From: Candidatus Omnitrophota bacterium
GTDB taxonomy: Bacteria > Omnitrophota > Gorgyraeia > 2-01-FULL-45-10
DNA: 61,753 nt
Direction: 5' to 3'
Assembly: GCA_043798375.1 (NCBI GenBank)
Contig: JAZDOS010000038.1
Span: forward strand, 1-61,753
Part shown: in pieces, positions 1-61,753 of the stretch
Position numbering within the stretch: position 1 is the stretch's first letter
How the letters are laid out: each line of letters begins with the position of its first letter
Position numbers and translations under genes: made by a program
The notes under the pieces: generated by a model
Databases searched by the model: none
What the model saw: the letters and a program-made list of their open reading frames with translations, nothing else
Told to the model about the DNA's origin: nothing

Positions 1-142
1 TCTTCACATATGCGTACCGGCAGGCACACAAAATTCGATCGCTGGTTTGAAAAGCACGCAAATTTGCAAAAGAACGAATAGGCCGCCTCGTCGAGAGGAG
101 CTAAAAATCAGGCATTTTTACCCGTTTTTCAGGAATTACTAA

Positions 143-1663
143 ATGATTATGAATAAGATCATTATATTCGACACGACGCTGAGGGACGGCGAGCAGTCGC
201 CGGGCGCGAGCCTCAATATCAATGAGAAACTCGAGATAGCCAGGCAGCTGGCTGTTCTGGGCGTGGATGTTATCGAAGCGGGATTTCCCGCTTCGAGCCC
301 CGGAGATTTCGAGGCCGTTAAGAACGTCGCGAAGAATGTCAGGGGGCCGGTAATATGCGGCCTGGCGAGAGCGCTCGAAAAAGACATCGACGCCGCGTAT
401 AACGCGGTGAAGGGCGCGGCCCGTCCGCGTATCCACGTATTTCTCGCGACTTCGAAGATCCACATGAAGTACAAGCTGAAGAAGGCCGAAGACGAGATCC
501 TGAAGCTGGCCGTTGCGGCGGTTAAATACGCGAAGCACAAGTGCGGCGACATAGAATTTTCGCCGGAAGACGCTTCTCGAACCGAAAGGGAGTTTCTTTA
601 CAAGGTGGTGGAAGCCGTAATTGAGGCAGGCGCGGCCACCGTAAACATTCCGGACACCGTCGGGTATTCGACGCCGTTCGAGTTTGCCTCAATTATAAAA
701 GGCATCAAAGACAACGTCCCGAATATCGGTAAAGCGGTAATAAGCGTCCACTGCCACAACGACCTGGGGCTTGGCGTGTCGAACTCGCTTGCCGCCGTGT
801 TGAACGGCGCAAGGCAGGTCGAGTGCACCATAAACGGACTGGGCGAGCGCGCCGGTAACGCGTCACTGGAGGAGATTGTAATGGCGATCAGGACGCGGAC
901 AGATATCTTTAAGGGCGTCTCCACGCTTATCAATACGAAAGAACTTTATAAGACGAGCAGGCTTGTTTCGAAACTGACCGGTATGCCGGTCCAGCCGAAT
1001 AAAGCGATCATCGGTTCGAACGCGTTCGCGCACGAGGCCGGTATCCATCAGGACGGCGTCCTGAAGGAAAGGATTACCTACGAGATCATGAGGCCCGAGG
1101 ATGTCGGCTTTGAATCTTCGAATATCGTCCTCGGAAAACATTCAGGCCGCCACGCGTTTACGGAACGCCTGAAAAAACTGGGGTTCAACCTTAATAAGGA
1201 ACAGATCGATAAGGCGTTCGACTCCTTTAAGGTGATCGCCGATAAGAAAAAAGAGGTCTTCGATGAAGACCTGGAGACGATAGTGGATGAAGAGATATCG
1301 AAGATCCCGGAGAGATTTCATCTCCTGCATTTCTACATCGCGTCGGGCGACCAGGTCAAGCCGCAGGCGAAGATATCGCTCAAGTTTAAGGCTAAGGCGC
1401 TTGAGGCATCCTCGACCGGTGACGGGCCGGTAGATGCCTGTTACAAGGCCGTCGATAAGATAATTGGAACAAGCGGCAGGCTTCTCGACTATCAGATAAG
1501 GAGCGTCACGAGCGGCAAGGACGCGCTCGGCGAAGTTTCCGTCAAGATAGAATCCGGGACCCGGATCGTTTCGGGGAGGGGAGCCTCTACAGATATCATC
1601 GAGGCGAGTATCAAGGCGTATCTTAGCGCCGTCAATAAGTTAATGTACCAGGTAAAGAGATAA
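143..1663 (+). CDS. leuA: 2-isopropylmalate synthase
   Basis: [22 protein letters not shown] motifs; C-terminal regulatory domain (GDGPVDA). Start may be ATG 149. Confidence 0.95.
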
Positions 1664-1790
1664 ACTCTAAACTTAAAACACTAAACCCTAAATAAACACA
1701 AAACTCAAAGTCCAAAATTCAAAACATGACGATTTTTGAGTTTTGGATTTGAGGTTTTGAATTTGTTTAGAATTTAGAGTTTAGTGTTTA
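1661..1790. repeat. Inverted array of degenerate 7-nt repeats
   Basis: Left arm TAAACTC/TAAACTT/AAAACAC/TAAACCC...CAAAACT/CAAAGTC/CAAAATT; right arm TTTTGAG/TTTTGGA...TTTAGAA/TTTAGAG/TTTAGTG is approximately its reverse complement. Confidence 0.8.
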
Positions 1791-1795
1791 TTTTT

Positions 1796-2656
1796 ATGAC
1801 TATGGCTAAACTCAAATACGGCATAATCGGACATCCGGTCGGGCATTCCCTGTCGCCCGCCATGCAGAACGCGGCGTTCAGGGCCTGCGGGATAGAGGCG
1901 GAGTATGAATTGTTCGATGTCGCGCCGGCGGATCTGGAAGATTTTCTCCGGAATTTAAAATCGAAGAAAGTCTCCGGGGCCAATGTCACCATTCCGCATA
2001 AGATAAAGGTGAAAGAGCATCTTGACCGCAACGGGGCGCTCGACGCGAACGCCAGGCGGCTCGGCGCCGTAAATACGATAAAGGCCGCCGAAGACGGAAG
2101 TTTTTGCGGCTACAATACGGACGGGCCGGGGTTCTACCGGTCGCTGGTCGAGGACCTGGGTTTCGAGCCTGAAGACAGGACCGTATTCGTGCTTGGTTCG
2201 GGAGGCGCGGCATGCGCTATCGTCATGTATCTCGGAAACGGGCCGAGAAAGATCTTCATCTCGGATGTCGACAAAGAGAAAGCCGAAGCGCTCGCGAAGC
2301 ATTATAAGGAATATTACGATGAGAAGAAGATAGTTATCGTTAAAGACTCCGAGTTCAAGGATTCTTTGAAGAATAGCGACTTACTCATTAACGCGACGCC
2401 TGTCGGAATGAAAGAGCCCGATCCGTCGCCGGTCGATAAGGCTTTGCTGCGTCCGGGGCTGCGTGTCTATGACCTTGTTTACAATAGGCCGGTAACACAG
2501 CTTCTCAAAGAAGCGAATTCGATGAAATTGCATGCGGTAACCGGGCTCGGCATGCTTCTTTATCAGGGCGCGATCGCGTTTGAGGTATGGACAGGCAGGA
2601 AAGCGCCGATTGATGTAATGAAGAAGGCGCTCAGGGAAGCGTTGAAAGCGGGATAA
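1796..2656 (+). CDS. aroE: Shikimate dehydrogenase
   Basis: GHPVGHSLSP, NVTIPHK, NTDG, GSGGAA, NATPVGM, GMLLYQG motifs; start ATG 1796 or 1802. Confidence 0.93.
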   Translation: MTMAKLKYGIIGHPVGHSLSPAMQNAAFRACGIEAEYELFDVAPADLEDFLRNLKSKKVSGANVTIPHKIKVKEHLDRNGALDANARRLGAVNTIKAAEDGSFCGYNTDGPGFYRSLVEDLGFEPEDRTVFVLGSGGAACAIVMYLGNGPRKIFISDVDKEKAEALAKHYKEYYDEKKIVIVKDSEFKDSLKNSDLLINATPVGMKEPDPSPVDKALLRPGLRVYDLVYNRPVTQLLKEANSMKLHAVTGLGMLLYQGAIAFEVWTGRKAPIDVMKKALREALKAG

Positions 2657-2661
2657 AAACG

Positions 2662-3447
2662 ATGGAAACGCTGATAGGGGTTTTCGTATTTATGTTCGGA
2701 GCGATAATCGGGAGCTTCCTGAATGTCTGCATATGCAGGATGCCCAAGAACGAATCGATATTATTTCCGATGTCGCATTGCCCGGGCTGCGGCCGCAGCA
2801 TCCTCTGGTATGATAATATCCCGATATTGAGCTATATGGTCATTGGGGCGCGCTGCAGGTTCTGCGGCGCATAGATATCTTTCAGGTATGTCCTTATTGA
2901 ATTCCTGACGGCAGCGTTTCTATTTTTATTATTTCTCGCGTTCGGAATAACGCCCAGATTCTTCGCTTACAGCATTTTCGTCTGCGGGCTCATCGTAGCG
3001 ACTTTCATAGATTTCGAGATACAGGAGATACCGGATACTGTTTCGATAGGCGGCATTGTTGTCGGGCTGGCGTCGGCCGTTATCTTTCCGTCGGTCTTCG
3101 ATACGGCCTCGAGGTTTGCGAGTATCCAGAACTCTTTTCTCGGCGCGGTAATAGGCGGCGGAAGCATTTACGCGACGGGGGTGCTGGGGTCGATCGCGTT
3201 TAAAAAAGAGGCTATGGGCGGTGGTGACGTGAAGCTTATGGCGATGATTGGCGCGTTCCTGGGGTGGAAGCTCGCTGTGTTTACATTTTTCGTCGCGCCG
3301 CTCTTCGGCTCCATCGTGGGAATAATCCTGAAACTGAAAGACGGCCGCGAGATAATTCCTTACGGGCCGTACCTGTCGCTCGCGGCGCTTGTCGCGGTCT
3401 TTTTCGGGAATAAGATTATCGGGATGTTCTTTGGGGGATTGTTTTAA
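2662..3447 (+). pseudogene. pilD: Prepilin peptidase (A24, PilD/PppA-like) interrupted by one in-frame TAG at 2872-2874
   Basis: GSFLNVCI, CPGC and CRFC zinc motifs before the TAG; the same frame continues ISFRY..IE..., ID...EIPD, MGGGD.KL, IPYGPYL with no other stop until 3447. Confidence 0.85.
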
Positions 3448-3461
3448 GGTCAAAATGAATC

Positions 3462-3590
3462 CGGTTGCGTTTTACGGTTGCGGTTGCGCCGCTCGTTACG
3501 TTGGTCGTCTTTCGGTTTTCGTTTTTACGATAGACGAATTACGAAATACGAAACGAGCCGCGCAACCGATAGACGTTTTACGAATAACGG
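3462..3590. repeat. Intergenic inverted repeat enclosing 7-nt-period repeats
   Basis: CGGTTGCGCCGCTCGTT (3481-3497) pairs with AACGAGCCGCGCAACCG (3552-3568, 1 mismatch); TCGTCTT/TCGGTTT/TCGTTTT versus ACGATAG/ACGAATT/ACGAAAT inside. Confidence 0.7.
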
Positions 3591-3600
3591 GGAGGTAATT

Positions 3601-4725
3601 ATGCTCAGATACCTGACAAGTGGTGAGTCGCACGGAAAGTGCCTGCTGACCATACTCGACGGTATGCCGGCGGGATTGAAGATCCGGGAAGCATTGATAA
3701 ATGACGAGCTCCGCCGCCGCATGGCGGGCTACGGCCGCGGAAAACGGATGAAGATCGAATCCGACAGGGTCGAGATACTTTCGGGCATGAGAAGATCCGT
3801 CACGATCGGAAGCCCCATCGCCATGATGATTAAAAATACCGACCGGTCGATAGACAAATTACCGGCCGTCCTGGAGCCGCGGCCGGGGCACGCCGATCTT
3901 ACGGGAGCCTTGAAATACGATCTGAGAGATATTAGAAGCGTCCTCGAGCGCGCCAGCGCCCGCGAGACGGCCGCGAGGGTGGCTGTCGGCGCCGCGGCCA
4001 GGATCCTCCTGTCCGAATTCGGCATACGGATAACGAGCCACGTTATCATGATAGGCGCAATAATCTCGAAAGATGCCCGTTTAAGTTTCAACCGGATACT
4101 GGCCGTGTCGGAGCGCTCGCCGGTGAGGTGCGCGGATCCTCTGGCGTCGCGGCTTATGACGAAAGAGATCGACGCCGCGGTGAAAGAGGGCGATACGCTT
4201 GGCGGAGTCTTTGAAGTCATCATCGAAGGCGTGCCCGCGGGGCTTGGCAGCTTTACGCAGTGGGACAGGCGTATAGACGCGAATCTCGCCGGAGCGATCA
4301 TGTCGATCCCGGCGATAAAAGGCGTGGGGATAGGCCTGGGCTTCGAGGCCGCGGGGCGCAGAGGCTCGATGGCCCACGACGGGATATTCTATGATAAGCC
4401 GAAAGGTTTTTTCAGAAAGACCAATAATGCCGGCGGCATCGAGGGCGGCATGACGACCGGCGAGGATATTATAATCCAGGCCGGCATGAAGCCGATTTCG
4501 ACGCTCGCAAAACCTCTCGCAAGCGTAAACATAAAGACGAAGAGGCCGGTAAAGGCGGCGGTTGAGCGCTCGGATACTTGCGCCGTTCCGGCGGCAGGCG
4601 TTATAGGAGAGGCCGTATCCGCGATCGAGATAGCGAACGCAATGATCGAAAAGTTCGGCGGCGATTCGGTTGCCGAGATGAGGAGAAATTTCAAAGGATA
4701 TATGGAGCAGGTCAGGAAATTCTGA
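3601..4725 (+). CDS. aroC: Chorismate synthase
   Basis: TSGESHG, RPGHAD, RASARET, GGIEGG, RSD motifs; GGAGG RBS just upstream of ATG 3601. Confidence 0.96.
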   Translation: MLRYLTSGESHGKCLLTILDGMPAGLKIREALINDELRRRMAGYGRGKRMKIESDRVEILSGMRRSVTIGSPIAMMIKNTDRSIDKLPAVLEPRPGHADLTGALKYDLRDIRSVLERASARETAARVAVGAAARILLSEFGIRITSHVIMIGAIISKDARLSFNRILAVSERSPVRCADPLASRLMTKEIDAAVKEGDTLGGVFEVIIEGVPAGLGSFTQWDRRIDANLAGAIMSIPAIKGVGIGLGFEAAGRRGSMAHDGIFYDKPKGFFRKTNNAGGIEGGMTTGEDIIIQAGMKPISTLAKPLASVNIKTKRPVKAAVERSDTCAVPAAGVIGEAVSAIEIANAMIEKFGGDSVAEMRRNFKGYMEQVRKF

Positions 4726-5234
4726 TGCGCAATATAATTCTCGTCGGTTTCATGGGGACCGGTAAGACTACTATCGCGACACGGCTTGCGAACAGGTTGA
4801 AGATGGGCTATGTCTCTACCGACGACCTGATCGAGAAACGCGAGAAGCGCACGATAAACGAGATATTTACCAGGGACGGCGAAGACCGCTTCCGCGATAT
4901 CGAAAGCGGGATTGCGCGCGAGGTATCCGGCATGGAGAACGCCGTTATCGACGCGGGCGGCGGCATTGTTCTTCGCGAAGAGAATATGGCCCTCTTTAAA
5001 TCTAACGGTATCGTGATATGCCTTACCGCCGACGTAGAAGTTGTGATGGAGCGGACGAAGAAGTACAAACACAGGCCGCTTCTCAATGTCGAAGATCCGA
5101 AGCAGAGGATAAGGACGCTTCTTGCCAGGCGCGCGCCTTACTACGCCAAGGCGGATCATTGTATAGATACGGGTAAGCTCACGGTGAAGCAGGTTGTGGA
5201 AGAGATCGTAAAAATTTCGGAGGCGAAGCGATGA
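4725..5234 (+). CDS. aroK: Shikimate kinase
   Basis: GFMGTGKT P-loop, GGG, RPLL; TGATG overlap with aroC. Confidence 0.93.
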   Translation: MRNIILVGFMGTGKTTIATRLANRLKMGYVSTDDLIEKREKRTINEIFTRDGEDRFRDIESGIAREVSGMENAVIDAGGGIVLREENMALFKSNGIVICLTADVEVVMERTKKYKHRPLLNVEDPKQRIRTLLARRAPYYAKADHCIDTGKLTVKQVVEEIVKISEAKR

Positions 5235-5563
5235 CGCGCCAGGCGAGATTATGGGTCGGGGTTACGCTTTTTGTGATTCTTGCGATAAATTACGGGATCA
5301 TCGGGCTTCCTTTATACAGGAAGGCGATCAATCTCCACGATAAAGCGACGGCGATGCTCATGAAGCAGATAAAGAGCGGCAACGTGCTTAAGACGTCTGC
5401 CGAGGAAGATTATATCCTGGAGATCTTCAGGCGCGAAAAGGCGTCGATCGACAAGAAATTATTTATTTTGAACTCCGCGGCGATAACTCTGGTTATTCTA
5501 TTAGGAAGTTGGACCGCGTTTGGCCTTTTGGCGGGGAAAAAAAATGTCCGAGCTAAGGTATAA
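5231..5563 (+). CDS. Hypothetical membrane protein (2 TM)
   Basis: ATGA overlap with aroK; hydrophobic N- and C-terminal segments. Confidence 0.65.
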   Translation: MTRQARLWVGVTLFVILAINYGIIGLPLYRKAINLHDKATAMLMKQIKSGNVLKTSAEEDYILEIFRREKASIDKKLFILNSAAITLVILLGSWTAFGLLAGKKNVRAKV

Positions 5564-6536
5564 TATTGTTTCAAGGGATTGGGTCGTGATAGCTGCCGAT
5601 CGGGCGAAGAGGCCGGACAGTTTTAAACGGCCCAAAGAAGAACGCGCTATACCCGAATACAGCGAAACGTGCCCGTTCTGTCCCGGAAAAGAAGGCGATA
5701 GGCATGACGAAACATATCGCCTCGGCGACAAAAACGCCTGGAAGGTAAGGGCTATATTCAATAAATATCCCGCGTTTTCACCCGACCAGAAAGAAGAGCG
5801 CAAGATCACAGGTATTCATAACAGTGTTACGGGTTACGGCCGGCACGAGGTTATCGTCGAAAATCCGGTCCACAACCGTATAATAGCGCTCGCGACGGAC
5901 GGGGAGGTCGAGAACATTGTCCGAACCTACAAAGAGCGCTACGATAAACTTTCGCCGATGAAAGGCATCGAGGCGATCACGATATTCAAAAACCACGGGC
6001 CCGGCGCGGGCTGTTCTCAGGAACATCCGCATTCACAGCTCGTGGCGACGCCTATTACGCCGCCGCAGACCAGGATCCGTATGGAGCAGGCGGCCGGATT
6101 TTTTGACGTGACAGGGAAATGCGTCTTCTGCCGGATGATGGAGGACGAGCTTGGCGCGAAAGAGAGGATGGTGCTCGAGACGGAAAATTTCATCGCTTTC
6201 TCGCCCTATGCCTCACCCGCGCCTTTTATCACATGGCTATTTCCGAAAAGGCATGCAGCTTCTTTCGACGGGATAAATGAAGAGGAGATACGGGATCTCG
6301 CGCGCGCCCTGAGAACGGTTTTACGCAAGCTTTATCTGGGTTTGGGTAACCCCGATTTCAACTATTGCCTTCGTTCGGTGCCTGTGAATGAGAAAAATGT
6401 CGAATATTTTCATTGGGGAATAACGATCGTCCCGCGTATTGCCCAGCCCGCAGGTTTCGAACTCGGAAGCGGCATATTCATAAATTCGTCCCTTCCCGAA
6501 CAATGCGCCAAATTTTTGCGGGATGTGCAGGTGTAG
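5544..6536 (+). CDS. galT: Galactose-1-phosphate uridylyltransferase (HIT family)
   Basis: RAKRP, CPFCPG, NKYPA, HPHSQ catalytic motif, AGFELGSG. Confidence 0.9.
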   Translation: MSELRYNIVSRDWVVIAADRAKRPDSFKRPKEERAIPEYSETCPFCPGKEGDRHDETYRLGDKNAWKVRAIFNKYPAFSPDQKEERKITGIHNSVTGYGRHEVIVENPVHNRIIALATDGEVENIVRTYKERYDKLSPMKGIEAITIFKNHGPGAGCSQEHPHSQLVATPITPPQTRIRMEQAAGFFDVTGKCVFCRMMEDELGAKERMVLETENFIAFSPYASPAPFITWLFPKRHAASFDGINEEEIRDLARALRTVLRKLYLGLGNPDFNYCLRSVPVNEKNVEYFHWGITIVPRIAQPAGFELGSGIFINSSLPEQCAKFLRDVQV

Positions 6537-6570
6537 GATTTAACCATAAAGAAGCGGCGCTGATTACGGA

Positions 6571-6609
6571 ACTAATTAAAAAAGTTTCAAAAGAGGTGCC
6601 AGGCACCTT
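6571..6609. repeat. 39-bp dispersed repeat with AGGTGCC-A-GGCACCT palindrome (copy 1)
   Basis: 37/39 identical to 22104-22142. Confidence 0.85.
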
Positions 6610-7524
6610 ATGCTAATCAGAAAAATTACACCCAACGATGCGGAGTACCCGAAAAACTTGCGGAATATACATACGCCGCCGAAGCAGCTCTATGTTAACG
6701 GCACGCTATTGGAGTCCGATGAGATAGCGGTAGCTATAGTCGGATCTCGGCGCGCATCCGTCTATGGGCTGGAGACTGCCGGGAAGCTCGGTTTCGAGCT
6801 TGCCGCGCGAGGAGTGATGGTTGTAAGCGGGATGGCTGTCGGCATCGACTCCGCCGCTCACAGGGGAGCGCTTAAAGCGAAGGGCAGGACGATAGCGGTA
6901 ATGGGAAGCGGCCACAGCGTCATTTACCCGCCGCAAAACAAGAAATTGTACGAAGAGATCGCTAATACAGGCGCGGTCATCACCGAATATGAAGACGATA
7001 TGCCTCCCCTGGCGCAGAATTTCCCCGCCCGGAACCGCATAATAAGCGGGCTTTCGCTCGGGATAGTGGTGGTGGAGGCCGCGAGAAACTCAGGCGCGCT
7101 CATCACCGCCAACTTTGCGGCGGAACAGGGCAGGACCGTATTCGCCGTTCCGGGCAAGGTCTCGTCCGTTACGAGTTCGGGAACGAATGAGCTGATACGC
7201 GACGGCGCGTGCCTTATCCAATCGGTCGATGACATACTGCAGGAATTGTCGCTAACGCCTTCGATCGGGCCGGCCGAAGGAGTAAATTTGGATAAGATAG
7301 ATAAGTCGATAGAGTCCAAAACCAGAGCGTATATCTACAATTCATTGACCGAAGACGAGCGAAAGGTTTACAAAATATTGTCGGACGAACCGTTATATAT
7401 AGATGATATTTTTAACAAGACAGGTTTCGATTCTGCCAGGGGGTCGAAGGTCCTGTTGAACCTTGAATTAAAAAAGTTGATCGCGGAATTACCCGGTAAA
7501 AATTTCGTAAGAAAGGAAAACTAA
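6610..7524 (+). CDS. dprA: DNA-processing protein DprA
   Basis: AIVGSR, VSGMAVGID, FPARNRIISGLS, SGALITA; C-terminal winged helix. Confidence 0.95.
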   Translation: MLIRKITPNDAEYPKNLRNIHTPPKQLYVNGTLLESDEIAVAIVGSRRASVYGLETAGKLGFELAARGVMVVSGMAVGIDSAAHRGALKAKGRTIAVMGSGHSVIYPPQNKKLYEEIANTGAVITEYEDDMPPLAQNFPARNRIISGLSLGIVVVEAARNSGALITANFAAEQGRTVFAVPGKVSSVTSSGTNELIRDGACLIQSVDDILQELSLTPSIGPAEGVNLDKIDKSIESKTRAYIYNSLTEDERKVYKILSDEPLYIDDIFNKTGFDSARGSKVLLNLELKKLIAELPGKNFVRKEN

Positions 7525-9579
7525 ATGAGTAAGAATCTGGTAATAGTAGAGTCGCCCGCCAAGGCAAAGACGATAAACAAGTTCCTCGGGAAAAATTACA
7601 CCGTAGTGGCGAGCATGGGCCATATAATCGACCTTCCCAAGTCGAAGCTCGGCGTTGACGTCGAAAACGACTTCAAACCCGAATACATCGTAATGACCGA
7701 CAGGAAGAAGCATCTGACGGCGCTTAAAAAGGATGCCAAGGGTAAAGATGCCGTATACCTTGCCGCCGATCCGGACAGGGAGGGCGAGGCCATTTCATGG
7801 CATATAAAAAATGCGCTAACCGACAAAAAATTGAAGTTCCACAGGGTGGAATTCGATGAAATAACCAAGGATGCCGTCCTGGCCGCGTTCAAACATCCGA
7901 GGGAGATCGACATGAACCTCGTGAATGCCCAGCAGGCGCGCCGCATCCTCGACCGCATCGTAGGTTATACGATAAGCCCGATACTCTGGAAGAAGGTTGC
8001 GCGCGGGCTCTCCGCCGGCCGCGTCCAGTCCGTCGCTGTGCGGTTAATAGTAGAACGCGAGGAAGAGATTAAAAGATTCAAGCCGCTGGAATACTGGGAT
8101 ATCACAGCCCAGCTGAAACGGCATGCGGATAGCCCCAGGGATAAATTTGACGCAAAACTAGAAAAACACAAGAATGAGAAGATAAACATAGGAAACAGGC
8201 ACGACGCGGACAGGATCGTCGGTGTCCTGAAAAAAGAGCATTTCGTAGTTACCGATGTCAGGGAGGCAAAGAAGAAGAAGAATCCGTATCCGCCGTTTAC
8301 GACATCGAAACTTCAGCAGGAGGCGTTCAACAAACTGAGATTTTCCGGCGCGCGGACGATGCATATAGCCCAGACGCTGTACGAGGGTGTTGAGCTGGGT
8401 AAGGAAGGATCGGTCGGCCTCATAACGTACATGAGAACGGATTCGGTCAAGATATCGAAAGACGCTCAAGGATCGGCCAGGGAGTACATACTCGCGACTT
8501 ACGGTAAAAAATATTACCCGGAAATCCCGAATTTCTACAAATCCAGAAAGAGCGCCCAGGAAGCGCACGAGGCGATAAGGCCGACGCTGCCTTTGAGAGA
8601 ACCGAATTCGGTGAAAAATCACCTCTCGCCGGAGCAGCTGAAATTATATACGCTCATCTGGAACCGGTTTTTAGCGAGCCAGATGTCGCCGGCAATAATT
8701 TCTCAGACGACAGTCGATATAAAGGCGGGCGATTATCTTTTCAAAACGGGCGCCGCGAAGGTTGTATTCGACGGATACACGGCCGTATATGAAATTGAAA
8801 AGGAAAAAGACGATTTCGGGGAAGAGGACAAGGCGAAACTGCCCGAACTTTCGGTAGGGCTTGAGCTTGACCTTCTGGGGCTTCTACCCGCCCAGCACTT
8901 TACAAAACCGCCTCCGAGATACTCTGACGCGACGCTGGTCAAGGTCCTCGAAGAGCTGGGCATAGGAAGGCCGTCGACCTACGCGCCGATCATCCAGACG
9001 ATCACGGCGCGGGATTACGTAAACAGGGTCTCCGGTTATTTTCATCCCACGGAGCTTGGCACTGTCGTGGCCCAGCTTCTTATCAAGCACTTCCCGAAGA
9101 TACTTGACGTTGAATTCACGGCGAAGATGGAGGATGAGCTGGACGGCATCGAGGAAGGCGAAGCGGATTACCTTATGGTATTGAAGGCCTTCTATTCTCC
9201 GTTCATACATTCCGCGGAAAGCGCGAAGCTCGAGATGAAGGATGTCAAGAAAGAGATAGGCGCTACGAACGAGATCTGCGGCCTTTGCGGAAAACCCATG
9301 ATCATCAAGTGGGGCCGCAGGGGGAAATTCCTGAGTTGTTCCGATTACCCGCGGTGCAAAAACGCCAAATCTATCACCAGCGGAGTGAAATGCCCAATCC
9401 CGAATTGCGGCGGAGAGCTTGTCCAGCGCCGTTCCAGGCGCGGCCCGTTCTTCGGCTGCACCAACTACCCCAAGTGCACCTACACGGCGAGAAAACTTCC
9501 CGAATCCCTCGACAAAAGCTCGGAATTCGGTCCCGAGCGAAGCCGAGGGACCGAAAAGGAAGGTGAAGTCGTAACTTAA
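7525..9579 (+). CDS. topA: DNA topoisomerase I
   Basis: VESPAK, DPDREGE, SAGRVQS, ITYMRTD, GIGRPSTY; C-terminal zinc ribbons. Confidence 0.97.
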   Translation: MSKNLVIVESPAKAKTINKFLGKNYTVVASMGHIIDLPKSKLGVDVENDFKPEYIVMTDRKKHLTALKKDAKGKDAVYLAADPDREGEAISWHIKNALTDKKLKFHRVEFDEITKDAVLAAFKHPREIDMNLVNAQQARRILDRIVGYTISPILWKKVARGLSAGRVQSVAVRLIVEREEEIKRFKPLEYWDITAQLKRHADSPRDKFDAKLEKHKNEKINIGNRHDADRIVGVLKKEHFVVTDVREAKKKKNPYPPFTTSKLQQEAFNKLRFSGARTMHIAQTLYEGVELGKEGSVGLITYMRTDSVKISKDAQGSAREYILATYGKKYYPEIPNFYKSRKSAQEAHEAIRPTLPLREPNSVKNHLSPEQLKLYTLIWNRFLASQMSPAIISQTTVDIKAGDYLFKTGAAKVVFDGYTAVYEIEKEKDDFGEEDKAKLPELSVGLELDLLGLLPAQHFTKPPPRYSDATLVKVLEELGIGRPSTYAPIIQTITARDYVNRVSGYFHPTELGTVVAQLLIKHFPKILDVEFTAKMEDELDGIEEGEADYLMVLKAFYSPFIHSAESAKLEMKDVKKEIGATNEICGLCGKPMIIKWGRRGKFLSCSDYPRCKNAKSITSGVKCPIPNCGGELVQRRSRRGPFFGCTNYPKCTYTARKLPESLDKSSEFGPERSRGTEKEGEVVT
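9505..9555. repeat. REP-like inverted doublet within the topA 3' end
   Basis: TCCCTCGAC-AAAA-GCTCGGAA approximately inverts TCCCGAGC-GAA-GCCGAGGGA; also a perfect 9-bp stem TTCGGTCCC/GGGACCGAA. Confidence 0.6.
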
Positions 9580-10451
9580 TGCAAAGATATATCGATAAAT
9601 TCATAAATTATCTCAAGGTAGAGAAGGACGCGTCCCCTCATACTATAACAAATTACGGGGTAGACCTTAAGGCGTTCGGGGCATTTCTCGGCGAGAAGGA
9701 CGTTGCGGCTATCGATCACCTTGTATTACGCAAATATCTTGCCGAGATGAGGGCCAGGAATTATTCCAGGAGGACAGTTGCCAGGAAACTCGCGTCATTA
9801 AGGAGTTTCTTCAGGTTTTTATTCAGGGAAGGGCATATAAAGGCCAATCCGGTCACGGCTATATCGACGCCCAAACTTGACAAAAAACTGCCTATTGTCC
9901 TCGATGTCAATAAAGTCGCAAAACTCGTCCAGGCGCCGGCAGAAGACAGTCTTGCCGGACTTCGCGACAGGGCGATCCTGGAGACGCTCTATTCGGCCGG
10001 CATACGCGTGAGCGAACTTGTCGGGCTCAATGCGGATGACGTGGATTTTATAAGCGAGGTTATCAAGGTTTTCGGCAAGGGCCGGAAGGAGCGCATGGTT
10101 CCGGTCGGAGCGCCCGCTGTCTCGGCCCTGAGGAAGTATGTTGACAGGAAGGGCGGGCAGAAAGTGAAAGATAAGGACGCCGTGTTTCTGAATAAATCCG
10201 GCAGGCGCCTTACCGATAGGAGTGTGCGCCGGATAGTCGACAAATATATCCGCCAGACGAGCGCAGCCGTCCACATCTCGCCGCACTCGCTCCGCCATTC
10301 GTTCGCGACGCATCTCCTGGACCGCGGCGCGGATTTACGAAGCGTCCAGGAACTCCTCGGCCACATGAACCTGTCGACGACCCAGATCTATACGCACGTT
10401 ACGATGGAGCGCCTGAAGACGGTTTACGACAAAGCCCATCCTAGAGCGTAA
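9579..10451 (+). CDS. xerC: Tyrosine recombinase XerC
   Basis: GIRVSEL, GKGRKER, HSLRHSFATH, LLGH, TQIY; dprA-topA-xerC synteny. Confidence 0.9.
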   Translation: MQRYIDKFINYLKVEKDASPHTITNYGVDLKAFGAFLGEKDVAAIDHLVLRKYLAEMRARNYSRRTVARKLASLRSFFRFLFREGHIKANPVTAISTPKLDKKLPIVLDVNKVAKLVQAPAEDSLAGLRDRAILETLYSAGIRVSELVGLNADDVDFISEVIKVFGKGRKERMVPVGAPAVSALRKYVDRKGGQKVKDKDAVFLNKSGRRLTDRSVRRIVDKYIRQTSAAVHISPHSLRHSFATHLLDRGADLRSVQELLGHMNLSTTQIYTHVTMERLKTVYDKAHPRA

Positions 10452-10458
10452 TGGAGGT

Positions 10459-10692
10459 AAAATTTTTCGTGTCAAAGCGCAGGCGGTAACTTTTGTGGCC
10501 GCCTTCCGCGGACGCAAATCGGCATTAGGCATGCCGATTTGCTCGGAAAAATTTCGATGGCCGCTCAACCTGGCAATGCGTATACAATTGTCCAGTTTTC
10601 GCGTCCTTCTGTATCGCCATAATGTATCGAAATTTTTCAACGCCGCTTCAGGCGGCACACAAAAGTTCCGCCATCTCGAGAGGCGAAAATTT
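10459..10692. other. Structured intergenic element with nested inverted repeats (MITE-like or ncRNA)
   Basis: 10482-10504 pairs with 10650-10672; 10514-10525 with 10531-10542; 10546-10558 with 10626-10638. Confidence 0.6.
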
Positions 10693-10701
10693 AGGAGCAA
10701 G

Positions 10702-11967
10702 ATGCTATACGACATAGGATTCGCGATATTCTCGCTCTTCTATCTGCCGGCGCTGATATTCAAGGGCAAACTGCACGCAGGATTTGCGGAGAGATTCGGC
10801 ATGTTCAGCCCCGATAAGCGCAGGGCCCTGGAAGATGCCCGGGGCGCGATATGGATACAGGCGGTGAGTGTCGGCGAAGTGAGTGTCTGCAAAAGCCTCG
10901 TATCAAAATTAAGGACGGAACTTCCGGACAAAAAGATTGTTATCTCAACGATCACGAAGACCGGAAACGACCTGGCGAAGAAGCTCTTCTCGAAAGACGC
11001 GCTGATTTTATATTTTCCTCTCGATTTCTCACCGGTCGTGAAAAAGGTTGTAGCGTTAATAAAGCCGTGTATGTACGTTATGATAGAGACCGAGATCTGG
11101 CCCAATCTTTTGAAAGAGTTGTCGGCCGGCGGCATCCCGTCGATACTCATAAACGGAAGGATCTCCGACAGATCGATAGGCAAATACATGCTGGCCAGGC
11201 CCTTCCTTAAAAATACGCTTGGCAGGCCCGGCCGATTTTCAATGCAATCCGGGCTTGACGCCGAACGTATCATCTCCATGGGCGCGCCCGGGGACAGGGT
11301 GGAAGTCGCCGGCAATATGAAATTCGACGTCGATATCAAGGCCGACTCGAAGGCGATGGAGGTTTTAAGAGAGGCATTATCGTTAAAAGCCGACGAAGAA
11401 CTTTTTGTCGCCGGCAGTACGCATCCCGGCGAGGAAAAGGTGGTCATCGAATCTTTCAGGGAACTCCTGAAAGAGTTTCCGAAACTGAAACTCCTCATCG
11501 CGCCGCGCCACGTGGAGCGGGCGGGTGAGGTAGAAAAATTAGTGAAGACATTGGGGTTTGAGCCGGCCCGGTTATCGAACGAACACCGAAAACCGAATAC
11601 CGAAAACAGAATCTTCATACTTGACTTTATCGGCCAAATGAGCGCCGCCTATGCGGCCGCGACGATAGTCTACATCGGAGGCAGCCTCGTGAAACACGGC
11701 GGGCAGAATCCGATAGAGCCGGCGATATTCGGAAAGCCGGTTTTATTCGGGCCGTATATGTTTAATTTCAGGGATATCTCCGCGGCATTCCTGAAAAATA
11801 ACGCCGCGATCCGGGTTCAAAATTTAGAAGAGATAGTCAAGAACGCCAAGGTTTTATTGAAGGACAGGGCTAATCGTGATGAGATCGGTAAACTTGCCAA
11901 AGGGACAGCGATTGCCGGCCGCGGCGCGACCGGGCGTAATGTCGAAATACTGAAAAAATATGCGTAA
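10702..11967 (+). CDS. waaA: Kdo transferase
   Basis: WIQAVSVGE, PLDF, ETEIWPN, NGRIS, GSTHPGEE, PRH, GGQNPIEPA; AGGAG RBS before ATG 10702. Confidence 0.93.
   Translation: MLYDIGFAIFSLFYLPALIFKGKLHAGFAERFGMFSPDKRRALEDARGAIWIQAVSVGEVSVCKSLVSKLRTELPDKKIVISTITKTGNDLAKKLFSKDALILYFPLDFSPVVKKVVALIKPCMYVMIETEIWPNLLKELSAGGIPSILINGRISDRSIGKYMLARPFLKNTLGRPGRFSMQSGLDAERIISMGAPGDRVEVAGNMKFDVDIKADSKAMEVLREALSLKADEELFVAGSTHPGEEKVVIESFRELLKEFPKLKLLIAPRHVERAGEVEKLVKTLGFEPARLSNEHRKPNTENRIFILDFIGQMSAAYAAATIVYIGGSLVKHGGQNPIEPAIFGKPVLFGPYMFNFRDISAAFLKNNAAIRVQNLEEIVKNAKVLLKDRANRDEIGKLAKGTAIAGRGATGRNVEILKKYA
11580..11607. repeat. In-frame heptamer tract 4 x CGAANAC in waaA
   Basis: CGAACAC CGAAAAC CGAATAC CGAAAAC, encoding EHRKPNTEN. 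Confidence 0.7.
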
Positions 11968-13009
11968 TTTTATTTATTCCTTGATGACAGACAGGAGAAG
12001 CGGCCCGGTAGTCGCGCCGTTAAAGTTTATTTTATATCTCGCGTCGCTGCCTTATGGCATCGCGATATATATAAGGAGGCTCCTTTACAACTGCGGAATA
12101 TTCAAAAGCAAAAAGGTGCCGATGAAGGTCATAAGCGTCGGAAACCTGACGCTCGGCGGCACGGGCAAGACGCCTTTTGTGATATGCCTGTCAAAAATAT
12201 TGAACGACCAATTGAAGAAGAGGGTCAGCGTCCTGATACGCGGCTACGGCTGGGATGAGCAGAACATGCTCAAGAAGAAAATGCCGGATATACCGATACT
12301 CGTCGGCGAGGACAGGGCGCGTTCGGCGCACAAAGCCATTAAACTTTATGGCAGCGATACGGCGGTGCTCGACGACGGGTTTCAGCATTGGGAGCTCGAC
12401 AGGGACCTCGATATAGTGCTCGTGGATTCCCGGAATCCGTTCGGCAATAGAAAGCTTTTCCCCCGCGGCATACTCCGGGAGAGGCTAAATGCCATGCGGC
12501 GCGCGGATGTAGCGGTATTTACAAAGGTTGACAAGGCCGGGCACGGCCTCGACAGCATAAAAGCGGAGATCAGGCGTTATAAAGACGATATGATATTCGT
12601 TGAGGCGGTGCATAAGCCGGTTTGTATCCGCGACCTGAGGAACAGGAAGGATGTCGGGCTTGCGTATTTTAAAGGAAAGAGGCTGATACTCGTTTCCAGC
12701 ATAGGCGATCCGTCGTATTTCGAAGAGACGGTGAGGGATTTTGGCGCCGACATAGCGGAACATATAATATTTCCCGATCATCACAACTATACACAAGCCG
12801 ATATGGCGCGCATATTGCGGAGGTGCGATGAGCGAAAGTTCGATTTCGTATTGATGACCGAAAAGGACGAAGTGAAGATCCGCAGGATGTCTTTGTCGTT
12901 CGAAAAATACATTCCCATGACTCTGGTTGTCGAGATGGACATAGTAGCGGGAAAGGAGCTTTTGATTGATAGACTTAATAGCCTATATAACCGTAAGGCT
13001 GCTAAATAA
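11960..13009 (+). CDS. lpxK: Tetraacyldisaccharide 4'-kinase
   Basis: SVGNLTLGGTGKTP, RGYG, LDDGFQH, FPDHH, TEKD. Confidence 0.93.
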   Translation: MRNFIYSLMTDRRSGPVVAPLKFILYLASLPYGIAIYIRRLLYNCGIFKSKKVPMKVISVGNLTLGGTGKTPFVICLSKILNDQLKKRVSVLIRGYGWDEQNMLKKKMPDIPILVGEDRARSAHKAIKLYGSDTAVLDDGFQHWELDRDLDIVLVDSRNPFGNRKLFPRGILRERLNAMRRADVAVFTKVDKAGHGLDSIKAEIRRYKDDMIFVEAVHKPVCIRDLRNRKDVGLAYFKGKRLILVSSIGDPSYFEETVRDFGADIAEHIIFPDHHNYTQADMARILRRCDERKFDFVLMTEKDEVKIRRMSLSFEKYIPMTLVVEMDIVAGKELLIDRLNSLYNRKAAK

Positions 13010-14909
13010 AATATTCGCGCTTATCCCCATAAGCATTTCGTTATGGTTCGGAAGACGGATGGGTGGAATTGCCTTCTTCTTTAACAGGCGCAGGCGGGTT
13101 ATCGCGTATGCCAACCTCAAGGCCGCGTTCGCGAAAGACAAATCACCGCGGGAATTGAGGGCGGTCACGAAGCGCGTCTACCAGAATATGGTCCAGACAT
13201 TTATCGAGGTCCTGAACCTTACCAAGATAAATAAAAGATATGTCGACCGGTATGTGGATGTCATAAATTTTCAGCGGCTGAAAGATGCCGCGAAATCCGG
13301 CCGGGGGACGATACTCCTCACGGCTCACTTCGGCGACTGGGAATTGTCGAGCCTGGTGAGCTCGGTCATCGGCTTCCCGATAATGGTCCTTGTCAGAGAA
13401 CAGAAGATGAAGCGCTTGAACGAGCTTCTGAACCGCTTGAGGGAATCGAACGGCTGTAAAGTAATAAGGAAGGGGATGTCGATAAAAAGTATCCTGAAGG
13501 CGCTCTACGGTAAAAATATAGTAGGCATACTCTCGGACCAGGACGCCGGGAAGAACGGGATGTTCGTGGATTTCTTCGGGCGTCCGGCATCATGCCACGC
13601 GGGCCCGTTCGAGATGGCAAAACATACCGGCTCATTGATACTTCCGAATTTCAATGTGCGCACAGGCGGCCCGTACCATAAGCTTTACCTGGAAGATTAT
13701 ATAGATTTCAACCGGGCCGGTTCTTCCGACGACATAAGGCAGAACCTGCAGAGATTTACGAAGCTGCTCGAATCTTATATCAGAAAGTATCCGGACCAGT
13801 GGTTGTGGCTGCATAAGAGGTGGAAGTCCACACCCGTAAGGACGGTCCTTGTCATAAATGACGGCAGGACGGGCCATCTCAATCAATCGCTCGCGGTTGC
13901 GCGCGAAATCCAGAGGGCGCGCGTTACCCGGGGTTACAGGATCGACGACACGAAGATCGAAATCGTCGACATCAGGTATAAGAACGGATTTTCGCGCGCG
14001 CTCTTATCCGCATGCGCCGGTTTCGCGACGTGGCGCTGTCACGGCTGTATGAGGTGCATGAAGTTCTGTCTCGAGAAAGAAAGCTATGATAGATTGATGA
14101 AGGCCTATTCCGATTTTGTCGTCTCATGCGGTTCAGGTTCCGCGCCGGTAAATATCTTTATGTCGAAAGAGAATAACGCGAAGAATGTGGTAGTGATGAA
14201 GCCCGGTGTATTCATGGGCCTTAATAAATTCAGCCTTGCCGTGATTCCCCGGCATGACGAGCCCGCGAGGAGAAAGAACGTCATTACTACGCGCCTTGCG
14301 CCCAACCTTGTGGATGCGGAGATGTTGAGATCGGACGGCGAGAAGCTGGGGGCCGCCGCGAGGATCGGGAAAGAAACGGTTGTGGGGCTTCTCATCGGCG
14401 GCGACAACCCGGAATTTTCGCTTACTAAAGAGAATATCGATAACGCGATAGATAATATATTAAGATTTTCGGAAAGGACCGATGCGGACATACTGGCTAC
14501 TACTTCCAGAAGGACGCCTCCCGAGGTAGAAAAAATCCTTAAAGAGAAGCTGGGAAAACATCCCAGGTGCAGGCTTCTTATCATAGCGAACGAGAAGAAT
14601 TACGATTTTGCGGTCGGCGGCATATTGAGTTTAGCCGGCATTGTTGTGGTCTCGGGCGAATCGGTCTCGATGGTGTCGGAGGCGGTTACATCCGGCAAGC
14701 GCGTCGCGGTATTTAAGCCCGAGAAGAAGAATAGGGCCATGTCGAAGCACGAAAAGGCTTTGGACATTCTAAAAAAGTCCGACTACATCACCTATTCAAG
14801 GCCGGAGCATCTGGAGATATACCTCTACAGGCTCTGGGGCGACGAAACGCCGCCGAAAGATCCCGGCGACAGGGAGAAGATATTCGCCGCGGTTCGAAGG
14901 TTGATATGA
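12966..14909 (+). CDS. Lipid A acyltransferase (LpxL/HtrB-like) fused to an ELM1/GtrOC1-like domain
   Basis: N-part HFGDWE, DQD, FFGRPA, PDQWLWLHKRWK; C-part DGRTGHLNQS, PRHD, LIGG, TTSRRTP, ESVSMVSEA. Confidence 0.8.
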   Translation: MIDLIAYITVRLLNKIFALIPISISLWFGRRMGGIAFFFNRRRRVIAYANLKAAFAKDKSPRELRAVTKRVYQNMVQTFIEVLNLTKINKRYVDRYVDVINFQRLKDAAKSGRGTILLTAHFGDWELSSLVSSVIGFPIMVLVREQKMKRLNELLNRLRESNGCKVIRKGMSIKSILKALYGKNIVGILSDQDAGKNGMFVDFFGRPASCHAGPFEMAKHTGSLILPNFNVRTGGPYHKLYLEDYIDFNRAGSSDDIRQNLQRFTKLLESYIRKYPDQWLWLHKRWKSTPVRTVLVINDGRTGHLNQSLAVAREIQRARVTRGYRIDDTKIEIVDIRYKNGFSRALLSACAGFATWRCHGCMRCMKFCLEKESYDRLMKAYSDFVVSCGSGSAPVNIFMSKENNAKNVVVMKPGVFMGLNKFSLAVIPRHDEPARRKNVITTRLAPNLVDAEMLRSDGEKLGAAARIGKETVVGLLIGGDNPEFSLTKENIDNAIDNILRFSERTDADILATTSRRTPPEVEKILKEKLGKHPRCRLLIIANEKNYDFAVGGILSLAGIVVVSGESVSMVSEAVTSGKRVAVFKPEKKNRAMSKHEKALDILKKSDYITYSRPEHLEIYLYRLWGDETPPKDPGDREKIFAAVRRLI

Positions 14910-15018
14910 ATATTACCAATACAACCTTTACCAATACAACCTTAGAGGTTGCCTGCGGCAACCTCTAAGGTTGTATTGGTAATATTCATATTAGAGGTTG
15001 CCTGCGGCAACCTCTAAT
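14904..15018. repeat. Nested palindromic repeat (CAACCT-N3-AGGTTG family)
   Basis: Perfect 26-bp arms 14928-14953 / 14957-14982; 15-bp tandem duplication at 14914-14943; second core copy at 14990-15018. Confidence 0.9.
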
Positions 15019-15034
15019 GTTGACAAAGGGTTTT

Positions 15035-17173
15035 ATGAACATCCTGCAGATTCTACCATCGTTGGACGTCGGCGGGGTCGAGACCGGTACGGTCGACCTC
15101 GCGAAATACCTCGTTTCGCGCGGGCATAAGGCGGTCACGGTCTCCTCCGGCGGAAGGCTTGCCAAAGAGCTCGACGCCATAGGCGCGCGCCATTATAATT
15201 TACCCGTCGGCAGGAAATCCCTCTCAAGTATCATAAGAATGATCGGCGCGGTGAAAGATGTTATCAGAAGGGAGGACATCGATATAGTCCACGCGCGCTC
15301 GCGCGTTCCGGCGTTAATCGCGTTCTTTGCCTGTAAGGCCACGGCAAGGACGTTTATCACGACGGCCCACGGTTATTATAAAAAACATCTGATGAGCGAA
15401 TCGATGTCATGGGGCAAATTCGTCATAGTCGCTTCGAATATCATGGCCAAACACATGGTCCATGATTTCGGCGTGCCGCCCGAAAGGATCAGGCTGATCC
15501 CCAGGGGCGTAGATATAGCGAGATTTAAATTCAGGGATCCGGCATCCCGCGCCTCGAAAGAATTTGTCATCGGGATGGTCTCAAGGATAACGCCCCTGAA
15601 AGGCCATATGGATTTTATCAGGGCCGTATCGATATTGAACCGCAAAATTCCTCAATTGCGGGCCCTCATCGCGGGAGACGCGCCGAAAAATAAATACAAA
15701 GAAGATCTCGAGCTTCTCATAAGAAGGCTTGGCGTGGCGAACATGATCAAATTTTTACCGGCCACTCACGATGTCCCGTCTATTATGAATGACCTGGATA
15801 TCCTCGTATCGGCCACGATAACGCCGGAAGCCTTCGGGAGGGTGATCATCGAGGCGCACGCCTCGGGCGTTCCGGTAGTGACGACCAGGGTAGGCGGGAT
15901 AGTGGATATAGTGGAGGACGGGAAGACCGGATTATTTACGGCTCCGCAAAACCCCAAAGAGATGGCTGAAAAGATATTTAAACTTTACGAAGACAGGGGC
16001 CTCTGGAAGAAAATAGCTTACGAGTCGAGAAAGAGCGTCGAGACGACATTCAACCTGGATAAGATGATGGAGAAGACCATCGGCGTTTATGAAGAATCCC
16101 TGAGAACGTCAAACATTCTCGTAATAAAGATGAGCGCCATAGGTGATTGTATTTTGTCCGTTCCGTCGCTTGCGGCCATTCGCGCGGCGTACCCGAATGC
16201 CGTTATAAAAGTATTGGTCGGCATTCGGTCGAGAGAGGTGCTCGACGCCTGTCCTTATATCGATGAGCTCGTAGTGTGCGATCTTAAAGGAAAGGATAAA
16301 GGTATTCCGGGGCTTTGGCGGCTCGGCAGAGTTCTTCGCAAATCGTGTTTCGATATAGCTATAGACCTTCAGAATTCGAAGAAGAGCCATATCCTTTCGG
16401 CCATGAGCTTTGCTCCGCTAAGGTACGGCTATGACAACAGGAAATTTTCGTTTCTTTTGAATAAGAAAATAAAGGACGACGCGCCGTACCTGGATCCCAT
16501 AGAACATCAATCCAGGACGCTCGCGCTTGCGGGCGTGAAGCTGGCGGATAAAAGCCTCCGGCTTTGGCCTTCCGGCTCCGACGAAGAAAACGCGCGGAAA
16601 TTTCTCATCGATAACTGGGTGAAGCCGGAACAGGCCCTTGTCGGAATAAATATAAGGGCATCGGCGAAGTGGGTTACCAAGAATTGGCCGGTCTCGTCCA
16701 TAGCGGCGCTCTCGGACAGGCTCGCAAAAGAGCTGAATACGAGGGTCGTCCTGACGGGCGCCTCCGAAGACGCGGAATTCGCCCGTCACGTATCGGGCCG
16801 GACAAAATCGAAACCGATCATCGCCGCGGGGCGAACGAGCCTGATGGAGCTCGCGTGCCTCATGAAACGGTTCAGCGTCTTTTTGACGCCGGATTCAGCG
16901 CCCATGCATATTGCCTCGGCAGTCGGTGTGCCGTTCGTAGCTTTGTTCGGGCCGACCGATCCGGCCAGGCACCTCGCGCCGTCCGGAACCGGCATCGTGA
17001 TCCGCAAATCCGGCGAACTTAAATGCAGCCCGTGTTATAGCCCGACCTGCATGAAGAATTTCCTGTGCATGAAGAAGATTACCGTCGACGAAGTTTTTAA
17101 CGCTATGAAGAGTTTTATTATTAATGAGAAAGAGGCTGGAATTGAGAGTGCTTCAGGTAACAACGCATCTTAA
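15035..17173 (+). CDS. GT4 glycosyltransferase fused to a GT9 heptosyltransferase-like domain
   Basis: GGVETG, HARSR, EAFGRVIIEA (GT4); SAIGD, DSAPMH, LFGPT, CSPC (GT9). Confidence 0.85.
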   Translation: MNILQILPSLDVGGVETGTVDLAKYLVSRGHKAVTVSSGGRLAKELDAIGARHYNLPVGRKSLSSIIRMIGAVKDVIRREDIDIVHARSRVPALIAFFACKATARTFITTAHGYYKKHLMSESMSWGKFVIVASNIMAKHMVHDFGVPPERIRLIPRGVDIARFKFRDPASRASKEFVIGMVSRITPLKGHMDFIRAVSILNRKIPQLRALIAGDAPKNKYKEDLELLIRRLGVANMIKFLPATHDVPSIMNDLDILVSATITPEAFGRVIIEAHASGVPVVTTRVGGIVDIVEDGKTGLFTAPQNPKEMAEKIFKLYEDRGLWKKIAYESRKSVETTFNLDKMMEKTIGVYEESLRTSNILVIKMSAIGDCILSVPSLAAIRAAYPNAVIKVLVGIRSREVLDACPYIDELVVCDLKGKDKGIPGLWRLGRVLRKSCFDIAIDLQNSKKSHILSAMSFAPLRYGYDNRKFSFLLNKKIKDDAPYLDPIEHQSRTLALAGVKLADKSLRLWPSGSDEENARKFLIDNWVKPEQALVGINIRASAKWVTKNWPVSSIAALSDRLAKELNTRVVLTGASEDAEFARHVSGRTKSKPIIAAGRTSLMELACLMKRFSVFLTPDSAPMHIASAVGVPFVALFGPTDPARHLAPSGTGIVIRKSGELKCSPCYSPTCMKNFLCMKKITVDEVFNAMKSFIINEKEAGIESASGNNAS

Positions 17174-18236
17174 CACAGGCGGGATATCCAATTACATAGT
17201 CTCCTTATCCGGAGCGTTGAAAGAGAGGCTTGTCGATACCGTCGCGGCCTCGAGCGGCGGCAATATGGAGAAAGAATTACGGGACCGCGGGATACCGCAT
17301 AAGGCGCTTGAGATGGATACAAAATTCGAATTCGGCCCGAAGGTATTCAAATCGGCCTTAACACTTACCGGGATTATCAGGCAGGAAAAGATCGATATAA
17401 TCCATGCCCATTCCAGGGTCTCCCAGGCGGCGGCGTCTTTGGCGTCGATGATGTCCGGAGCGCCGCTTGTTACGACATGCCACGGCTATTTCCAGAAGAG
17501 GTCGAGGGGGGTTTTCGACACATGGGGTAAAAAGGTTGTCGCTATAAGCGACGCTGTTAAAACGCATCTGGAAGAAGACCTCGGCGTCAAGGCCGGCAGG
17601 ATCGAATTGATATATAACGGTGTGGATATAGATCAATTCTCGGGGCGTAGTTCCGATGAAGAGGTCGACAGGATAAGAAAAGAGCTTGGTGCGCGCGGCG
17701 GCCCCGTTATAGGAACCGTAGGCAGGCTTTCGCCTGTCAAGGGCCATAGGTTCCTGGTTGAAGCGATGCGCGATGTCGTTCGCGCCGCGCCGGATATCAG
17801 GTGCCTGATCGTCGGGAGCGGCGATGAGGAGTTCGAACTGAAAAACCTTGCGGGGTCGTTGGGGCTTAAGGACGCGATTCGTTTCTTTCCCTCTACTCCC
17901 GATACCCGCAGATTCCTGTCGGCCATGGATGTCTTTGTCTTTCCTTCGGTAAAGGAAGGGCTTGGTATCGCGCTTTTGGAGGCCTTCGCTTCAGGGAAGG
18001 CCTGCGTCGCGTCGGATACGGGGGGGATAGGTAACGTCGTGGAAGACGGCGTTACGGGGCTCCTCGTGCCGGTCGGCGATCCCCCGGCTATGGCCAAAGC
18101 CGTCCTGAAACTTATCGGAGACGCGCCGCTTCGAAGACAGCTGGGCGATAACGCCAGGGCGCTCGTCGTGAAAAAATTTACGCTGGACGAAATGGCGGCC
18201 AGAATGATCGAATTTTACAGGGGTGTAATCGGATGA
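17124..18236 (+). CDS. GT4 family glycosyltransferase
   Basis: GGISNY, GRLSPVKG, EGLGIALLEA; start could be TTG 17142. Confidence 0.88.
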   Translation: MRKRLELRVLQVTTHLNTGGISNYIVSLSGALKERLVDTVAASSGGNMEKELRDRGIPHKALEMDTKFEFGPKVFKSALTLTGIIRQEKIDIIHAHSRVSQAAASLASMMSGAPLVTTCHGYFQKRSRGVFDTWGKKVVAISDAVKTHLEEDLGVKAGRIELIYNGVDIDQFSGRSSDEEVDRIRKELGARGGPVIGTVGRLSPVKGHRFLVEAMRDVVRAAPDIRCLIVGSGDEEFELKNLAGSLGLKDAIRFFPSTPDTRRFLSAMDVFVFPSVKEGLGIALLEAFASGKACVASDTGGIGNVVEDGVTGLLVPVGDPPAMAKAVLKLIGDAPLRRQLGDNARALVVKKFTLDEMAARMIEFYRGVIG

Positions 18237-19063
18237 ACCCCGTTAGAAATATCTATTCATCAAAAGACTTGGAAAAAATTTCTAACGGGGTGAAGAAAAA
18301 AATAATTATAATATCAGCCGCCGTTATCGTATTTATTGCCGGAGCCGTTTTCTTTTATAAAATGGGCTATGTTGTCCCTGTTCTCATGTATCATTCGATA
18401 GATTATAACGACAGGGTTACAAAGCTGTCGCTATCTCCTGAAAGCTTCCGCCGCCAGATGGAATTTCTGCATAAGCGCCGGTATAACGTTCTGCCGCTCG
18501 AAAAAATCATTCCTTATATCGAGAAGAAAAAGAAGGTTCCGCCCGGAACGGTGGCGATCACTTTCGACGACGGTTACTACAATAACTATAAATACGCGTA
18601 TCCGGTTTTGAAAAAATATAATCTGCCGGCGACGATATTCGTGATCGTGAATAAGGTAGGCGCGCCCGGCTATCTTAACTGGAAAGAGATTAAGGAGATG
18701 TCGGATTCGGGCATAATCACCATAGGAAGCCATACGATGAACCATCTTTGGCTTCCGGATGTCGCGCCGCGGGTTCTGGAAAAAGAGGTTAAGGAGTCGA
18801 AAGAGATCCTCGAGAAAAGGCTGGGGAAGGATGTAAAGTTATTCTGTTATCCCATAGGGGCTCATGATAAAAAGGTGGAGAAGGCCGTTGAAGATGCGGG
18901 GTATGCGTGCGCGGTCGCGACAAATCCGGGAAGATTTAAGCCGACGGACGACATTTACGCCATCAAGAGGGTAAGGATCTCGCGCACATCCGACAATATG
19001 TTCGTATTCTGGGTCGAGACGAGCGGGATCTATACATGGATCAAAGAGCACAGAGATGAGTGA
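18233..19063 (+). CDS. Polysaccharide deacetylase (NodB/CE4)
   Basis: LMYH, TFDDG, GSHTMNH, YPIG; the first ~19 codons come from an inserted palindromic element. Confidence 0.88.
   Translation: MNPVRNIYSSKDLEKISNGVKKKIIIISAAVIVFIAGAVFFYKMGYVVPVLMYHSIDYNDRVTKLSLSPESFRRQMEFLHKRRYNVLPLEKIIPYIEKKKKVPPGTVAITFDDGYYNNYKYAYPVLKKYNLPATIFVIVNKVGAPGYLNWKEIKEMSDSGIITIGSHTMNHLWLPDVAPRVLEKEVKESKEILEKRLGKDVKLFCYPIGAHDKKVEKAVEDAGYACAVATNPGRFKPTDDIYAIKRVRISRTSDNMFVFWVETSGIYTWIKEHRDE
18238..18290. mobile_element. CCCCGTTAGA mini-element, copy 1 (53 bp)
   Basis: 13-bp TIR CCCCGTTAGAAAT/ATTTCTAACGGGG; TGAA duplicated at 18234-18237 and 18291-18294. Confidence 0.85.
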
Positions 19064-20072
19064 GCGGATTCTGATTATCAATGTCAACTGGATCGGAGAC
19101 GTCCTTTTCTCGACGCCGTTTATACGCGCCGTCCGGGAGGCGCATCCGGACGGCTATATCGCCTGCCTTCTCCATCCGCGATGCAGGGAGATGCTCGAGG
19201 ACAATCCGCGCCTGAACGAAATCATCGTCTATGACGAAGAGGGCGCGCATAAAAACCTCGCGGGGAAGATAAAGCTGATCGCCCGTTTGAGAAAGAAGAA
19301 TTTTGACACGGCATTTCTACTTCACAGGTCTTTTACCAAGGCGCTCGTCGCTAATCTTATGGGCGCGAAAAAGATAATAGGGTATCCGACGAAGAAGAGG
19401 GCAATTTTGCTTACCTCGCCGGTAGAGGAGCCGCAAGAGGAAACTCACAAGGTCGAATATTTTCTGAATATCGCTAGGTCCGCCGGCATAAGGCCCGGCA
19501 GCGTTTCGTATGAATTCTTCGTCAAAGACTCCGACAGGATTTTCGCCGAAAAGTTGCTGCGCTCGAACGGCATAGACGCGAAAGACAAAGTTGTCGTCCT
19601 TTGCCCGGGCGGAAACTGGGATCCGAAAAGGTGGCCGAAAGAGAATTTCGCGCATCTTGCCGACGAGCTCGCGGGCGAATTCGGAGTTAAGACAGTAATC
19701 TCCGGCACTGTCAGGGAAGCGGGCCTTGCCGAAGAGATAGCCGGTATGATGAAACACGCGCCTGTTATAATATGCGGTAAGACCACCTTAAAACAGCTGG
19801 CCGCGGTCTTCGAAAAGGCAAGCCTGGTGATAGCCAACGATACCGGCACGATGCACCTTGCCGTCGCGATGAAGGCGAGAACGATCGCGTTATTCGGCCC
19901 CACCTCGCCGAAGATAACAGGCCCTTACGGCGAAGGAAATTATAATGTGATATTTAAGAACGCTGCTTGCGACGTTCCGTGTTACGATATGGCCTGTACG
20001 GATAACAGGTGTATGGCCGCGATAACGGTTCAAGATGTATTTAAAAAGGCGGGAGAGGCGTTCAAACGATGA
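19056..20072 (+). CDS. waaF: LPS heptosyltransferase II-like (GT9)
   Basis: NWIGD, PKRWP, NDTGTMH, LFGPT. Confidence 0.8.
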   Translation: MSERILIINVNWIGDVLFSTPFIRAVREAHPDGYIACLLHPRCREMLEDNPRLNEIIVYDEEGAHKNLAGKIKLIARLRKKNFDTAFLLHRSFTKALVANLMGAKKIIGYPTKKRAILLTSPVEEPQEETHKVEYFLNIARSAGIRPGSVSYEFFVKDSDRIFAEKLLRSNGIDAKDKVVVLCPGGNWDPKRWPKENFAHLADELAGEFGVKTVISGTVREAGLAEEIAGMMKHAPVIICGKTTLKQLAAVFEKASLVIANDTGTMHLAVAMKARTIALFGPTSPKITGPYGEGNYNVIFKNAACDVPCYDMACTDNRCMAAITVQDVFKKAGEAFKR

Positions 20073-21046
20073 TCATCGACAAATCCGAAGTCAGGCGCAT
20101 GCTCGTCATAACCCTGAGTAATGTCGGCGATATAATCCTGACGACACCCGTCATACAAACGCTCGCAAAGACATTCCGCGAGGCAAGGATCGACGTGATG
20201 GTCGGCCCCGCGGGCGAGGAGATATTCGAGCGCGACCCAAACATCTTCAAAGTCATAATTTACGATAAACATCTCCCGATAGCCGAAAAACGCAGATTGC
20301 AGCTGAAGCTGAGAAAATTAAAATATGATCTCGTGGTCGATATCAGAAATACCGTATTTCCTCTTCTTATCGGCCCGAAGTACAGGACATCCGTTATTCA
20401 TAAATTCCCGCGCGCCAAGATCCACAGGAAGAAAAAACACCTCCATCTTTTAAAATCGCTTGGAATCGAGGAGTTCGAGGAGCGGTCTTATATCCATATT
20501 ACAAAGGAAGACGAGGAATATGTGGCGGGCCTTTTAAAGGATCGCGGCATAAAAGATCCGATAGTCGTGATAAACCCGGGCGCGAAGAGCCGCTTGAAGC
20601 GATGGACGGAGGAAGGTTTCGCCGTTTTCGCCGACAGGATCATATCGGAGTGCGAAGCAGATACCATATTCATCGGTTTAAGGGAGGATGAAGCGATAGT
20701 GAGCGGTATTACAGGCCGAATGAAGAATAAGGCGCACAGTTTCGTCAACAAGACCAATATCCGCCAGCTCGGAAGCCTTTTAAGGCGCGCGAAGCTTCTC
20801 GTTACGAATGACAGCGCGCCCCTCCACCTCGGATGCGCCGTTGGGACGAATGTTTTGGCGATATTCGGCCCTACCGACCCCGCCAAGTACGGGCCGACAG
20901 GCGAATTCGATACCGTTATAAAAAGAGAGCTCTCCTGCTCGCCGTGTGAGACGGCGGTATGCGCGCGCAATTATGAGTGTATGAAACTGATTACGCCGGA
21001 CGAAGTCTTCGACGCGGCGAAGGTGATGCTGGAGGGGTATGAATAG
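20069..21046 (+). CDS. GT9 family glycosyltransferase
   Basis: SNVGD, NPGA, KRW, NDSAPLH, IFGPT, CSPC. Confidence 0.85.
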   Translation: MIIDKSEVRRMLVITLSNVGDIILTTPVIQTLAKTFREARIDVMVGPAGEEIFERDPNIFKVIIYDKHLPIAEKRRLQLKLRKLKYDLVVDIRNTVFPLLIGPKYRTSVIHKFPRAKIHRKKKHLHLLKSLGIEEFEERSYIHITKEDEEYVAGLLKDRGIKDPIVVINPGAKSRLKRWTEEGFAVFADRIISECEADTIFIGLREDEAIVSGITGRMKNKAHSFVNKTNIRQLGSLLRRAKLLVTNDSAPLHLGCAVGTNVLAIFGPTDPAKYGPTGEFDTVIKRELSCSPCETAVCARNYECMKLITPDEVFDAAKVMLEGYE

Positions 21047-22112
21047 GATTACAGGGTGCAGGGTGCAGGGTGCAGGGTACAGAAAAATACTGATCGTGAG
21101 GCTCGACAGGATAGGGGATGTTTTGCTGTCGACGCCGGTGATCAAAAACTTAAGGGATGCGTATCCGAAAAGCTACATCGCTTTTCTGGTCAGGCCATAT
21201 GCCCGCGAGATTGTCCAGGGCAACCCCTATCTCGACGATGTTATCGTTTACGATAAGGCCGGCCGGGAAAAGGGCTTGCGCGGCAATTTAAAATTCATAC
21301 GTTATCTAAGAAAAAAGAAATTCGATATGGCGATAATACTTCATCCGACTAAGAGGGCGCATCTCGTCGCGTTCCTCGCCGGCATTCCCGTCCGGGTGGG
21401 ATATGACAGGAAATGGGGAATTCTGCTCACGAAGAGGATTCCCCATACAAAACAATCCGGTTTAAAGCATGAGATAGATTACACGCTCGACATTCTGCGG
21501 TATATAGGAGTAGAGCCGGAAGACAGGACGCTCTATATGCCGGTCGACACAGCTTGCGAAACCAGGGTCAGGGGTATGATGGGGGATGCGGGCATCACGG
21601 ATACCGATTTTTGCATCGCTATTAACCCCGGAGCAAGCTGCCCTTCGAAAAGATGGAAGACTATGAATTTCGCCAGGGCCGCGGATAGCCTGGCCAAAAC
21701 TTATAACGCGAAGATCCTGATTATATCGAGCGAAGAGGACAGGATGTTTGCCGGGGAAGTGGCCGCTCTCATGTCCAGGCCGCACGTCAACCTGGCGGGT
21801 AAGACCGGCATCGGAGACGTTGCGAGCGTATTGAGAAGGGTAAAGCTTTTCGTCTCGAACGATTCCGGGCCGGTCCATATCGCAGTCGCCGTCGGGACGC
21901 CGGTGATATCGATATTCGGCAGGTCCGACCGGGGGCTTTCGCCCGAGCGCTGGGGGCCGTCGGGTAAGCGCGACGTAGCGCTTCACAAGGATGCGGGCTG
22001 CGGCGCCTGCCTCGCGCACAACTGCCGGCGCGGTTTCAGGTGCCTCGATGCGATCACCGTCGACGACGTGCTCGCCGCGGCTGCGAAAATATTGGAGAGC
22101 AGGACTAATTAA
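21039..22112 (+). CDS. GT9 family glycosyltransferase
   Basis: DRIGD, NPGAS, KRW, NDSGPVH. Confidence 0.85.
   Translation: MNRITGCRVQGAGYRKILIVRLDRIGDVLLSTPVIKNLRDAYPKSYIAFLVRPYAREIVQGNPYLDDVIVYDKAGREKGLRGNLKFIRYLRKKKFDMAIILHPTKRAHLVAFLAGIPVRVGYDRKWGILLTKRIPHTKQSGLKHEIDYTLDILRYIGVEPEDRTLYMPVDTACETRVRGMMGDAGITDTDFCIAINPGASCPSKRWKTMNFARAADSLAKTYNAKILIISSEEDRMFAGEVAALMSRPHVNLAGKTGIGDVASVLRRVKLFVSNDSGPVHIAVAVGTPVISIFGRSDRGLSPERWGPSGKRDVALHKDAGCGACLAHNCRRGFRCLDAITVDDVLAAAAKILESRTN
21052..21079. repeat. In-frame heptamer tract (CAGGGTG)3 CAGGGTA
   Basis: Read directly; encodes TGCRVQGAGY at the GT9 N-terminus. Confidence 0.85.
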
Positions 22113-22142
22113 AAAACTTTAAAAAGAGGTGCCAGGCACCTT
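22104..22142. repeat. 39-bp dispersed repeat with AGGTGCC-A-GGCACCT palindrome (copy 2)
   Basis: 37/39 identical to 6571-6609. Confidence 0.85.
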
Positions 22143-22160
22143 GGGGAAAGGAAGGGCGGG

Positions 22161-23234
22161 GTGAAGATCGGACTGATAGGATTGCCGCAGGTAGGGAAGA
22201 AGACGCTTTTCGAACTCTTGACGCATCATAAGCCGTCGGAAAAGGAAGTTGCCTCCGGCAAGCCGATCAAGGGCGTAGTCGAGATAAAAGACCCGAGATT
22301 CGATAAGCTCGCCGCGTCCTACAAGCCGAAAAAAGAAGTGCGGGCGAGGATCGACATAGAGACGCTCCCCAGGATAGAAAAGGACACGATCGCCAAGGGC
22401 GAGATATTCTCCGACATAAACGAACTCGATGCCATATGCCACGTCGTAAGGAGCTTCAAAGATGATTCCGTATACCACGTCGACGGATCGGTCGACCCGA
22501 AGCGCGACATCGATTTCGTGAACGCCGAGCTCGTCCTGCACGACCTCATCTTTATCGAGAAGAGGATGGAGAGGCTCGAGAAGACGATAAAACAAACGAA
22601 GGAAGAGGCGGCGACTAAAGAAATGGAAGTTTTATCGAAACTGAAAGCGCATCTCGACAAGACGCTTCCCTTGAGGCTCATGGACATCGGCGCGGATGAT
22701 AAAAAACTTATTTCAAGCTATCCCTTTGTAACGCGGAAGGATATGATAGTAGTTCTTAATATATCAGAGGGCGACCTTAAAAAAACGGAACTTCCCGAAC
22801 AGCTGAAAAAGGAGCTTGGCCCGCTCAAAATAGACGTTATGCAGGTTTCCGCGAAAGTGGAGTCGGAGATCGCCGGCCTTGAATCGGAGGAAGAGAGAAA
22901 AGAGTTCCTGTCTTCTCTCGGCATAGAGGAGCCGGCTGTCAACGCCATGACGCGCGTCCTCCTGAAGGCCCTCGCCCTCATCTCTTTCTTTACTGTCGGC
23001 GAGGACGAAGTGAGGCAATGGACGGTGAGGCGCGGCTCTTCGGCTCCCGAAGCGGCAGGCGCGATACATTCGGACCTCGAAAAAGGTTTTATAAGAGCGG
23101 AGGTAATGAAGTATGAGGATTTGTCGGCGCTGGGCACGGAAAATAAAGTCAAGGAAGCGGGCAAGCTTTATCTCAAAGGTAAAGATTACATAGTCGAGGA
23201 CGGGGATATAATCAATATAAGGTTCAGCGTATAG
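22161..23234 (+). CDS. ychF: YchF-like ATPase (divergent G motifs)
   Basis: GLPQVGK, HVVRSF, SFFTVG, AGAIHSDLEKGFIRAEV, GKDYIVEDGD. Confidence 0.8.
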   Translation: MKIGLIGLPQVGKKTLFELLTHHKPSEKEVASGKPIKGVVEIKDPRFDKLAASYKPKKEVRARIDIETLPRIEKDTIAKGEIFSDINELDAICHVVRSFKDDSVYHVDGSVDPKRDIDFVNAELVLHDLIFIEKRMERLEKTIKQTKEEAATKEMEVLSKLKAHLDKTLPLRLMDIGADDKKLISSYPFVTRKDMIVVLNISEGDLKKTELPEQLKKELGPLKIDVMQVSAKVESEIAGLESEEERKEFLSSLGIEEPAVNAMTRVLLKALALISFFTVGEDEVRQWTVRRGSSAPEAAGAIHSDLEKGFIRAEVMKYEDLSALGTENKVKEAGKLYLKGKDYIVEDGDIINIRFSV

Positions 23235-23241
23235 AAACAGA

Positions 23242-23270
23242 TTGAAGCGCCGACGTTAATATGATAGGAT
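23242..23270 (+). promoter_or_regulatory. Putative sigma70 promoter
   Basis: TTGAAG-N17-TAGGAT with TGn extension; ATG 6 nt downstream. Confidence 0.4.
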
Positions 23271-23276
23271 TATAAC

Positions 23277-24113
23277 ATGAGAAAAATCATAATACTGCCG
23301 CTTATTATAGGCCTTACGTTCGGATTGTATGCCTGCGCCAAAAAACCTTCCGGTGATGACAGGGTGCTCGCCAGGGTAAGCAATAAATTTATCACCGTAA
23401 AAGATTTTAAAGCGAGGATAGCGAAGATACCTCCGTACTACCGGAATATAGTAGAGAAGGATAAGAAGAAATACCTGGACGAAGTGATGATACAGATGCT
23501 GTGTTACGAAGAGGCCGTAAGAGAGGGCATAGGCAGGGATAAGGAGATCCAGGAAGTAATCAATGAGGCCAGGAAAAAAATATTGATAGCGAAGCTTATC
23601 AAGGATGAAGTCGAGGACAGGATGAGCGTCTCCGAGGACGAAATAAGGAATTTTTTCGAAACGCATAGGGATGAATTTAAAGCACCGGAACTGTGGCGGG
23701 CGTCTCATATATTGGTAAATGATGAGAAAGAGGCTTCGGGGCTTGCGGACGAATTGGCCAGGGGCGCCTCCTTTGAAGACCTGGCGAGGAAGCATTCCAC
23801 CGACGCGACCGCAAGCCGCGGAGGCGACGTCGGGTATTTCAGGAGAGGCCAGGTTGTGCCGGATTTCGAAAAGGCGTGCATAAAGTTAAACGTGGGTGAG
23901 ACGAGCCCCATCATCCGGACACAATTCGGTTATCATATAATTAAACTCACCGACAGGAAAGATCCGGGGCTGCAGAATTATGAGGAAGCGAAGGGCTCCA
24001 TAGAGAACGAGCTGAAACGCAAAAAACGAAGCGACCTCTTCAACAAGCTCGTATTGAAGCTTAAGAGCAAATATGGCGTTGAGGTCAAGGAGGACGTATT
24101 CAATTCCTTATGA
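23277..24113 (+). CDS. Parvulin-type peptidyl-prolyl isomerase lipoprotein (PrsA/PpiC-like)
   Basis: Signal peptide with Cys; ASHILV, FEDLARKHS, GGDVG, TQFGYHIIK. Confidence 0.88.
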   Translation: MRKIIILPLIIGLTFGLYACAKKPSGDDRVLARVSNKFITVKDFKARIAKIPPYYRNIVEKDKKKYLDEVMIQMLCYEEAVREGIGRDKEIQEVINEARKKILIAKLIKDEVEDRMSVSEDEIRNFFETHRDEFKAPELWRASHILVNDEKEASGLADELARGASFEDLARKHSTDATASRGGDVGYFRRGQVVPDFEKACIKLNVGETSPIIRTQFGYHIIKLTDRKDPGLQNYEEAKGSIENELKRKKRSDLFNKLVLKLKSKYGVEVKEDVFNSL

Positions 24114-25063
24114 AAAAAATAGTCCTGACACAGTTAATTCTCGCGATGATCCTGGCGACAGCGTGCCTTTCGCGCGGCGAGGTCGTTGATAAAATAGCCA
24201 TAGTGGTAAACGACGAAATCATAACCGAGAGCGAAATCACCAGGTCGCTCCAGCCGGTATACGAGAAATACAGGGTTTTATACAGCCATGACAAGCTTTT
24301 CGCGAAACTCGAGGAGGCGAAGCAGAAGATAATCCAGCAGTTCATCGATGACAGGCTGATCCTGAGCGAAGCCAAAAAACTTAACGTTGAGGTCGACGAG
24401 CAGGAAGTGGATAAGAGGATAGACGACCTCATAAAACGCCTGGGCTCGAGGGCGGCGTTCGAAAGGACGCTCTCCGAACAGCGCATTACCCTGAGAGACC
24501 TGAAAACGCGCTACAGGGAACAGTTGATGACCAGAAAGCTTATAGACCAGGAGGTGGGGTCCAGGATAACGATAACCCCGATTGACATAACGAATTATTA
24601 TAACGAAAACACAGATGAATTCAGCCAGCCGGAAGAGATCAAGTTAAAAAATATTCTCATAAGCGTGAAAAATGACGCGGATTCGAAAAAAGCGGCGAAG
24701 CTTGCCCGGGATATTTCGAAGCGGCTTAAGGAAGGGTGCGATTTCGCAGGGCTGGCAAAGGTGTATTCGGCCGGCCCCGGCGCCTCAGAAGGCGGAGATA
24801 TGGGATACGTCAAAAAAGGCGACCTTATGCCCGAGATAGAGAAAGCCGTTTTTAATCTTAAAACGGGCGAGACGTCCGATATCATACAGACGAAACTTGG
24901 CTATCACATATTCATGGTGGAGGAGAAGAAGCCGGCTAGAACGCTTACAATTTCGGAAGCCAGGCGCGATATCGAGGAAGCGATATTCCGGGAAAAGATC
25001 AACCAGAAGGTCAGGGGATGGGTAGAGGGCTTAAAGAAGAATGCCTACATCGCGTTCAAATAA
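24110..25063 (+). CDS. surA: SurA-like chaperone/PPIase
   Basis: VDKIAIVVNDEIIT N-domain plus parvulin domain; surA-pdxA-rsmA synteny. Confidence 0.8.
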   Translation: MKKIVLTQLILAMILATACLSRGEVVDKIAIVVNDEIITESEITRSLQPVYEKYRVLYSHDKLFAKLEEAKQKIIQQFIDDRLILSEAKKLNVEVDEQEVDKRIDDLIKRLGSRAAFERTLSEQRITLRDLKTRYREQLMTRKLIDQEVGSRITITPIDITNYYNENTDEFSQPEEIKLKNILISVKNDADSKKAAKLARDISKRLKEGCDFAGLAKVYSAGPGASEGGDMGYVKKGDLMPEIEKAVFNLKTGETSDIIQTKLGYHIFMVEEKKPARTLTISEARRDIEEAIFREKINQKVRGWVEGLKKNAYIAFK

Positions 25064-26006
25064 GCCGTCTTTAGCGATAACGATGGGCGACCCTTCGGGC
25101 GTCGGGCCGGAGGTCACGCTGAAAAGTTTGGCAAGTCCGCGCGTTTTAGGGCTTGCCGATTTTTTGGTTATAGGCGACCGTTTTGTTATCGACCGGTGTA
25201 AAATCGACCTGGGCCTCGATCTCAAAGCCGATCTTCTCGACCTGTCGAACGTTCCCCGAAGATCGTTTTCCTACGGAAAGGTAAGCCCCGTATTCGGCAG
25301 GGCCTCGATGCAGTATATAGACGCCGCTCTTGACGTTATAGCGCGCCGCCGGGCCGGCGGGCTTATCACGGCGCCGATAAATAAAACTTCGGTCAAAGCG
25401 GCGGGTTTTAAAAATTTTCAGGGACACACGGAATATCTCGCGCAGGAAACCGGTATTGAAAAATTCGCCATGCTATTCGTGGGGCCGGCGCTAAAGGTCG
25501 CGCTCGTCACGCGCCACATTCCGTTAAAACGCGTCGCCGAAGAATTGAATAAAGACGCCGTTTATAACGCCATATCGCTTACACACAGATATTTAAAGCG
25601 TTACTTCCGCCTTAAGGCGCCGAGAATAGGCGTCATGGGCCTTAATCCTCATGCGGGCGAGGGAGGCTCATTCGGAGACGAGGAAAAGAGTGTCATATCA
25701 CCCGCCATAAGGAGGGCATCGCGTTCGATAAAAAATATTTTCGGGCCCCTGCCGGCCGATACCGCTTTTCACGACGCGCTGGATAAGAAGTACGATGCCC
25801 TGGTTGCCATGTACCACGACCAGGCGCTTACCGCCTTCAAGGCGCTCTATTTTAATAACGGTGTAAACATGACGCTCGGCCTTCCCTTTATAAGGACCTC
25901 TCCGGACCACGGCACAGCCTTCGACATAGCGGGCGGGGGCGCGGCAAATCCCGAGTCGATGATAGAGGCGATTATACTCGCCGCGCGCCTCGCCTCGAGA
26001 AAATAA
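25041..26006 (+). CDS. pdxA: 4-hydroxythreonine-4-phosphate dehydrogenase
   Basis: TMGDPSGVGPE, GHTE, LNPHAGE, MYHDQ, RTSPDHGTAFDIAG. Confidence 0.95.
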   Translation: MPTSRSNKPSLAITMGDPSGVGPEVTLKSLASPRVLGLADFLVIGDRFVIDRCKIDLGLDLKADLLDLSNVPRRSFSYGKVSPVFGRASMQYIDAALDVIARRRAGGLITAPINKTSVKAAGFKNFQGHTEYLAQETGIEKFAMLFVGPALKVALVTRHIPLKRVAEELNKDAVYNAISLTHRYLKRYFRLKAPRIGVMGLNPHAGEGGSFGDEEKSVISPAIRRASRSIKNIFGPLPADTAFHDALDKKYDALVAMYHDQALTAFKALYFNNGVNMTLGLPFIRTSPDHGTAFDIAGGGAANPESMIEAIILAARLASRK

Positions 26007-26007
26007 G

Positions 26008-26859
26008 ATGCTTACCAAAAGCCGCTTACTGGACGTATTTTCAAAATACAATTTCATGCCTCTTAAAAGGCTCGGCGGGAATTATCTCATCGACGGAAAC
26101 ATCAGGGACAAGATAATCCGCGAGTGCCGTCTCTCGAAATCCGATTCGGTTCTCGAGATAGGGCCGGGCCTGGGCGCCCTCACCATGGACCTGGCCGCAT
26201 CCGGCGCCCGGGTCTTTGCCGTCGAGATAGATAAGAAGGCATACGCGATATTGAACGAATTGGCCGGAGGCGATTATCCGAACCTTAAGATCTTCAACAA
26301 GGATATCTTGAAATTCGATCTTGAGAAGATCGCTCAAGGCGGCAGGATAAAAGTTGCGGGCAACATCCCTTATTACATAACTACCCCTATAATTGAATAT
26401 CTGATAAATAACAGGCATCTCCTGGAATCCGCCGTCATCATGGTCCAGAAGGAAGTTGCCAATCGCCTCCTGGCAGGCCCCGGTGAGAAAGATTACGGCT
26501 CCGTGAGCTGCTTCGTCCGGTATTTTACGCGTCCGGAATACATATATACGGTGAAGAGGGCCTCTTTTTTCCCGATGCCGGATGTCGATTCGAGCATCTT
26601 AAGGCTTACATTTCTTGATAAGCCGTCCGTATCCGTAAATGACGAAGAAAAATTTTTCAGGATCGTAAGGGGGTCTTTCAACCAGAGGCGAAAGTCTATC
26701 ATCAATTCGCTCGCCAGAGTCGAGGTCCTCGATATGCCGAAAGAGAAGTTGTCCGCTATTTTAAAGAGCGTCGGCATCGCGTCTTCCGCCCGCCCCGAAA
26801 CGCTCGGGATGATCCAATTCGCCGCCATCTCCAACGCCATTTCCCAGTCTCCCGATTGA
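26008..26859 (+). CDS. rsmA: 16S rRNA m6,2A dimethyltransferase
   Basis: EIGPGLG, NIPYYIT, MVQKEVA, QRRK. Confidence 0.95.
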   Translation: MLTKSRLLDVFSKYNFMPLKRLGGNYLIDGNIRDKIIRECRLSKSDSVLEIGPGLGALTMDLAASGARVFAVEIDKKAYAILNELAGGDYPNLKIFNKDILKFDLEKIAQGGRIKVAGNIPYYITTPIIEYLINNRHLLESAVIMVQKEVANRLLAGPGEKDYGSVSCFVRYFTRPEYIYTVKRASFFPMPDVDSSILRLTFLDKPSVSVNDEEKFFRIVRGSFNQRRKSIINSLARVEVLDMPKEKLSAILKSVGIASSARPETLGMIQFAAISNAISQSPD

Positions 26860-26884
26860 CAAAGGGTTATTCCTGTGGTAACTT
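26856..26884 (+). promoter_or_regulatory. Putative sigma70 promoter for gatCAB
   Basis: TTGACA-N17-TAACTT with TGn extension. Confidence 0.55.
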
Positions 26885-26905
26885 ATATTGAAACGGAAGG
26901 TTCGC

Positions 26906-27205
26906 GTGAAAACCATAGATAAAGCTGTCGTCAAACACGTTGCGCACCTGGCGCGGTTATCTTTAAACGATAAGGAGCTCGAAGCCTATTCCGGCCAATT
27001 AGCGGCTATTCTATCTTATATAAGCAAATTAAATGAAGTAGATACAAATAATGTCCCCCCGACCAGCCATGCCATTTCGACGCTTAAGAACGTATTTAGA
27101 ATTGACGCCTTAAAACCTTCTCTTAGCGCGGATGATGCGCTGGCTAACGCGCCTCAAAAAGAGGAAGGCTTCTTCAAGGTTCCTCAGGTCATAGAAGGCA
27201 AGTAG
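26906..27205 (+). CDS. gatC: Asp/Glu-tRNA amidotransferase subunit C
   Basis: VAHLARL, NAP, FFKVPQVI; GTG start 26906 preferred. Confidence 0.92.
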   Translation: MKTIDKAVVKHVAHLARLSLNDKELEAYSGQLAAILSYISKLNEVDTNNVPPTSHAISTLKNVFRIDALKPSLSADDALANAPQKEEGFFKVPQVIEGK

Positions 27206-27210
27206 ATGAA

Positions 27211-27258
27211 CCCCGTTAGACCTTTTAATATGTCTGGCGGGGAGGAGGTCTAACGGGG
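27211..27258. mobile_element. CCCCGTTAGA mini-element, copy 2 (48 bp)
   Basis: 13-bp TIR CCCCGTTAGACCT/AGGTCTAACGGGG; TGAA duplicated at 27207-27210 and 27259-27262. Confidence 0.85.
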
Positions 27259-28688
27259 TGAAAAATCTTTATTCGCTTACAGCTCACGCCCTTAAGGAAT
27301 TGATGGAAAAGGATCGTCTTCAACCTTCCAAAATCTCCGAGGACGTCTTCGGGCGCATCAAGGCTGTCGACGGGCGGGTAAAGGCGGTCGTGCGCGTAAA
27401 CAGGACAAAATCTTCAGGGGTGAAGGCCGGCGGCAGACTCTCCGGCCTACCCGTCCTTCTAAAAGATAATATATGCGAGAAGGGCGAAGAGACGACATGC
27501 GCCTCAAAGATACTGGCAGGTTTTAAACCTCCTTATAGCGCGACGGTCGTCAAAAAGCTCGAAGAGGCCGGCGCCGTCATTATAGGAAAGGCCAACATGG
27601 ATGAGTTCGCCTTCGGCTCTTCGTGCGAGACTTCCTGTTACGGGCCTACGAAAAATCCGTGGGATCTCGGCCGGATCCCGGGCGGCTCGAGCGGAGGCGC
27701 CGCGGCGGCGGTCGCGGCGGACGAGACGATCCTGGCGCTCGGTTCGGATACGGGCGGCTCGATCAGGCAGCCGGCCGCGTTGTGCGGAGTGGTGGGCTTG
27801 AAGCCTACGTATGGCCGCGTGTCGCGCTACGGACTGATCGCGTTCGCGTCAAGCCTCGACCAGATCGGCCCGATAACGAAGGATGTGGAAGACGCCGCGC
27901 TCCTATTAGGCGTTATCGCGGGCCACGATGAGATGGATTCCACATCAGTCGATAAAACTGTCCCCGATTACACCAAATCATTGATTAAAGATGTGAAAGG
28001 CCTGCGTATCGGCGTCCCCAAAGAATATTTTATCAAGGGAATCGACAAGGAAGTTGAGGCGCATGTTTTAAAGGGCATAGATATTCTTAAAAGTTTAGGC
28101 GCGAAAGTTACCGAAATATCCTTGCCTCACACGGAATATGCCGTTAGCGCGTATTATATCGTGGGCCCCGCCGAGGCGAGCTCAAACCTCGCGAGATTTG
28201 ACGGCGTCCAGTACGGTTTCAGGGCCGAAGACCCTGATAATATGATAGACATGTATGTCAAGACGCGCTCGGAAGGATTCGGGGACGAGGCGAAGAGAAG
28301 GATACTCCTCGGGACATACTGCCTGTCGACGGGATACTACGACGCTTATTACCTGAAGGCTCAGAAGGTAAGGACCAGGATCAAGGAAGATTTCGAGAAC
28401 GCGTTCAATGCCTGCGACTGCATAATTACGCCGACGACGCCCGCGCCGGCATTCAAGATCGGCGAGAAGATGAACGACCCTTTAAGCATGTACCTGTCCG
28501 ATATATTTACGATACCGGCTAACCTGGCGGGTATCCCGGGAATGTCGGTGCCGTGCGGTTTTTCGAAAGACGGGCTTCCGATAGGATTGCAGATACTCGC
28601 GAAACCTTTTGATGAAGAGACGATATTCAGGGCCGCTTATACATTTGAGCAGGCGACCGATCACCACAGGAAGAAACCGGAATTATGA
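27258..28688 (+). CDS. gatA: Asp/Glu-tRNA amidotransferase subunit A
   Basis: [30 protein letters not shown]; the GTG start is formed at the element junction. Confidence 0.96.
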
Positions 28689-30160
28689 GCTATGAGACGG
28701 TAATAGGGCTTGAGGTCCACCTGCAGCTCGCGACGAATACAAAGGCCTTCTGCGGCTGTTCGACGAAATTCGGCGCCGAGCCGAATTCGCACACCTGTCC
28801 GGTCTGCCTCGGATTTCCGGGGGCGTTGCCGGTCCTGAATGAACAGGCGTTCCTCTTTTCTATCAAGGTCGCGCTGGCGCTGGATTGTAAGATCCAGGAC
28901 CTTATCAAGTTCGACAGAAAAAATTATTACTATCCGGACCTTCCGAAAAATTTCCAGATATCGCAATACGATATGCCGCTATCCTATAACGGTTCGCTGG
29001 AAATAACCGTAAAAGGCAAAACCAGGAAAAAGATCAGGATCAGGCGCGTTCATCTTGAAGAGGATGCGGGTAAGCTGGTCCATCCCGTTAGAAACTCCGT
29101 TTCTAACGGGATCCATCCCGAAGGCAAGCGCTCGAGCCTCGTCGATTACAATAGGGGCGGTATGCCGCTTCTCGAGATCGTTACGGAGCCGGATATCAAT
29201 TCGCCCGATGAGGCGTATGAATATCTTACGAAGCTGAAATCGATCCTCGGGTACCTCAGGGTTTCCGACTGCGACATGGAGAAAGGGTCGCTCAGATGCG
29301 ACGCCAATATATCGATCAGGCCCGGGGTGTCCGGTAAGCTCGGTACGAAGGTCGAACTCAAGAACATGAATACATTCAAAGGCGTCCGCTCGGCCCTTGA
29401 GCATGAAGTAAACCGGCAGGAATCGATCCTTGAGGGCAAAGGCGAAATTGCGCAGGAGACACGGCTCTGGAACGCCGAGAAAGAGATCACGACGTCGATG
29501 CGCACCAAAGAAGAAGCCGAGGACTACAGGTATTTCCCTGAGCCCGATCTCGTGCCGTTTATAGTCGATAAGGATTTGATCGGGCGCGTAAAAGAAAGCC
29601 TCCCCGAACTTCCCGAGGCAAAATTAAACAGATTCGTAAAGGATTTCGGGCTTTCGGAATACGACGCCAATGTCCTGACAAGCCAGATAGACATAGCCGA
29701 TTATTTCGAAGAATGCGCCGGGCTCTATCCGAACAGAAAAACCATATCCAACTGGGTCACCGGCGAGATTTTGGCGGTATTGAACGATAAATTTATCGGA
29801 ATCAGGGACATGAAGCTCCCGCCGCGCGGCCTTGCGGAGCTGTTGAAGATGATCGATGAAGGCGCCATAAGCGGGAAGATGGCAAAGGCTATCTTCGCCG
29901 AAGCGGTCGAGACCGGCGCCGGCCCGAAAGAGATCGCCGAAAAGCGCGGCCTTTCCCAGATAAGCGACCGGAAACTGATAGAGGAGATGGTGGAAGCGGT
30001 CATCAGGAGCCAGGCGAAGACCGTCAACGATTACAGGTCGGGTAAATCGAACGCGCTCGCGTTTCTGATCGGCCAGATAATGAAAGAGTCGCGAGGGAAA
30101 GCGAATCCGGCGCTCGTCAACGAAATCCTTAAGAGTAAACTGGAGGGCGGACAAATTTGA
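28685..30160 (+). CDS. gatB: Asp/Glu-tRNA amidotransferase subunit B
   Basis: [39 protein letters not shown]. Confidence 0.96.
29083..29111. mobile_element. CCCGTTAGA mini-element, copy 3 (29 bp, in frame in gatB)
   Basis: TCCCGTTAGAAAC-TCC-GTTTCTAACGGGA; TCCA duplicated at 29079-29082 and 29112-29115. Confidence 0.85.
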
Positions 30161-31464
30161 AACTGAATGACAGGAGAACGAAAGTTTTTATCTTTGCCGC
30201 TCTTCTTGTTCTTGTCTCGCCGCTCGCATTAAGCGGCGGCTCCGATAACACTAAGGACAAAAACGTTAAAGTAAAAACAAAAGAGAACCTTTACGGGCAG
30301 CTCGAATTGTTTGCCGACGCGGTAAGCCTCGTAAAGAGCGACTACGTCGATGAAGTCGAATCGAAGAAACTGATGTACGGCGCGATGAATGGAATGCTTT
30401 CGTCGCTCGATGATTACAGCGCGTTCATGGAGCCGGACGAGTTCAAAGAGATAAAAGAGGAGGCAAAAGGCGAATTCGGCGGGATCGGCATCGAAATCTC
30501 GTATAAAGACGGGATTCCGGCCGTGATCACCCCTATAGTCGGCACGCCCGCGGAAAGAGCCGGCATACAGCCCGGCGACAGGATCGTCAAGATCGACGGA
30601 AAGTCCACGAGGGATATCGCGTTGAATGATGCCGTTAAAATTCTTCGCGGTCCTCCCGGCACATCGGTAACGATCACCGTGTGGAGGGAGAAGGACCAGT
30701 TGGTGCTCGACATACCGATAAGACGCGCTATGATAAAGATACGCAGCATAAGGAAAGCAGAGTTTATCGAAGATAAGATCGGATATATAAAACTCGTCGA
30801 GTTTCAGGAAAATACGCCGCGCGACCTCGAAGAGGCGTTGAAGAAACTCGAATCCCGGGGCATGACGGCGCTCATACTCGACCTGCGGTATAATCCGGGC
30901 GGGCTGCTCGACGTTGCGGTGGACGTTGCCGAAAAATTTATACCGAAGGATAAAATCATCGTCTCGCTGAAGTCGCGGAACGCCGAACAGAACGCGGTCT
31001 TTAAGTCGAGCGGCAAGCTGTGTCACCCCGATTATCCGCTCGTGGTGATGGTGAACGAAGGTTCCGCGAGCGCTTCCGAGATCGTGGCCGGCGCGATCCA
31101 GGATAATTCGCGCGGGATAGTGCTTGGCCGGAAGACGTTCGGCAAGGCGTCGGTCCAATCGGTAATCCCCATGAAGGATGGTTCGGCGCTCCGGCTTACC
31201 TCGGCGTTGTATTATACGCCGAGCGGCAAACTGATACGAAGCCTGGGCATATCGCCCGATGTTGTGGTCGAGAGGGAAAATCTCACGGCGAAGAAGAAGG
31301 CCGGGCCGGAAGAAATTTTCGAAAAAGCGGAAAAGAACCGGAAGGGCGCGGTAAAAAGAGAGGAAGATCTCTCGGATGAAAAAGACGAAAGGGATAACCA
31401 GCTCGAGATGGCGGTCAATCTGATAAAAGCGATGAGTATCTATAAGTCGAAGGAATTGCGATGA
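30157..31464 (+). CDS. ctpA: Carboxy-terminal processing protease (S41, CtpA-like)
   Basis: PDZ GGIGI, DLRYNPGG, SASASEI, TFGKASVQ. Confidence 0.9.
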   Translation: MKLNDRRTKVFIFAALLVLVSPLALSGGSDNTKDKNVKVKTKENLYGQLELFADAVSLVKSDYVDEVESKKLMYGAMNGMLSSLDDYSAFMEPDEFKEIKEEAKGEFGGIGIEISYKDGIPAVITPIVGTPAERAGIQPGDRIVKIDGKSTRDIALNDAVKILRGPPGTSVTITVWREKDQLVLDIPIRRAMIKIRSIRKAEFIEDKIGYIKLVEFQENTPRDLEEALKKLESRGMTALILDLRYNPGGLLDVAVDVAEKFIPKDKIIVSLKSRNAEQNAVFKSSGKLCHPDYPLVVMVNEGSASASEIVAGAIQDNSRGIVLGRKTFGKASVQSVIPMKDGSALRLTSALYYTPSGKLIRSLGISPDVVVERENLTAKKKAGPEEIFEKAEKNRKGAVKREEDLSDEKDERDNQLEMAVNLIKAMSIYKSKELR

Positions 31465-31465
31465 A

Positions 31466-31564
31466 CCCCGTTAGACCTTTTGATAAATATATTCTTTATA
31501 GGTATAAAAGGTATTATATATGAACATATACTTTAACCATATAATAAAGAGGGGTCTAACGGGG
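31466..31564. mobile_element. CCCCGTTAGA mini-element, copy 4 (99 bp, AT-rich interior)
   Basis: 12-bp TIR CCCCGTTAGACC/GGTCTAACGGGG; TGAA duplicated at 31462-31465 and 31565-31568. Confidence 0.85.
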
Positions 31565-32379
31565 TGAAGCCCAGGATAATTATAGCAGCCGTTTCGATAT
31601 TGGGCGTAATTTTAATCGCCGGGCTTTTTTTTTGGCTCGGCCGGGAAACGCGGCGGCCGCCGAAAATAGCCGAAAAGAAAGCCGCAAAAGTAACGGCGCC
31701 TGTACCTAAGGCCGCGAAACGCGCGAAGGTAGCGATAGTGATGGACGATTTCGGGTACAACATGAATGATCTCGATACGCTATTTTCCATCAATGAGCCG
31801 ATAACGCTGTCGATACTGCCCAGCCTGAGATACTCGAAGACGATCGCGGAATATGCCCGCGGCCGCGGTTACGAGGTTATCCTGCACCTTCCTCTTGAGC
31901 CGCACAGAAAAGATGTGAAAGAAGAGGCCGATACGATCAGATCCGGGATGGCCGATACCGAGATCGTCTCAAGGCTCGCGAAAGAGATTGAGAGTGTGCC
32001 GGGGGCAAGCGGCGTCTCCAACCACATGGGTTCGAAATCTACGGAAGATAAAGAGCTGATGGCGGCCATATTCAGGTATCTGAAGAACCGCCGCCTCTAT
32101 TTTTTTGACAGCCTGACCTCGGAAAAATCCGTATGCCGGGAAACTGCCGAAGCGGCCGGACTGAAATATGCCAGACGGGATATATTTCTGGATAATACGG
32201 ACAGGCGCGAATACATCGAGAAACAGCTTGCGGCTCTCAAAAGGATGGCTCTTAGAAAAGGCCGCGCCATAGCGGTCTGCCATGACAAAAAATTCACGAT
32301 AGCGGCGCTCGCGAAAATGATGCCTCAGATGGCGAAAGACGGCATCGAATTCGTAACGCTTTCGGATATGGTGCGGTGA
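31564..32379 (+). CDS. Divergent polysaccharide deacetylase (YibQ-like)
   Basis: AIVMDDFG, HLPLEP, NHMGS, FFDSLT, RDIFLD; follows the S41 protease. Confidence 0.88.
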   Translation: MKPRIIIAAVSILGVILIAGLFFWLGRETRRPPKIAEKKAAKVTAPVPKAAKRAKVAIVMDDFGYNMNDLDTLFSINEPITLSILPSLRYSKTIAEYARGRGYEVILHLPLEPHRKDVKEEADTIRSGMADTEIVSRLAKEIESVPGASGVSNHMGSKSTEDKELMAAIFRYLKNRRLYFFDSLTSEKSVCRETAEAAGLKYARRDIFLDNTDRREYIEKQLAALKRMALRKGRAIAVCHDKKFTIAALAKMMPQMAKDGIEFVTLSDMVR

Positions 32380-33428
32380 TGCTTACGCTCGGCATAGAGA
32401 CATCCTGCGACGAGACGAGCGTCTCGGTTACCAGGGGCGTGAAAGTTCTTTCGAATATCGTGACCTCGAGCGTCCATCTTCACAAGAAGTATGGCGGCGT
32501 GGTGCCTGAGATAGCGTCGAGATACCACGTCGAATTTATAATAGAGGTGCTTAAGGCGGCGTTAAAGAGTTCGAAAAAAGATTTGGACGATATGAAGCTC
32601 GTGGCAGTCACGAACGGCCCGGGATTGGTAGGCGCGCTTCTTGTCGGCATATCTCTGGCAAAATCGATCAGCTATAGCCTGGGGCTTCCCATTATAGGCG
32701 TCAATCATATACTGGCGCATCTTTACAGCTCGTTTCTGAACCCCGTTAGAAAAAAGTTTTCTAACGGGGTGAACGAAAGCGATAAACCGAAGTTTCCTTT
32801 TGTGGGGCTCGTGGTTTCCGGCGGGCACACGGCTTTATTTCACTGCGAAAGGGTGGGAAGAGAGAGGCTTCTCGGCCAGACGCAGGACGACGCCGTGGGC
32901 GAGGCGTACGATAAGGTCGCCAAACTCTTAGGGCTCGGGTATCCGGGCGGGCCGGTAATCGAGAAAATGGCAAGGCAGGCGAAGGGATTAAATAAGATAA
33001 ATTTCCCGAAAAGCTACCTCGGAAAAGATTCGCTCGATTTCAGTTTCAGCGGAATCAAGACGGCGGTTCTTTATTATGTAAATAAATTACGCATTACGCA
33101 TTACGCATTACGCATTACGGATATTGCCGACATCTGCCGCGCGTTCCAGGAAGCCGCCCTCGATGTCCTGGTCGAAAAGGCGATATTGGCCGGCCGGATC
33201 ACGGATTGTTCCAGGATAGTGGCGGGCGGAGGTGTTGCCGCGAACACCAGGCTCAGGGAGAAGCTCGGGGCGGCATGCGAATTTTCTTCTATGAATTTAC
33301 ATTTTCCTGAGTTAAAATACTGTCTGGACAATGCCGCGATGGTGGGAGCGCTTGGAGAAGAGCTTTACAGGCTTGGCCTTAAGTCGGACTTGTATTTAAG
33401 CGCCGAGCCAAATCTTAACATAAGTTAA
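32379..33428 (+). CDS. tsaD: tRNA N6-threonylcarbamoyltransferase
   Basis: GIETSCDET, GGVVPEIASR, HILAH, VSGGHT, DDAVGEAYDK, FSFSGIKT, DNAAM. Confidence 0.96.
   Translation: MLTLGIETSCDETSVSVTRGVKVLSNIVTSSVHLHKKYGGVVPEIASRYHVEFIIEVLKAALKSSKKDLDDMKLVAVTNGPGLVGALLVGISLAKSISYSLGLPIIGVNHILAHLYSSFLNPVRKKFSNGVNESDKPKFPFVGLVVSGGHTALFHCERVGRERLLGQTQDDAVGEAYDKVAKLLGLGYPGGPVIEKMARQAKGLNKINFPKSYLGKDSLDFSFSGIKTAVLYYVNKLRITHYALRITDIADICRAFQEAALDVLVEKAILAGRITDCSRIVAGGGVAANTRLREKLGAACEFSSMNLHFPELKYCLDNAAMVGALGEELYRLGLKSDLYLSAEPNLNIS
32741..32769. mobile_element. CCCCGTTAGA mini-element, copy 5 (29 bp, in frame in tsaD)
   Basis: CCCCGTTAGAAAA-AAG-TTTTCTAACGGGG; TGAA duplicated at 32737-32740 and 32770-32773. 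Confidence 0.88.
33086..33120. repeat. In-frame heptamer tract (ATTACGC)4 ATTACGG in tsaD
   Basis: Read directly; encodes LRITHYALRIT. Confidence 0.9.
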
Positions 33429-33473
33429 AAGGCAAAAGTAAAAAGGTAAAAGTTCAATGCAAAATGCAAAAGT
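33426..33473. repeat. Heptamer array left of the four-helix-bundle gene
   Basis: TAAAAGG CAAAAGT AAAAAGG TAAAAGT ... CAAAATG CAAAAGT. Confidence 0.75.
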
Positions 33474-33816
33474 TTTTGATATAAAAGAAAGGACATTGTT
33501 ATTTTCCTTAGAGATTGTTAAATTTTTGGAGTCTTTCCCAAAAACTTATATTGCCGACACTATTGGTAAGCAATTGCTGAGGAGCGCTACTTCGATCGGC
33601 GCAAATATTGTAGAGGCCCAGGCCGCCCCATCCAAGAAAGACTTTACAAATTTTTATAATATATCTTTAAAGTCGGCAAATGAGACTAAATATTGGCTGG
33701 CATTATGGGGAAAAATATTAAGAGATAGAAATACGGATATTGAAAAACTGCAGAAAGAAGTTGACGAAATCTCGCGAATTTTAGCAAAAAGTATTCTAAC
33801 CATAAAAGGTAGGTAA
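33457..33816 (+). CDS. Four helix bundle protein (TIGR02436 / 23S rRNA IVP-like family)
   Basis: KQLLRSATSIGANIVEAQ, SKKDF, SLKSANETKYWL signature; AT-rich. Confidence 0.88.
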   Translation: MQNAKVFDIKERTLLFSLEIVKFLESFPKTYIADTIGKQLLRSATSIGANIVEAQAAPSKKDFTNFYNISLKSANETKYWLALWGKILRDRNTDIEKLQKEVDEISRILAKSILTIKGR

Positions 33817-33870
33817 ATTTTTACTTTTACTTTGTGGTTTTACCTTTTGACTTTTACCTTTTGAATTTTA
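33817..33870. repeat. Inverted heptamer array right of the four-helix-bundle gene
   Basis: CCTTTTG ACTTTTA CCTTTTG AATTTTA, the reverse complement of the left array type. Confidence 0.75.
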
Positions 33871-33887
33871 TATCTGGAGGTAAACCG

Positions 33888-34559
33888 ATGCTGAATGAGT
33901 GGATCATCGTATTCCGGTTAGTGCTGGCGGCGGTTTTGAGCGGGATGATCGGTTTCGAACGCGAATTCCACGGCCGCGCGGCGGGTTTCAGGACTCATAT
34001 CTTATTATGCATCGGATCGACGCTCGTCATGCTGACCTCGATGCACATCTTCGATATCTATTATACGAGGGTTGCCGTCGATCCCGGCAGGATCGCGGCG
34101 GGCGTCGTGACGGGCATAGGGTTCCTGGGCGCCGGCGCTATAATACATTCAAGGTCGTCCATAAAAGGGCTTACTACCGCGGCGAGCCTCTGGGTCGTCG
34201 CAGGCATAGGCCTCGGAGTCGGGTCGGGTCTGTATCTGGGCTCGATAATTACGACGATCCTTACCCTCATAGCGCTCATGTTATTTTCCCGCATCGAACA
34301 TTCGATGATCAGAAAAGACTGGTACAGGACGATCGTGATCGATACCAGGGACGGCGCGGACCAGTTAAAGGCCATACGGGAAACGCTGGCCGAATACAGG
34401 AACGAGATTACGGACTTTGAGGCTGACAGGGCAAAAGACAGCCCGAACATGGTGTTGAAGCTGGGCCTCAAGCTTTATGAGCCGCGGCTGGCGGAGAATA
34501 TTCTGGAGGATATCGGCCGTTTAGACGGCGTGAAGAGTGTGAGATGGCAGATAGAATAG
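33888..34559 (+). CDS. MgtC/SapB family membrane protein
   Basis: IGFERE, AGFRTH, DPGRIAAGVVTGIGFLGAGAI, GLTTAASLW; GGAGG RBS. Confidence 0.9.
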   Translation: MLNEWIIVFRLVLAAVLSGMIGFEREFHGRAAGFRTHILLCIGSTLVMLTSMHIFDIYYTRVAVDPGRIAAGVVTGIGFLGAGAIIHSRSSIKGLTTAASLWVVAGIGLGVGSGLYLGSIITTILTLIALMLFSRIEHSMIRKDWYRTIVIDTRDGADQLKAIRETLAEYRNEITDFEADRAKDSPNMVLKLGLKLYEPRLAENILEDIGRLDGVKSVRWQIE

Positions 34560-34569
34560 GGGGTGCGAT

Positions 34570-35109
34570 ATGATGGGAAAGAGAGATAGGAAGCATGAGC
34601 ATGACAGGATTCTGGATGTGGATGCGTCGATGCAGGGCTCCCTTGTATTTAAGGATCCCGTTAACCTTAAGATTAACGGAAGGTTTGAAGGCACGCTTAA
34701 CACCAAGGGAAACCTTATGATAGGCGAGCACGCGGCCGTAAACGCCGATATAATCGGCGACTCTGTAATTATCGCCGGAAAAGTCAACGGGAACGTCTAC
34801 GCGGCCAAAGAATTGAAGCTGATAGCGCCCGGCTGCGTAGTCGGCGACATAAGGGCGCCGCTCCTCTCCATCGCCGAGGGCGCCGTATTCGAGGGGCGGT
34901 GCAGCATGCTCGCGAAGTCAAAGTCCGAAGAGGCCCACAGGACGAATATGATGTCGGCCGAAGAACTTGCCAAATACCTGGAAGTGGAAGTGGGCGTCGT
35001 TTCCGAATGGGCCACGTCCGGGAAGCTGCCCGGCATGAAGGAAGGGGATTCCTGGAGGTTCGACCGCTCAAGGATCGACGAATGGGTCGCGGACGGGAAG
35101 ATTAAATAG
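34570..35109 (+). CDS. Bactofilin domain fused to an excisionase-type HTH (HTH_17)
   Basis: Bactofilin beta-helix (INGRFEG..., IAEGAVFEG) followed by MSAEELAKYL...GKLPG.K.G.SWRF. Confidence 0.8.
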   Translation: MMGKRDRKHEHDRILDVDASMQGSLVFKDPVNLKINGRFEGTLNTKGNLMIGEHAAVNADIIGDSVIIAGKVNGNVYAAKELKLIAPGCVVGDIRAPLLSIAEGAVFEGRCSMLAKSKSEEAHRTNMMSAEELAKYLEVEVGVVSEWATSGKLPGMKEGDSWRFDRSRIDEWVADGKIK

Positions 35110-35114
35110 GGACT

Positions 35115-35504
35115 ATGCCCGAGAAATTACTCAGCATAAAGGAAGTGGCGGACTATCTTAAGATATCCGAGGAGGAAGTAAAGCGCCTCGTCGATGTGGG
35201 GGAGATTCCCGCCTATAAGATAGGCGATACCTTCTTAAGGTTCAGGAAAGAGCATATCGACGCCATAAGGCGGGAGGTTTCGGAGTTCGAAGAGAAAGAA
35301 GCTGATGCCGTCCGCGTTAAGGAAGCCGGGCATGAACATCCCTATACGGATCTCGAGAGAGACATTAAGAGAAAAGAGCCCGTTACACGGCAGTATGACT
35401 ATACGCTATCCGAGCGGGTAAGGGATTTTTTCTATTTTAACGACTTCTATATACTTTGTCTTATTATAATAGCAGTATTAATGTATCTCATCTTTAAATC
35501 TTAA
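35115..35504 (+). CDS. Excisionase-type HTH protein with C-terminal TM helix
   Basis: LLSIKEVADYL...GEIPAYKIG..LRF; hydrophobic C-terminus. Confidence 0.78.
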   Translation: MPEKLLSIKEVADYLKISEEEVKRLVDVGEIPAYKIGDTFLRFRKEHIDAIRREVSEFEEKEADAVRVKEAGHEHPYTDLERDIKRKEPVTRQYDYTLSERVRDFFYFNDFYILCLIIIAVLMYLIFKS

Positions 35505-35514
35505 GACGCGCGAG

Positions 35515-36255
35515 ATGACCGATACCATACTCAGGACATTGCGGGATTTCAAATCAGGGCGCATATCCATCAAAAAAGCCGTCAGTAATTTTATCGACCT
35601 CCCGTATAAGGATCTCGGTTTTGCCAAAGTGGATAACCACAGGCATTTGAGAAGGGGATTCCCCGAAGTCATTTTCGGTAAATCCAAGACGATAGGCCAG
35701 ATAATAAAGATCGCAAGGCGCATAATCTCCCATGACGGCATACTACTGATAACGCGCGCCGATGGAAAAACCTTTCGTAAACTTAAAAAGATATTTCCCA
35801 AAACAAGATACCATAAATCAGCGAACATAATAAGCTATAGAAAAAATCAGCCCGTCCCGAAAAAGGGGACGGTTCTCGTAATAACGGCGGGCACCGCCGA
35901 TATGCCCGTCGCCGAAGAGGCGAGGGTGACGCTTGAGCTGATGGGGAACAGGGCTGAAATGTTATACGATGTCGGGGTGGCGGGTATCCACAGGGTTCTT
36001 GATAAAAGAGATCTTCTTGAAAAGGCGAAAGTCATCATAGTGATAGCCGGCATGGAGGGCGCGCTCGCGAGCGTCGTAAGCGGGCTCGTCTCAAAGCCTG
36101 TCATCGCGGTTCCGACGAGCGTCGGATACGGCGCGAGCTTCAGGGGGCTGGCGCCGCTTTTGACGATGATGAACTGCTGTTCGCCGGGCGTCGCGGTCGT
36201 GAATATAGACAACGGTTTCGGCGCGGCGTACTTCGCGAGCATGATCAATAGCTAG
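35515..36255 (+). CDS. larB: Nickel-pincer cofactor biosynthesis protein LarB
   Basis: GFPEVIF, AGTAD, DVGVAGIHR, AGMEGALASV, PTSVGYG, NIDNGFGA. Confidence 0.92.
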   Translation: MTDTILRTLRDFKSGRISIKKAVSNFIDLPYKDLGFAKVDNHRHLRRGFPEVIFGKSKTIGQIIKIARRIISHDGILLITRADGKTFRKLKKIFPKTRYHKSANIISYRKNQPVPKKGTVLVITAGTADMPVAEEARVTLELMGNRAEMLYDVGVAGIHRVLDKRDLLEKAKVIIVIAGMEGALASVVSGLVSKPVIAVPTSVGYGASFRGLAPLLTMMNCCSPGVAVVNIDNGFGAAYFASMINS

Positions 36256-36265
36256 GTTGCGTTTT

Positions 36266-37432
36266 ATGAGAATAGCATACTTCGATTGTTTCAGCGGCAT
36301 ATCGGGCGACATGACGATAGGGGCGTTTCTCGACGCGGGCTTAAGTTTCGGGAAACTGTCGAAAGAGCTTTCGAAGCTGAAGATAAAAGGGTACAGGTTA
36401 AAAAAGGCCAGGGTGAAGCGGCAGCAGATTTCCGGCACAAAATTCGACTGCGTAACCGACGGCAGGACCCAAGGACGAAGCGTAAAGGATATTTTATCTA
36501 TTATCGGCAGAAGCGCGCTCAATAGCAGAGTTAAAAATATCGCCGGTTCCATATTTACCAACATAGCGGAAGCTGAAGTAAAGATCCACGGTATAAGATC
36601 AGGGGGCAATACTCATCTTCACGAGCTCGGCGATACGGACTCTATCGTCGATATTGTCGGCGCCGGCATAGCGATCGACGAACTGGGTATAGACAGCGTC
36701 TATGCTTCCGGCATCAGCATGGGAAGGGGTTTCGTAAAGGCGAGGCACGGCGTATTGCCGATTCCGTCTCCCGCCAGCCTGGAACTTTTAAAGGGCGTTC
36801 CCGTGGAGATGTCGGAAATAGGCGCGGAGCTGGTAACGCCGACAGGCGCGGGTATCCTCAAGACGCTTGCGAAGGGCTTCGGCCGCATGCCGCGGATGGA
36901 AATCGATAAAATAGGCTACGGCGCCGGATCCAGGGAATTGAACGGCCGGCCCAACATGTTGAGGGTTTTCATCGGCGAGGGCCGGCGCGCCTTCGCGGAA
37001 GACAGAATATCCGTCATAGAGACGAATATAGACGACATGAACCCGCAGAATTTCGAATATCTTTTCGAGAAATTATTTAAGGAAGGAGCGCTGGACGTTT
37101 ATACGACCTCCGTCCAGATGAAGAAGTCGCGGCCGGGGATTCTGCTTACGGTTTTAGCAAAAACCAAAGATTTAAATACCCTCTCATCCGTGATATTCAG
37201 CGAGACGACGACTACGGGACTCAGGATATACGACGCCGACAGGTTTGTGCTCGAGCGGAAATTTACCACCGTCAAGACGAAATACGGAAGGGTGAAGGTT
37301 AAGATATCGCGCGCACCCGGCGGGATCGTTACGTCATCGCCCGAATACGACGAATGCGTCAGAATAGCGCGCGCCGGCAAGGTTCCGTTAAAGGTTGTCT
37401 ACGACGAAGCGAAAAGCGCGGTTAAGGTTTAA
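36266..37432 (+). CDS. larC: Nickel insertion protein LarC
   Basis: DCFSGISGDM, HLHELG, ELVTPTGA, ETNIDD, MKKSRPG, PEYDEC. Confidence 0.92.
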   Translation: MRIAYFDCFSGISGDMTIGAFLDAGLSFGKLSKELSKLKIKGYRLKKARVKRQQISGTKFDCVTDGRTQGRSVKDILSIIGRSALNSRVKNIAGSIFTNIAEAEVKIHGIRSGGNTHLHELGDTDSIVDIVGAGIAIDELGIDSVYASGISMGRGFVKARHGVLPIPSPASLELLKGVPVEMSEIGAELVTPTGAGILKTLAKGFGRMPRMEIDKIGYGAGSRELNGRPNMLRVFIGEGRRAFAEDRISVIETNIDDMNPQNFEYLFEKLFKEGALDVYTTSVQMKKSRPGILLTVLAKTKDLNTLSSVIFSETTTTGLRIYDADRFVLERKFTTVKTKYGRVKVKISRAPGGIVTSSPEYDECVRIARAGKVPLKVVYDEAKSAVKV

Positions 37433-37445
37433 CCGAAAGACAGAT

Positions 37446-38402
37446 ATGAAATTATTAAAGATTTTGTTTTTTCTCTATATGCTATACGCTATACCCCATA
37501 CGCTATCTTACGCCGATACCGTCGAGACGAAGTCCGGCAGCGAGATAAAAGGCATCGTGGTCGAAGATTACAGGGATAGGCTCGTTCTTTCCACGGCGGA
37601 CGGCGAGATTACCCTGATGAAGTCGGATATCAGGGAAGTTTATTTCGACAGCGAAGAGGACAACCTGATAAAGCTCGCGGAACAGGCCCGGGAAAGAAAA
37701 GATTACCCGAAGGCTTTCGTATATTACGATAAGGCGTTAAAATTGAATCCGAAATCAAAGGCGGCCATGGACGGCGTGGTATTTTTGCAGGGTTATCTTT
37801 TCCGGAAGGAAGAGGCCGAGAAAGAGGAAGACGTAAAGAAGCGCGAGGCTATAGAAAATTACGGCACCATAATTCCAACCGCGCTCAGCGAAGAGGCGAG
37901 GGAGAAGAAGGCCGCCGAAAACCTTAAAAAGACCATCGGGATAACGATTGCGACGGAATCCGGGCTTCCCGTGGTATACAGCGTCCAGCCCAAATCGCCG
38001 GCTGCCGAAGCCGGCATAAAAAAGGCCGATTTACTCATAGCGGTGTGGGCGAGGCTTACGGGTTATCTTTCGCCGGCCGAAGTCATGGATATGCTTCTCG
38101 ACAAGCCGTCGCTCGAGTTGAAGGTTACGATAGAGCGGGTATTCGAAGTAAGGCCGGATTTTGGAAACTCGACGGGCGCGTCATTATCGATGGAATTTGA
38201 CGGCCTTACGGTTGACAGGGTTAGGGGATACGGCCCGGCGTTTCACGCCGGAATCAAAAAAGACGACCTTATAACCGCCATAAACGGCCAATCGACAAGG
38301 TATATGCCTTTGAATAAGGCGAGAGGCCTGATCAAGCGTTCAAAAGAAGGATATATCAAATTTAACATAAGAAGAGAAGTCCTTATATGGAGGAGAGACT
38401 GA
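37446..38402 (+). CDS. Secreted TPR/PDZ-domain protein
   Basis: Signal peptide, one TPR-like segment, two PDZ-like segments (SPAAEAGIKKAD, GPAFHAGIKKDD). Confidence 0.7.
   Translation: MKLLKILFFLYMLYAIPHTLSYADTVETKSGSEIKGIVVEDYRDRLVLSTADGEITLMKSDIREVYFDSEEDNLIKLAEQARERKDYPKAFVYYDKALKLNPKSKAAMDGVVFLQGYLFRKEEAEKEEDVKKREAIENYGTIIPTALSEEAREKKAAENLKKTIGITIATESGLPVVYSVQPKSPAAEAGIKKADLLIAVWARLTGYLSPAEVMDMLLDKPSLELKVTIERVFEVRPDFGNSTGASLSMEFDGLTVDRVRGYGPAFHAGIKKDDLITAINGQSTRYMPLNKARGLIKRSKEGYIKFNIRREVLIWRRD
37475..37507. repeat. Degenerate heptamer tract in a signal-peptide coding region
   Basis: CTATATG CTATACG CTATACC CCATACG CTATC. Confidence 0.65.
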
Positions 38403-38404
38403 CC

Positions 38405-39010
38405 ATGGCAAATGAAACGGCAAGGCCGAAATTTAAAAGAAAACAATATCTGGTTCAAAAAAAGTTTCAGTTAAAATACGTAGGCTTGATACTCGCGCTG
38501 ACTTTTCTGACGGCGGCCCTGTGTTCCTACGTGGTCTATTATACTACGATGATCAACCTGGGGGAGAAGCTTGCCAGCGTCTACCCGCAAGGCAGGCTCG
38601 TATCGATCGTTAAAATGGTGAACTTCAGGATAATATTAAGCGTTCTTTTGGTGTCGCCGCTCGTGGCGCTAATCGGTATACTTTTATCCCATAAGATAGC
38701 CGGCCCGATATTCAGGATGGAGACGTTTTTGAAAAATATGACGGCGGGCGACCTTGCTTCTAAAATAACATTAAGGACAGGAGACGAGCTTATAAGCCTG
38801 GCCGACGGGATAAATGGCGTTACCGAGACGCTCAGGGCGAGCTTCCGGCGCCAGAGGTCGCAGATGGAAAAGGTTTTAACGGAATTGAACAGCCTCAAAG
38901 GCCTGGCAGGAGAAAAACATCAGGACCTTTCAAAGGTTAACTCCGCCGTGAACAGGCTCGATGATGAGTTGAAGCCCATCGTCGCGGAACTCGATAAGTA
39001 TAAGGTGTAG
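38405..39010 (+). CDS. HAMP-domain membrane protein
   Basis: Two TM helices; SHKIAGPIFR...GDL...LRTGDEL. Confidence 0.75.
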   Translation: MANETARPKFKRKQYLVQKKFQLKYVGLILALTFLTAALCSYVVYYTTMINLGEKLASVYPQGRLVSIVKMVNFRIILSVLLVSPLVALIGILLSHKIAGPIFRMETFLKNMTAGDLASKITLRTGDELISLADGINGVTETLRASFRRQRSQMEKVLTELNSLKGLAGEKHQDLSKVNSAVNRLDDELKPIVAELDKYKV

Positions 39011-39178
39011 CAATTTAGCATAACTCTTATAGCTAATCTCTTCCTGCTGGACAACCTCGAGAGACGATGCAAGAAAAATAAAAGCGGCCCAAATAACGTT
39101 CGAAGATACGCCCATTGTATTAAGGATGGAATTGGAAGGAAACGCCCACCTTGCTTTTAAGGCGGTCAACTATTTTTC

Positions 39179-39207
39179 TTGACACCGTCCTCTTTATTAA
39201 GTACATT
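39179..39207 (+). promoter_or_regulatory. Putative sigma70 promoter of the lexA-MTase gene
   Basis: TTGACA-N17-TACATT; TCGA-N7-TCGA dyad just downstream. Confidence 0.55.
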
Positions 39208-39250
39208 TAATAAAATCGAAAATAAATCGAAAGTCAAGAAATAAGTAAAT

Positions 39251-40993
39251 ATGCTAACTAAACGCCAAAAACAAGTACTAGAGTACATAAAAAATTACAT
39301 TGACAAACATGAGTACGCTCCTTCTTTGGAAGAAATTAAAAAACATCTTCGCCTTTCTTCTGTTTCAACCGCCCATTATCACGTCCAGGCTCTGCAGGAT
39401 ATGGGATATCTCCAAAAAGAAATTAACCAGCCAAGGGCAATCGATGTCGTAGGCCATGAAGCTATGCTTAAAATTCCTCTTTTAGGAACAATTGCCGCCG
39501 GTCGTCCTATCGAAGCAATTCAAGAAAAAGAAACGATTGCTGTACCAACAAGTAAGCTTCCTCAATCGTCAGATATTTATGCGCTACGAGTGGTAGGGAA
39601 TAGTATGATAGATGAAAATATTAACGATGGCGATGTTATTTTAGTTAAACACCAAGAAACTGCAGAAAATGGCCAGAAAGTAGTGGCCCTGGTCGACAAT
39701 TATTCGGCTACACTCAAAAAGTATTATCGCGAACGAGGACATATTCGTTTACAACCAGCCAATAGAAATATGGAACCTATGATCTTTCAGAGTGGTCATG
39801 ATGTTGCCATTCAAGGCATAGTGCTCGATGTAATTAAGGCTTTACCCACTAGCTCGTCCAGAATATCTACATTTGACACAACAGAAAAAAACATAATCAA
39901 TTCTGTCCCAATCGCCTACCTCAGAAAGGTTTCCGGTTTTGGACAAAGGACTATCGGTGATCGGGCCAATATATTAGTGCTTGGCGATAATGCGCAGGTA
40001 TTAAAATCATTTCTCGATAATGCGCTCATTTGTGGGAAGGTAAACCTAATATATATTGACCCTCCATTTGCAACAAATCAGATATTTCGGGGTGGCATCA
40101 ATAGAACAGCTACTATTAGCAGGGGCTCATCCGATAAAATTGCTTATCATGATAAACTTACGGGAGCAGAATATATAGAGTTTCTAAGAACGAGACTCAT
40201 CTTAATGCGAGAGATTCTTTCAAATAACGGCTCTATTTATATTCATATTGATCTTAAGATGGGCCATTACGTAAAGGTGCTGATGGATGAGGTCTTTGGA
40301 CGGGATATGTTTATAAATGATATTACTCGCATCAAATGCAGCCCGAAGAACTTTTCACGTAAGGGGTACGGTAATATCAAAGATATGATTTTATTCTACT
40401 CCAAAACAAAAAAATATGTCTGGAATGAGCCGCGGGAAAAAATGTCAGCAGATGCTATAAAAAGGCTTTTCTCCAAAACCGATAAAAATGGTAGACGATA
40501 CACTACCACGCCTCTGCATGCTCCCGGAGAAACAATAAATGGTGACACAGGAAAAAAATGGAAGGGTTTAACACCTCCTCCCGGAAGGCACTGGAGATAC
40601 TCTCCCGATGAATTAACACGTCTTGATAACGAGGGATTGATTGAATGGTCCGCAACCGGTAATCCAAGAAAGATAATTTACGCAGATGAGATTGAGAAAA
40701 ATGGGAAAAAAATACAGGATATATGGGAACTCAAAGACCCGGTATACCCGCAATATCCAACTGAAAAAAACTTAGATATGCTAAAAAAAATTATCAGTGC
40801 CTCATCAAATAAAGGTGATATTGTTATGGATAGCTTTTGTGGTTCTGGCTCTACTTTATTAGCAGCAGAAATGCTGGGAAGGCAATGGATTGGGATCGAC
40901 AACTCACGTATTGCTATTTCAGTTTCTGAAAAAAGGCTTAAAAAATATAAAGACATATCTTATTCCGAGGTATTTAACCAAAAGGAGACTTGA
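39251..40993 (+). CDS. LexA repressor fused to a beta-class N6/N4 DNA methyltransferase
   Basis: LTKRQ...PSLEEI wHTH, IAAG cleavage site, GNSM and TLKK (Ser/Lys dyad); then YIDPPF and DSFCGSGS. Confidence 0.88.
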   Translation: MLTKRQKQVLEYIKNYIDKHEYAPSLEEIKKHLRLSSVSTAHYHVQALQDMGYLQKEINQPRAIDVVGHEAMLKIPLLGTIAAGRPIEAIQEKETIAVPTSKLPQSSDIYALRVVGNSMIDENINDGDVILVKHQETAENGQKVVALVDNYSATLKKYYRERGHIRLQPANRNMEPMIFQSGHDVAIQGIVLDVIKALPTSSSRISTFDTTEKNIINSVPIAYLRKVSGFGQRTIGDRANILVLGDNAQVLKSFLDNALICGKVNLIYIDPPFATNQIFRGGINRTATISRGSSDKIAYHDKLTGAEYIEFLRTRLILMREILSNNGSIYIHIDLKMGHYVKVLMDEVFGRDMFINDITRIKCSPKNFSRKGYGNIKDMILFYSKTKKYVWNEPREKMSADAIKRLFSKTDKNGRRYTTTPLHAPGETINGDTGKKWKGLTPPPGRHWRYSPDELTRLDNEGLIEWSATGNPRKIIYADEIEKNGKKIQDIWELKDPVYPQYPTEKNLDMLKKIISASSNKGDIVMDSFCGSGSTLLAAEMLGRQWIGIDNSRIAISVSEKRLKKYKDISYSEVFNQKET

Positions 40994-41781
40994 TGAATAA
41001 GTGGACTGAAAAAAGTGTTTACATAGCTAACTCAGATGGATATTTGGATAAGTTACAAACAGTATATCCGGTTATTCTAACTGAAGAAAGGGAAATAGAT
41101 AAAGAAATACTCGACGATTTGAAGAAAACATTTGATGCTTTAGATAATGAAAATCTTATCAAAAAATTACTGACGTTTGAAAAATTTCCAATCAAAGACC
41201 CCTATGTTGCTTTTCTGCGAAGAAATAAAGGCGAATTTATTAAGAAAAATCCAAAGACTGTAGCGCGAATTGCTGCGCAATTGTACTCATTGGGATTTGA
41301 TGAAGTCATAAAGGGCATTACAGAACCAAAAGAATTTAATCGACAGATTGGGGTGCTTTTTCGTAAACGGGTTCCTAAAATAGGCTTTCCTATGCTCCCA
41401 GAGTCAGAATTTGAAGTACATAAAGGGATATGCTTTTTATTGGGTAGCGATAATGTTTTAAAAAATTATGCCGAAACCAAGTTAGGATATGATATCGAGA
41501 AAGGTATCGACCTAATTGCAAAAGCGGGAAATGTATATTTCTTCTTAGGTGAAGCAAAATTTCTTACGGATTATGGCGGCCATCAAACGGCTCAATTTGA
41601 AGACGCTTTGCGGACAGCGTCTTTTAAGAAAAAGAACTGTATTGGGATGGCAATATTGGATGGGGTGGTTTGGATAAAGAGCGACAACAAGATGCATCGA
41701 AGAGCTTGCAGTGCAAATAAACTTATTTTATCTTCCTTACTATTAAAAGATTTCCTAATAGAAGTCGATTCTGGTAGATAA
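40993..41781 (+). CDS. Type II restriction endonuclease (possibly Tsp45I-like)
   Basis: Coupled to the MTase; GIDLI...GEAK PD-(D/E)xK-like motif, FLTDYGGHQ. The family call is from memory. Confidence 0.65.
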   Translation: MNKWTEKSVYIANSDGYLDKLQTVYPVILTEEREIDKEILDDLKKTFDALDNENLIKKLLTFEKFPIKDPYVAFLRRNKGEFIKKNPKTVARIAAQLYSLGFDEVIKGITEPKEFNRQIGVLFRKRVPKIGFPMLPESEFEVHKGICFLLGSDNVLKNYAETKLGYDIEKGIDLIAKAGNVYFFLGEAKFLTDYGGHQTAQFEDALRTASFKKKNCIGMAILDGVVWIKSDNKMHRRACSANKLILSSLLLKDFLIEVDSGR

Positions 41782-41851
41782 CTTTTTCTAAGTACGCGGG
41801 AGTTCCCCACCTGTAAGGGTGGGGTTGTTCATAAAACAATCCATTCCTTAA

Positions 41852-43036
41852 ATGAAAAAGCTATTTTTTATCCTCGGAATAACCGCGCTTGTTTTTGCCG
41901 CAGCATTTCTCGCCTTCGAGGCAGGATTGAGGGCCTACGGCCTGTTCGACAAGAACAGGGGCCTCAAGAACTGCATGGGCGAGCCGAATAAGAAATACCA
42001 CCACGCATTTAAGCCGAATAGCCGATTCCGGCTGATAGCCCCCAAAAACGACGAGTACAATGTCGGTATCCGGATAAATAATTACGGCTTGAGGGGCGCG
42101 GATATGGAACTTAAGAAGAAACCCGGCACGAAAAGGATACTGGCGATGGGCGACTCCTTCACCTTCGGCGTCGGCGCCGAGGATGATGAGACGATACCGT
42201 ATCTCATCGGAAAATACCTTAAGGAACGGGGCGAGAATGTGGAAGTGATAAACGCCGGCATCGGCGGCTCCTCGCCGCTTTCCAATTACATGAAGGCGCG
42301 CGATGAATACCTGGAGTTCGAGCCGGACCTCGTCCTCTACTTTTTTGATTTTTCGGATCTCGCGGACGATTGGCGCGGTGAGAAGAGCCTTGTTTATGAT
42401 AAAAACGGAGATATTCTGCGGTGTGACCCGGCTTATGCCTACGGAAAACGCGACTGGTGGGCTTTTATGCGGCTTCACAGCAAGGCATGTTCGTATATCC
42501 ATAATAAGCTCATAAGGCTCTTCGGTAAGATAAGGATACTCGGTTTACGCGGTTACATTCAGGCGAAACTCGAGGGTAAGCGCGCAAAGTCGCTCATCGT
42601 GGCGCAGCAGGCGGACGAAATGAATAAGAATCCGATTGAATATGACGGTTACCTGATGATCAGGGGGCCCGACAGGATTCCGCAGGTCAAAGAACATTTT
42701 AAGCGCAATGAAAAATACCTCAATATGATAAGGGACCTTTTCGCCTCCCGGGGCATACCCATGATACTCGTGATCTATCCTTACGGCATTCACGTCGGGC
42801 CGGACATATGGAGCGAGGGAAGGGGATACTGGGGATTCGAAAAAGGCAAACTTTACGACGATTATTATGCATTCGATATGCTGGAGGATTACGCCAGGCG
42901 CAACAACATTCCCTGCATAAATCTCCTGCCGGACTTCCTGAAGGCGGGGGACGAACACCTCTTTTTTGACCTCGACGGCCACTTTACGCCCGAAGCGAAT
43001 AAGATAGCCGCAAAAGCGATCGCGTCAAAGATATGA
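41852..43036 (+). CDS. SGNH/GDSL hydrolase-family membrane-anchored protein
   Basis: N-terminal TM, GDSFTFG, INAGIGG, DGH. Confidence 0.8.
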   Translation: MKKLFFILGITALVFAAAFLAFEAGLRAYGLFDKNRGLKNCMGEPNKKYHHAFKPNSRFRLIAPKNDEYNVGIRINNYGLRGADMELKKKPGTKRILAMGDSFTFGVGAEDDETIPYLIGKYLKERGENVEVINAGIGGSSPLSNYMKARDEYLEFEPDLVLYFFDFSDLADDWRGEKSLVYDKNGDILRCDPAYAYGKRDWWAFMRLHSKACSYIHNKLIRLFGKIRILGLRGYIQAKLEGKRAKSLIVAQQADEMNKNPIEYDGYLMIRGPDRIPQVKEHFKRNEKYLNMIRDLFASRGIPMILVIYPYGIHVGPDIWSEGRGYWGFEKGKLYDDYYAFDMLEDYARRNNIPCINLLPDFLKAGDEHLFFDLDGHFTPEANKIAAKAIASKI

Positions 43037-43084
43037 TAAAGAAGATTATCATAAGGGCCCGCCAAAAAATCTAGTTCCTAACCC

Positions 43085-43150
43085 TTGACAATCACGAATT
43101 ATAGGGTATACTTTGTATCACCCTGTATTAGTCTATACCAACAAAGTATA
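43085..43150 (+). promoter_or_regulatory. sigma70-like promoter overlapped by a 10-bp inverted repeat
   Basis: TTGACA-N16-TATACT; TATACTTTGT (43107-43116) / ACAAAGTATA (43141-43150). Confidence 0.6.
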
Positions 43151-43175
43151 ACTGATATTAAAAGGTGGTGTTTGT

Positions 43176-43373
43176 ATGCCAGAAGACGCTGTCTTCACGG
43201 TTCAGGAAGTGGCCACTTACCTGAGGATGCAGCCTGTTACCATATATAAACACGCAAAGGCAGGCAAGCTTCCTTGTTTCAAAGTAGGGGCCAACTGGCG
43301 ATTCAAGAAATCCACTATAGATCGCTGGATTGCTGAGCAGGAAGAAAAAGAGAATAGCAAGCGTATCAGATAA
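43176..43373 (+). CDS. Small excisionase-type HTH (HTH_17) DNA-binding protein
   Basis: FTVQEVATYL...TIYK...GKLPCFKVG.NWRF; AGGTGG RBS. Confidence 0.85.
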   Translation: MPEDAVFTVQEVATYLRMQPVTIYKHAKAGKLPCFKVGANWRFKKSTIDRWIAEQEEKENSKRIR

Positions 43374-43410
43374 TACCCAACTTGATCATATTAAGTTGGG
43401 TATTTTGTTT
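43372..43410 (+). terminator. Probable intrinsic terminator
   Basis: AATACCCAACTT / AAGTTGGGTATT stem followed by TTGTTT. Confidence 0.65.
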
Positions 43411-43427
43411 ATAGGGCCTAATTGTGC

Positions 43428-43457
43428 CCGTAGGGCATGTTTAAACCTGCCCTACGG
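43428..43457. repeat. GTAG-type REP-like hairpin
   Basis: CCGTAGGGCA-N10-TGCCCTACGG. Confidence 0.5.
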
Positions 43458-43478
43458 CCGGAGAAATCATAAGGATAT

Positions 43479-44720
43479 ATGGATAAAAGAATGGTAATTA
43501 CCGGAATAGGGGTGCTTGCCTCGAACGGCATCGGCAAGGACGAATTCTGGAAGGCCCTTAAAGCGGGCAAGTCCGGGGTGAAGCCTGTCAGCCTGTTCGA
43601 TACCGCTAACCTGAGGAGTAAGCTCGCGGGTGAGATAGCGGATTTCGATCCGGAGGCAATTCTCGGGCTGAAGGGCCTGAGGAATCTGGATAGGTCGACA
43701 AAACTTGCGCTTTCGGCTTCGAAAATGGCGCTTGATGACGCCGGCATCGGGTGTCCTGTAGTCGAGGAAGATACCGATATATTCGGCGTATCTTTAGGTT
43801 CAACGCTGGGGTCGGTCTGGTCCATAAGCGAATTCGATAAGGAAGGCCTGAGAGAGGGGCCGCGATCGGTCAACCCGGCTCTGTTTCCGAACACCGTTAT
43901 TAATTCGCCGGCAAGCCAGATATCGATACGGTTTAACATTCAGGGTTTTAACAGCACTATTTCTACCGGATTCTGTTCCGCTATCGACGCGATCTACTAC
44001 GCGATGAATATGATCAATTTATATGAATATAAAGTTGTTCTGACAGGCGGCGTGGAGGAGCTCTGCGAACAGACATATAAAGGTTTTCACAAGATCGGCC
44101 ACCTTGCCGGCTCCAGGCCGGGTAAAGAGGAAATTAATTGCCCGTTCGATAAAAGAAGGAACGGGATCCTGTTCGGCGAAGGCGCCTCGATCGTCATTTT
44201 AGAGGAACTCGAACACGCTAAAATCAGGAAGGCTCACGTTTATGCAGAGGTGCTGGGTTACGGCACCTCGTTCGACCCGGACAGTAAAAATATTTATAGC
44301 CCCAGGGCCATGGGCGCGGCACAAGCCATGAAGATGTGCCTGGACGATGCGCGCCTGGCGGCAGGCGATATAGGCTACATAAGCGCGACAGCCGATTCTA
44401 CGCTTGACTGCGACGCCATGGAGACCGTGGCTATCAAGAACGTCTTCGGCGATAAGGCGAAGGATATTCCGGCAAGTTCGATAAAGTCGATGGTCGGCGA
44501 GACGTTCTCGGCGTCGGGCGCGATGAATCTGGCAGGTTCGATAGGCGCGTTCGTTTACGATTTTATTCCCCCGACGATTAATTACGAAAAACCGGACAGG
44601 CGCTGCGACCTCGACTACGTCCCGAACGTCGCGCGCGAAGCGAAGGTCGAGAGGATCCTGATAGATTCCTTCAGCCCGACCGGCTCGAATTCGGCATTAG
44701 CGATAGGGCGTTTTGCATGA
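43479..44720 (+). CDS. Ketosynthase-like protein lacking the catalytic triad (chain-length-factor-like)
   Basis: FabF fold, but STGFCS replaces TACAS, SATADST replaces AHGTST and GETFS replaces GHxxG. Confidence 0.8.
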   Translation: MDKRMVITGIGVLASNGIGKDEFWKALKAGKSGVKPVSLFDTANLRSKLAGEIADFDPEAILGLKGLRNLDRSTKLALSASKMALDDAGIGCPVVEEDTDIFGVSLGSTLGSVWSISEFDKEGLREGPRSVNPALFPNTVINSPASQISIRFNIQGFNSTISTGFCSAIDAIYYAMNMINLYEYKVVLTGGVEELCEQTYKGFHKIGHLAGSRPGKEEINCPFDKRRNGILFGEGASIVILEELEHAKIRKAHVYAEVLGYGTSFDPDSKNIYSPRAMGAAQAMKMCLDDARLAAGDIGYISATADSTLDCDAMETVAIKNVFGDKAKDIPASSIKSMVGETFSASGAMNLAGSIGAFVYDFIPPTINYEKPDRRCDLDYVPNVAREAKVERILIDSFSPTGSNSALAIGRFA

Positions 44721-44723
44721 GAA

Positions 44724-44759
44724 AACCTCGGAGGCTGCCTTTAGGCAGCCTCCGAGGTT
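44724..44759. repeat. Palindrome, CAACCT-N3-AGGTTG family variant
   Basis: 17-bp perfect arms AACCTCGGAGGCTGCCT / AGGCAGCCTCCGAGGTT. Confidence 0.8.
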
Positions 44760-44777
44760 GAATGGTGATAGGTTATA

Positions 44778-45512
44778 ATGCTTAAAGACAGGGTTGCGAT
44801 AGTCACAGGCGGTTCCCGCGGGATTGGCAGGGCAATCGTTCTCGAACTCGTAAAGAACGGCGCCAGGGTCGTATTCACGTATCTGAAGAGCGGCGAGGCC
44901 GCCGCGAAACTGTTGGACGAGGTCAAAGAGATGAAAGGCGAGGCCGAAGCCGTCAAGTCCGATTCGCGCGAATACACCCAGGCAAAGGGCGTCATCGATG
45001 AAACGCTTAAGAAATTCGGCCGCCTCGACATCCTTGTCAATAACGCCGGCATCATAAAGGATAAGGCTTTGATGTTCATGGAGCCTTCGGAGTGGCGCGA
45101 TGTCATAGAGACGAACCTTACGGGCTATTTCAATATGGCCAAGGCCTGTATAGTTACGATGATGAAGCAGAAAAGCGGTAATATCATAAATATTTCGTCG
45201 GTGGCCGGTGTCGTGGGAACGCCGCGCCAGGTCAATTACGCGAGCGCCAAGGCCGGCATAGTCGGCCTTACCAAGTCGCTCGCCAAAGAGGTCGCTTCCT
45301 ATAATATAAGGGTGAATGCGGTCGCGCCCGGCTATATCGAAACGGACATGACGAAAGACCTGAAGAATAAAGAAGCGCTGTTGAAGCTGATACCGTCCGG
45401 CAGGCTCGGAAGCCCCGAGGAAGTCGCGAAGGTCGTTTCGTTTTTGGCGGGCGATAAATCGGATTACATAACAGGGCAGGTCATTAAAGTTGACGGCGGA
45501 TTGGCAATTTAA
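44778..45512 (+). CDS. fabG: 3-oxoacyl-ACP reductase
   Basis: TGGSRGIG, NNAG, YASAK, PGYIETDM. Confidence 0.9.
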   Translation: MLKDRVAIVTGGSRGIGRAIVLELVKNGARVVFTYLKSGEAAAKLLDEVKEMKGEAEAVKSDSREYTQAKGVIDETLKKFGRLDILVNNAGIIKDKALMFMEPSEWRDVIETNLTGYFNMAKACIVTMMKQKSGNIINISSVAGVVGTPRQVNYASAKAGIVGLTKSLAKEVASYNIRVNAVAPGYIETDMTKDLKNKEALLKLIPSGRLGSPEEVAKVVSFLAGDKSDYITGQVIKVDGGLAI

Positions 45513-45513
45513 C

Positions 45514-45576
45514 CCTATACAACCTCAAAGGTTGCCTTCACGGTAAGCTGACAGGCAACCTTTGAGGTTGGATAGG
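45514..45576. repeat. Palindrome, CAACCT-N3-AGGTTG family
   Basis: 18-bp perfect arms CAACCTCAAAGGTTGCCT / AGGCAACCTTTGAGGTTG. Confidence 0.82.
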
Positions 45577-45602
45577 TCTCGTAGCGTGAGGAGGTGAGTA
45601 AT

Positions 45603-45851
45603 GTGCCGCAGGTGGACGATTTGATTTTGGAGAAGGAATTAAGGGATATCATCGCCAGGATCGTCGAGATAGATCCGGAGAAGATTACTCTCGAGGCCAA
45701 TTTCGTCGAAGATCTCGGGATGGATTCGATGATGGCGCTTGAGATTTTGGCCGCGATGGAGAAGAAATACAAGATCCAGGTGCCGGAAGAGAAGCTCGGC
45801 AAGTTAAAAAATCTCAAAGAGACGATAAATCTGACGAAGGAATATTTATAA
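45603..45851 (+). CDS. acpP: Acyl carrier protein
   Basis: DLGMDSM phosphopantetheine site; GAGGAGG RBS before GTG 45603. Confidence 0.88.
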   Translation: MPQVDDLILEKELRDIIARIVEIDPEKITLEANFVEDLGMDSMMALEILAAMEKKYKIQVPEEKLGKLKNLKETINLTKEYL

Positions 45852-45855
45852 ATAT

Positions 45856-46278
45856 ATGCTCAACACAGAACAGATAAAAAGTCTCATACCTCAGCGCTTT
45901 CCATTTCTCATGCTTGACAGGGTCACGGATATCAAGGAGGGCGTTTACGTAAAGGCATACAAGAATATCAGTATAGACGAGGACTATTTCCGGGGACATT
46001 TCCCGGACAATCCGGTCTTTCCGGGCGCGCTGATAGCCGAAGGCATGGCTCAGGCGGCCTGTGTCCTGCTGAAAGTAAGCATAAAAGATCTCACCGCGAC
46101 GCAATTTTACGTGACGAACATAAAGATACGGTTATCCAAAGTCGTTGTTCCCGGGGATCGTCTTGAAATATTTGTAAAGACGGTAAAGATGACGCATATC
46201 GGGGGTATCTTCGAGACCGAAGCGTCGGTCGACGGCGCGCAAGTCGCCAAAGGAGAGATGACCTTTGCCTGCAAATAG
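45856..46278 (+). CDS. fabZ: 3-hydroxyacyl-ACP dehydratase
   Basis: PQRFPFLMLD, GHFP..PVFPG...EGMAQ. Confidence 0.9.
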   Translation: MLNTEQIKSLIPQRFPFLMLDRVTDIKEGVYVKAYKNISIDEDYFRGHFPDNPVFPGALIAEGMAQAACVLLKVSIKDLTATQFYVTNIKIRLSKVVVPGDRLEIFVKTVKMTHIGGIFETEASVDGAQVAKGEMTFACK

Positions 46279-47482
46279 GAGAGTCGTCATAACCGGCATA
46301 GGGGCGGTATCGTCCATCGGTATCGGAAAAGATGACTTCTGGAATAATCTTATCGCCGGTAAGTCCGGGATAGGCGAAGTCGAGCGGTTCGGCACTTCGG
46401 AATTTCCGATTCACCGCGCGGGCGAGATAAAAAATTTCAGAGCCGAAGACTTTATGCCGCAGACGATCTGTAAAGCTATCGGCCGCGGTTCACAGCTTGC
46501 CATAGCCGCCGCGAAGCTTGCCCTTGAAGACGGCGATATCAATCTTAAAAAGGATGAGCGCGGGTCTATCGGTATCATTATCGGCACTACGATGGGCGAG
46601 GCGCCGTCCATAGAGATGATAGACAAGTTCTGGACGAGACAGGGCGAAGACGACGTATATCCGTCAAACGTCAGGAACTTTCCGGTGAACAACCTTTCCG
46701 ATAACGTCGCGTTCTTTTTCGGATTGACCAATTATAATTTTGTTATACCGACCGCCTGCGCGGCGGGCAACTACTCGATCGGACTGGCCTTTGACTTAAT
46801 AAGGACCGGCAGGATCGATCTCATGCTTGCCGGCGGAGCCGATCCTTTGTCCAAACTCGCCTTCATGGGATTTAACCGGTTATTCGCGATGGCGCCCGAC
46901 AGATGCCAACCTTTCGATAAGAACCGTAAAGGCATGATGCTCGGTGAAGGCGGCGCGGTTCTTATCGTCGAAGAGATGGCGCACGCCAAAAAGCGCGGCG
47001 CGAAGATTTACGCCGAAGTCTTAGGCTACGGATTGAGCTGTGACGCTTCAAACATGACGATACCAAGCGAAAAAGGTATAGCGAAGGTAATGGAGAAGGC
47101 CATAAAGAACAGCGGCATCAGGAAGGACGACGTTGATTACATATCGGCCCACGGCACGGGCACGGGCTTGAACGACAAAACTGAAACCGCGGCGATCAAG
47201 GATGTGTTCGGCGACAAGGCCAGAGATATCCCAACGAGCTCGATAAAGTCGATGCTCGGCCACACTATGGGCACCGCAAGCGCGTTAGAGGCGATAACTT
47301 GCTGTCTTGCCATGCGCGATAGCGTGATTCCGCCGACCATAAATTACGAAACGCCCGACCCGGAATGCGATATTGACTGCGTCCCGAACAAAGCGCGAAA
47401 GAAAGACGTGTGTATTGCCCTGAACAACTCCTACGCTTTCGGTGGTAACAACGCGTGTGTAGTATTTGGGAAATATAATTAG
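46265..47482 (+). CDS. fabF: Beta-ketoacyl-ACP synthase (active, Cys-His-His)
   Basis: TACAAG, SAHGTGT, KSMLGHT, NSYAFGG. Confidence 0.88.
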   Translation: MPANRRVVITGIGAVSSIGIGKDDFWNNLIAGKSGIGEVERFGTSEFPIHRAGEIKNFRAEDFMPQTICKAIGRGSQLAIAAAKLALEDGDINLKKDERGSIGIIIGTTMGEAPSIEMIDKFWTRQGEDDVYPSNVRNFPVNNLSDNVAFFFGLTNYNFVIPTACAAGNYSIGLAFDLIRTGRIDLMLAGGADPLSKLAFMGFNRLFAMAPDRCQPFDKNRKGMMLGEGGAVLIVEEMAHAKKRGAKIYAEVLGYGLSCDASNMTIPSEKGIAKVMEKAIKNSGIRKDDVDYISAHGTGTGLNDKTETAAIKDVFGDKARDIPTSSIKSMLGHTMGTASALEAITCCLAMRDSVIPPTINYETPDPECDIDCVPNKARKKDVCIALNNSYAFGGNNACVVFGKYN

Positions 47483-47494
47483 AGGAGAGTTGTA

Positions 47495-48370
47495 ATGGAT
47501 CAACAGGTTAAAAAAAATCTCATCGAGTCGTACCAGGTAGACGGCGGCTTTATCGTGTATGATTGCGAAATGTTAAAGAAGATATATAAGGCATACGGCA
47601 TCGACCCGAAAAACTCGACCGATAGAAGGATCTTCGACCTGGAGGGTATAGTCCATTTTTTCCAGAAAGGCGTGGCCGACCTGTTCAAAAGGATCGGCAT
47701 AACGAAAGATGACTATGTCCTGAGCCTCGGCGAGGGAAGCGGCGCCCCTTCGCGGCTATTGGTGAAACTGACCGGCTGCAGGGTTGTCGGGGTGGATGTG
47801 AATCCGGCCCAGGTCAAGAAGGCCAGAGAAATTGCCGTCCTGCACGGAGTCCAGGATAAGGTCAAATATTACGAGCAGAACGTGGAAGAGTTCGATCTCG
47901 ACAAAAAAGATTTTACGAAAGCGTATGTCAACGAGACGTGCGGCCACTGGCAGGATAAGAGGAAGGCCTTCAACCGGATAAACAAGCATCTTGCTAAAGG
48001 CGCCAGGATAGGCTTCAATATATGGCTCGCGGGCGATAAGGGCACGCTGAACGAAGCTTACGACGCCGTCCCGGAATTCCGCCCTCTCTATAAACCGGGG
48101 ATATGGTTCCAGGAGGACCTGGGCGCTTACAAGAAACTGCTCGAGGAAGCGGGTTTCAACATATTGGAGATGGAAGACTGCACGGATGAAGTAGATATCA
48201 GGATACGGGCGAAACTGAAGAGCGGCAAAAGCGAATGGGATACCTACGCCTCCGTGATGGGCCGGAAGGCCGTCGATATCGGGTATGATTACTATAAGGG
48301 GATAGCGCTATCCCATTACGGCTACCTGAAATACGGCGTAGTCATAGCGGAGAAGAAAACGAGCCGTTAA
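47495..48370 (+). CDS. Class I SAM-dependent methyltransferase
   Basis: VLSLGEGSG motif I, VVGVD motif II. Confidence 0.75.
   Translation: MDQQVKKNLIESYQVDGGFIVYDCEMLKKIYKAYGIDPKNSTDRRIFDLEGIVHFFQKGVADLFKRIGITKDDYVLSLGEGSGAPSRLLVKLTGCRVVGVDVNPAQVKKAREIAVLHGVQDKVKYYEQNVEEFDLDKKDFTKAYVNETCGHWQDKRKAFNRINKHLAKGARIGFNIWLAGDKGTLNEAYDAVPEFRPLYKPGIWFQEDLGAYKKLLEEAGFNILEMEDCTDEVDIRIRAKLKSGKSEWDTYASVMGRKAVDIGYDYYKGIALSHYGYLKYGVVIAEKKTSR
48325..48357. repeat. 33-bp direct repeat, copy 1 (MTase 3' end)
   Basis: 32/33 identical to 49607-49639. Confidence 0.9.
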
Positions 48371-48375
48371 TGCCC

Positions 48376-48431
48376 TTGACTATTTTACTAAAATAGAGTA
48401 TACTCCATTTTAGTAATACTAAAATGGAGTA
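48376..48431 (+). promoter_or_regulatory. sigma70 promoter with three alternating 15-bp operator-like repeats
   Basis: TTGACT-N17-TATACT; TACTAAAATAGAGTA, TACTCCATTTTAGTA, TACTAAAATGGAGTA. Confidence 0.75.
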
Positions 48432-48439
48432 ACAAGCCC

Positions 48440-49603
48440 ATGAAAAATATCAAACGGATTTTGAAGATGGAATTGCCGCGGGGGCAATCGGCCTTTTTGT
48501 GGGGAGCCCGCAAGACCGGCAAGACGACGTACCTTAAAGAAAGGTTTCCTGATGGCTTGGTGTATGATTTTCTAAAGACAGATTTATACCTGAATATGGT
48601 CAAGAACCCTTCGCTTTTACGCCAGCAAATACTCGCGAAGGACAATACGGCATTGAAGGAACCTATTATATTGGATGAGGTGCAAAAGGTTCCTCATGTA
48701 CTGGATGAGGTGCATTGGCTGATAGAAAACAGAAAGTTAAGGTTCGTGCTTTGCGGATCGAGCGCCAGAAAACTGAAAAGGGGCCACGCCAATCTTTTGG
48801 GCGGCAGGGCCTGGCGATACGAGATGTTCCCTCTTGTCAGCCGGGAGGTCGGAAAGCTCGATATATTGCGCGCCCTGAATCACGGAATGATACCGGCGCA
48901 TTATTTGCAGGATGAGAAAGAATGCAAGAAATCCCTGGGGGCGTACGTGCAGGATTACCTGCGGGAGGAAGTATTTGCCGAAGGATTGACGCGGAATATC
49001 CCGGCGTTTTCGCGATTCTTTGACGCTTTTGGATATTCTCACGGCGAATTGACCAATTATAATAATATCGCCGGCGAATGCGGCGTCGATTCCAAAACGG
49101 TCAAAGAATACTATCAGATTCTCGTGGATACTTTGCTGGCCATCAGGCTCGAGCCTTTTAAAAAAAGACAATCACGGGATGTGATCATAAAGGCCGCGAA
49201 ATATTATATGTTCGATGTAGGTGTCGCCGGGTATTTGACAAAGAGGCATCTGACGGAACAACGGGGCGCGGAATTCGGCAGGGCATTCGAACATTTTATA
49301 CTGATGGAAGTAGCGGCGTATAGATCTTACAGCGAAAAAGATTTTACCATAAATTTTTGGAGGACGAAATCCGGGCTTGAAGTAGATTTTGTGCTTGGCG
49401 CCGGCGAGGTTTGCTTAGAGGTGAAAGGTGGGAAGCGGCTTGGTAAAAGGGATATGAACGGGATAAGCGTTTTTACCGAAACATATTCACCGAAGAGAAG
49501 CATCATAGTTTGCGGCGAACCGGAGAAGAGGCTCGCCGGGAAAGTGGAGATATTGCCCTGGGAGCAATTTCTGGACGATCTCTGGGATGGCCGTATATTA
49601 TAA
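48440..49603 (+). CDS. AAA+ ATPase (AAA_14 + DUF4143-like)
   Basis: GARKTGKT, DEVQK, GSS, LLGGRA, FWRT..GLEVDF, EVK. Confidence 0.85.
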   Translation: MKNIKRILKMELPRGQSAFLWGARKTGKTTYLKERFPDGLVYDFLKTDLYLNMVKNPSLLRQQILAKDNTALKEPIILDEVQKVPHVLDEVHWLIENRKLRFVLCGSSARKLKRGHANLLGGRAWRYEMFPLVSREVGKLDILRALNHGMIPAHYLQDEKECKKSLGAYVQDYLREEVFAEGLTRNIPAFSRFFDAFGYSHGELTNYNNIAGECGVDSKTVKEYYQILVDTLLAIRLEPFKKRQSRDVIIKAAKYYMFDVGVAGYLTKRHLTEQRGAEFGRAFEHFILMEVAAYRSYSEKDFTINFWRTKSGLEVDFVLGAGEVCLEVKGGKRLGKRDMNGISVFTETYSPKRSIIVCGEPEKRLAGKVEILPWEQFLDDLWDGRIL

Positions 49604-49606
49604 TCG

Positions 49607-49639
49607 CCTGAAATACGGCGTCGTCATAGCGGAGAAGAA
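49607..49639. repeat. 33-bp direct repeat, copy 2
   Basis: 32/33 identical to 48325-48357. Confidence 0.9.
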
Positions 49640-49651
49640 GAGGGAAGCATA

Positions 49652-50950
49652 ATGGCTAAGAGGGTTGTGATAACAGGGTTAGGGCCTATATCATCTGTGG
49701 GGATTGGGTGCGGTGCGATGTGGGATTCGATTTTGAACAAACGCCTTAATCTTGTTAAAAAGACTTATTCGGTCGATAACGAAAAATGGGGAGAGTTTTA
49801 TCTGCATAAAATCAAAAATTTTAATATTAAGGATTTTAACCTTCCAAAAGAAAATTTTAGATTTATCAGCGAAACAAGGACTGTAAAGAAAGAAGACACG
49901 GATCTTTACTACTTTTTAGCGGTAATAAAATTGGCCATCGATGACAGCGGGCTCAAATATGACTACGAACGGAATGACATCGGTTTGATTTTGACTCAAG
50001 AAAATCCGGGCATTGAGATCTTTTTTGAAGAGTTGATGGATTCCGCATATGAGATATTTAATCGCCTGAAAGAGAAGAAGGTATCCAAGTTAAAATTGGC
50101 GCAGGAAATCTATCGATCCGGCGCCGAAGAGAGAGGCTACAATCTGCAAACGTTCTCGTATCTTTTCTCAACCGCCAAAGTTTTTGACCTGCATGGATAT
50201 TCGCTATTTATAAATAACGCGTGCGCGTCGGGCCTATTTGCCATCGAGGCCGCGGCGCAGCAGATACGCGCGGGCACTTCGCCTGCCGTAGTAGTAGCCG
50301 CTTGCGATGATCCTACGAGGATATATAAATATTTGTGGTTTAAAAGGAACAAGCTATATGCCGAAGATGGCATCACCAGGCCGTTTTCGACCGATTCAAA
50401 CGGCATTGTTTTCGGTGATGGGGGAGCCGCCCTGGTTTTAGAGGATCTGGAATATGCCAGAAAAAGAAAAGCGCGCATATACGCCGAATATCTTGGGGGC
50501 GGTTTTTCTTTAGAAGGCTGGAAGGTAACAGTACCGAATATCGCCGATGATTTTTATACGAGATCATTCAAAAAAGCCCTCAATAATTCAAAGATAAAGC
50601 CTGACGAGATTGACCTCGTGAATCCGCATGGTGTTGGGATGAAAATTACGGATACATATGAAGCGAACACGATCAACAATATTTTTAAGGACAGGAAACC
50701 GTCAATCAGCGCTTTTAAGCCGTTGGTAGGCCACAATTTGGGCGGAAGCGCTCTGCTTGAAACTGCCATTTCACTGCTGGCTTTGAAAAATAATGTCATC
50801 CCGGCTACATTAAACTGCGAGAACCAGAACACAAAACTTAACCTTAATATTGTCAAAGAAAATAAGAAAACAAAGCTCGATACCGTTGCCAAAATGTCGT
50901 GCGGTTTTTCCGGGTTTAACGGTGTTTGTATTTTTAGAAAATATAGCTAA
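49652..50950 (+). CDS. Divergent beta-ketoacyl synthase
   Basis: NACASG, NPHGVG, KPLVGHNLG retained; divergent N-terminal half. Confidence 0.82.
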   Translation: MAKRVVITGLGPISSVGIGCGAMWDSILNKRLNLVKKTYSVDNEKWGEFYLHKIKNFNIKDFNLPKENFRFISETRTVKKEDTDLYYFLAVIKLAIDDSGLKYDYERNDIGLILTQENPGIEIFFEELMDSAYEIFNRLKEKKVSKLKLAQEIYRSGAEERGYNLQTFSYLFSTAKVFDLHGYSLFINNACASGLFAIEAAAQQIRAGTSPAVVVAACDDPTRIYKYLWFKRNKLYAEDGITRPFSTDSNGIVFGDGGAALVLEDLEYARKRKARIYAEYLGGGFSLEGWKVTVPNIADDFYTRSFKKALNNSKIKPDEIDLVNPHGVGMKITDTYEANTINNIFKDRKPSISAFKPLVGHNLGGSALLETAISLLALKNNVIPATLNCENQNTKLNLNIVKENKKTKLDTVAKMSCGFSGFNGVCIFRKYS

Positions 50951-50977
50951 CCTTTTCTATGTCTATTTCAAGGATAT

Positions 50978-51568
50978 GTGGTTATGAGGGTAATGATATT
51001 AGATGGATCAGATAAAAATGATGACGCGATGAATAATGCCCGTCAAATAACCGAGAAGTTCTTTAAGAGTGCAAACCACGAGATTAATGCTTTTACTCTT
51101 CGGGATTTACGCATAGCGCCATGTTGTGGTTTTTTTTGTTGTTGGATAAAAACCCCCGGTATTTGTATTGTAAACGATATAGCGTGTGATATTGGAAAAA
51201 GTGCCATGATTAGCGATTATTGGATATTTTTTACACCAGTTACATTTGGTGGATATTCATCAGAGCTTAAAAAAGCAATCGACAGAATGACCCCTATTCT
51301 ATTACCACATTTTACTAAAGCAAGAGGAGAGGTGCATCATAAGCCTCGCTACGAAAATCATCCTCATCTTGTAGTTTTCGGATCAACTAAAAACTACGAT
51401 GCGGAAATCGAAGATATTTTTAATAGCCTTACTCAAAGGAATTCTATCAATTTTCATAACAGGTCAGTTGCTAGCAAAGTTATTTTACAGACCGATAGTT
51501 TAAATACGATTAAAGCGAAGGTTATAGAAGCATTTAGCAAGGTAGTTATCAATCGAGAGTATGAATAA
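50978..51568 (+). CDS. Flavodoxin-like / iron-sulfur flavoprotein family protein
   Basis: ILDGS, PCCGFFCCWIKTPGIC, TPVTFGGYSSELKKAIDR. Confidence 0.72.
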   Translation: MVMRVMILDGSDKNDDAMNNARQITEKFFKSANHEINAFTLRDLRIAPCCGFFCCWIKTPGICIVNDIACDIGKSAMISDYWIFFTPVTFGGYSSELKKAIDRMTPILLPHFTKARGEVHHKPRYENHPHLVVFGSTKNYDAEIEDIFNSLTQRNSINFHNRSVASKVILQTDSLNTIKAKVIEAFSKVVINREYE

Positions 51569-52286
51569 AAGAATTCTTTTTTTAATAGGAAGTCCAAAGC
51601 CTAAGGCTGAAAGCGCCTCTGTATCAATTGAAGCGCGGTTTATAAAGTGCTTCCGTAAAAAATCTTTTGATCTAAAGAGGATTAATCTTGCGCAAGCCGT
51701 TACAACAGAAGTTGATAAAAATATACTGCTTGCCGCAGTGGACAATAGTGACATCCTTGTTTTAATAAGCCCTGTTTACTTGGATACTGCACCGTCATTT
51801 GTAATCAAGGCGATGGAGTTCTTAAATAAAAAGAAACATTTGATAAATACTCCGAAGAAGATGCTTGCCATTTCTATTTGTGGTTATCCAGAAGCCTTTC
51901 ATAACGATACGGTTTTGCGAGTTTATAAGCGTTTTGCAGACGATATGGGTTTTATATGGATTGGCGGCCTAGCAATTGGGGAAGGTCCAGCTTATGTTTA
52001 TGGACGGCAAATATTTTCAGCAATTGGTATGTATCATTGGCTGAAAAAATCTATTGCTTTAATTGCTCACGCACTTGTGGAGGGAAAGACAGTACCAGAA
52101 GAAGCCATAGAACTTATGAAAATATCGGTTATTCCTAATTGGCTTTACACACAAGTGGGTATTTTATGTGTAAAAATATTAGCCCTCAAAAATGGCGTGT
52201 GGAATTTATATAACCGTCCTTATGCCTTGCAGCCTTATAGGGATGTGTTAAAAACTGAGAGTCGAACGAACGGATCCGGAAAATGA
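51561..52286 (+). CDS. NAD(P)H-dependent FMN reductase-like flavoprotein
   Basis: LIGSPK, SPVYLD, CGYPE, WIGGLAIG. Confidence 0.7.
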   Translation: MNKRILFLIGSPKPKAESASVSIEARFIKCFRKKSFDLKRINLAQAVTTEVDKNILLAAVDNSDILVLISPVYLDTAPSFVIKAMEFLNKKKHLINTPKKMLAISICGYPEAFHNDTVLRVYKRFADDMGFIWIGGLAIGEGPAYVYGRQIFSAIGMYHWLKKSIALIAHALVEGKTVPEEAIELMKISVIPNWLYTQVGILCVKILALKNGVWNLYNRPYALQPYRDVLKTESRTNGSGK

Positions 52287-54430
52287 ATTTTTATGTATTA
52301 TCCAGCTTTATAGCGAGTATATCTCTGTTAGCAATGGGCATGTTTATGTTCATAAATAGTAAATCTCGAATACATATAAGGATATGGGGTTATGCTTGTT
52401 TCAGCGTATTGTTCTGGCAGGTAGGTAGTTTTGGATTTTCTACAGCAACGTCTAAAGAAATGGCATTCTACTGGTGGCAGTTTGCGCATATAGGAACAAT
52501 GCTTGCGCCACCCATATTTTTCCACTTCGTCTGTCTTTATCTCGGGATCAGAAAAAAATGGCTACAAGTTTCTGCATATATCATTTCAATCCTTTTTATA
52601 ATGATAAATTTTTATTGGGGCAGATATTTTATAGGAGATTTACGACTTACATCCGATCATTTCTATTATATAGACTGGTTTCATTATCGTAATCCCCTTT
52701 TTATTCTTTATTATTTAATGGCTTATGTCCTGCTACTGGGGTATTCCTTTATTATATTGGTGAAAAATTTTATGCTTTCTCATGGTATTCGACGTAAACA
52801 ATACAAATATTTTATTATAGGATCGATTGTTGGTTGGAGTGGTCCAATAGGAATAATAATTTCTTATTTCAGGATCGATTTATATGCTTATACTAATTTT
52901 CTCATGGGGATATTCCCACTTATAATGGGTTACGCCATTATTCGTCATCAATTGATGGATATTGAAGTAATTATAAAGAAGACACTTGTTTTTGCCGGAC
53001 TTTTAGCTTCAGTTTTTGCGATATTGATTCTACCTACATTACTCATCCAGGAATATATATTAAGGGCTGCAAATTTTGGCGGTAGAATGATAGGCCTTAC
53101 AATTAGCGGTATCATAATAATTTTGACCATGCGCCGGATCGAGACGTTCCTCATAAACATCACCGACAAATACCTCTTCCAGAAGAAATACGATTATAAG
53201 GAATTACTGAAGACTTTTACGTCAGAAGTTCTTACGGTATTAGAGCTGGATAAACTCATGGATCTTACTATTAGCAAACTTACTGATATCGTTAAGCTGA
53301 ATTCCTGTGCCGTGCTGCTCTTCGACGACGAGAAACAACAGTTTGAAGTTATGGCGTCTCATAACATAAAAGATCCGTCAATAACGTTGATACGGCCGGA
53401 CGGGATCGTTACGTTCATGGACGAGACGCACGGTTATATACTCGTAAAAGAGATGCGCGATAAGAAGATATCGATACCGGCATCCATACAAGAAATAATA
53501 GATAAGCTTAACGCCGAGCTTATCATCCCCATGGTCATGCACGACGAAGTCATCGGAGTCCTGTCGCTCGGCAAGAAGAAATCGGACGAGGAATATACAC
53601 AGGATGATCTCGACATACTCTTACCGCTGGCCAAGACGCTCGCGATAGCGATATCGAACGCCCAGCTTTTCGTCGAGCTCGGGAAGACACAGGCGGAGGC
53701 GGCGCAGAACGAAAAAATGGCGGTTATCGGGACGCTTTCGGCCGGCATTAATCACGAGATCTGTAACCCCCTCGGCATCGCGCGCGGCCAATGCGAGGCG
53801 TTTCTCCTGAATATCAAAGATGGCCTGTATAAGCATAAGACTACAGAGGAACTTTTTGCCAAGGCAAAAGAGATTATGGCGAAAGTCATACATGAAACGG
53901 ACAGGGCGACGTCCATCACGAAGAAGCTTTCCGGATTTGCCAAACCCGCGAAGGGCGAATCGGAAAGTGTCAATGTAGACAAGGAAATCGAGGATGTGAT
54001 CGGCCTGGTGGGTTATGAATTGAAACTCGAGAAGATAGAATTTACCAAAGATATCGAGAAGGATCTGCCGAATATCTTCGTCGATAAGAAGCAGTTTCAG
54101 GAGGTCCTTTTCAACTTAATCAGGAACGCCGGGCAGGCGATCGGAGAGAGGGGCAAGATTGCGATCACGGCAAAACAGGATAGAAATAAGGTATTCATAG
54201 ATATCAAGGATAGCGGCTCGGGCATACCTGAAGACAAGATAAAACAGCTCTTTAATCCGTTCTTTACGACTAAGGACCCGGGAAAGGGAACGGGCCTGGG
54301 GCTCTTCATTGTCCGCCAGGTCGTCGAAAAGAACGGCGGCAGGATACATCTCAAAGAGACAAAGGTCGGCGAGGGAACGACGTTCACGCTCGAATTCCCA
54401 GCAGTGATCGAGGAAGCAAAGACAAAATAA
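52283..54430 (+). CDS. Membrane sensor histidine kinase (multi-TM N-terminus, GAF, HisKA, HATPase)
   Basis: About 7-9 TM helices; GAF-like region; HEICNPL, NLIRNA, DSGSGI, FFTTK, GTGLGL. Confidence 0.92.
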   Translation: MNFYVLSSFIASISLLAMGMFMFINSKSRIHIRIWGYACFSVLFWQVGSFGFSTATSKEMAFYWWQFAHIGTMLAPPIFFHFVCLYLGIRKKWLQVSAYIISILFIMINFYWGRYFIGDLRLTSDHFYYIDWFHYRNPLFILYYLMAYVLLLGYSFIILVKNFMLSHGIRRKQYKYFIIGSIVGWSGPIGIIISYFRIDLYAYTNFLMGIFPLIMGYAIIRHQLMDIEVIIKKTLVFAGLLASVFAILILPTLLIQEYILRAANFGGRMIGLTISGIIIILTMRRIETFLINITDKYLFQKKYDYKELLKTFTSEVLTVLELDKLMDLTISKLTDIVKLNSCAVLLFDDEKQQFEVMASHNIKDPSITLIRPDGIVTFMDETHGYILVKEMRDKKISIPASIQEIIDKLNAELIIPMVMHDEVIGVLSLGKKKSDEEYTQDDLDILLPLAKTLAIAISNAQLFVELGKTQAEAAQNEKMAVIGTLSAGINHEICNPLGIARGQCEAFLLNIKDGLYKHKTTEELFAKAKEIMAKVIHETDRATSITKKLSGFAKPAKGESESVNVDKEIEDVIGLVGYELKLEKIEFTKDIEKDLPNIFVDKKQFQEVLFNLIRNAGQAIGERGKIAITAKQDRNKVFIDIKDSGSGIPEDKIKQLFNPFFTTKDPGKGTGLGLFIVRQVVEKNGGRIHLKETKVGEGTTFTLEFPAVIEEAKTK
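54350..54424. repeat. 75-bp imperfect direct repeat, copy 1 (kinase 3' end)
   Basis: Matches 55880-55954 with mostly third-position differences. Confidence 0.88.
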
Positions 54431-54450
54431 CAATTAAAGATGTATAGTAT

Positions 54451-55941
54451 ATGGTAAAAGATAAATACGATGTTATTATCATAGGTGCCGGAATATCAGG
54501 ACTTATAGCAGGTACGCACCTTGCAAAAAACGGACTTAAAGTTCTTATCGTCGACAAGAATAATATTGCCGGCGGTTGTTATACATCTTTCAGACGGAAT
54601 GGTTTCATGTTTGATGCCGGTGCGCAAGTTATTGGCAGCAGCGGCAGATCAAATGTGCTTGGTTCAATTTTGAATTCACTGGAAGTCGACATTGATTTTG
54701 TGAAATTAAAAGTTACCGATTTAGTACACTTCCCGAAAGAGACGATGCCGGTCGATGGTGATTCCGAAAAATTCAAAACATACTTAAAAGAAAGGTTCAA
54801 AACCGAGAAAGATAATATCGAAAGGTTTTTCAAGATATTCTCCGAAGCAGATGGCAGTTTAAAAATATTATACGTGATGAGGAAATACGCGGATTTTACC
54901 TATCAACAGGTGTTGGACGGCTTCTTTAAAAATGATATTCTTAAAAGTATTTTTTCCTCCCAAGCGGGATACTTAGGGCTTCCGCCGAAAAAGGTCTCGG
55001 CTGTTTCAGCAATATTATTGTTAAAAACTTATATTATTGATGGCGCGTATTATCCGATGGGCAGTTCTCAGGCACTGAGCGATGCCATTGTCGGCACATT
55101 TAAGAAATTTGGCGGAACTTTATTATTGAATTCAGAAGTAAAAAAAATATTAATAAGGACTAATACCGCTAAAGGGATATTATTGGATGATATGGAGTTT
55201 TTGTCCGATTTTATAATTATAGCATCGGATATCAAGCGTGCGTATACAAAATTACTAGAACCAAACCAAATAAGAATTAACAGAGAGTTTTATACAAAAC
55301 TAAATAGATTTAAACTGGGAGATTCAGGCTGTATTTTATATCTTGGCATATCAAAGAACGTTAATTTAGAGAATATGAATGGGTGGTATTATTCGTCATA
55401 CGACATAAACAGGGCATTTAAAACATTTATGAATGTGCATACTCCGACACAATATGATAAGTCGCTTTCGAAAAGTGGCGATAATATTCTTATAGCAACA
55501 TTTCCTTTTTGTTATGCGGAGGACAGAAAAACAGAGCGAAAAGAATTCAAAATCAACCTCATGAAAAAATTATTGTCTAGGTTGGAAGAGCGCATACCGG
55601 AGATTAAGGGAAATATTATTATGAAAGAACTTGCAACGCCTTTAACGATCGAAAGGTATACTTTTAATTCAGGCGGGTCTCTTTATGGATGGGCTCAATT
55701 ACCTAATCAGACTCATAAGAACTGCTTCCCAATTGGTTCACCAGTGAAAGGGCTGTTTCACGCAGGGCATTGGACTTTGCCCGGTGGTGGCATCGTAGCT
55801 GTGGCAACATCAGGGATCAATGCGGCTAAGAGAATTTTAAAAAAGATTGAAATGAGTAGAAAAACTTTTATCACCGTACCTCAAAGAGACGAAGGTCGGC
55901 GAGGGGACGACGTTTACGCTCGAATTCCCCGCAGCGACTGA
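54451..55941 (+). CDS. FAD-dependent oxidoreductase, phytoene desaturase-like
   Basis: IIGAGISG, GG, FDAG, TPLTIERYT...GSLYG, GLFHAGHW..PGGG. Confidence 0.82.
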   Translation: MVKDKYDVIIIGAGISGLIAGTHLAKNGLKVLIVDKNNIAGGCYTSFRRNGFMFDAGAQVIGSSGRSNVLGSILNSLEVDIDFVKLKVTDLVHFPKETMPVDGDSEKFKTYLKERFKTEKDNIERFFKIFSEADGSLKILYVMRKYADFTYQQVLDGFFKNDILKSIFSSQAGYLGLPPKKVSAVSAILLLKTYIIDGAYYPMGSSQALSDAIVGTFKKFGGTLLLNSEVKKILIRTNTAKGILLDDMEFLSDFIIIASDIKRAYTKLLEPNQIRINREFYTKLNRFKLGDSGCILYLGISKNVNLENMNGWYYSSYDINRAFKTFMNVHTPTQYDKSLSKSGDNILIATFPFCYAEDRKTERKEFKINLMKKLLSRLEERIPEIKGNIIMKELATPLTIERYTFNSGGSLYGWAQLPNQTHKNCFPIGSPVKGLFHAGHWTLPGGGIVAVATSGINAAKRILKKIEMSRKTFITVPQRDEGRRGDDVYARIPRSD

Positions 55942-55972
55942 AGAAGCGAAGACAGAAGTAAAGGGTAAATAA
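55880..55972 (+). pseudogene. Orphan histidine kinase C-terminal fragment (copy 2 of the repeat)
   Basis: Reads LKETKVGEGTTFTLEFPAATEEAKTEVKGK-stop, versus kinase LKETKVGEGTTFTLEFPAVIEEAKTK-stop. Confidence 0.8.
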
Positions 55973-55987
55973 GGTTTCGCTATGCCT

Positions 55988-56038
55988 GTAATTTATCCTG
56001 ATAAATTACTTGACAAAAGCAAATTGTCATGGTAGATT
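55988..56038 (+). promoter_or_regulatory. Putative promoter with adjacent palindromes
   Basis: GTAATTTATC-CT-GATAAATTAC dyad; TTGACA-N17-TAGATT. Confidence 0.55.
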
Positions 56039-56047
56039 TATAATATC

Positions 56048-57187
56048 ATGAAGATATTGAAAAGATTATTGAAAATCGATCTTCCAAAAGGCAAGTCCGC
56101 CTTTCTCTGGGGCCCGAGAAAGGCGGGAAAGACCTATTGGATCAGGCATCATTTGAAAGACGCCTTAATTATAGATCTTCTAAAGACCGATGTGTTCGCC
56201 GAATATGCCGCCAGGCCCTCTCTTTTAAGGGAACGGCACGGAGACGAAAAAAGGCTGATAGTGATAGATGAGGTTCAAAAAATACCCATTCTGCTTGACG
56301 AAGTGCATTGGCTTATCGAGAATAAGGGGCTTTCTTTTCTGCTCACCGGTTCAAGCGCGAGAAAGTTGAGGCGGGGACACGCGAATTTACTTGGAGGAAG
56401 GGCGTGGCGTAAGATTATGACCCCGCTATCCATGCTCGAAGTCGATTCGATCGACTTGGAAAGAATTATGTATTCCGGCCTTTTGCCGCCTCATTACCTA
56501 TCCCAGGATCCAACCGAGGATCTTCGCGCCTATGTGTCGGATTATTTGAAAGAAGAGATTTCGGCGGAAGCGCTTGTCGGGAACATTCCGGCGTTTTCGG
56601 AGTTTTTAAGAGTAGCCGCCATAACCTCAAGCGAGCTCATTAATTATGTTAATATAGCGAGGGAGACGGGCGTATCTCATAGGGTTGTCCGGAATTATTT
56701 TGACATATTGGAAGATACCTATTTGGGGTTCCGGATACCGCCATGGCGTAAATCAAAGACCAGGCGTATGATACTTACGGAGAAGTTCTATCTTTTCGAT
56801 GTAGGAGTGGCCAATTATCTGGCGCGGCGGCGCCCCATGATAGGAAGCGCCGAATTCGGAAAATCTTTTGAGCATTATATCCTGATGGAACTGCGGTCCT
56901 ACCAGGTTTATAAAGATCCGGACATTCCTATATCTTTTTGGAGGACAAGCGCGGGGCAGGAAGTGGACTTTATATTAGGCGACATGGAGACGGCCGTCGA
57001 AATAAAAGGCTCCAGCCGGGTCCATAACGGCAATCTCCGGTCCCTTATGGCGTTAAAAGAGGACGGGCCGGTCAAGCATATGATAGTGGTTTCTCTCGAA
57101 AGAGAGCCGAGAAAGATCGCGCCCAACGTCGAGATTCTGCCATGGCGGATCTTTATCGAGAGATTGTGGAATGGAGATTATTGCTAA
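56048..57187 (+). CDS. AAA+ ATPase (AAA_14 + DUF4143-like), paralog of 48440-49603
   Basis: GPRKAGKT, DEVQK, LDEVHWLIEN, GSSARKL, GHANLLGGRAWR shared with the first copy. Confidence 0.85.
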   Translation: MKILKRLLKIDLPKGKSAFLWGPRKAGKTYWIRHHLKDALIIDLLKTDVFAEYAARPSLLRERHGDEKRLIVIDEVQKIPILLDEVHWLIENKGLSFLLTGSSARKLRRGHANLLGGRAWRKIMTPLSMLEVDSIDLERIMYSGLLPPHYLSQDPTEDLRAYVSDYLKEEISAEALVGNIPAFSEFLRVAAITSSELINYVNIARETGVSHRVVRNYFDILEDTYLGFRIPPWRKSKTRRMILTEKFYLFDVGVANYLARRRPMIGSAEFGKSFEHYILMELRSYQVYKDPDIPISFWRTSAGQEVDFILGDMETAVEIKGSSRVHNGNLRSLMALKEDGPVKHMIVVSLEREPRKIAPNVEILPWRIFIERLWNGDYC

Positions 57188-57188
57188 A

Positions 57189-57560
57189 ATGAAAAAACCA
57201 CGGATAGTAGCGATCGATGACGAGGTGGACTTTATTACGATGCTCGAGGATTACTTCAAGCCGAGGGGATACGATATCGATGTGGCGATACGCGGCGCGA
57301 AGGGCATCGAGATCGTGAAAGAGAAGAAGCCGGATGTGGTTTTGATTGACCTGAAGATGCCCGGCATTGACGGCGACGAGGCCCTGAAACTGATAAAGTC
57401 GATGGATCCGTCGCCCCAGGTCATTTTTGTAACGGCGTATGACGACGGCGGGAAGACCAAAGCGCGGCTTTTGAAGATGGGCGCGTACGCCTATTTCGAT
57501 AAGCCGATCGCGTCATTAAAGGAGCTGGAAGAAACTATTAACAAAGCGGCAAGCCGGTAA
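57189..57560 (+). CDS. Single-domain response regulator
   Basis: DDE, DLKMP, TAY, KP. Confidence 0.9.
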   Translation: MKKPRIVAIDDEVDFITMLEDYFKPRGYDIDVAIRGAKGIEIVKEKKPDVVLIDLKMPGIDGDEALKLIKSMDPSPQVIFVTAYDDGGKTKARLLKMGAYAYFDKPIASLKELEETINKAASR

Positions 57561-57572
57561 CCGAAAAGGGGT

Positions 57573-57938
57573 ATGGGTATGCGTAAGTTGTTAGTAGTGG
57601 ACGATGAGAAGGAAATCTGCGATTTCATGAAGAACTTTTTTCAGGAACGCGGATACGAAGTCTTCATTTCTCTGAGCGGCGAGGACGCGCTGGAGGCCAT
57701 CAAGAAGGACAAGCCCGATCTCGTATTACTCGACATTAAAATGAAGGGCATGGACGGGATTGCCGCGTTGAAGCATATCAAGGATATGGACAAGAAGATA
57801 AAAGTCGTTATGGTCACCGCGCTCGAGGATCAGGAGAAGATGAACGAGGCATGCAAACTCGGAGCGTGCGAATATATCACAAAACCGCTTATGCTCGACC
57901 ATCTGGAAGAAGCCGTCGAGAAGAACTTTAAAATCTAA
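57573..57938 (+). CDS. Single-domain response regulator
   Basis: VDDE, DIKM, TA, KP. Confidence 0.9.
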   Translation: MGMRKLLVVDDEKEICDFMKNFFQERGYEVFISLSGEDALEAIKKDKPDLVLLDIKMKGMDGIAALKHIKDMDKKIKVVMVTALEDQEKMNEACKLGACEYITKPLMLDHLEEAVEKNFKI

Positions 57939-57950
57939 AGGAGATGATTA

Positions 57951-59336
57951 ATGGCAAAGAACAAAAAGGCGCCGAGCTGGGATAAGCTCCACAATCTTTT
58001 CGTCGAGAAATCGATAGACCGGAGCGGCAATCTCGTGCCGCTCGATGCCGGCAAGAACGCCGTCGACGGCGCCCAGAGGGGCGCCGCAAACAACGCAGTG
58101 CCCAAATACGACTATCAGGCGTTTCTCGAGCAGGCGTCGCGCACGATGATAAGGTTCAAGAAGCCGGAGCACCTTATCAAGATGATAGTGCGCACTATCG
58201 ACGAGCAGCTTCACGTTACCCACACGGCGGTCCTGTTATTCAAGGAAAACAAGCACTCATATATATTGATCGATTCAAAAGGCACCGAAGGCGTCAAGAT
58301 ACCGATAGGATTCATAAAATTGGCGGTGGAAAATCCGCTCATCAAAGTATTCAGCGATAAGGAGAGCTATCTTATTTCGGAGACCGGCATATTAAGGTAT
58401 GAGGATATTATAAACGGCCTGAGGAACAGGGAAGTCCTCGAGAAACAACCCAACCTATACGACAAATTGCTCCTGATAAAGAGGCAGATGGACCTTATTA
58501 AGGCGAATCTATGCGTGCCGTGTTACTTCAAGCGGGAACTTCTCGGCATTCTGGTCCTGGGTGATAAGATTTCGGGAGAGAGCTTCAGCCGCGAGGAGAT
58601 GGGATTTTTTGTTACGCTGGCCAATGACGCCGCTATGGCGATCGCGAATACGCTGTTGATCGAGAACCTGCAGACCAAGATCGAGGAGATCAAAGAGCTG
58701 TATGTGCGCGAGCATAGGATTTTCATCCACACGGCAATAGCGATGGCCGCCGCGATAGACGCGCGCGACCCTTACACGCACGGCCATACGGAGCGCGTGA
58801 CGAATTACTGCATCGCCGTCGCGAAGGAGCTCGATGGCATTCCCGAAATGGCGAATTATAAGAATTTCCGCGAGACCCTGCAGATCGCGGCGCTCCTGCA
58901 CGACATAGGTAAGATCGGCGTCCCCGACCATATATTGAACAAGCACGCCTCGCTCGCCCCGGAGGAATACGAAGAGATAAAGAAGCATTCGATAATAGGC
59001 GCGACGATCCTGCATCCGATCAAGGAACTGAGCGACGTGGCGCGAGAGGTCCGCCACCACCAGGAATGCTACGACGGCTCGGGCTATCCGGACGGGCTGA
59101 AGGCCAACGACATCCCGCTCATCGCCCGGATCATCTCCGTTTGCGACGCCTTCGACGCCATCACGACGAACCGGCCGTATAAGAAGAAGAAGACGATTGA
59201 AGAGGCGATCGCGGAGCTCAAGCGCTGTTCCGGGTCGCAATTCGATCCGGTTGTGGTGAGCGCGTTCCTCCTGGCGTTCGAAAAGGGCAACATCCTTCCG
59301 AACAAGGATAATCCAGGCAGTTACAAGAACTGGTAA
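57951..59336 (+). CDS. GAF + HD-GYP phosphodiesterase
   Basis: YTHGHTERV, LHDIGK, HQECYDGSGYPDGL, RPY, GSQFDP. Confidence 0.9.
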   Translation: MAKNKKAPSWDKLHNLFVEKSIDRSGNLVPLDAGKNAVDGAQRGAANNAVPKYDYQAFLEQASRTMIRFKKPEHLIKMIVRTIDEQLHVTHTAVLLFKENKHSYILIDSKGTEGVKIPIGFIKLAVENPLIKVFSDKESYLISETGILRYEDIINGLRNREVLEKQPNLYDKLLLIKRQMDLIKANLCVPCYFKRELLGILVLGDKISGESFSREEMGFFVTLANDAAMAIANTLLIENLQTKIEEIKELYVREHRIFIHTAIAMAAAIDARDPYTHGHTERVTNYCIAVAKELDGIPEMANYKNFRETLQIAALLHDIGKIGVPDHILNKHASLAPEEYEEIKKHSIIGATILHPIKELSDVAREVRHHQECYDGSGYPDGLKANDIPLIARIISVCDAFDAITTNRPYKKKKTIEEAIAELKRCSGSQFDPVVVSAFLLAFEKGNILPNKDNPGSYKNW

Positions 59337-59461
59337 TGATTGCGGAAATTTCCAACTATATCTAACTTTTTTATAATCTTACCTAGTTTCATAATTCCTT
59401 TAATTACAATAAGTTACAATCCTTATATATTAAATTTTAAGAGACTAAAAACCAAGACCCC

Positions 59462-59489
59462 TTGACACTTGCGGATCTTGTGGTAAGCT
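59462..59489 (+). promoter_or_regulatory. Putative sigma70 promoter
   Basis: TTGACA-N16-TAAGCT with TGn extension. Confidence 0.5.
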
Positions 59490-59538
59490 TTAAGTACTTA
59501 AAAACTTATTCTCGCTTGGCAGAAAGTGGTGAGAATAA

Positions 59539-59778
59539 ATGAAGGTTCTGGTCACCGTCAAAAGAAGCCCCGCGCACAGCTACTTAATCCACCTCTTTAC
59601 CAAAAATCTGATCAGGGAAATCCGCAAACTTATCGATAATAATAATCATCACAGGGCGTGTGCCTTCGCCCTGGCGAGAGGTGTTGTTGTCAGGGAAGTG
59701 CTGCGCGATGAGATTCCTAATGTGCATGCCGACCTGATCCTGTCGGAAAATAACGCGAGGTGGGACCTGACCCCTTGA
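59539..59778 (+). CDS. Small hypothetical protein
   Basis: 79-aa ORF downstream of the promoter and bracketed by a 16-bp direct repeat; no recognised motif. Confidence 0.55.
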   Translation: MKVLVTVKRSPAHSYLIHLFTKNLIREIRKLIDNNNHHRACAFALARGVVVREVLRDEIPNVHADLILSENNARWDLTP

Positions 59779-59860
59779 TTAGGCATTCTGATTATGGCAA
59801 AAAAGGATAAAGAAAGTTAAATGTAACATAGATCGCTTGGCAGAAAGTATTGGGTGGGTT

Positions 59861-61675
59861 ATGGTCATCCCGGATAAATTAAGATTGGCCTTCAGGATAA
59901 TCTCGGCTTGTGTTGCCGGGATTTTTTTATTCCAGCAGATCGCGTGGGCAGGCGATCTAATCGAGGTTACATTAGATAGACAAGCCCAGGCCCAGGCCGA
60001 GACCTTTGCGCCAGCTTACCTTAAGAATCAGCAGGTAAAGCAGGAAACCCTGATAGTTCAAAAACAGGACATAGAAGATTTCCTTAATGCCAATCTCCTG
60101 TCAACCGATACCAAAGTAACCCCCATAGAAGAAACCCTTCCCCTTAAAGGCCCGATGTCGACAGAGGGCGCGCCTGTTTTACAGGCCGCTGCCGCATCAG
60201 GAGGTGAATCTCCCCAGGGCTCAGGCGGGGACCCTCAATCCGATTCGATTCTTTCGATAATCACCCAGGCTGGCGACATAATTCATTATAAGGATGGCGT
60301 GATCGACTACGTCGAAAAGAAGAATGAGGACGGAAGCTTCACCGTCATAAGGCGCATCGCAGGGCTTGATTTTGTAGATGGCTCCAATAACCTTCTAAAC
60401 GCCGAAATAACATACCCCGACAACACAATAGAAGAGGTTAGGGGCGGCAGGGTCGAGGCGATAACCGCGCCGGACGGGGCCATTTATCGTTACAACACCG
60501 ACGAACTGATTAAATATGTTCTCTATAAGGATAAGACTATAACCATCTATACCTATGGTAAAGACCGGGAAGGAAAAGACGAGACTAAGTTGGAAGACTA
60601 CCTAAACGGCTCCTATGCTATAGAGGAAGACTTTAGCATTACGATATTGCCGTTGGAAGAAGGCTCGGAAGAATTGCACAAGCCGGAAAAGACGGTACGA
60701 TACAACGATACGGGTAAATTAAAAGAGGTAGTGTTTAAAACGGGTAAGACAATTCTATACGACAGCGGAATGATCTCGTATCTTAAAGATGAAAATGGGA
60801 TTGAATACTTCTTTGAGAACAGGACCGAATCCGACGGCATTACGGAGATCGGCATGTCAAAGATTGTGAATGCGGGTGAAACCACATACGTTACATTCGA
60901 CGGCGAAGGCAATGTCGTTATAAGCCCTGATGAAGGTGTTGGCGGTTTAAGAGGCGCTTACGACGCTGCGGGCTCTCTCATAATGGTAGACGACCACGGC
61001 ACGATCGTCACCAAAGAATACCTGGACATACAAAATGAAACGGTCATCGCGCCTATCGAGAACGAGTGGAGCCGTTGCAGGAATAACTCCTTACACTATG
61101 CCGGTATCTTTTTCAGTAAGATGTCCGCGTGCGATTACTGGACAGATGTTTGCTGGGGAAATCATCCATTACCCGGCGGAATATCGCACCAGGAGGCATG
61201 GGCAAATCGCGCGAAGGCGGAAGATGAGTTAGAAGCGGCAAGAGCGGATATGGATGCCGCATATGCGCTTGAGCGTCCTGCCAGGGAGGCCAGCCGCAAT
61301 GCGTTTATGGAGCTTAAACCGTATCTTGATATCTTCTGGAAATTCTCCGGAAAGTTATCGGGTAATGACTCAATCACCGATGCGCCGTTTTTAAAGGTTC
61401 AATATAAAAGCGACGGAAGCATAAACGAGGTTCAGAAAGTAGACGGTACAATTCAAACTTATACCAATGGCTTAATGGACAGCATTTTAAATGGCTCAAT
61501 ACTTACCTTGTATACCTATAATTTAAGTGCGTTAAACAACATAAATGAGATAACGGTAGACCGCGATGGGATAAAAAGGATTTATGATGCATATGGCGAT
61601 CTTAAGACTTTAAGTTTAGAAAACCGGCCAGAAACCCCCGCCCTTTCAAGGGCGGGGATGAATGGCCGCCCGTAG
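59861..61675 (+). CDS. N-terminal part of a large secreted protein with YD/RHS-like beta repeats, probably truncated
   Basis: Signal-like FLFQQIAWA; repeated Y-x-x-(D)G motifs; the last codons come from a GC-rich hairpin. Confidence 0.6.
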   Translation: MVIPDKLRLAFRIISACVAGIFLFQQIAWAGDLIEVTLDRQAQAQAETFAPAYLKNQQVKQETLIVQKQDIEDFLNANLLSTDTKVTPIEETLPLKGPMSTEGAPVLQAAAASGGESPQGSGGDPQSDSILSIITQAGDIIHYKDGVIDYVEKKNEDGSFTVIRRIAGLDFVDGSNNLLNAEITYPDNTIEEVRGGRVEAITAPDGAIYRYNTDELIKYVLYKDKTITIYTYGKDREGKDETKLEDYLNGSYAIEEDFSITILPLEEGSEELHKPEKTVRYNDTGKLKEVVFKTGKTILYDSGMISYLKDENGIEYFFENRTESDGITEIGMSKIVNAGETTYVTFDGEGNVVISPDEGVGGLRGAYDAAGSLIMVDDHGTIVTKEYLDIQNETVIAPIENEWSRCRNNSLHYAGIFFSKMSACDYWTDVCWGNHPLPGGISHQEAWANRAKAEDELEAARADMDAAYALERPAREASRNAFMELKPYLDIFWKFSGKLSGNDSITDAPFLKVQYKSDGSINEVQKVDGTIQTYTNGLMDSILNGSILTLYTYNLSALNNINEITVDRDGIKRIYDAYGDLKTLSLENRPETPALSRAGMNGRP

Positions 61676-61718
61676 CGGAGCCAGCTAGCGAAGCGTGCTT
61701 TAGCTGGCGGAGCGAAGG
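61626..61718. mobile_element. IS200/IS605-like end hairpin or related palindromic element
   Basis: CCCCGCCCTT-TC-AAGGGCGGGG (61636-61657), then CCAGCTA...TAGCTGG (61681-61707); no transposase visible in the window. Confidence 0.45.
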
Positions 61719-61753
61719 AATTTGTGGCATAATCTGGCCATGGTCAGATACTG

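Follow-up and report, generated by a model that had tools for sequence, protein, structure and literature searches.

Does the histidine kinase of this locus respond to a molecule made by the enzymes encoded beside it? The question is raised by DNA from a Candidatus Omnitrophota bacterium with a genome of 1.46 Mb, a member of a phylum of tiny uncultured bacteria. The whole stretch analysed (61,753 nt, hereafter the window) had been read in an earlier note as encoding a quorum-sensing-like system, in which a lipid-signal synthase is coupled to a 7TM kinase, receivers and an HD-GYP protein, and profile searches of the window recovered all the genes named there, on the + strand.

Gene order and the predicted synthase

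The genes are closely packed. Over the 16 genes of the locus, intergenic gaps range from -17 to 106 nt, with four overlaps, and this tight spacing is informative and operon-like. The co-orientation emphasised previously is observed as well, but it is uninformative as evidence for an operon, because all long ORFs across the whole 61.7 kb window lie on the + strand (those nested inside a longer + strand ORF were left out of the tally). The region's best promoter-like site (TTGACA-16-TATACT, 11/12, a consensus match only; 43085..43112, +) is 366 nt 5' of KS1. The 48 nt around it (43066-43113) are 85% identical in L048, a distant relative with coding DNA only ~69% identical to that of the window. 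The PDZ and HAMP protein genes upstream of the locus are syntenic in many relatives too.

The first half of the locus begins with KS1 (43479..44720, +), which has a FabF fold with Pfam ketoacyl-synt N and C domains and no catalytic triad; in the alignment, the FabF cysteine is replaced by Phe and the two histidines by Thr and Glu. KS2 (46265..47482, +) keeps Cys-His-His in the alignment and is predicted to be active. Their best solved relatives, 9s5h_C (380 bits), which carries Val/Asn/Glu at the triad positions, and 9s5h_B (508 bits), are two chains of a single heteromeric entry, and a preprint shows the anammox pair to form a KS/CLF-like heterodimer (10.64898/2026.05.19.726425). KS1 is presumed to pair with KS2 as a catalytically dead, chain-length-factor-like subunit. 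Between the two genes lie a FabG-type 3-oxoacyl-ACP reductase (44778..45512, +; TIGR01830, 301 bits against a cut-off of 297.75), a dedicated acyl carrier protein (45594..45851, +; Pfam PP-binding; best solved relatives 7auf_A, 9s5i_E and 7qv0_D) and a FabZ-type 3-hydroxyacyl-ACP dehydratase (45856..46278, +; NF000582, 138.7 bits against 113), the last of which is missing from the clusters of 5 of the 12 relatives compared. KS1, KS2 and the ACP are nearest to anammox "Cluster I" (putative ladderane) proteins, and the locus contains no recognisable enoyl reductase. A separate acpP-fabF pair is found on contig C39, its FabF scoring above cut-off (649.8 bits). This pair, together with the dead KS1 beside an intact KS2, the 9s5h match and the anammox heterodimer, marks the synthase as a predicted additional acyl-ACP system with a specialised role, separate from housekeeping fatty-acid synthesis. 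Pfam annotation of the window's locus revealed no thioesterase, acyltransferase or exporter, leaving product release unexplained.

Tailoring enzymes and inserted genes

The synthase genes are followed by a SAM-dependent methyltransferase (47495..48370, +; Pfam Methyltransf_23/25/11) and by KS3 (49652..50950, +; Pfam and alignment), a divergent FabF-like ketosynthase with its triad intact, which occurs in only some relatives, at 44-72% identity. Then come two flavoproteins. Flavoprotein 1 (50978..51568, +; FMN_red family, PF03358) shares no DNA homology with G001, a genome of the same genus, and its L048 counterpart is 62% identical. Flavoprotein 2 (51561..52286, +) matches Pfam Flavodoxin_2 and FMN_red weakly; its model (pLDDT 81) has a flavodoxin fold, and Foldseek ranks FMN-dependent NAD(P)H azoreductases, WrbA and SsuE highest (TM 0.45-0.54), pointing to an azoreductase/quinone-reductase-like protein. 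The reported ATGA overlap with the beginning of the kinase gene is confirmed (ggaaaATGAattt at 52283-52286), and the flavoprotein is predicted to be translationally coupled to the kinase.

Two AAA_14/DUF4143 ATPase genes, of a family with seven members in the genome, interrupt the locus; they were absent from the finding text of the earlier note. ATPase 1 (48440..49603, +; Pfam) has its own promoter-like site (48376-48404), is flanked by 33-nt direct repeats that are 97% identical (48325-48357 and 49607-49639), and has no counterpart at the same place in the relatives compared. Its insertion rebuilt the 3' end of the methyltransferase gene, and the 33 nt duplicated after it run in frame to a TAA overlapping the KS3 ATG. 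ATPase 2 (56048..57187, +; Pfam; 49% identical to ATPase 1; promoter-like site at 56010-56038) separates the kinase from receiver 1, which directly adjoin in most relatives; in some, other small inserted modules occur there. By these sequence features both ATPase genes are insertions, and ATPase 1 is placed outside the system.

The oxidoreductase noted after the kinase is present, as a CrtI/phytoene-desaturase-family (amine-oxidase-type) flavoprotein (54451..55941, +; Pfam Amino_oxidase). It falls below the cut-off of TIGR02734 (137.9 against 238.1 bits), and its best solved relative is the gamma-carotene desaturase 4rep. Its position is peculiar to this genome: full-length CrtI-like genes precede the kinase in the compared loci, and the window's protein is only 23-41% identical to them. 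A remnant of the kinase 3' end (~30 codons and a stop; 55880..55971, +; repeat D2, 78 nt, 87% identical), with a translation 88% identical to kinase residues 689-714, flanks the gene. Judged by the flanking repeats, the CrtI-like gene is likewise an insertion.

Output genes and linkage in relatives

As proposed, two receivers and a GAF-HD-GYP protein close the locus, and all three keep their catalytic motifs. Receiver 1 (57171..57560, +; Pfam Response_reg), a stand-alone REC, retains the DD pocket, the acceptor Asp in VLIDLKMPG, and the Thr and Lys; in the similarly stand-alone receiver 2 (57573..57938, +; Pfam), D10, D11, D54 and K104 do not vary across 46 sequences. The predicted GAF-HD-GYP phosphodiesterase (57951..59336, +; Pfam HD_5, HD and GAF) contains the HD (LLHDIGK) and GYP (HHQECYDGSGYPDG) motifs, both invariant in 44 sequences. 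The genome has 6 GGDEF, 6 HD-GYP and 11 PilZ genes. Control of a "large surface protein" downstream had also been suggested. This ORF is complete (612 aa) and has no Pfam match; it is separated from the locus by a 500-nt gap, no Rfam riboswitch was found, and we see no link between the two.

Linkage of synthase and kinase is conserved. KS1-type loci number 22, in 21 of 41 related genomes, and in 16 of them a 7TM-GAF kinase lies downstream on the same strand (the 16 include two distant paralogous systems, whose kinases show only 28-33% identity); five others are cut off by the end of a contig, and in one the kinase is not linked. Counting from the kinases instead, across 60 loci with at least 3 kb of downstream DNA, receiver 1 comes next in 58 and the full set of receiver 1, receiver 2 and GAF-HD-GYP is present in 52. 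The KS1/KS2-type cluster is missing at 24 of the 46 kinase loci with 7 kb or more of DNA upstream. Two same-order genomes (L018 and L028) lack the cluster at this locus, and a KS1 query found none elsewhere in them either. The kinase-receiver-HD-GYP module does not, then, need the synthase. At loci lacking the cluster, the genes beside the kinase still encode enzymes of lipid or redox chemistry, examples being acyl reductases, a GMC oxidoreductase, an aldehyde dehydrogenase, a fatty-acyl-AMP ligase with FadL, START-like proteins and a type I PKS.

Discrete sensor types and their exchange

The kinase (52283..54430, +; Pfam HisKA_7TM-GAF-HATPase) is made of two parts with contrasting histories. 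Residues 217-715 (52931..54430, +), comprising two further TM helices (hydropathy peaks at 237-255 and 263-281), GAF, DHp and HATPase, are highly conserved in the alignment: from residue ~216 on, identity within the genus is 84-89%, and against G001 it is 89% for protein and 82% for DNA. Residues 1-216 (52283..52930, +) form the HisKA_7TM sensor domain (PF16927). Here, the window's sensor (residues ~1-215; GC content of the region 0.31-0.37) is only 29% and 23% identical to those of two same-genus genomes, which do not align with each other when 60% coverage is required, and no DNA homology to G001 was detected over 50926-52930. Thus, three genomes of one genus have three different sensor types. 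More widely, the window's sensor shares 17-33% identity with almost every orthologue, the exceptions being L048 (74%), L123 (67%) and L124 (65%), and clustering of 46 complete sensors at 45% identity gives 37 groups. All 20 sensors tested match HisKA_7TM above cut-off. Within a type, N-terminal and C-terminal identities are about equal (74.5/73.0, 64.7/64.2 and 59.4/56.3), so the sensor is constrained rather than drifting. The 7TM domain therefore exists as many discrete types, each internally conserved, which is a new finding.

These types have been shuffled between lineages. AU tests on C-terminal data rejected four of five sensor-type groupings (p = 0.008, 9e-7, 4e-6 and 7e-45), the fifth not being rejected (p = 0.09). 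Kinases sharing the same gene family directly 5' have more similar sensors (median identity 32 against 24.5; Mann-Whitney p = 8e-5; the pairs are not independent, and L122 and L048 probably represent one population), whereas their C-terminal identity does not differ from that of other pairs (p = 0.36). Where the kinase follows a Flavoprotein 2 at least 46% identical to that of the window, the sensor is 65-74% identical (L048/L122, L123 and L124); with Flavoprotein 2 at 29-36%, the sensor is at 22-25% (L037, L128, L130 and L173). In L123, the Flavoprotein 1-Flavoprotein 2-7TM cassette is joined to a kinase core with only 35% identity. Thus, the sensor type moves between lineages as a cassette with the directly upstream enzyme gene(s), here those of Flavoproteins 1 and 2. 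The co-phylogeny anticipated between tailoring genes and sensor holds for these genes and not for KS3 or the CrtI-like genes, which showed no co-variation with the sensor (in G001, KS3 has 72% identity and the sensor 29%). Co-variation is no proof of a ligand relation, since the DNA between conserved flanks is replaced together and the co-transfer could be mechanical. In addition, the flavoprotein pair is widespread in metagenomes with no adjoining kinase (most of 80 loci), and so has a function of its own.

Discussion

That the sensor is swapped together with neighbouring enzymes suggests a private chemical signalling system. We propose that the first half of the operon is a synthase of the "Cluster I" kind (KS2, the dead KS1, its own ACP, ketoreductase and dehydratase), joined by a changeable redox/methyl tailoring set, here the methyltransferase, KS3, the two FMN-type flavoproteins and the CrtI-like flavoprotein, and that this half would make a hydrophobic acyl-derived molecule. 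The HisKA_7TM domain of the co-translated kinase would bind that molecule, or a form made by the directly neighbouring enzymes, although the conserved cytoplasmic GAF might be the ligand site instead. The kinase would then phosphorylate the two stand-alone receivers, which would act on the GAF-HD-GYP protein and alter c-di-GMP hydrolysis; the sensor types would represent ligand-specificity groups. In general terms, the probable signal for the kinase is a hydrophobic product made by adjacent enzymes, with c-di-GMP hydrolysis as the probable output. For the complete reading, with a synthase-derived ligand sensed by the adjacent 7TM kinase, we put the probability at about one half. That the ligand is shared, making this true cell-to-cell signalling, is a tentative extension that we consider doubtful.

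The strongest competitor, though in our judgement unlikely, is membrane-lipid homeostasis, whereby the synthase product is a structural lipid of the membrane, the kinase monitors some bulk property of the membrane or the abundance of that lipid, and c-di-GMP is tuned to adjust envelope or surface behaviour, with nothing exchanged between cells. Consistent with this, KS1, KS2 and the ACP have their nearest characterised relatives in a cluster that putatively produces membrane (ladderane) lipids (10.64898/2026.05.19.726425), and the window's locus encodes no release enzyme. Kinase loci without the KS cluster have a CDP-alcohol phosphatidyltransferase and PgpA 2-4 kb upstream. In L018 a PlsC-type acyltransferase lies ~1.2 kb upstream of the kinase, and one relative (L104) has, in the same locus, PilZ fused to a CMAS-like lipid methyltransferase, which would close the c-di-GMP loop onto lipid modification. 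However, at least 37 discrete, internally conserved sensor types, three of them within one genus, would be unexpected for a bulk-property sensor, as would the movement of a type with one adjacent enzyme onto a different kinase core.

Alternatively, the adjacent enzyme, here Flavoprotein 1/2, might dock on the 7TM domain, with the kinase reading its redox or substrate-bound state; co-variation would then reflect a protein-protein interface, not a small ligand from the synthase. The ATGA overlap, the restriction of co-variation to genes directly adjoining the sensor (excluding KS3 and the CrtI-like genes), the FMN-dependent NAD(P)H quinone/azo-reductase-like fold of Flavoprotein 2 and the recurrence of the cassette on another kinase core all fit such a co-sensor. 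Nevertheless, the adjacent folds differ by type (flavodoxin-like, GMC oxidoreductase, acyl reductase, shikimate-dehydrogenase-like and an unknown 498-aa protein), so one homologous 7TM fold would need to dock very different proteins, and most metagenomic flavoprotein pairs lack an adjoining kinase. We therefore consider docking improbable.

Equally improbable is the absence of any functional coupling, with synthase and kinase module neighbours by descent around a recombination and insertion hot spot: the PDZ/HAMP synteny points to broadly conserved gene order, different genomes carry toxin-antitoxin modules, ATPase genes and a restriction-modification island as insertions within the locus, and half of the kinase loci lack the KS cluster, but linkage is kept in class-level relatives with different flanks and in the two paralogous systems, the flavoprotein-7TM unit stays together on another core, and sensors as conserved as the catalytic core within a type indicate replacement among maintained alleles, not decay.

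The earlier interpretation is thus borne out in its synteny, its motifs and part of its co-phylogeny, and not in its downstream target or its DSF parts. The DSF system consists of the RpfF crotonase, the RpfC hybrid kinase and a REC-fused HD-GYP protein, whereas the window's locus has none of these three types; the likeness to DSF signalling is one of logic only.

Organization of the locus

The locus (43479–59336, forward strand) comprises 16 genes whose intergenic gaps range from −17 to 106 nt. Its first part encodes KS1, a FabF-fold protein that has lost the catalytic triad, followed by FabG, an acyl carrier protein (ACP), FabZ, the triad-bearing KS2, a SAM methyltransferase and an AAA_14/DUF4143 ATPase (ATPase 1). 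The middle part encodes KS3, which is a divergent FabF-like protein, the flavodoxin-fold proteins Flav1 and Flav2, and a HisKA_7TM-GAF histidine kinase; the last part encodes a CrtI/amine-oxidase-family flavoprotein, a second AAA_14/DUF4143 ATPase (ATPase 2), two stand-alone receivers and a GAF-HD-GYP protein. The arrangement of the biosynthetic and signalling genes, including the ATGA overlap between the end of Flav2 and the kinase start (52283–52286), is as the earlier note had read it. We do not use the shared orientation of the genes as evidence for an operon, since the entire 61.7-kb window is co-oriented.

The top promoter-like site in the region is 366 nt 5′ of KS1, in a stretch of DNA that a distant relative also conserves. 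The leader between this site and KS1 (43113–43478) contains a hairpin with a 15-bp stem followed by a T run (43372–43404). Rfam (E ≤ 1, 42800–61753) returned a single, chance-level sRNA match, with no known element in the 366-nt leader and no c-di-GMP riboswitch before the open reading frame (ORF) downstream of the locus. Terminator-like sites were not enriched in the region (23, 20.8 expected).

Omnitrophota are uncultured nanobacteria with small genomes. The host genome, 95% complete, measures 1.46 Mb and is split into 58 contigs, of which the window is C4; it encodes one HisKA_7TM kinase, 6 GGDEF, 6 HD-GYP and 11 PilZ genes. The c-di-GMP network is dense for a genome of this size, and 6 of the 11 PilZ matches are grouped on contig C49, at 83–95 kb. 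Public records encoding the same kinase are nearly all from Candidatus Omnitrophota, with some third-party assemblies labelled Planctomycetia.

Inserted and rearranged segments

Two of the 16 genes are not members of the system. ATPase 1 (48325–49651) has its own promoter-like site and hairpin, and on either side of it stands a copy of a 33-nt stretch from the methyltransferase 3′ end. The downstream copy reads to a stop codon overlapping the KS3 start, from which it follows that methyltransferase and KS3 were formerly translationally coupled. ATPase 2 is likewise preceded by a promoter-like site. The genome holds seven AAA_14/DUF4143 ATPase genes, which behave like mobile cassettes; in one related locus (L025), an 80% identical copy is found upstream of KS1 instead. 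We therefore excluded both ATPases on the basis of the ATPase 1 repeats, their own promoter-like sites, the seven copies and their absence in relatives.

The CrtI-like gene has a comparable history. On both sides (54350–55971) it has a copy of the kinase 3′ end as a direct repeat (78 nt, 87% identical), and the second copy (55880–55971) is a dead 30-codon kinase tail that precedes the promoter-like site of ATPase 2. A circle bearing a homologous kinase end and integrating by a single crossover would be expected to leave such repeats.

Other inserted or repetitive DNA is found within or next to the locus, here or in relatives. Small inserted modules recur in relatives at the kinase–receiver 1 or receiver 2–HD-GYP junctions (L016:3751–5015, L022:7075–7588, L020:8913–9993, L027:6229–6594 and L030:12930–13289). 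They encode AbiEii with an HTH protein, ParE with DUF6290, a DUF2204 nucleotidyltransferase or ‘23S rRNA intervening sequence’ proteins; AbiEii, ParE-type toxin–antitoxin pairs and nucleotidyltransferases are among those at the kinase–receiver junction. In the window, a low-GC island (39251–43036; GC 0.38–0.44) carrying restriction-modification genes and an SGNH/GDSL hydrolase splits KS1 from a HAMP-domain gene that is its neighbour in many relatives. The island encodes a Tsp45I-type restriction enzyme and a 580-aa fusion of a LexA DNA-binding domain, an S24 peptidase and an N6/N4 DNA methylase, which looks unusual as a restriction-modification control element. Between the FabG and ACP genes lies a palindrome with 24-nt arms (45514–45576); it looks REP-like, because at least four further full or partial copies occur on other contigs.

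A second, specialized acyl-ACP system

A canonical acpP–fabF pair is present on contig C39, and its FabF exceeds the curated cut-off with a score of 649.8 bits. The window synthase is therefore a second, specialized system, and a role as the sole housekeeping fatty-acid synthase is ruled out.

Alignment with the housekeeping FabF shows that KS2 and KS3 retain the Cys-His-His triad, whereas KS1, which is full length (413 aa) with both ketoacyl-synt domains, has Phe in place of Cys and Thr and Glu in place of the two His. Among all solved structures, the closest to KS2 is 9s5h chain B (508 bits, 1.6e-151) and the closest to KS1 is 9s5h chain C (380 bits, 1.3e-112), with canonical FabFs far behind. 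In chain C the triad residues are themselves replaced, by Val, Asn and Glu. For the window ACP, the best solved matches are 7auf_A, 9s5i_E and 7qv0_D, in that order (E = 1e-16 to 3e-15); the margin over canonical ACPs (5.6e-13 and weaker) is small, and only 7QV0 of the top three is confirmed by a paper as an amxACP, in the Scalindua amxFabZ–amxACP complex (PMC10139942).

In the available part of a recent preprint, anammox amxFabF2 and amxFabFmut are described as a heterodimer resembling a ketosynthase/chain-length factor (KS/CLF), with Cys replaced by Val or Thr and His by Glu, Cys or Asn, and crystallized with acyl-ACP in complex (10.64898/2026.05.19.726425). There, ‘Cluster I’ consists of amxACP, amxFabZ, two FabFs, a phytoene-dehydrogenase homologue and a B12 radical SAM enzyme (10.64898/2026.05.19.726425); going by the accessible text of both sources, it corresponds to KustE3603–3608 (10.64898/2026.05.19.726425; PMC10139942). 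We infer that 9s5h and 9s5i, the latter being the entry with an added ACP chain, are the structures of this preprint, whose available text gives no PDB codes, because of the active-site residues and the ACP chain in 9s5i.

The KS1, KS2 and ACP matches suggest that the window carries a Cluster-I-like core, minus the radical SAM enzyme and plus FabG, the methyltransferase, KS3 and the two flavoproteins. None of the locus proteins matched Radical_SAM or B12-binding profiles; in one relative (L028), a B12 radical SAM gene adjoins the kinase. The CrtI-family flavoprotein is encoded at 54451–55941, and in relatives a CrtI-like gene is placed between KS2 and the kinase. Clusters called ‘ladderane’ by antiSMASH are on record for Omnitrophota and further non-anammox phyla, their function being given as unknown in the part of the source available (PMC9902471).

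Conserved linkage of synthase and kinase

Starting from the kinase, the order KS1-FabG-ACP-(FabZ)-KS2-...-kinase-receiver-receiver-GAF-HD-GYP is found in 12 of 16 loci ranging from the same genus to the same class; of the other four, two are without the KS cluster and two are truncated at contig ends. Of 80 public loci, 60 have at least 3 kb downstream and 46 at least 7 kb upstream. Receiver 1 directly follows the kinase in 58 of the 60, and the complete receiver-receiver-HD-GYP set is present in 52. A KS2-type gene occurs within 7 kb upstream of the kinase in 20 of the 46, or 22 when L033 and L038, where it lies beyond 7 kb behind inserted genes, are counted.

From the synthase side, KS1-type genes were defined as at least 52% identical, which leaves a clear gap to ordinary FabFs (40% or less); 21 of 41 genomes contain them, at 22 loci in all. 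A 7TM-GAF kinase lies downstream at 16 of these loci, including two paralogous systems whose kinases are only 28–33% identical to that of the window; five end at contig breaks, and the one unlinked case (G030) is a KS1-FabG-FabZ remnant amid housekeeping genes with no kinase. Thus, the possibility raised in the earlier note that kinase and synthase would prove unlinked in relatives is not what we found. Because the linkage is both conserved and repeated, functional coupling of a lipid-type synthase, as judged by sequence, with the sensor kinase and HD-GYP protein is well supported. This bears out part of the earlier proposal of a quorum-sensing-like system. We came across no description of such coupling in the literature listed on Omnitrophota polyketides or quorum sensing, on HisKA_7TM, or on ladderanes together with histidine kinases.

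Several related loci depart from this layout. Two to five extra tandem 7TM kinases, some short and without GAF, lie beside the system in L029 (14346–19993), L018 (14365–18424) and L047 (17708–22106). In L098 (1956–9746), a 2596-aa type I PKS (KS-AT-KR-DH) is directly 5′ of the kinase. In a deeper clade (L094, L085), a kinase-REC-kinase-REC array sits between two FabG-ACP-KS sets, with a GAF-HD-GYP gene after the second receiver in L094. Finally, in L104 (908–2197) a PilZ domain and a CMAS-like SAM methyltransferase form one protein, whose gene is immediately 5′ of an acyl reductase and the kinase. This fusion, seen in L104 only among all loci collected, could place a receptor for c-di-GMP on an enzyme that modifies lipids.

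A hypervariable but constrained sensor

The kinase matches PF16927 (HisKA_7TM) at 59.5 bits (cut-off 28.6) over profile positions 4–222 of 224, and the sensors of all 20 relatives tested pass the same cut-off at full length. HisKA_7TM, GAF and HATPase_c are its only domains, the DHp region being matched through NCBIfam kinase models. We considered PrsK, the XrtA/PEP-CTERM kinase (TIGR02916), and rejected it on a score of 160 bits against a cut-off of 300, restricted to residues 277–706. The available parts of two papers naming the HisKA_7TM family mention no ligand.

Alignment of 16 orthologues divides the kinase sharply. Residues 1–215, the sensor, have almost nothing in common, whereas the part from Y217, with two more TM helices, GAF, DHp and ATPase domains, is highly conserved, about half of its ~500 positions being invariant or nearly so. 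Relative to the two same-genus genomes, the sensor is 29% and 23% identical and the core 84–89%; the sensors of those two genomes do not align with each other at the required coverage. At the DNA level, no homology to the same-genus genome G001 is detectable across 50926–52930, which spans Flav1, Flav2 and the sensor, whereas the DNA on either side is 82–90% identical and the flanking genes are 90–96% identical to those of G001.

This pattern extends across the collection. The 46 complete sensors fall into 37 clusters at 45% identity, and over 1035 pairs sensor and core identities are decoupled, with the sensor median at 24–27% in each core band. Among 86 pairs with cores 75–85% identical, the sensor maximum is 43%, whereas some pairs with cores only 51–56% identical have sensors up to 57–63% identical. 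In a tree of the conserved kinase part, the window is sister to G001, and AU tests on this part rejected four of five sensor-type groupings but not the fifth (p = 0.09), both from a quick LG+G4 search. Within a sensor type, sensor and core identities are 74.5 and 73.0%, 64.7 and 64.2%, and 59.4 and 56.3%. Since within-type conservation equals that of the core, the sensor is under constraint, and a freely drifting membrane anchor is ruled out.

Co-variation of the sensor with the adjacent enzyme

In the genome collection, the window’s sensor type recurs only in a distant relative, L048 (74% identical), which is also alone in having similar Flav1 (62%) and Flav2 (61%) proteins; its other genes are ~70% identical, matching the genome-wide divergence. 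Over 35 loci, pairs sharing the upstream-adjacent gene family have more similar sensors (median 32 versus 24.5, p = 8e-5) but not more similar cores (p = 0.36), the pairs being non-independent in both comparisons. Other sensor types accompany a GMC oxidoreductase, an unknown 498-aa protein, a shikimate-dehydrogenase-like protein or an acyl reductase. The slot between KS2 and the kinase is occupied in relatives by nitroreductases, by flavodoxin–ferredoxin fusions and by a fusion of a LuxD-like acyltransferase with a methyltransferase; acyl reductases, a fatty-acyl-AMP ligase and a B12 radical SAM enzyme occur elsewhere in their loci. Having KS3 or a CrtI-like gene in common is no guide to the sensor type. 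Hence, of the co-phylogeny anticipated between the sensor and the KS3 or tailoring genes, what we recovered is confined to the immediately adjacent enzyme gene or genes.

Flav2 allowed this association to be followed further. It has no solved sequence relative, and a word-seeded search of a 5.8-billion-protein collection gave only 10 relatives; its model (pLDDT 81) resembles FMN-dependent NAD(P)H azo/quinone reductases with modest TM-scores. It has no detectable similarity to Flav1. Scanning metagenomes with the Flav2 alignment yielded 80 loci (L122–L201). Where a kinase follows a Flav2 at least 46% identical, its sensor is 65–74% identical to the window’s (L122, L123, L124); after a Flav2 of 29–36% identity, the sensor is 22–25% identical (L128, L130, L173 and, outside the metagenome scan, L037). 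L122 is probably from the same population as L048, as identity values are equal gene for gene. In L123, the Flav1-Flav2-7TM cassette is joined to a kinase whose remaining part shares just 35% identity, with the lowest values in the GAF and catalytic regions; receivers lie after it, but an HD-GYP gene does not. This locus is the best argument for an association beyond hitch-hiking between conserved flanks. As a separate observation, Flav1 and Flav2 are adjacent in most of the 80 loci, usually with no kinase nearby, and form an uncharacterized two-gene flavoprotein module.

The cassette-like co-variation of sensor and enzyme was unexpected and independently favours ligand-specific sensing, although it is confounded by physical linkage and the adjacent enzymes are putative signal makers only. 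Three rivals remain. The first is membrane-lipid homeostasis, whereby the kinase would report on a membrane property or on the lipid that the synthase supplies; the many constrained sensor types with their matching enzymes have to be set against it. Another is that the adjacent protein serves as a co-sensor of the kinase. The co-variation itself would be compatible with this rival; the wide range of folds among the adjacent proteins speaks against it. Third, synthase and kinase may be mere neighbours, a reading to which the confounding by linkage gives some room and against which the repeated linkage and the L123 cassette both speak.

Output

In both receivers, the acidic pocket and the acceptor Asp are intact, as are the Thr and Lys. 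The HD-GYP protein scores 136.3 bits against PF13487 (HD_5; cut-off 27.2), carries the motifs LLHDIGK and HHQECYDGSGYPDG, with H317, D318, G378, Y379 and P380 invariant in 44 orthologues, and is a predicted c-di-GMP phosphodiesterase. We infer that the receivers act on it. The earlier suggestion that the system possibly controls a large surface protein downstream found no support. That ORF (59837–61675; 612 aa) has an N-terminal hydrophobic segment and no Pfam match, lies 500 nt away behind its own promoter-like site, and nothing was found tying it to the locus.

A possible function and its implications

The boldest reading, to which we give a probability of a little over one in four, is that Omnitrophota possess lipid-based, pherotype-style cell-to-cell recognition, with strain-specific autoinducers, swappable 7TM sensors, c-di-GMP output and horizontally traded groups. 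In this scheme, a ladderane-type KS/CLF synthase and interchangeable redox tailoring enzymes would make strain-specific hydrophobic autoinducers, matching interchangeable 7TM sensor cassettes would read them, and the response would be written into c-di-GMP. Dozens of specificity groups would be exchanged horizontally across the phylum.

If true, specificity groups of the Agr/Com kind would be seen for the first time in a signalling system not based on peptides, and the ‘ladderane-like’ clusters found beyond anammox bacteria would gain a function. To our knowledge, no role has so far been proposed for those of non-anammox phyla; a conserved, translationally coupled sensor kinase offers them a testable one. 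The locus also supplies many natural variants of the enzyme set for study, with a bearing on its product, and the exchange of the sensor as a cassette together with the adjacent enzyme provides a natural experiment through which the ligands of HisKA_7TM kinases might be found. The many specificity types and the dense c-di-GMP network would inform kin or partner recognition in Omnitrophota.

Comparison with known systems

Several known systems share features with the locus. First, the DSF/Rpf system of Xanthomonas, on which the earlier note modelled its interpretation, is alike in logic: an ACP-linked fatty-acyl molecule, a multi-TM kinase, a phosphorelay and an HD-GYP protein. Rpf consists of the crotonase-type synthase RpfF, the hybrid kinase RpfC with REC and HPt domains, and the REC-HD-GYP protein RpfG. 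The window, in contrast, has a KS/CLF system with its own ACP, and no crotonase/ECH Pfam match (E ≤ 1e-3) among the 16 locus proteins; its HisKA_7TM-GAF kinase has neither REC nor HPt; and its HD-GYP protein carries an N-terminal GAF domain, with the two RECs as separate genes. Nor do we know of hypervariable sensor types in Rpf. The analogy thus stands in logic, and membership of the DSF/Rpf family is ruled out.

Second, aryl-polyene (APE) and highly reducing type II PKS clusters (ApeO/ApeC; ishigamide) combine, as the window does, KS/CLF with FabG-like and FabZ-like proteins and no enoyl reductase, and the ishigamide KS (6kxd) is among the top solved KS2 matches (351.5 bits). An aryl starter, acyl/glycosyl transferases and MMPL export genes are typical of APE clusters; none was seen in the locus. 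ApeC is a half-size chain-length factor (PMC8358021), whereas KS1 is full length at 413 aa.

Third, the likeness to anammox Cluster I, as far as sequence indicates, lies in a dead-triad FabF presumably paired with an active one, FabZ and a phytoene-desaturase-family flavoprotein; the dedicated ACP leans the same way by a small margin. The window differs in having no B12 radical SAM enzyme, in the added FabG, methyltransferase, KS3 and flavoproteins, in its Omnitrophota rather than anammox Planctomycetota host, and in being joined to a two-component/HD-GYP module.

Fourth, ComQXPA of Bacillus and AgrBDCA of Staphylococcus have a hypervariable membrane sensor, a conserved catalytic part and regulator, and a variable block that includes the signal-making or -modifying genes; their signals are ribosomal peptide pheromones and their output is a DNA-binding regulator. 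The window shares with these pherotype loci a hypervariable sensor on a conserved kinase core, discordant with the core phylogeny. The adjacent genes also co-vary with the sensor, an association that physical linkage confounds. They encode lipid/redox enzymes instead of ribosomal peptide pheromones, and the predicted output is c-di-GMP turnover instead of a DNA-binding regulator. Overall, the logic of the system recalls Rpf, its population structure the pherotype loci and its enzymes anammox Cluster I.

Follow-up and report, generated by a model that had tools for sequence, protein, structure and literature searches.

An AT-rich block of two flavoprotein genes and a kinase sensor occupies the variable slot of a conserved Omnitrophota locus and is a candidate exchangeable enzyme-sensor cassette

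In the genome of a Candidatus Omnitrophota bacterium, an AT-rich block of two flavoprotein genes and the sensor half of a histidine kinase lies in the variable tailoring slot of a locus that is conserved across Omnitrophota, in which type-II fatty-acid-synthase-like genes for a ketosynthase (KS), FabG, an acyl carrier protein, FabZ and a second KS are followed by the slot, the kinase, two receivers and a GAF-HD-GYP protein. Comparison with related loci shows that the enzyme genes and the sensor were exchanged jointly. We propose that the block is a horizontally exchangeable enzyme-sensor cassette, that the fatty-acid-derived product of the pathway is a self-made signal and that cassette types represent private 'lipid pherotypes', a reading that we judge to have an even chance of being correct. 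The sequence analysed (the window) is the 61,753-nt forward strand of contig JAZDOS010000038.1, assembly GCA_043798375.1. The backbone and output genes of the locus are:

41852-43036, + strand: SGNH/GDSL-type esterase gene at the upstream border of the lipid cluster (Pfam Lipase_GDSL_2)
43479-44720, + strand: KS1, FabF-like beta-ketoacyl-ACP synthase, backbone (Pfam ketoacyl-synt N and C domains)
44778-45512, + strand: FabG-like ketoreductase (SDR), backbone (Pfam adh_short_C2, E 3.6e-66)
45594-45851, + strand: acyl carrier protein (Pfam PP-binding, E 3.9e-15)
45856-46278, + strand: FabA/FabZ-like dehydratase (Pfam FabA, E 5.2e-27)
46265-47482, + strand: KS2, FabF-like synthase, the final backbone gene ahead of the variable slot (Pfam)
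57171-57938, + strand: RR1 (57171-57560) and RR2 (57573-57938), single-domain response regulators (Pfam Response_reg)
57951-59336, + strand: GAF-HD-GYP protein, conserved output (Pfam HD_5, E 1.2e-39, and GAF)

Identity to G001, a relative of the same genus, is 92% for KS1 (third-codon-position GC, GC3, 0.64), 94% for the ketoreductase, 91% for KS2 (NCBIfam PRK07314, 423 bits against a cut-off of 387), 90-92% for the receivers (69-73% in G047, from another genus) and 95% for the GAF-HD-GYP protein, which contains the HD (317) and GYP (378) motifs and is a probable c-di-GMP phosphodiesterase. NCBIfam GDSL matches to the esterase fall under cut-off, and its 82% orthologue adjoins KS1 in G002 (locus L057).

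The block and the kinase into which it extends comprise the following features:

50923-53124, + strand: AT-rich block of flav1, flav2 and kinase codons 1-280 (GC3 0.31; segmentation break points 50923 and 53125)
50978-51568, + strand: flav1, NADPH-dependent FMN reductase family, with a Cys-rich motif (Pfam FMN_red, 42.9 bits against a cut-off of 24)
51561-52286, + strand: flav2, flavodoxin-like-fold/FMN-reductase-like protein (ESM Atlas structure search, TM 0.85 to FMN_red clusters; Pfam matches under cut-off)
52283-52930, + strand: kinase residues 1-216, hypervariable seven-helix sensor (HisKA_7TM; Pfam PF16927, 59.5 bits against a cut-off of 28.6)
52931-53124, + strand: kinase residues 217-280, conserved TM8-TM9 hairpin with AT-rich codons (identity and GC3)
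53125-54430, + strand: kinase residues 281-715, juxtamembrane segment, GAF, DHp and HATPase_c (Pfam GAF_3 and HATPase_c)

Binary segmentation of third codon positions across 43479-59336 yielded segments with GC3 values of 0.64 (43481-49155), 0.49 (49156-50922), 0.31 (50923-53124; 724 codons), 0.63 (53125-54414), 0.36 (54415-55898), 0.53 (55899-56979) and 0.72 (56980-59336), most genes in the window lying at 0.60-0.69. The first-pass annotation had placed the AT-rich span at 50951-53125; its left edge is 28 nt from the computed break point, and its right edge coincides with one. Its claims that both flavoprotein genes are AT-rich (GC3 0.29 for flav1 and 0.32 for flav2) and that codon usage returns to the genome-typical state near 53125, inside the kinase open reading frame (GC3 0.31 to 0.63), are likewise borne out. 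The whole kinase (52283-54430) has a GC3 of 0.50; in the sliding profile codons 1-280 range from 0.17 to 0.45 and later codons from 0.6 to 0.78, with a partial dip to 0.38-0.50 at about codons 290-370. Splitting the kinase at the change point, codon 280, gives a log-likelihood ratio of 36.7, whereas none of 500 shuffles exceeded 7.3, and this split ranks first among the 245 ORFs of at least 450 amino acids in the genome (runner-up 22.4), where just 4.0% of 1,094 ORFs of at least 150 amino acids have a GC3 below 0.40. It could be argued that GC3 is uniform along the kinase and that hydrophobic codons account for the AT-richness. This explanation was rejected because hydropathy-matched windows keep a normal composition: the median GC3 of 216-codon windows is 0.61 where hydropathy is 0.5-0.9 (n=99) and 0.62 where it exceeds 0.9 (n=67), versus 0.31 for the sensor (hydropathy 0.75).

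The contrast extends to relatives, sensor GC3 being lower than core GC3 in 61 of 65 kinases and adjacent-gene GC3 lower than core GC3 in 58 of 63; in G022, for example, the values are 0.60 for KS3, 0.35 for flav1, 0.29 for flav2, 0.34 for the sensor and 0.63 for the core. As AT-richness persists in the cassettes of nearly all relatives, it gives no date for a transfer. The same observations bear on whether a chimeric assembly or binning error has joined low-GC and higher-GC organisms inside the conserved part of the kinase. Although the 1.46 Mb bin comprises 58 contigs with an estimated contamination of 4.24%, such an artefact is scarcely credible: the low/high/low/high pattern would require at least four chimeric joins within 6 kb, the matching architecture and contrast in 61 of 65 kinases come from many independent assemblies, G022 included, and the kinase is an unbroken, well-folding open reading frame.

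At the protein level the sensor (residues 1-216, up to 230) is 25-31% identical to 11 orthologues, versus 76-91% for residues 276-715, which disposes of the possibility that the sensor is as conserved as the core, where the translation displays an H-box and N, G1 and G2 boxes. The 102 kinases with an orthologous core (entries of at least 690 amino acids among the 120 listed, plus P0001, P0006, P0008 and P0009) fall into 44 sensor types, and only 3 of the 216 sensor columns are at least 90% conserved among them. Sensor and core identity are uncorrelated across 65 kinases (Spearman rho 0.04; 2,080 pairs), median sensor identity being 26-28% in all core-identity bins. Pairs with near-identical cores and unrelated sensors include P0017/P0018 (core 97.5%, sensor 29.5%), P0112/P0120 (96.1% and 27.5%) and P0065/P0080 (95.2% and 32.9%), and in such pairs the jump in identity falls at residues ~215-240. 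Residues 217-280 are 68-88% identical to orthologues yet have a GC3 of 0.29, so that conservation of the protein sets in at residue ~216, some 60 codons before the composition break at codon ~280. Compared with the closest core (P0012), residues 251-270 are 60-65% identical, and identity climbs to 95-100% at residue 271 and beyond. The segment is thus a likely crossover zone; synonymous sites are saturated even inside the genus. The trees of the two kinase parts are also in conflict. In the core tree G000 groups with G001 (86) and G002 (92), and a G000-G047 grouping is rejected (p-AU 8.5e-5); in the sensor tree G000 groups with G047 (100) and the genus clade is rejected (p-AU 1e-54).

The first-pass annotation had further proposed that signal chemistry and the specificity of the receptor are swapped jointly, and several observations, together with the tree conflict, support this as a strong though not absolute tendency. 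In G047, flav1, flav2 and the sensor are 62%, 61% and 75% identical to those described here (backbone 69-73%, KS3 44%); in G001 the core is 91% identical, the sensor is 29% identical and the flavoprotein genes are missing. The metagenome locus L125 retains flav1 (51%), flav2 (60%) and sensor (66.5%) on a kinase whose core is merely 28.6% identical and whose 3' receivers differ from those here, and one flav1-flav2-sensor unit therefore recurs on two different kinase families. More distant copies in G003 and G022 are 44-45% (flav1) and 31-35% (flav2) identical. Since the nearest cassette is just 61-75% identical, no recent donor was identified. Across the 65 loci the sensor and the adjacent enzyme gene co-vary: a homologous adjacent gene is found in 9 of 14 sensor pairs at least 50% identical (itself at least 50% identical in 7) as against 104 of 1,584 pairs below 30% (at least 50% identical in 3), although these counts overstate independence because kinase pairs share ancestry. 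Among the five similar-sensor pairs that lack a homologous adjacent gene, at least two were compared via an upstream ORF fragment at a contig end (L121). There are counter-examples: the sensors of G014 and G043 are 69% identical and their adjacent oxidases 33%, and those of G003 and G004 are 43% identical with differing neighbours.

These counter-examples would fit a reading without functional coupling, in which the sensor and its neighbours evolve fast or under weak constraint, drift to AT and are co-inherited by adjacency, with recombination break points dictated by the conserved flanks. Joint transfer is expected for adjacent genes, and an AT-richness common to relatives would be produced by AT-biased mutation with weak selection or GC-biased conversion. 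We consider this explanation unlikely, however, as the sensor is not decaying. The AF2 model (pLDDT 89.5) has seven confident helices, every 10-residue block of residues 1-220 scoring 87-98; 27 of 28 matches of at least 50% identity keep an open reading frame, the exception being G015 with two in-frame stops; and sensor types are kept at 45-76% identity across genera. Moreover, drift cannot yield a 27-33% identical sensor beside a 95-98% identical core with the step spanning ~20 residues, nor does it account for a flav1-flav2-sensor unit left intact after its move to another kinase family. Finally, the presence of KS3, which does not adjoin the sensor, tracks the sensor tree, on which it requires 2 changes (as few in 0 of 1,000 shuffles), compared with 5 on the core tree (86 of 1,000).

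KS3 is one of several further genes that lie in the tailoring slot or interrupt the locus 3' of the kinase:

47495-48370, + strand: SAM-dependent methyltransferase, tailoring gene (Pfam Methyltransf_23/25/11)
48440-49603, + strand: AAA1, AAA_14/DUF4143 ATPase gene, insertion (Pfam)
49652-50950, + strand: KS3, divergent ketosynthase-like gene, semi-variable (Pfam ketoacyl-synt)
54451-55941, + strand: CrtI/phytoene-desaturase-like FAD oxidoreductase, tailoring gene (Pfam Amino_oxidase)
55880-55957, + strand: remnant copy of the kinase 3' end (repeat D1), 87% identical to 54350-54427
56048-57187, + strand: AAA2, second AAA_14/DUF4143 ATPase gene (Pfam)

The methyltransferase has a genome-typical GC3 (0.68) and is found in some relatives only (G002, 74%; G053, 70%). 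AAA1 is flanked by 33-nt direct repeats (D6; 48325-48357 and 49607-49639, 32 of 33 positions matching) and is missing from the equivalent position in the relatives' loci examined; its 80% orthologue in G022 lies upstream of KS1. AAA2 is 49% identical to AAA1 (BLASTP). KS3 is 72% identical to its G001 counterpart, where the backbone is 91-96% identical, and the copy in G047 is only 44% identical, so that KS3 does not match the flavoprotein/sensor type. AT-richness is also seen beyond the block, in the CrtI-like oxidase (GC3 0.37) and, at an intermediate level, in KS3 (0.48). This oxidase (NCBIfam crtI_fam, 138 bits, under cut-off) is a second AT-rich tailoring gene, inserted 3' of the kinase, a position directly occupied by RR1 in 19 of 25 relatives' kinase loci. 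The kinase remnant matches residues 689-714 at 88% (tblastn) and is out of frame within the oxidase ORF.

Elsewhere the kinase-adjacent genes are predicted lipid-tailoring enzymes: in the 51 of 115 upstream ORFs covered by annotation, their products include nitroreductases, CrtI-like oxidases, methyltransferases, fatty-acyl reductases, GMC oxidoreductases, aldehyde dehydrogenases, acyl-CoA ligases, B12-radical-SAM enzymes and a LuxD-like acyltransferase. This variety weighs on the idea that the enzymes dock on the 7TM domain, handing over a product or reporting flavoprotein redox state, and that the interface explains the co-variation. The flav2 stop and kinase start overlap by 4 nt (ATGA), suggesting coupled translation, and flavoproteins and Fe-S proteins adjoin the kinase in KS3-type loci. 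Many unrelated enzyme folds, however, would each need their own interface to one scaffold, and a common pathway end-product is a simpler shared factor, making protein contact a very improbable explanation.

The cassette reading instead holds that tailoring enzymes determine the final chemistry of a fatty-acid-derived molecule, which the variable GPCR-like helix bundle would bind; enzyme and sensor would therefore be swapped jointly to stay matched. The model of the sensor aligns with 7TM receptors (Z 13-17 across ~200-230 residues), a resemblance that reflects a common helical arrangement and carries no functional evidence. The two FMN-reductase-like genes and the seven-helix sensor of the HisKA_7TM-GAF kinase would be inherited together and replaced by homologous recombination, with one crossover among the conserved biosynthetic genes to the left and the other, to the right, within the conserved TM8-TM9/juxtamembrane stretch of the kinase (about codon 270-280 in this case), while the invariant core would signal via the two receivers to c-di-GMP hydrolysis. 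We read this molecule as a secreted signal made by the cell itself, in which case the many cassette types would work as private lipid pherotypes.

The main rival to a secreted signal is an envelope lipid that varies between strains in the manner of serotypes and is monitored by a feedback sensor. The cluster would make an envelope or membrane lipid diversified under phage, predator or host-contact pressure, as happens at O-antigen and capsule loci. The 7TM kinase would track this lipid within the membrane in which it sits, and sensor and enzymes would co-vary because the kinase must fit its own cell's lipid, without cell-cell talk. The co-exchange evidence fits this equally well. AT-rich hypervariable gene sets flanked by conserved genes are typical of surface-structure loci, and neither a secretion or export gene nor a synthase of a known signal class was found within the window. 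An SGNH esterase opens the cluster, PlsC-type acyltransferase and PgpA genes in some relatives point to membrane lipid metabolism, and nearly all of the kinase's variable part is embedded in the membrane. It should be emphasized, however, that at least 44 specificities on near-identical cores are not obviously needed for bulk-lipid homeostasis, that the locus of one relative includes a FadL-type channel through which hydrophobic molecules cross the outer membrane, that a LuxD-like acyltransferase adjoins the kinase in another, and that Pfam scans found no enoyl reductase or glycerolipid assembly genes in the window cluster. We thus regard a serotype-like role as possible but rather doubtful.

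Several known systems resemble the proposed lipid pherotypes in part. In the staphylococcal agr locus (agrBDCA), the hypervariable region covers the genes that make the signal together with the sensor portion of the histidine kinase AgrC, the kinase core and regulator are conserved, and alleles correspond to signalling groups (PMC10482373). Similarly, the variable block described here takes in adjacent enzyme genes and the membrane sensor at the kinase N-terminus, and conservation rises sharply where the core begins. The agr signal, however, is the ribosomal peptide AgrD, processed by AgrB, and Pfam scans of the window found neither gene; the variable genes here encode redox or lipid-tailoring enzymes. 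Whereas agr has four types inside S. aureus and a DNA-binding regulator as output, here 44 types are spread over 102 orthologues across the phylum and the output consists of a GAF-HD-GYP enzyme and a pair of receivers that stand alone.

Synthase and receptor also co-vary in the Phc quorum-sensing system of Ralstonia, which uses a fatty-acid derivative, methyl 3-hydroxymyristate or methyl 3-hydroxypalmitate, as its signal; the PhcB and PhcS trees, unlike that of PhcR, sort strains by signal type regardless of phylotype (PMC5462968). There the lipid synthase (PhcB methyltransferase) and receptor (PhcS sensor kinase) co-vary as whole proteins, in two known types and with no cassette with an intragenic break described, and the methyltransferase in our locus (47495-48370) lies outside the AT-rich block. 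In Xanthomonas Rpf/DSF, a membrane histidine kinase senses a fatty-acid signal and relays it to an HD-GYP c-di-GMP phosphodiesterase (PMC5391125, PMC4159695). The lipid pathway, membrane kinase and HD-GYP output here parallel RpfF, RpfC and RpfG; however, Pfam scans of the window found no crotonase (RpfF-like) gene, and RpfG fuses a REC domain to HD-GYP, in contrast to the free-standing receivers and GAF-containing HD-GYP enzyme of the present locus. We know of no description of a hypervariable cassette structure in rpf. The HisKA_7TM family, to which the sensor belongs above cut-off, has no described ligand or function and, in the literature searched, is named only in domain censuses and reviews of archaeal and eukaryotic kinases.

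The layout matches that of the Bacillus subtilis ComQXPA pherotypes, in which a modifying enzyme is likewise followed by the sensor half of a kinase, with a break point within the kinase gene. Its signal is the isoprenylated peptide ComX, whereas here the pathway is fatty-acid-synthase-like and no precursor peptide was seen; within-species polymorphism is documented in Bacillus and is suggested here by kinase pairs with near-identical cores and unrelated sensors. The cassette thus resembles the signal-and-receptor pherotypes of Staphylococcus and Bacillus, yet is centred on a lipid pathway.

The locus is one run of plus-strand genes, from an SGNH esterase to a GAF-HD-GYP protein (41852-59336), in a genome bin of 1.46 Mb (58 contigs, GC 0.488). 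A conserved FAS-like backbone (KS1, FabG, ACP, FabZ and KS2) is followed by a variable position for tailoring genes, here called the slot, and then by a kinase.

Genes of the locus (window positions)
41852-43036, +, SGNH esterase
43479-44720, +, KS1
44778-45512, +, FabG
45594-45851, +, ACP
45856-46278, +, FabZ-like dehydratase
46265-47482, +, KS2
47495-48370, +, methyltransferase
48440-49603, +, AAA_14/DUF4143 ATPase (AAA1)
49652-50950, +, KS3, a divergent ketosynthase
50978-51568, +, flav1, FMN reductase family protein (PF03358, 42.9 bits; cut-off 24)
51561-52286, +, flav2, flavodoxin-like protein (PF03358 and PF02525 both below cut-off, 22.0 and 19.7 bits)
52283-54430, +, kinase of 715 residues (HisKA_7TM, GAF, DHp, HATPase_c)
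54451-55941, +, CrtI-like FAD oxidoreductase
56048-57187, +, second DUF4143 ATPase (AAA2)
57171-57938, +, two single-domain receivers (RR1, RR2)
57951-59336, +, GAF-HD-GYP protein, HD and GYP motifs intact

Scoring above the PF03358 gathering score, flav1 is a member of the NADPH-dependent FMN reductase/flavodoxin-like fold family; flav2 is graded only a probable member, because its Pfam scores lie below cut-off yet its ESM Atlas model matches FMN_red clusters with a TM of 0.85. In the ESM Atlas structure search some clusters related to flav2 (P0003) fuse the flavodoxin-like domain to an SCP2 lipid-carrier domain, which hints that flavoproteins of this type may act on lipids; other relatives are double-flavodoxin forms of ~460 residues, comparable with the 462-residue protein preceding the kinase in genome G048. 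The kinase belongs to the HisKA_7TM family (PF16927, 59.5 bits against a cut-off of 28.6, residues 10-227); its HATPase_c domain scores 87.7 bits in Pfam, and the H-box (HE..NPLG), N, G1 and G2 boxes can be read in the translation.

The first-pass annotation held that the sequence becomes strongly AT-rich over both flavoprotein genes and the transmembrane region of the kinase, and returns to genome-typical codons near 53125, inside the kinase ORF. Third-position segmentation, from which the segments and break points below are defined, bears this out, with break points at 50923 and 53125 and a rise in GC3 from 0.31 to 0.63 at the latter.

GC3 of segments (window positions)
43481-49155, 0.64
49156-50922, 0.49
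50923-53124, 0.31
53125-54414, 0.63
54415-55898, 0.36
55899-56979, 0.53
56980-59336, 0.72

GC3 is 0.29 in flav1 and 0.32 in flav2, compared with 0.60-0.69 in most window genes, and values below 0.40 occur in just 4.0% of the 1094 genome ORFs of at least 150 aa. In 40-codon windows sliding along the kinase GC3 stays at 0.17-0.45 up to codon ~280 and at 0.6-0.78 afterwards, with a partial dip (0.38-0.50) at codons ~290-370. With a log-likelihood ratio of 36.7 (maximum in 500 shuffles, 7.3), the split within the kinase is the top intragenic GC3 change point among the 245 genome ORFs of at least 450 aa (runner-up, 22.4). It could be argued, as the annotation itself had allowed, that GC3 is uniform along the kinase and that the AT-richness simply reflects hydrophobic codons. 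Hydrophobic windows of 216 codons, however, have a genome-wide median GC3 of 0.61-0.62; thus transmembrane codon usage cannot explain the drop, and the size of the split contradicts uniformity.

The same compositional step is found in the relatives. The core exceeds the sensor in GC3 in 61 of 65 kinases (median difference 0.18) and exceeds the adjacent gene in 58 of 63 cases (median difference 0.17), and genome G022 mirrors the window gene for gene (KS3 0.60, flav1 0.35, flav2 0.29, sensor 0.34, core 0.63). Thus, AT-richness is a lasting trait of a pool of cassettes rather than the mark of one recent import, and that the mosaic was created during assembly is extremely improbable. No single recent donor for the block was found, the closest cassettes being merely 61-76% identical. 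Ordinary accessory genes make up the remaining AT-rich islands of the window. That at 39251-41781 (GC3 0.31-0.34) encodes a LexA-DNA-binding/S24-peptidase/N6-N4 DNA methylase fusion and a Tsp45I-type restriction enzyme, a LexA-like repressor fused to a methylase being an uncommon way of controlling a restriction-modification system, while 33457-33816 is a small gene of the 23S rRNA intervening-sequence protein family (GC3 0.33) lying between tsaD and an MgtC-family gene.

Orthologous kinases (E <= 1e-100) are present in 29 of the 40 family genomes, the window's own included. Against 11 orthologues the window kinase is 25.2-30.6% identical over residues 1-230 and 76.1-90.7% identical over residues 276-715; for the two genomes of the same genus the sensor/core values are 28.5/90.7% and 25.3/87.7%. 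A hypervariable receptor N-terminus beside a conserved kinase core, as originally proposed, is therefore observed, the identity step falling at residues ~215-240, and the alternative that the sensor is as conserved as the core is contradicted (25-31% versus 76-91%). Conservation starts at residue ~216 (YAI.RHQLMDIEVIIKKTLVFAGLL), and the conserved part contains two further membrane helices (233-262 and 265-298). Among 102 proteins with orthologous cores, drawn from a collection of 5.8 billion proteins, at least 90% conservation is reached by 3 of 216 columns in the sensor and 291 of 499 in the later part. This set comprises the entries of at least 690 aa among the 120 matches listed, together with P0001, P0006, P0008 and P0009, and leaves aside entries truncated below that length as well as the paralogues P0005, P0007 and P0010. 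Even for genomes of one genus, identity at the third positions of conserved residues is ~0.5. Core residues 481-500 are invariant among the 102 proteins, and conservation of the core is unusual for these genomes, exceeding that of KS1 and FabG (70-83% identical in the same genomes). In relatives flav1 and flav2 are 31-62% identical to those of the window, versus 69-95% for the receivers and the HD-GYP protein; the locus thus has the feature typical of agr and comQXP, a hypervariable block over enzyme genes and sensor beside a conserved core and regulator.

Sensor type is not predicted by the core that carries it. In a set of 65 full-length kinases free of duplicates, of which family genomes supplied 23 and a genome-contig scan 42 (2080 pairs), median sensor identity is 26-28% in every bin of core identity from 30-50% to 90-100%, with a Spearman rho of 0.04, and the 102 orthologous cores carry 44 sensor types (single linkage at 45%). 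Four pairs, known here from protein sequences alone, combine cores of 95-98% identity with sensors of 27-54%, and in near-identical-core pairs identity leaps from ~20-30% to 95-100% within residues ~215-240. Such pairs may hint at discrete alleles within one species, as segregate at agr and comQXP loci. An order-wide genome search, in collections holding one genome per species, found no genome carrying P0017 or P0018 (best match 72%).

Kinase pairs with near-identical cores
P0017/P0018, core 97.5%, sensor 29.5%
P0112/P0120, core 96.1%, sensor 27.5%
P0065/P0080, core 95.2%, sensor 32.9%
P0062/P0065, core 98.4%, sensor 54.0%

Conversely, six proteins recovered in a search with the sensor only show the window's sensor type on differing cores.

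Proteins sharing the window's sensor type (identity to the window kinase)
P0006, sensor 76%, linker 80%, core 71%
P0005, sensor 71%, linker 51%, core 28%
P0007, sensor 67%, linker 60%, core 28%
P0008, sensor 53%, linker 88%, core 79%
P0009, sensor 53%, linker 86%, core 83%
P0010, sensor 44%, linker 27%, core 32%

Quick LG+G4 trees, in which the genus group was set beforehand and the grouping of the window's genome (G000) with G047, a genome from another genus, was named after their similarity had been noticed, give conflicting histories. The core tree joins G000 to its congeners G001 (support 86) and G002 (support 92) and rejects G000 with G047 (p-AU 8.5e-5); the sensor tree joins G000 to G047 (support 100) and rejects the genus clade (p-AU 1e-54). 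In the window kinase AT-rich codons extend ~60 codons into the conserved protein segment, and identity to P0012, the closest core, steps from 60-65% at residues 251-270 to 95-100% from residue 271; together these are the trace expected from a crossover within the conserved TM8-TM9 segment.

The enzymes tend to travel with the sensor. In G047 the backbone and output proteins are 70-73% identical to those of the window (KS1 73%, FabG 70%, KS2 73%, core 71%, RR1 73%, HD-GYP 71%), and the cassette is also shared (flav1 62%, flav2 61%, sensor 75%). In G001 the core (91%), receivers (90-92%) and HD-GYP protein (95%) are close to the window's, the sensor is 29% identical and an Fe-S protein occupies the position of flav1 and flav2. 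In G003 and G022 distant flav1 (44-45%) and flav2 (31-35%) accompany sensors of 25-26%. A metagenome scan with the sensor yielded one locus, L125, in which flav1 (51%, cut short where the contig ends), flav2 (60%), a sensor of 66.5% and a linker of 60% adjoin a core of 28.6%, the kinase being followed by unrelated receivers; the three-part unit has thus moved between kinase families. Across the 1953 kinase pairs with an upstream gene on both sides, the following counts, which are descriptive because the pairs share ancestry, were obtained.

Adjacent genes by sensor identity
sensor >=50%, 14 pairs, adjacent gene homologous in 9, at least 50% identical in 7
sensor 40-50%, 23 pairs, homologous in 4, at least 50% identical in 3
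sensor 30-40%, 332 pairs, homologous in 37, at least 50% identical in 4
sensor <30%, 1584 pairs, homologous in 104, at least 50% identical in 3

The presence of KS3 in the slot (8 of 23 family loci) can be explained on the sensor tree by two changes, and none of 1000 label shuffles gets by with so few; on the core tree it takes five, a number matched by 86 of 1000 shuffles. It should be emphasized, however, that coupling is not strict. The G014 and G043 sensors are 69% identical but their adjacent oxidases 33%; G003 and G004 have sensors of 43% and different neighbours; in five of the 14 pairs with similar sensors the neighbouring genes are not homologous, although for at least two of the five an upstream ORF is cut by a contig end (L121); and the KS3 of G047 is just 44% identical to that of the window. 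Such exceptions would suit mere linkage within a fast-evolving stretch, which we nevertheless regard as improbable; the movement of the unit in L125 and the KS3 history stand on the other side. Coupling through protein contacts between enzymes and sensor would likewise keep them together, and is more improbable still. What the data show is joint inheritance and exchange of the composition-marked block, two enzyme genes together with the sensor, irrespective of the conserved core and output chain. The suggestion that enzyme genes and receptor specificity are exchanged together is upheld as regards co-exchange by G047, L125, the trees and the pair counts; that the cassette has a signalling meaning is what we infer.

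Downstream of the kinase, RR1 lies directly 3' in 19 of 25 relatives' loci, normally followed by RR2 and the HD-GYP protein. The genes 5' of the kinase differ widely between relatives. A scan of the 51 of 115 upstream ORFs that had no label from similarity to window genes gave, among others, the following.

Slot ORFs in relatives
nitroreductases, CrtI-like oxidases, several methyltransferase types, FMN reductases
Fe-S proteins, DUF362
PlsC-type acyltransferase, fatty-acyl reductases (NAD_binding_4)
GMC oxidoreductases, aldehyde dehydrogenases, acyl-CoA ligases
B12-radical-SAM enzymes, START/cyclase proteins, HMG-CoA reductase
LuxD-like acyltransferase fused to methyltransferase
FadL-type outer-membrane channel

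All are compatible with tailoring or transport of a fatty-acid-derived molecule. In four loci (L034 of G008, L064, L076 and L084) between two and four 7TM-GAF kinases stand in tandem, interspersed with tailoring genes, beside the conserved kinase-receiver-HD-GYP chain; these arrays could be a source or store of cassettes.

Two further genes are flanked by repeats. AAA1 (48440-49603) lies alone between 33-nt direct repeats (48325-48357 and 49607-49639, 32/33 identical), the first being the 3' end of the methyltransferase gene. Its G022 orthologue (80%) is elsewhere, before KS1 (L031 1403-2794), between 40-nt repeats that are 83% identical, and the 1.46 Mb genome has 11 DUF4143 matches. AAA1 resembles a mobile or selfish element made up of one gene, which either duplicates its target or brings a copy of it along. 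On both sides of the AT-rich CrtI-like oxidase gene (54451-55941) stands a copy of the final 78 nt of the kinase gene (54350-54427 and 55880-55957, 87% identical); the copies differ at 10 of 78 positions, and each has a genus-like look. The oxidase ORF crosses the second copy out of frame, and thus its last ~25 residues are not native. Insertion of a gene at the kinase 3' end, as by a simple target-site duplication, and deletion of a second oxidase-plus-kinase module down to its last 26 codons are equally possible origins; in most relatives RR1 directly follows the kinase, with no oxidase gene between.

Searched by sequence against the chains of the PDB, sensor residues 1-300 had no match at E <= 1. 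AlphaFold2 (64 sequences) predicted this region confidently, with a mean pLDDT of 89.5 and a pTM of 0.78 (full-length pLDDT 80.0), as seven helices with a short beta hairpin in the 119-131 loop, followed by the conserved two-helix hairpin. Foldseek of the model against the PDB gave no match at E <= 0.001. In exhaustive VIA-align searches GPCR-type seven-helix receptors lead, with ADGRL3 at the top (Z 16.9, rmsd 4.2 A, 220 residues) and many GPCRs at Z ~13-15 (~13 at rank 50; 3-12% identity), a level of ~13 that helical bundles reach by arrangement alone. The likeness of the modelled sensor to GPCRs is one of shared helical arrangement, and is no proof of homology or function.

These observations suggest a mechanism in which cassettes would be replaced by homologous recombination within conserved flanks. 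The tailoring enzymes would give the pathway product its finishing chemistry, the bundle of seven helices may bind that product, and the GAF-DHp-CA core would relay the signal to the two receivers and the HD-GYP enzyme. The reading we favour, to which we give about an even chance, is that the product is a self-made signal with many private variants. Its main rival, in which a feedback sensor monitors the product as a variable lipid of the envelope, accommodates the same tailoring genes and sensor, and we consider it unlikely. Extending the self-made signal to the phylum, it is possible, though we say so tentatively, that Omnitrophota employ combinatorial 'lipid pherotypes': dozens of private fatty-acid-derived signals, made by swappable enzymes and read by matching GPCR-like sensors on one invariant kinase/receiver/HD-GYP chain. 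The cassettes would move as AT-rich units between lineages and even kinase families, and ultra-small, probably host-attached cells might thereby tell kin or partner from non-kin or non-partner and set c-di-GMP accordingly. One conserved signalling chain carries 44 sensor types or more. Were the product a signal, the locus would offer a large natural library of matched enzyme-receptor pairs, usable for studying lipid-ligand recognition by bacterial seven-helix sensors, and a first way into the social or host recognition of Omnitrophota; were it an envelope lipid, the locus would be a serotype locus of a new kind, carrying its own sensor. On either reading the break points (residues ~216-280) mark exact cut sites for sensor swaps.

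Polymorphic signal-receptor cassettes have been described in a few Firmicutes peptide systems and in one lipid system of Ralstonia, which has two types only. Here the design appears in an uncultured phylum, around a FAS-like pathway and HisKA_7TM, a membrane sensor family that has no known ligand and, in the open-access and bioRxiv literature searched, is named only in censuses or reviews. Searches of open-access and bioRxiv full text for Omnitrophota with kinase, HD-GYP, quorum sensing or c-di-GMP found no description of the locus. Like the Rpf/DSF system, as far as excerpts of its literature describe it, the locus would run from lipid to kinase to HD-GYP, and a membrane histidine kinase, two receivers and a GAF-HD-GYP protein with intact motifs are indeed present. 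In contrast, RpfG has a REC-HD-GYP arrangement, and the crotonase synthase is missing from the locus, no ECH/crotonase domain (RpfF-type) being detected by Pfam in any window ORF scanned. The nearest lipid case is Ralstonia Phc, in which the PhcB and PhcS trees follow signal type, with two types and no cassette described in the available portions of the source (PMC5462968). The locus also matches the design of agr and comQXP as set out in excerpts of PMC10482373 and PMC6334282, respectively. Among all ORFs at 41852-61675, however, Pfam found only FAS-like, flavoprotein, oxidase, methyltransferase, ATPase and signalling domains, and neither a peptide precursor nor a processing or modifying enzyme of the AgrD/AgrB or ComX/ComQ type. 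The locus is therefore not a member of either system, and the likeness is one of design. Should the lipid pherotype proposal prove correct, it would represent the first lipid-based counterpart of agr and comQXP, and one far more diverse than both.
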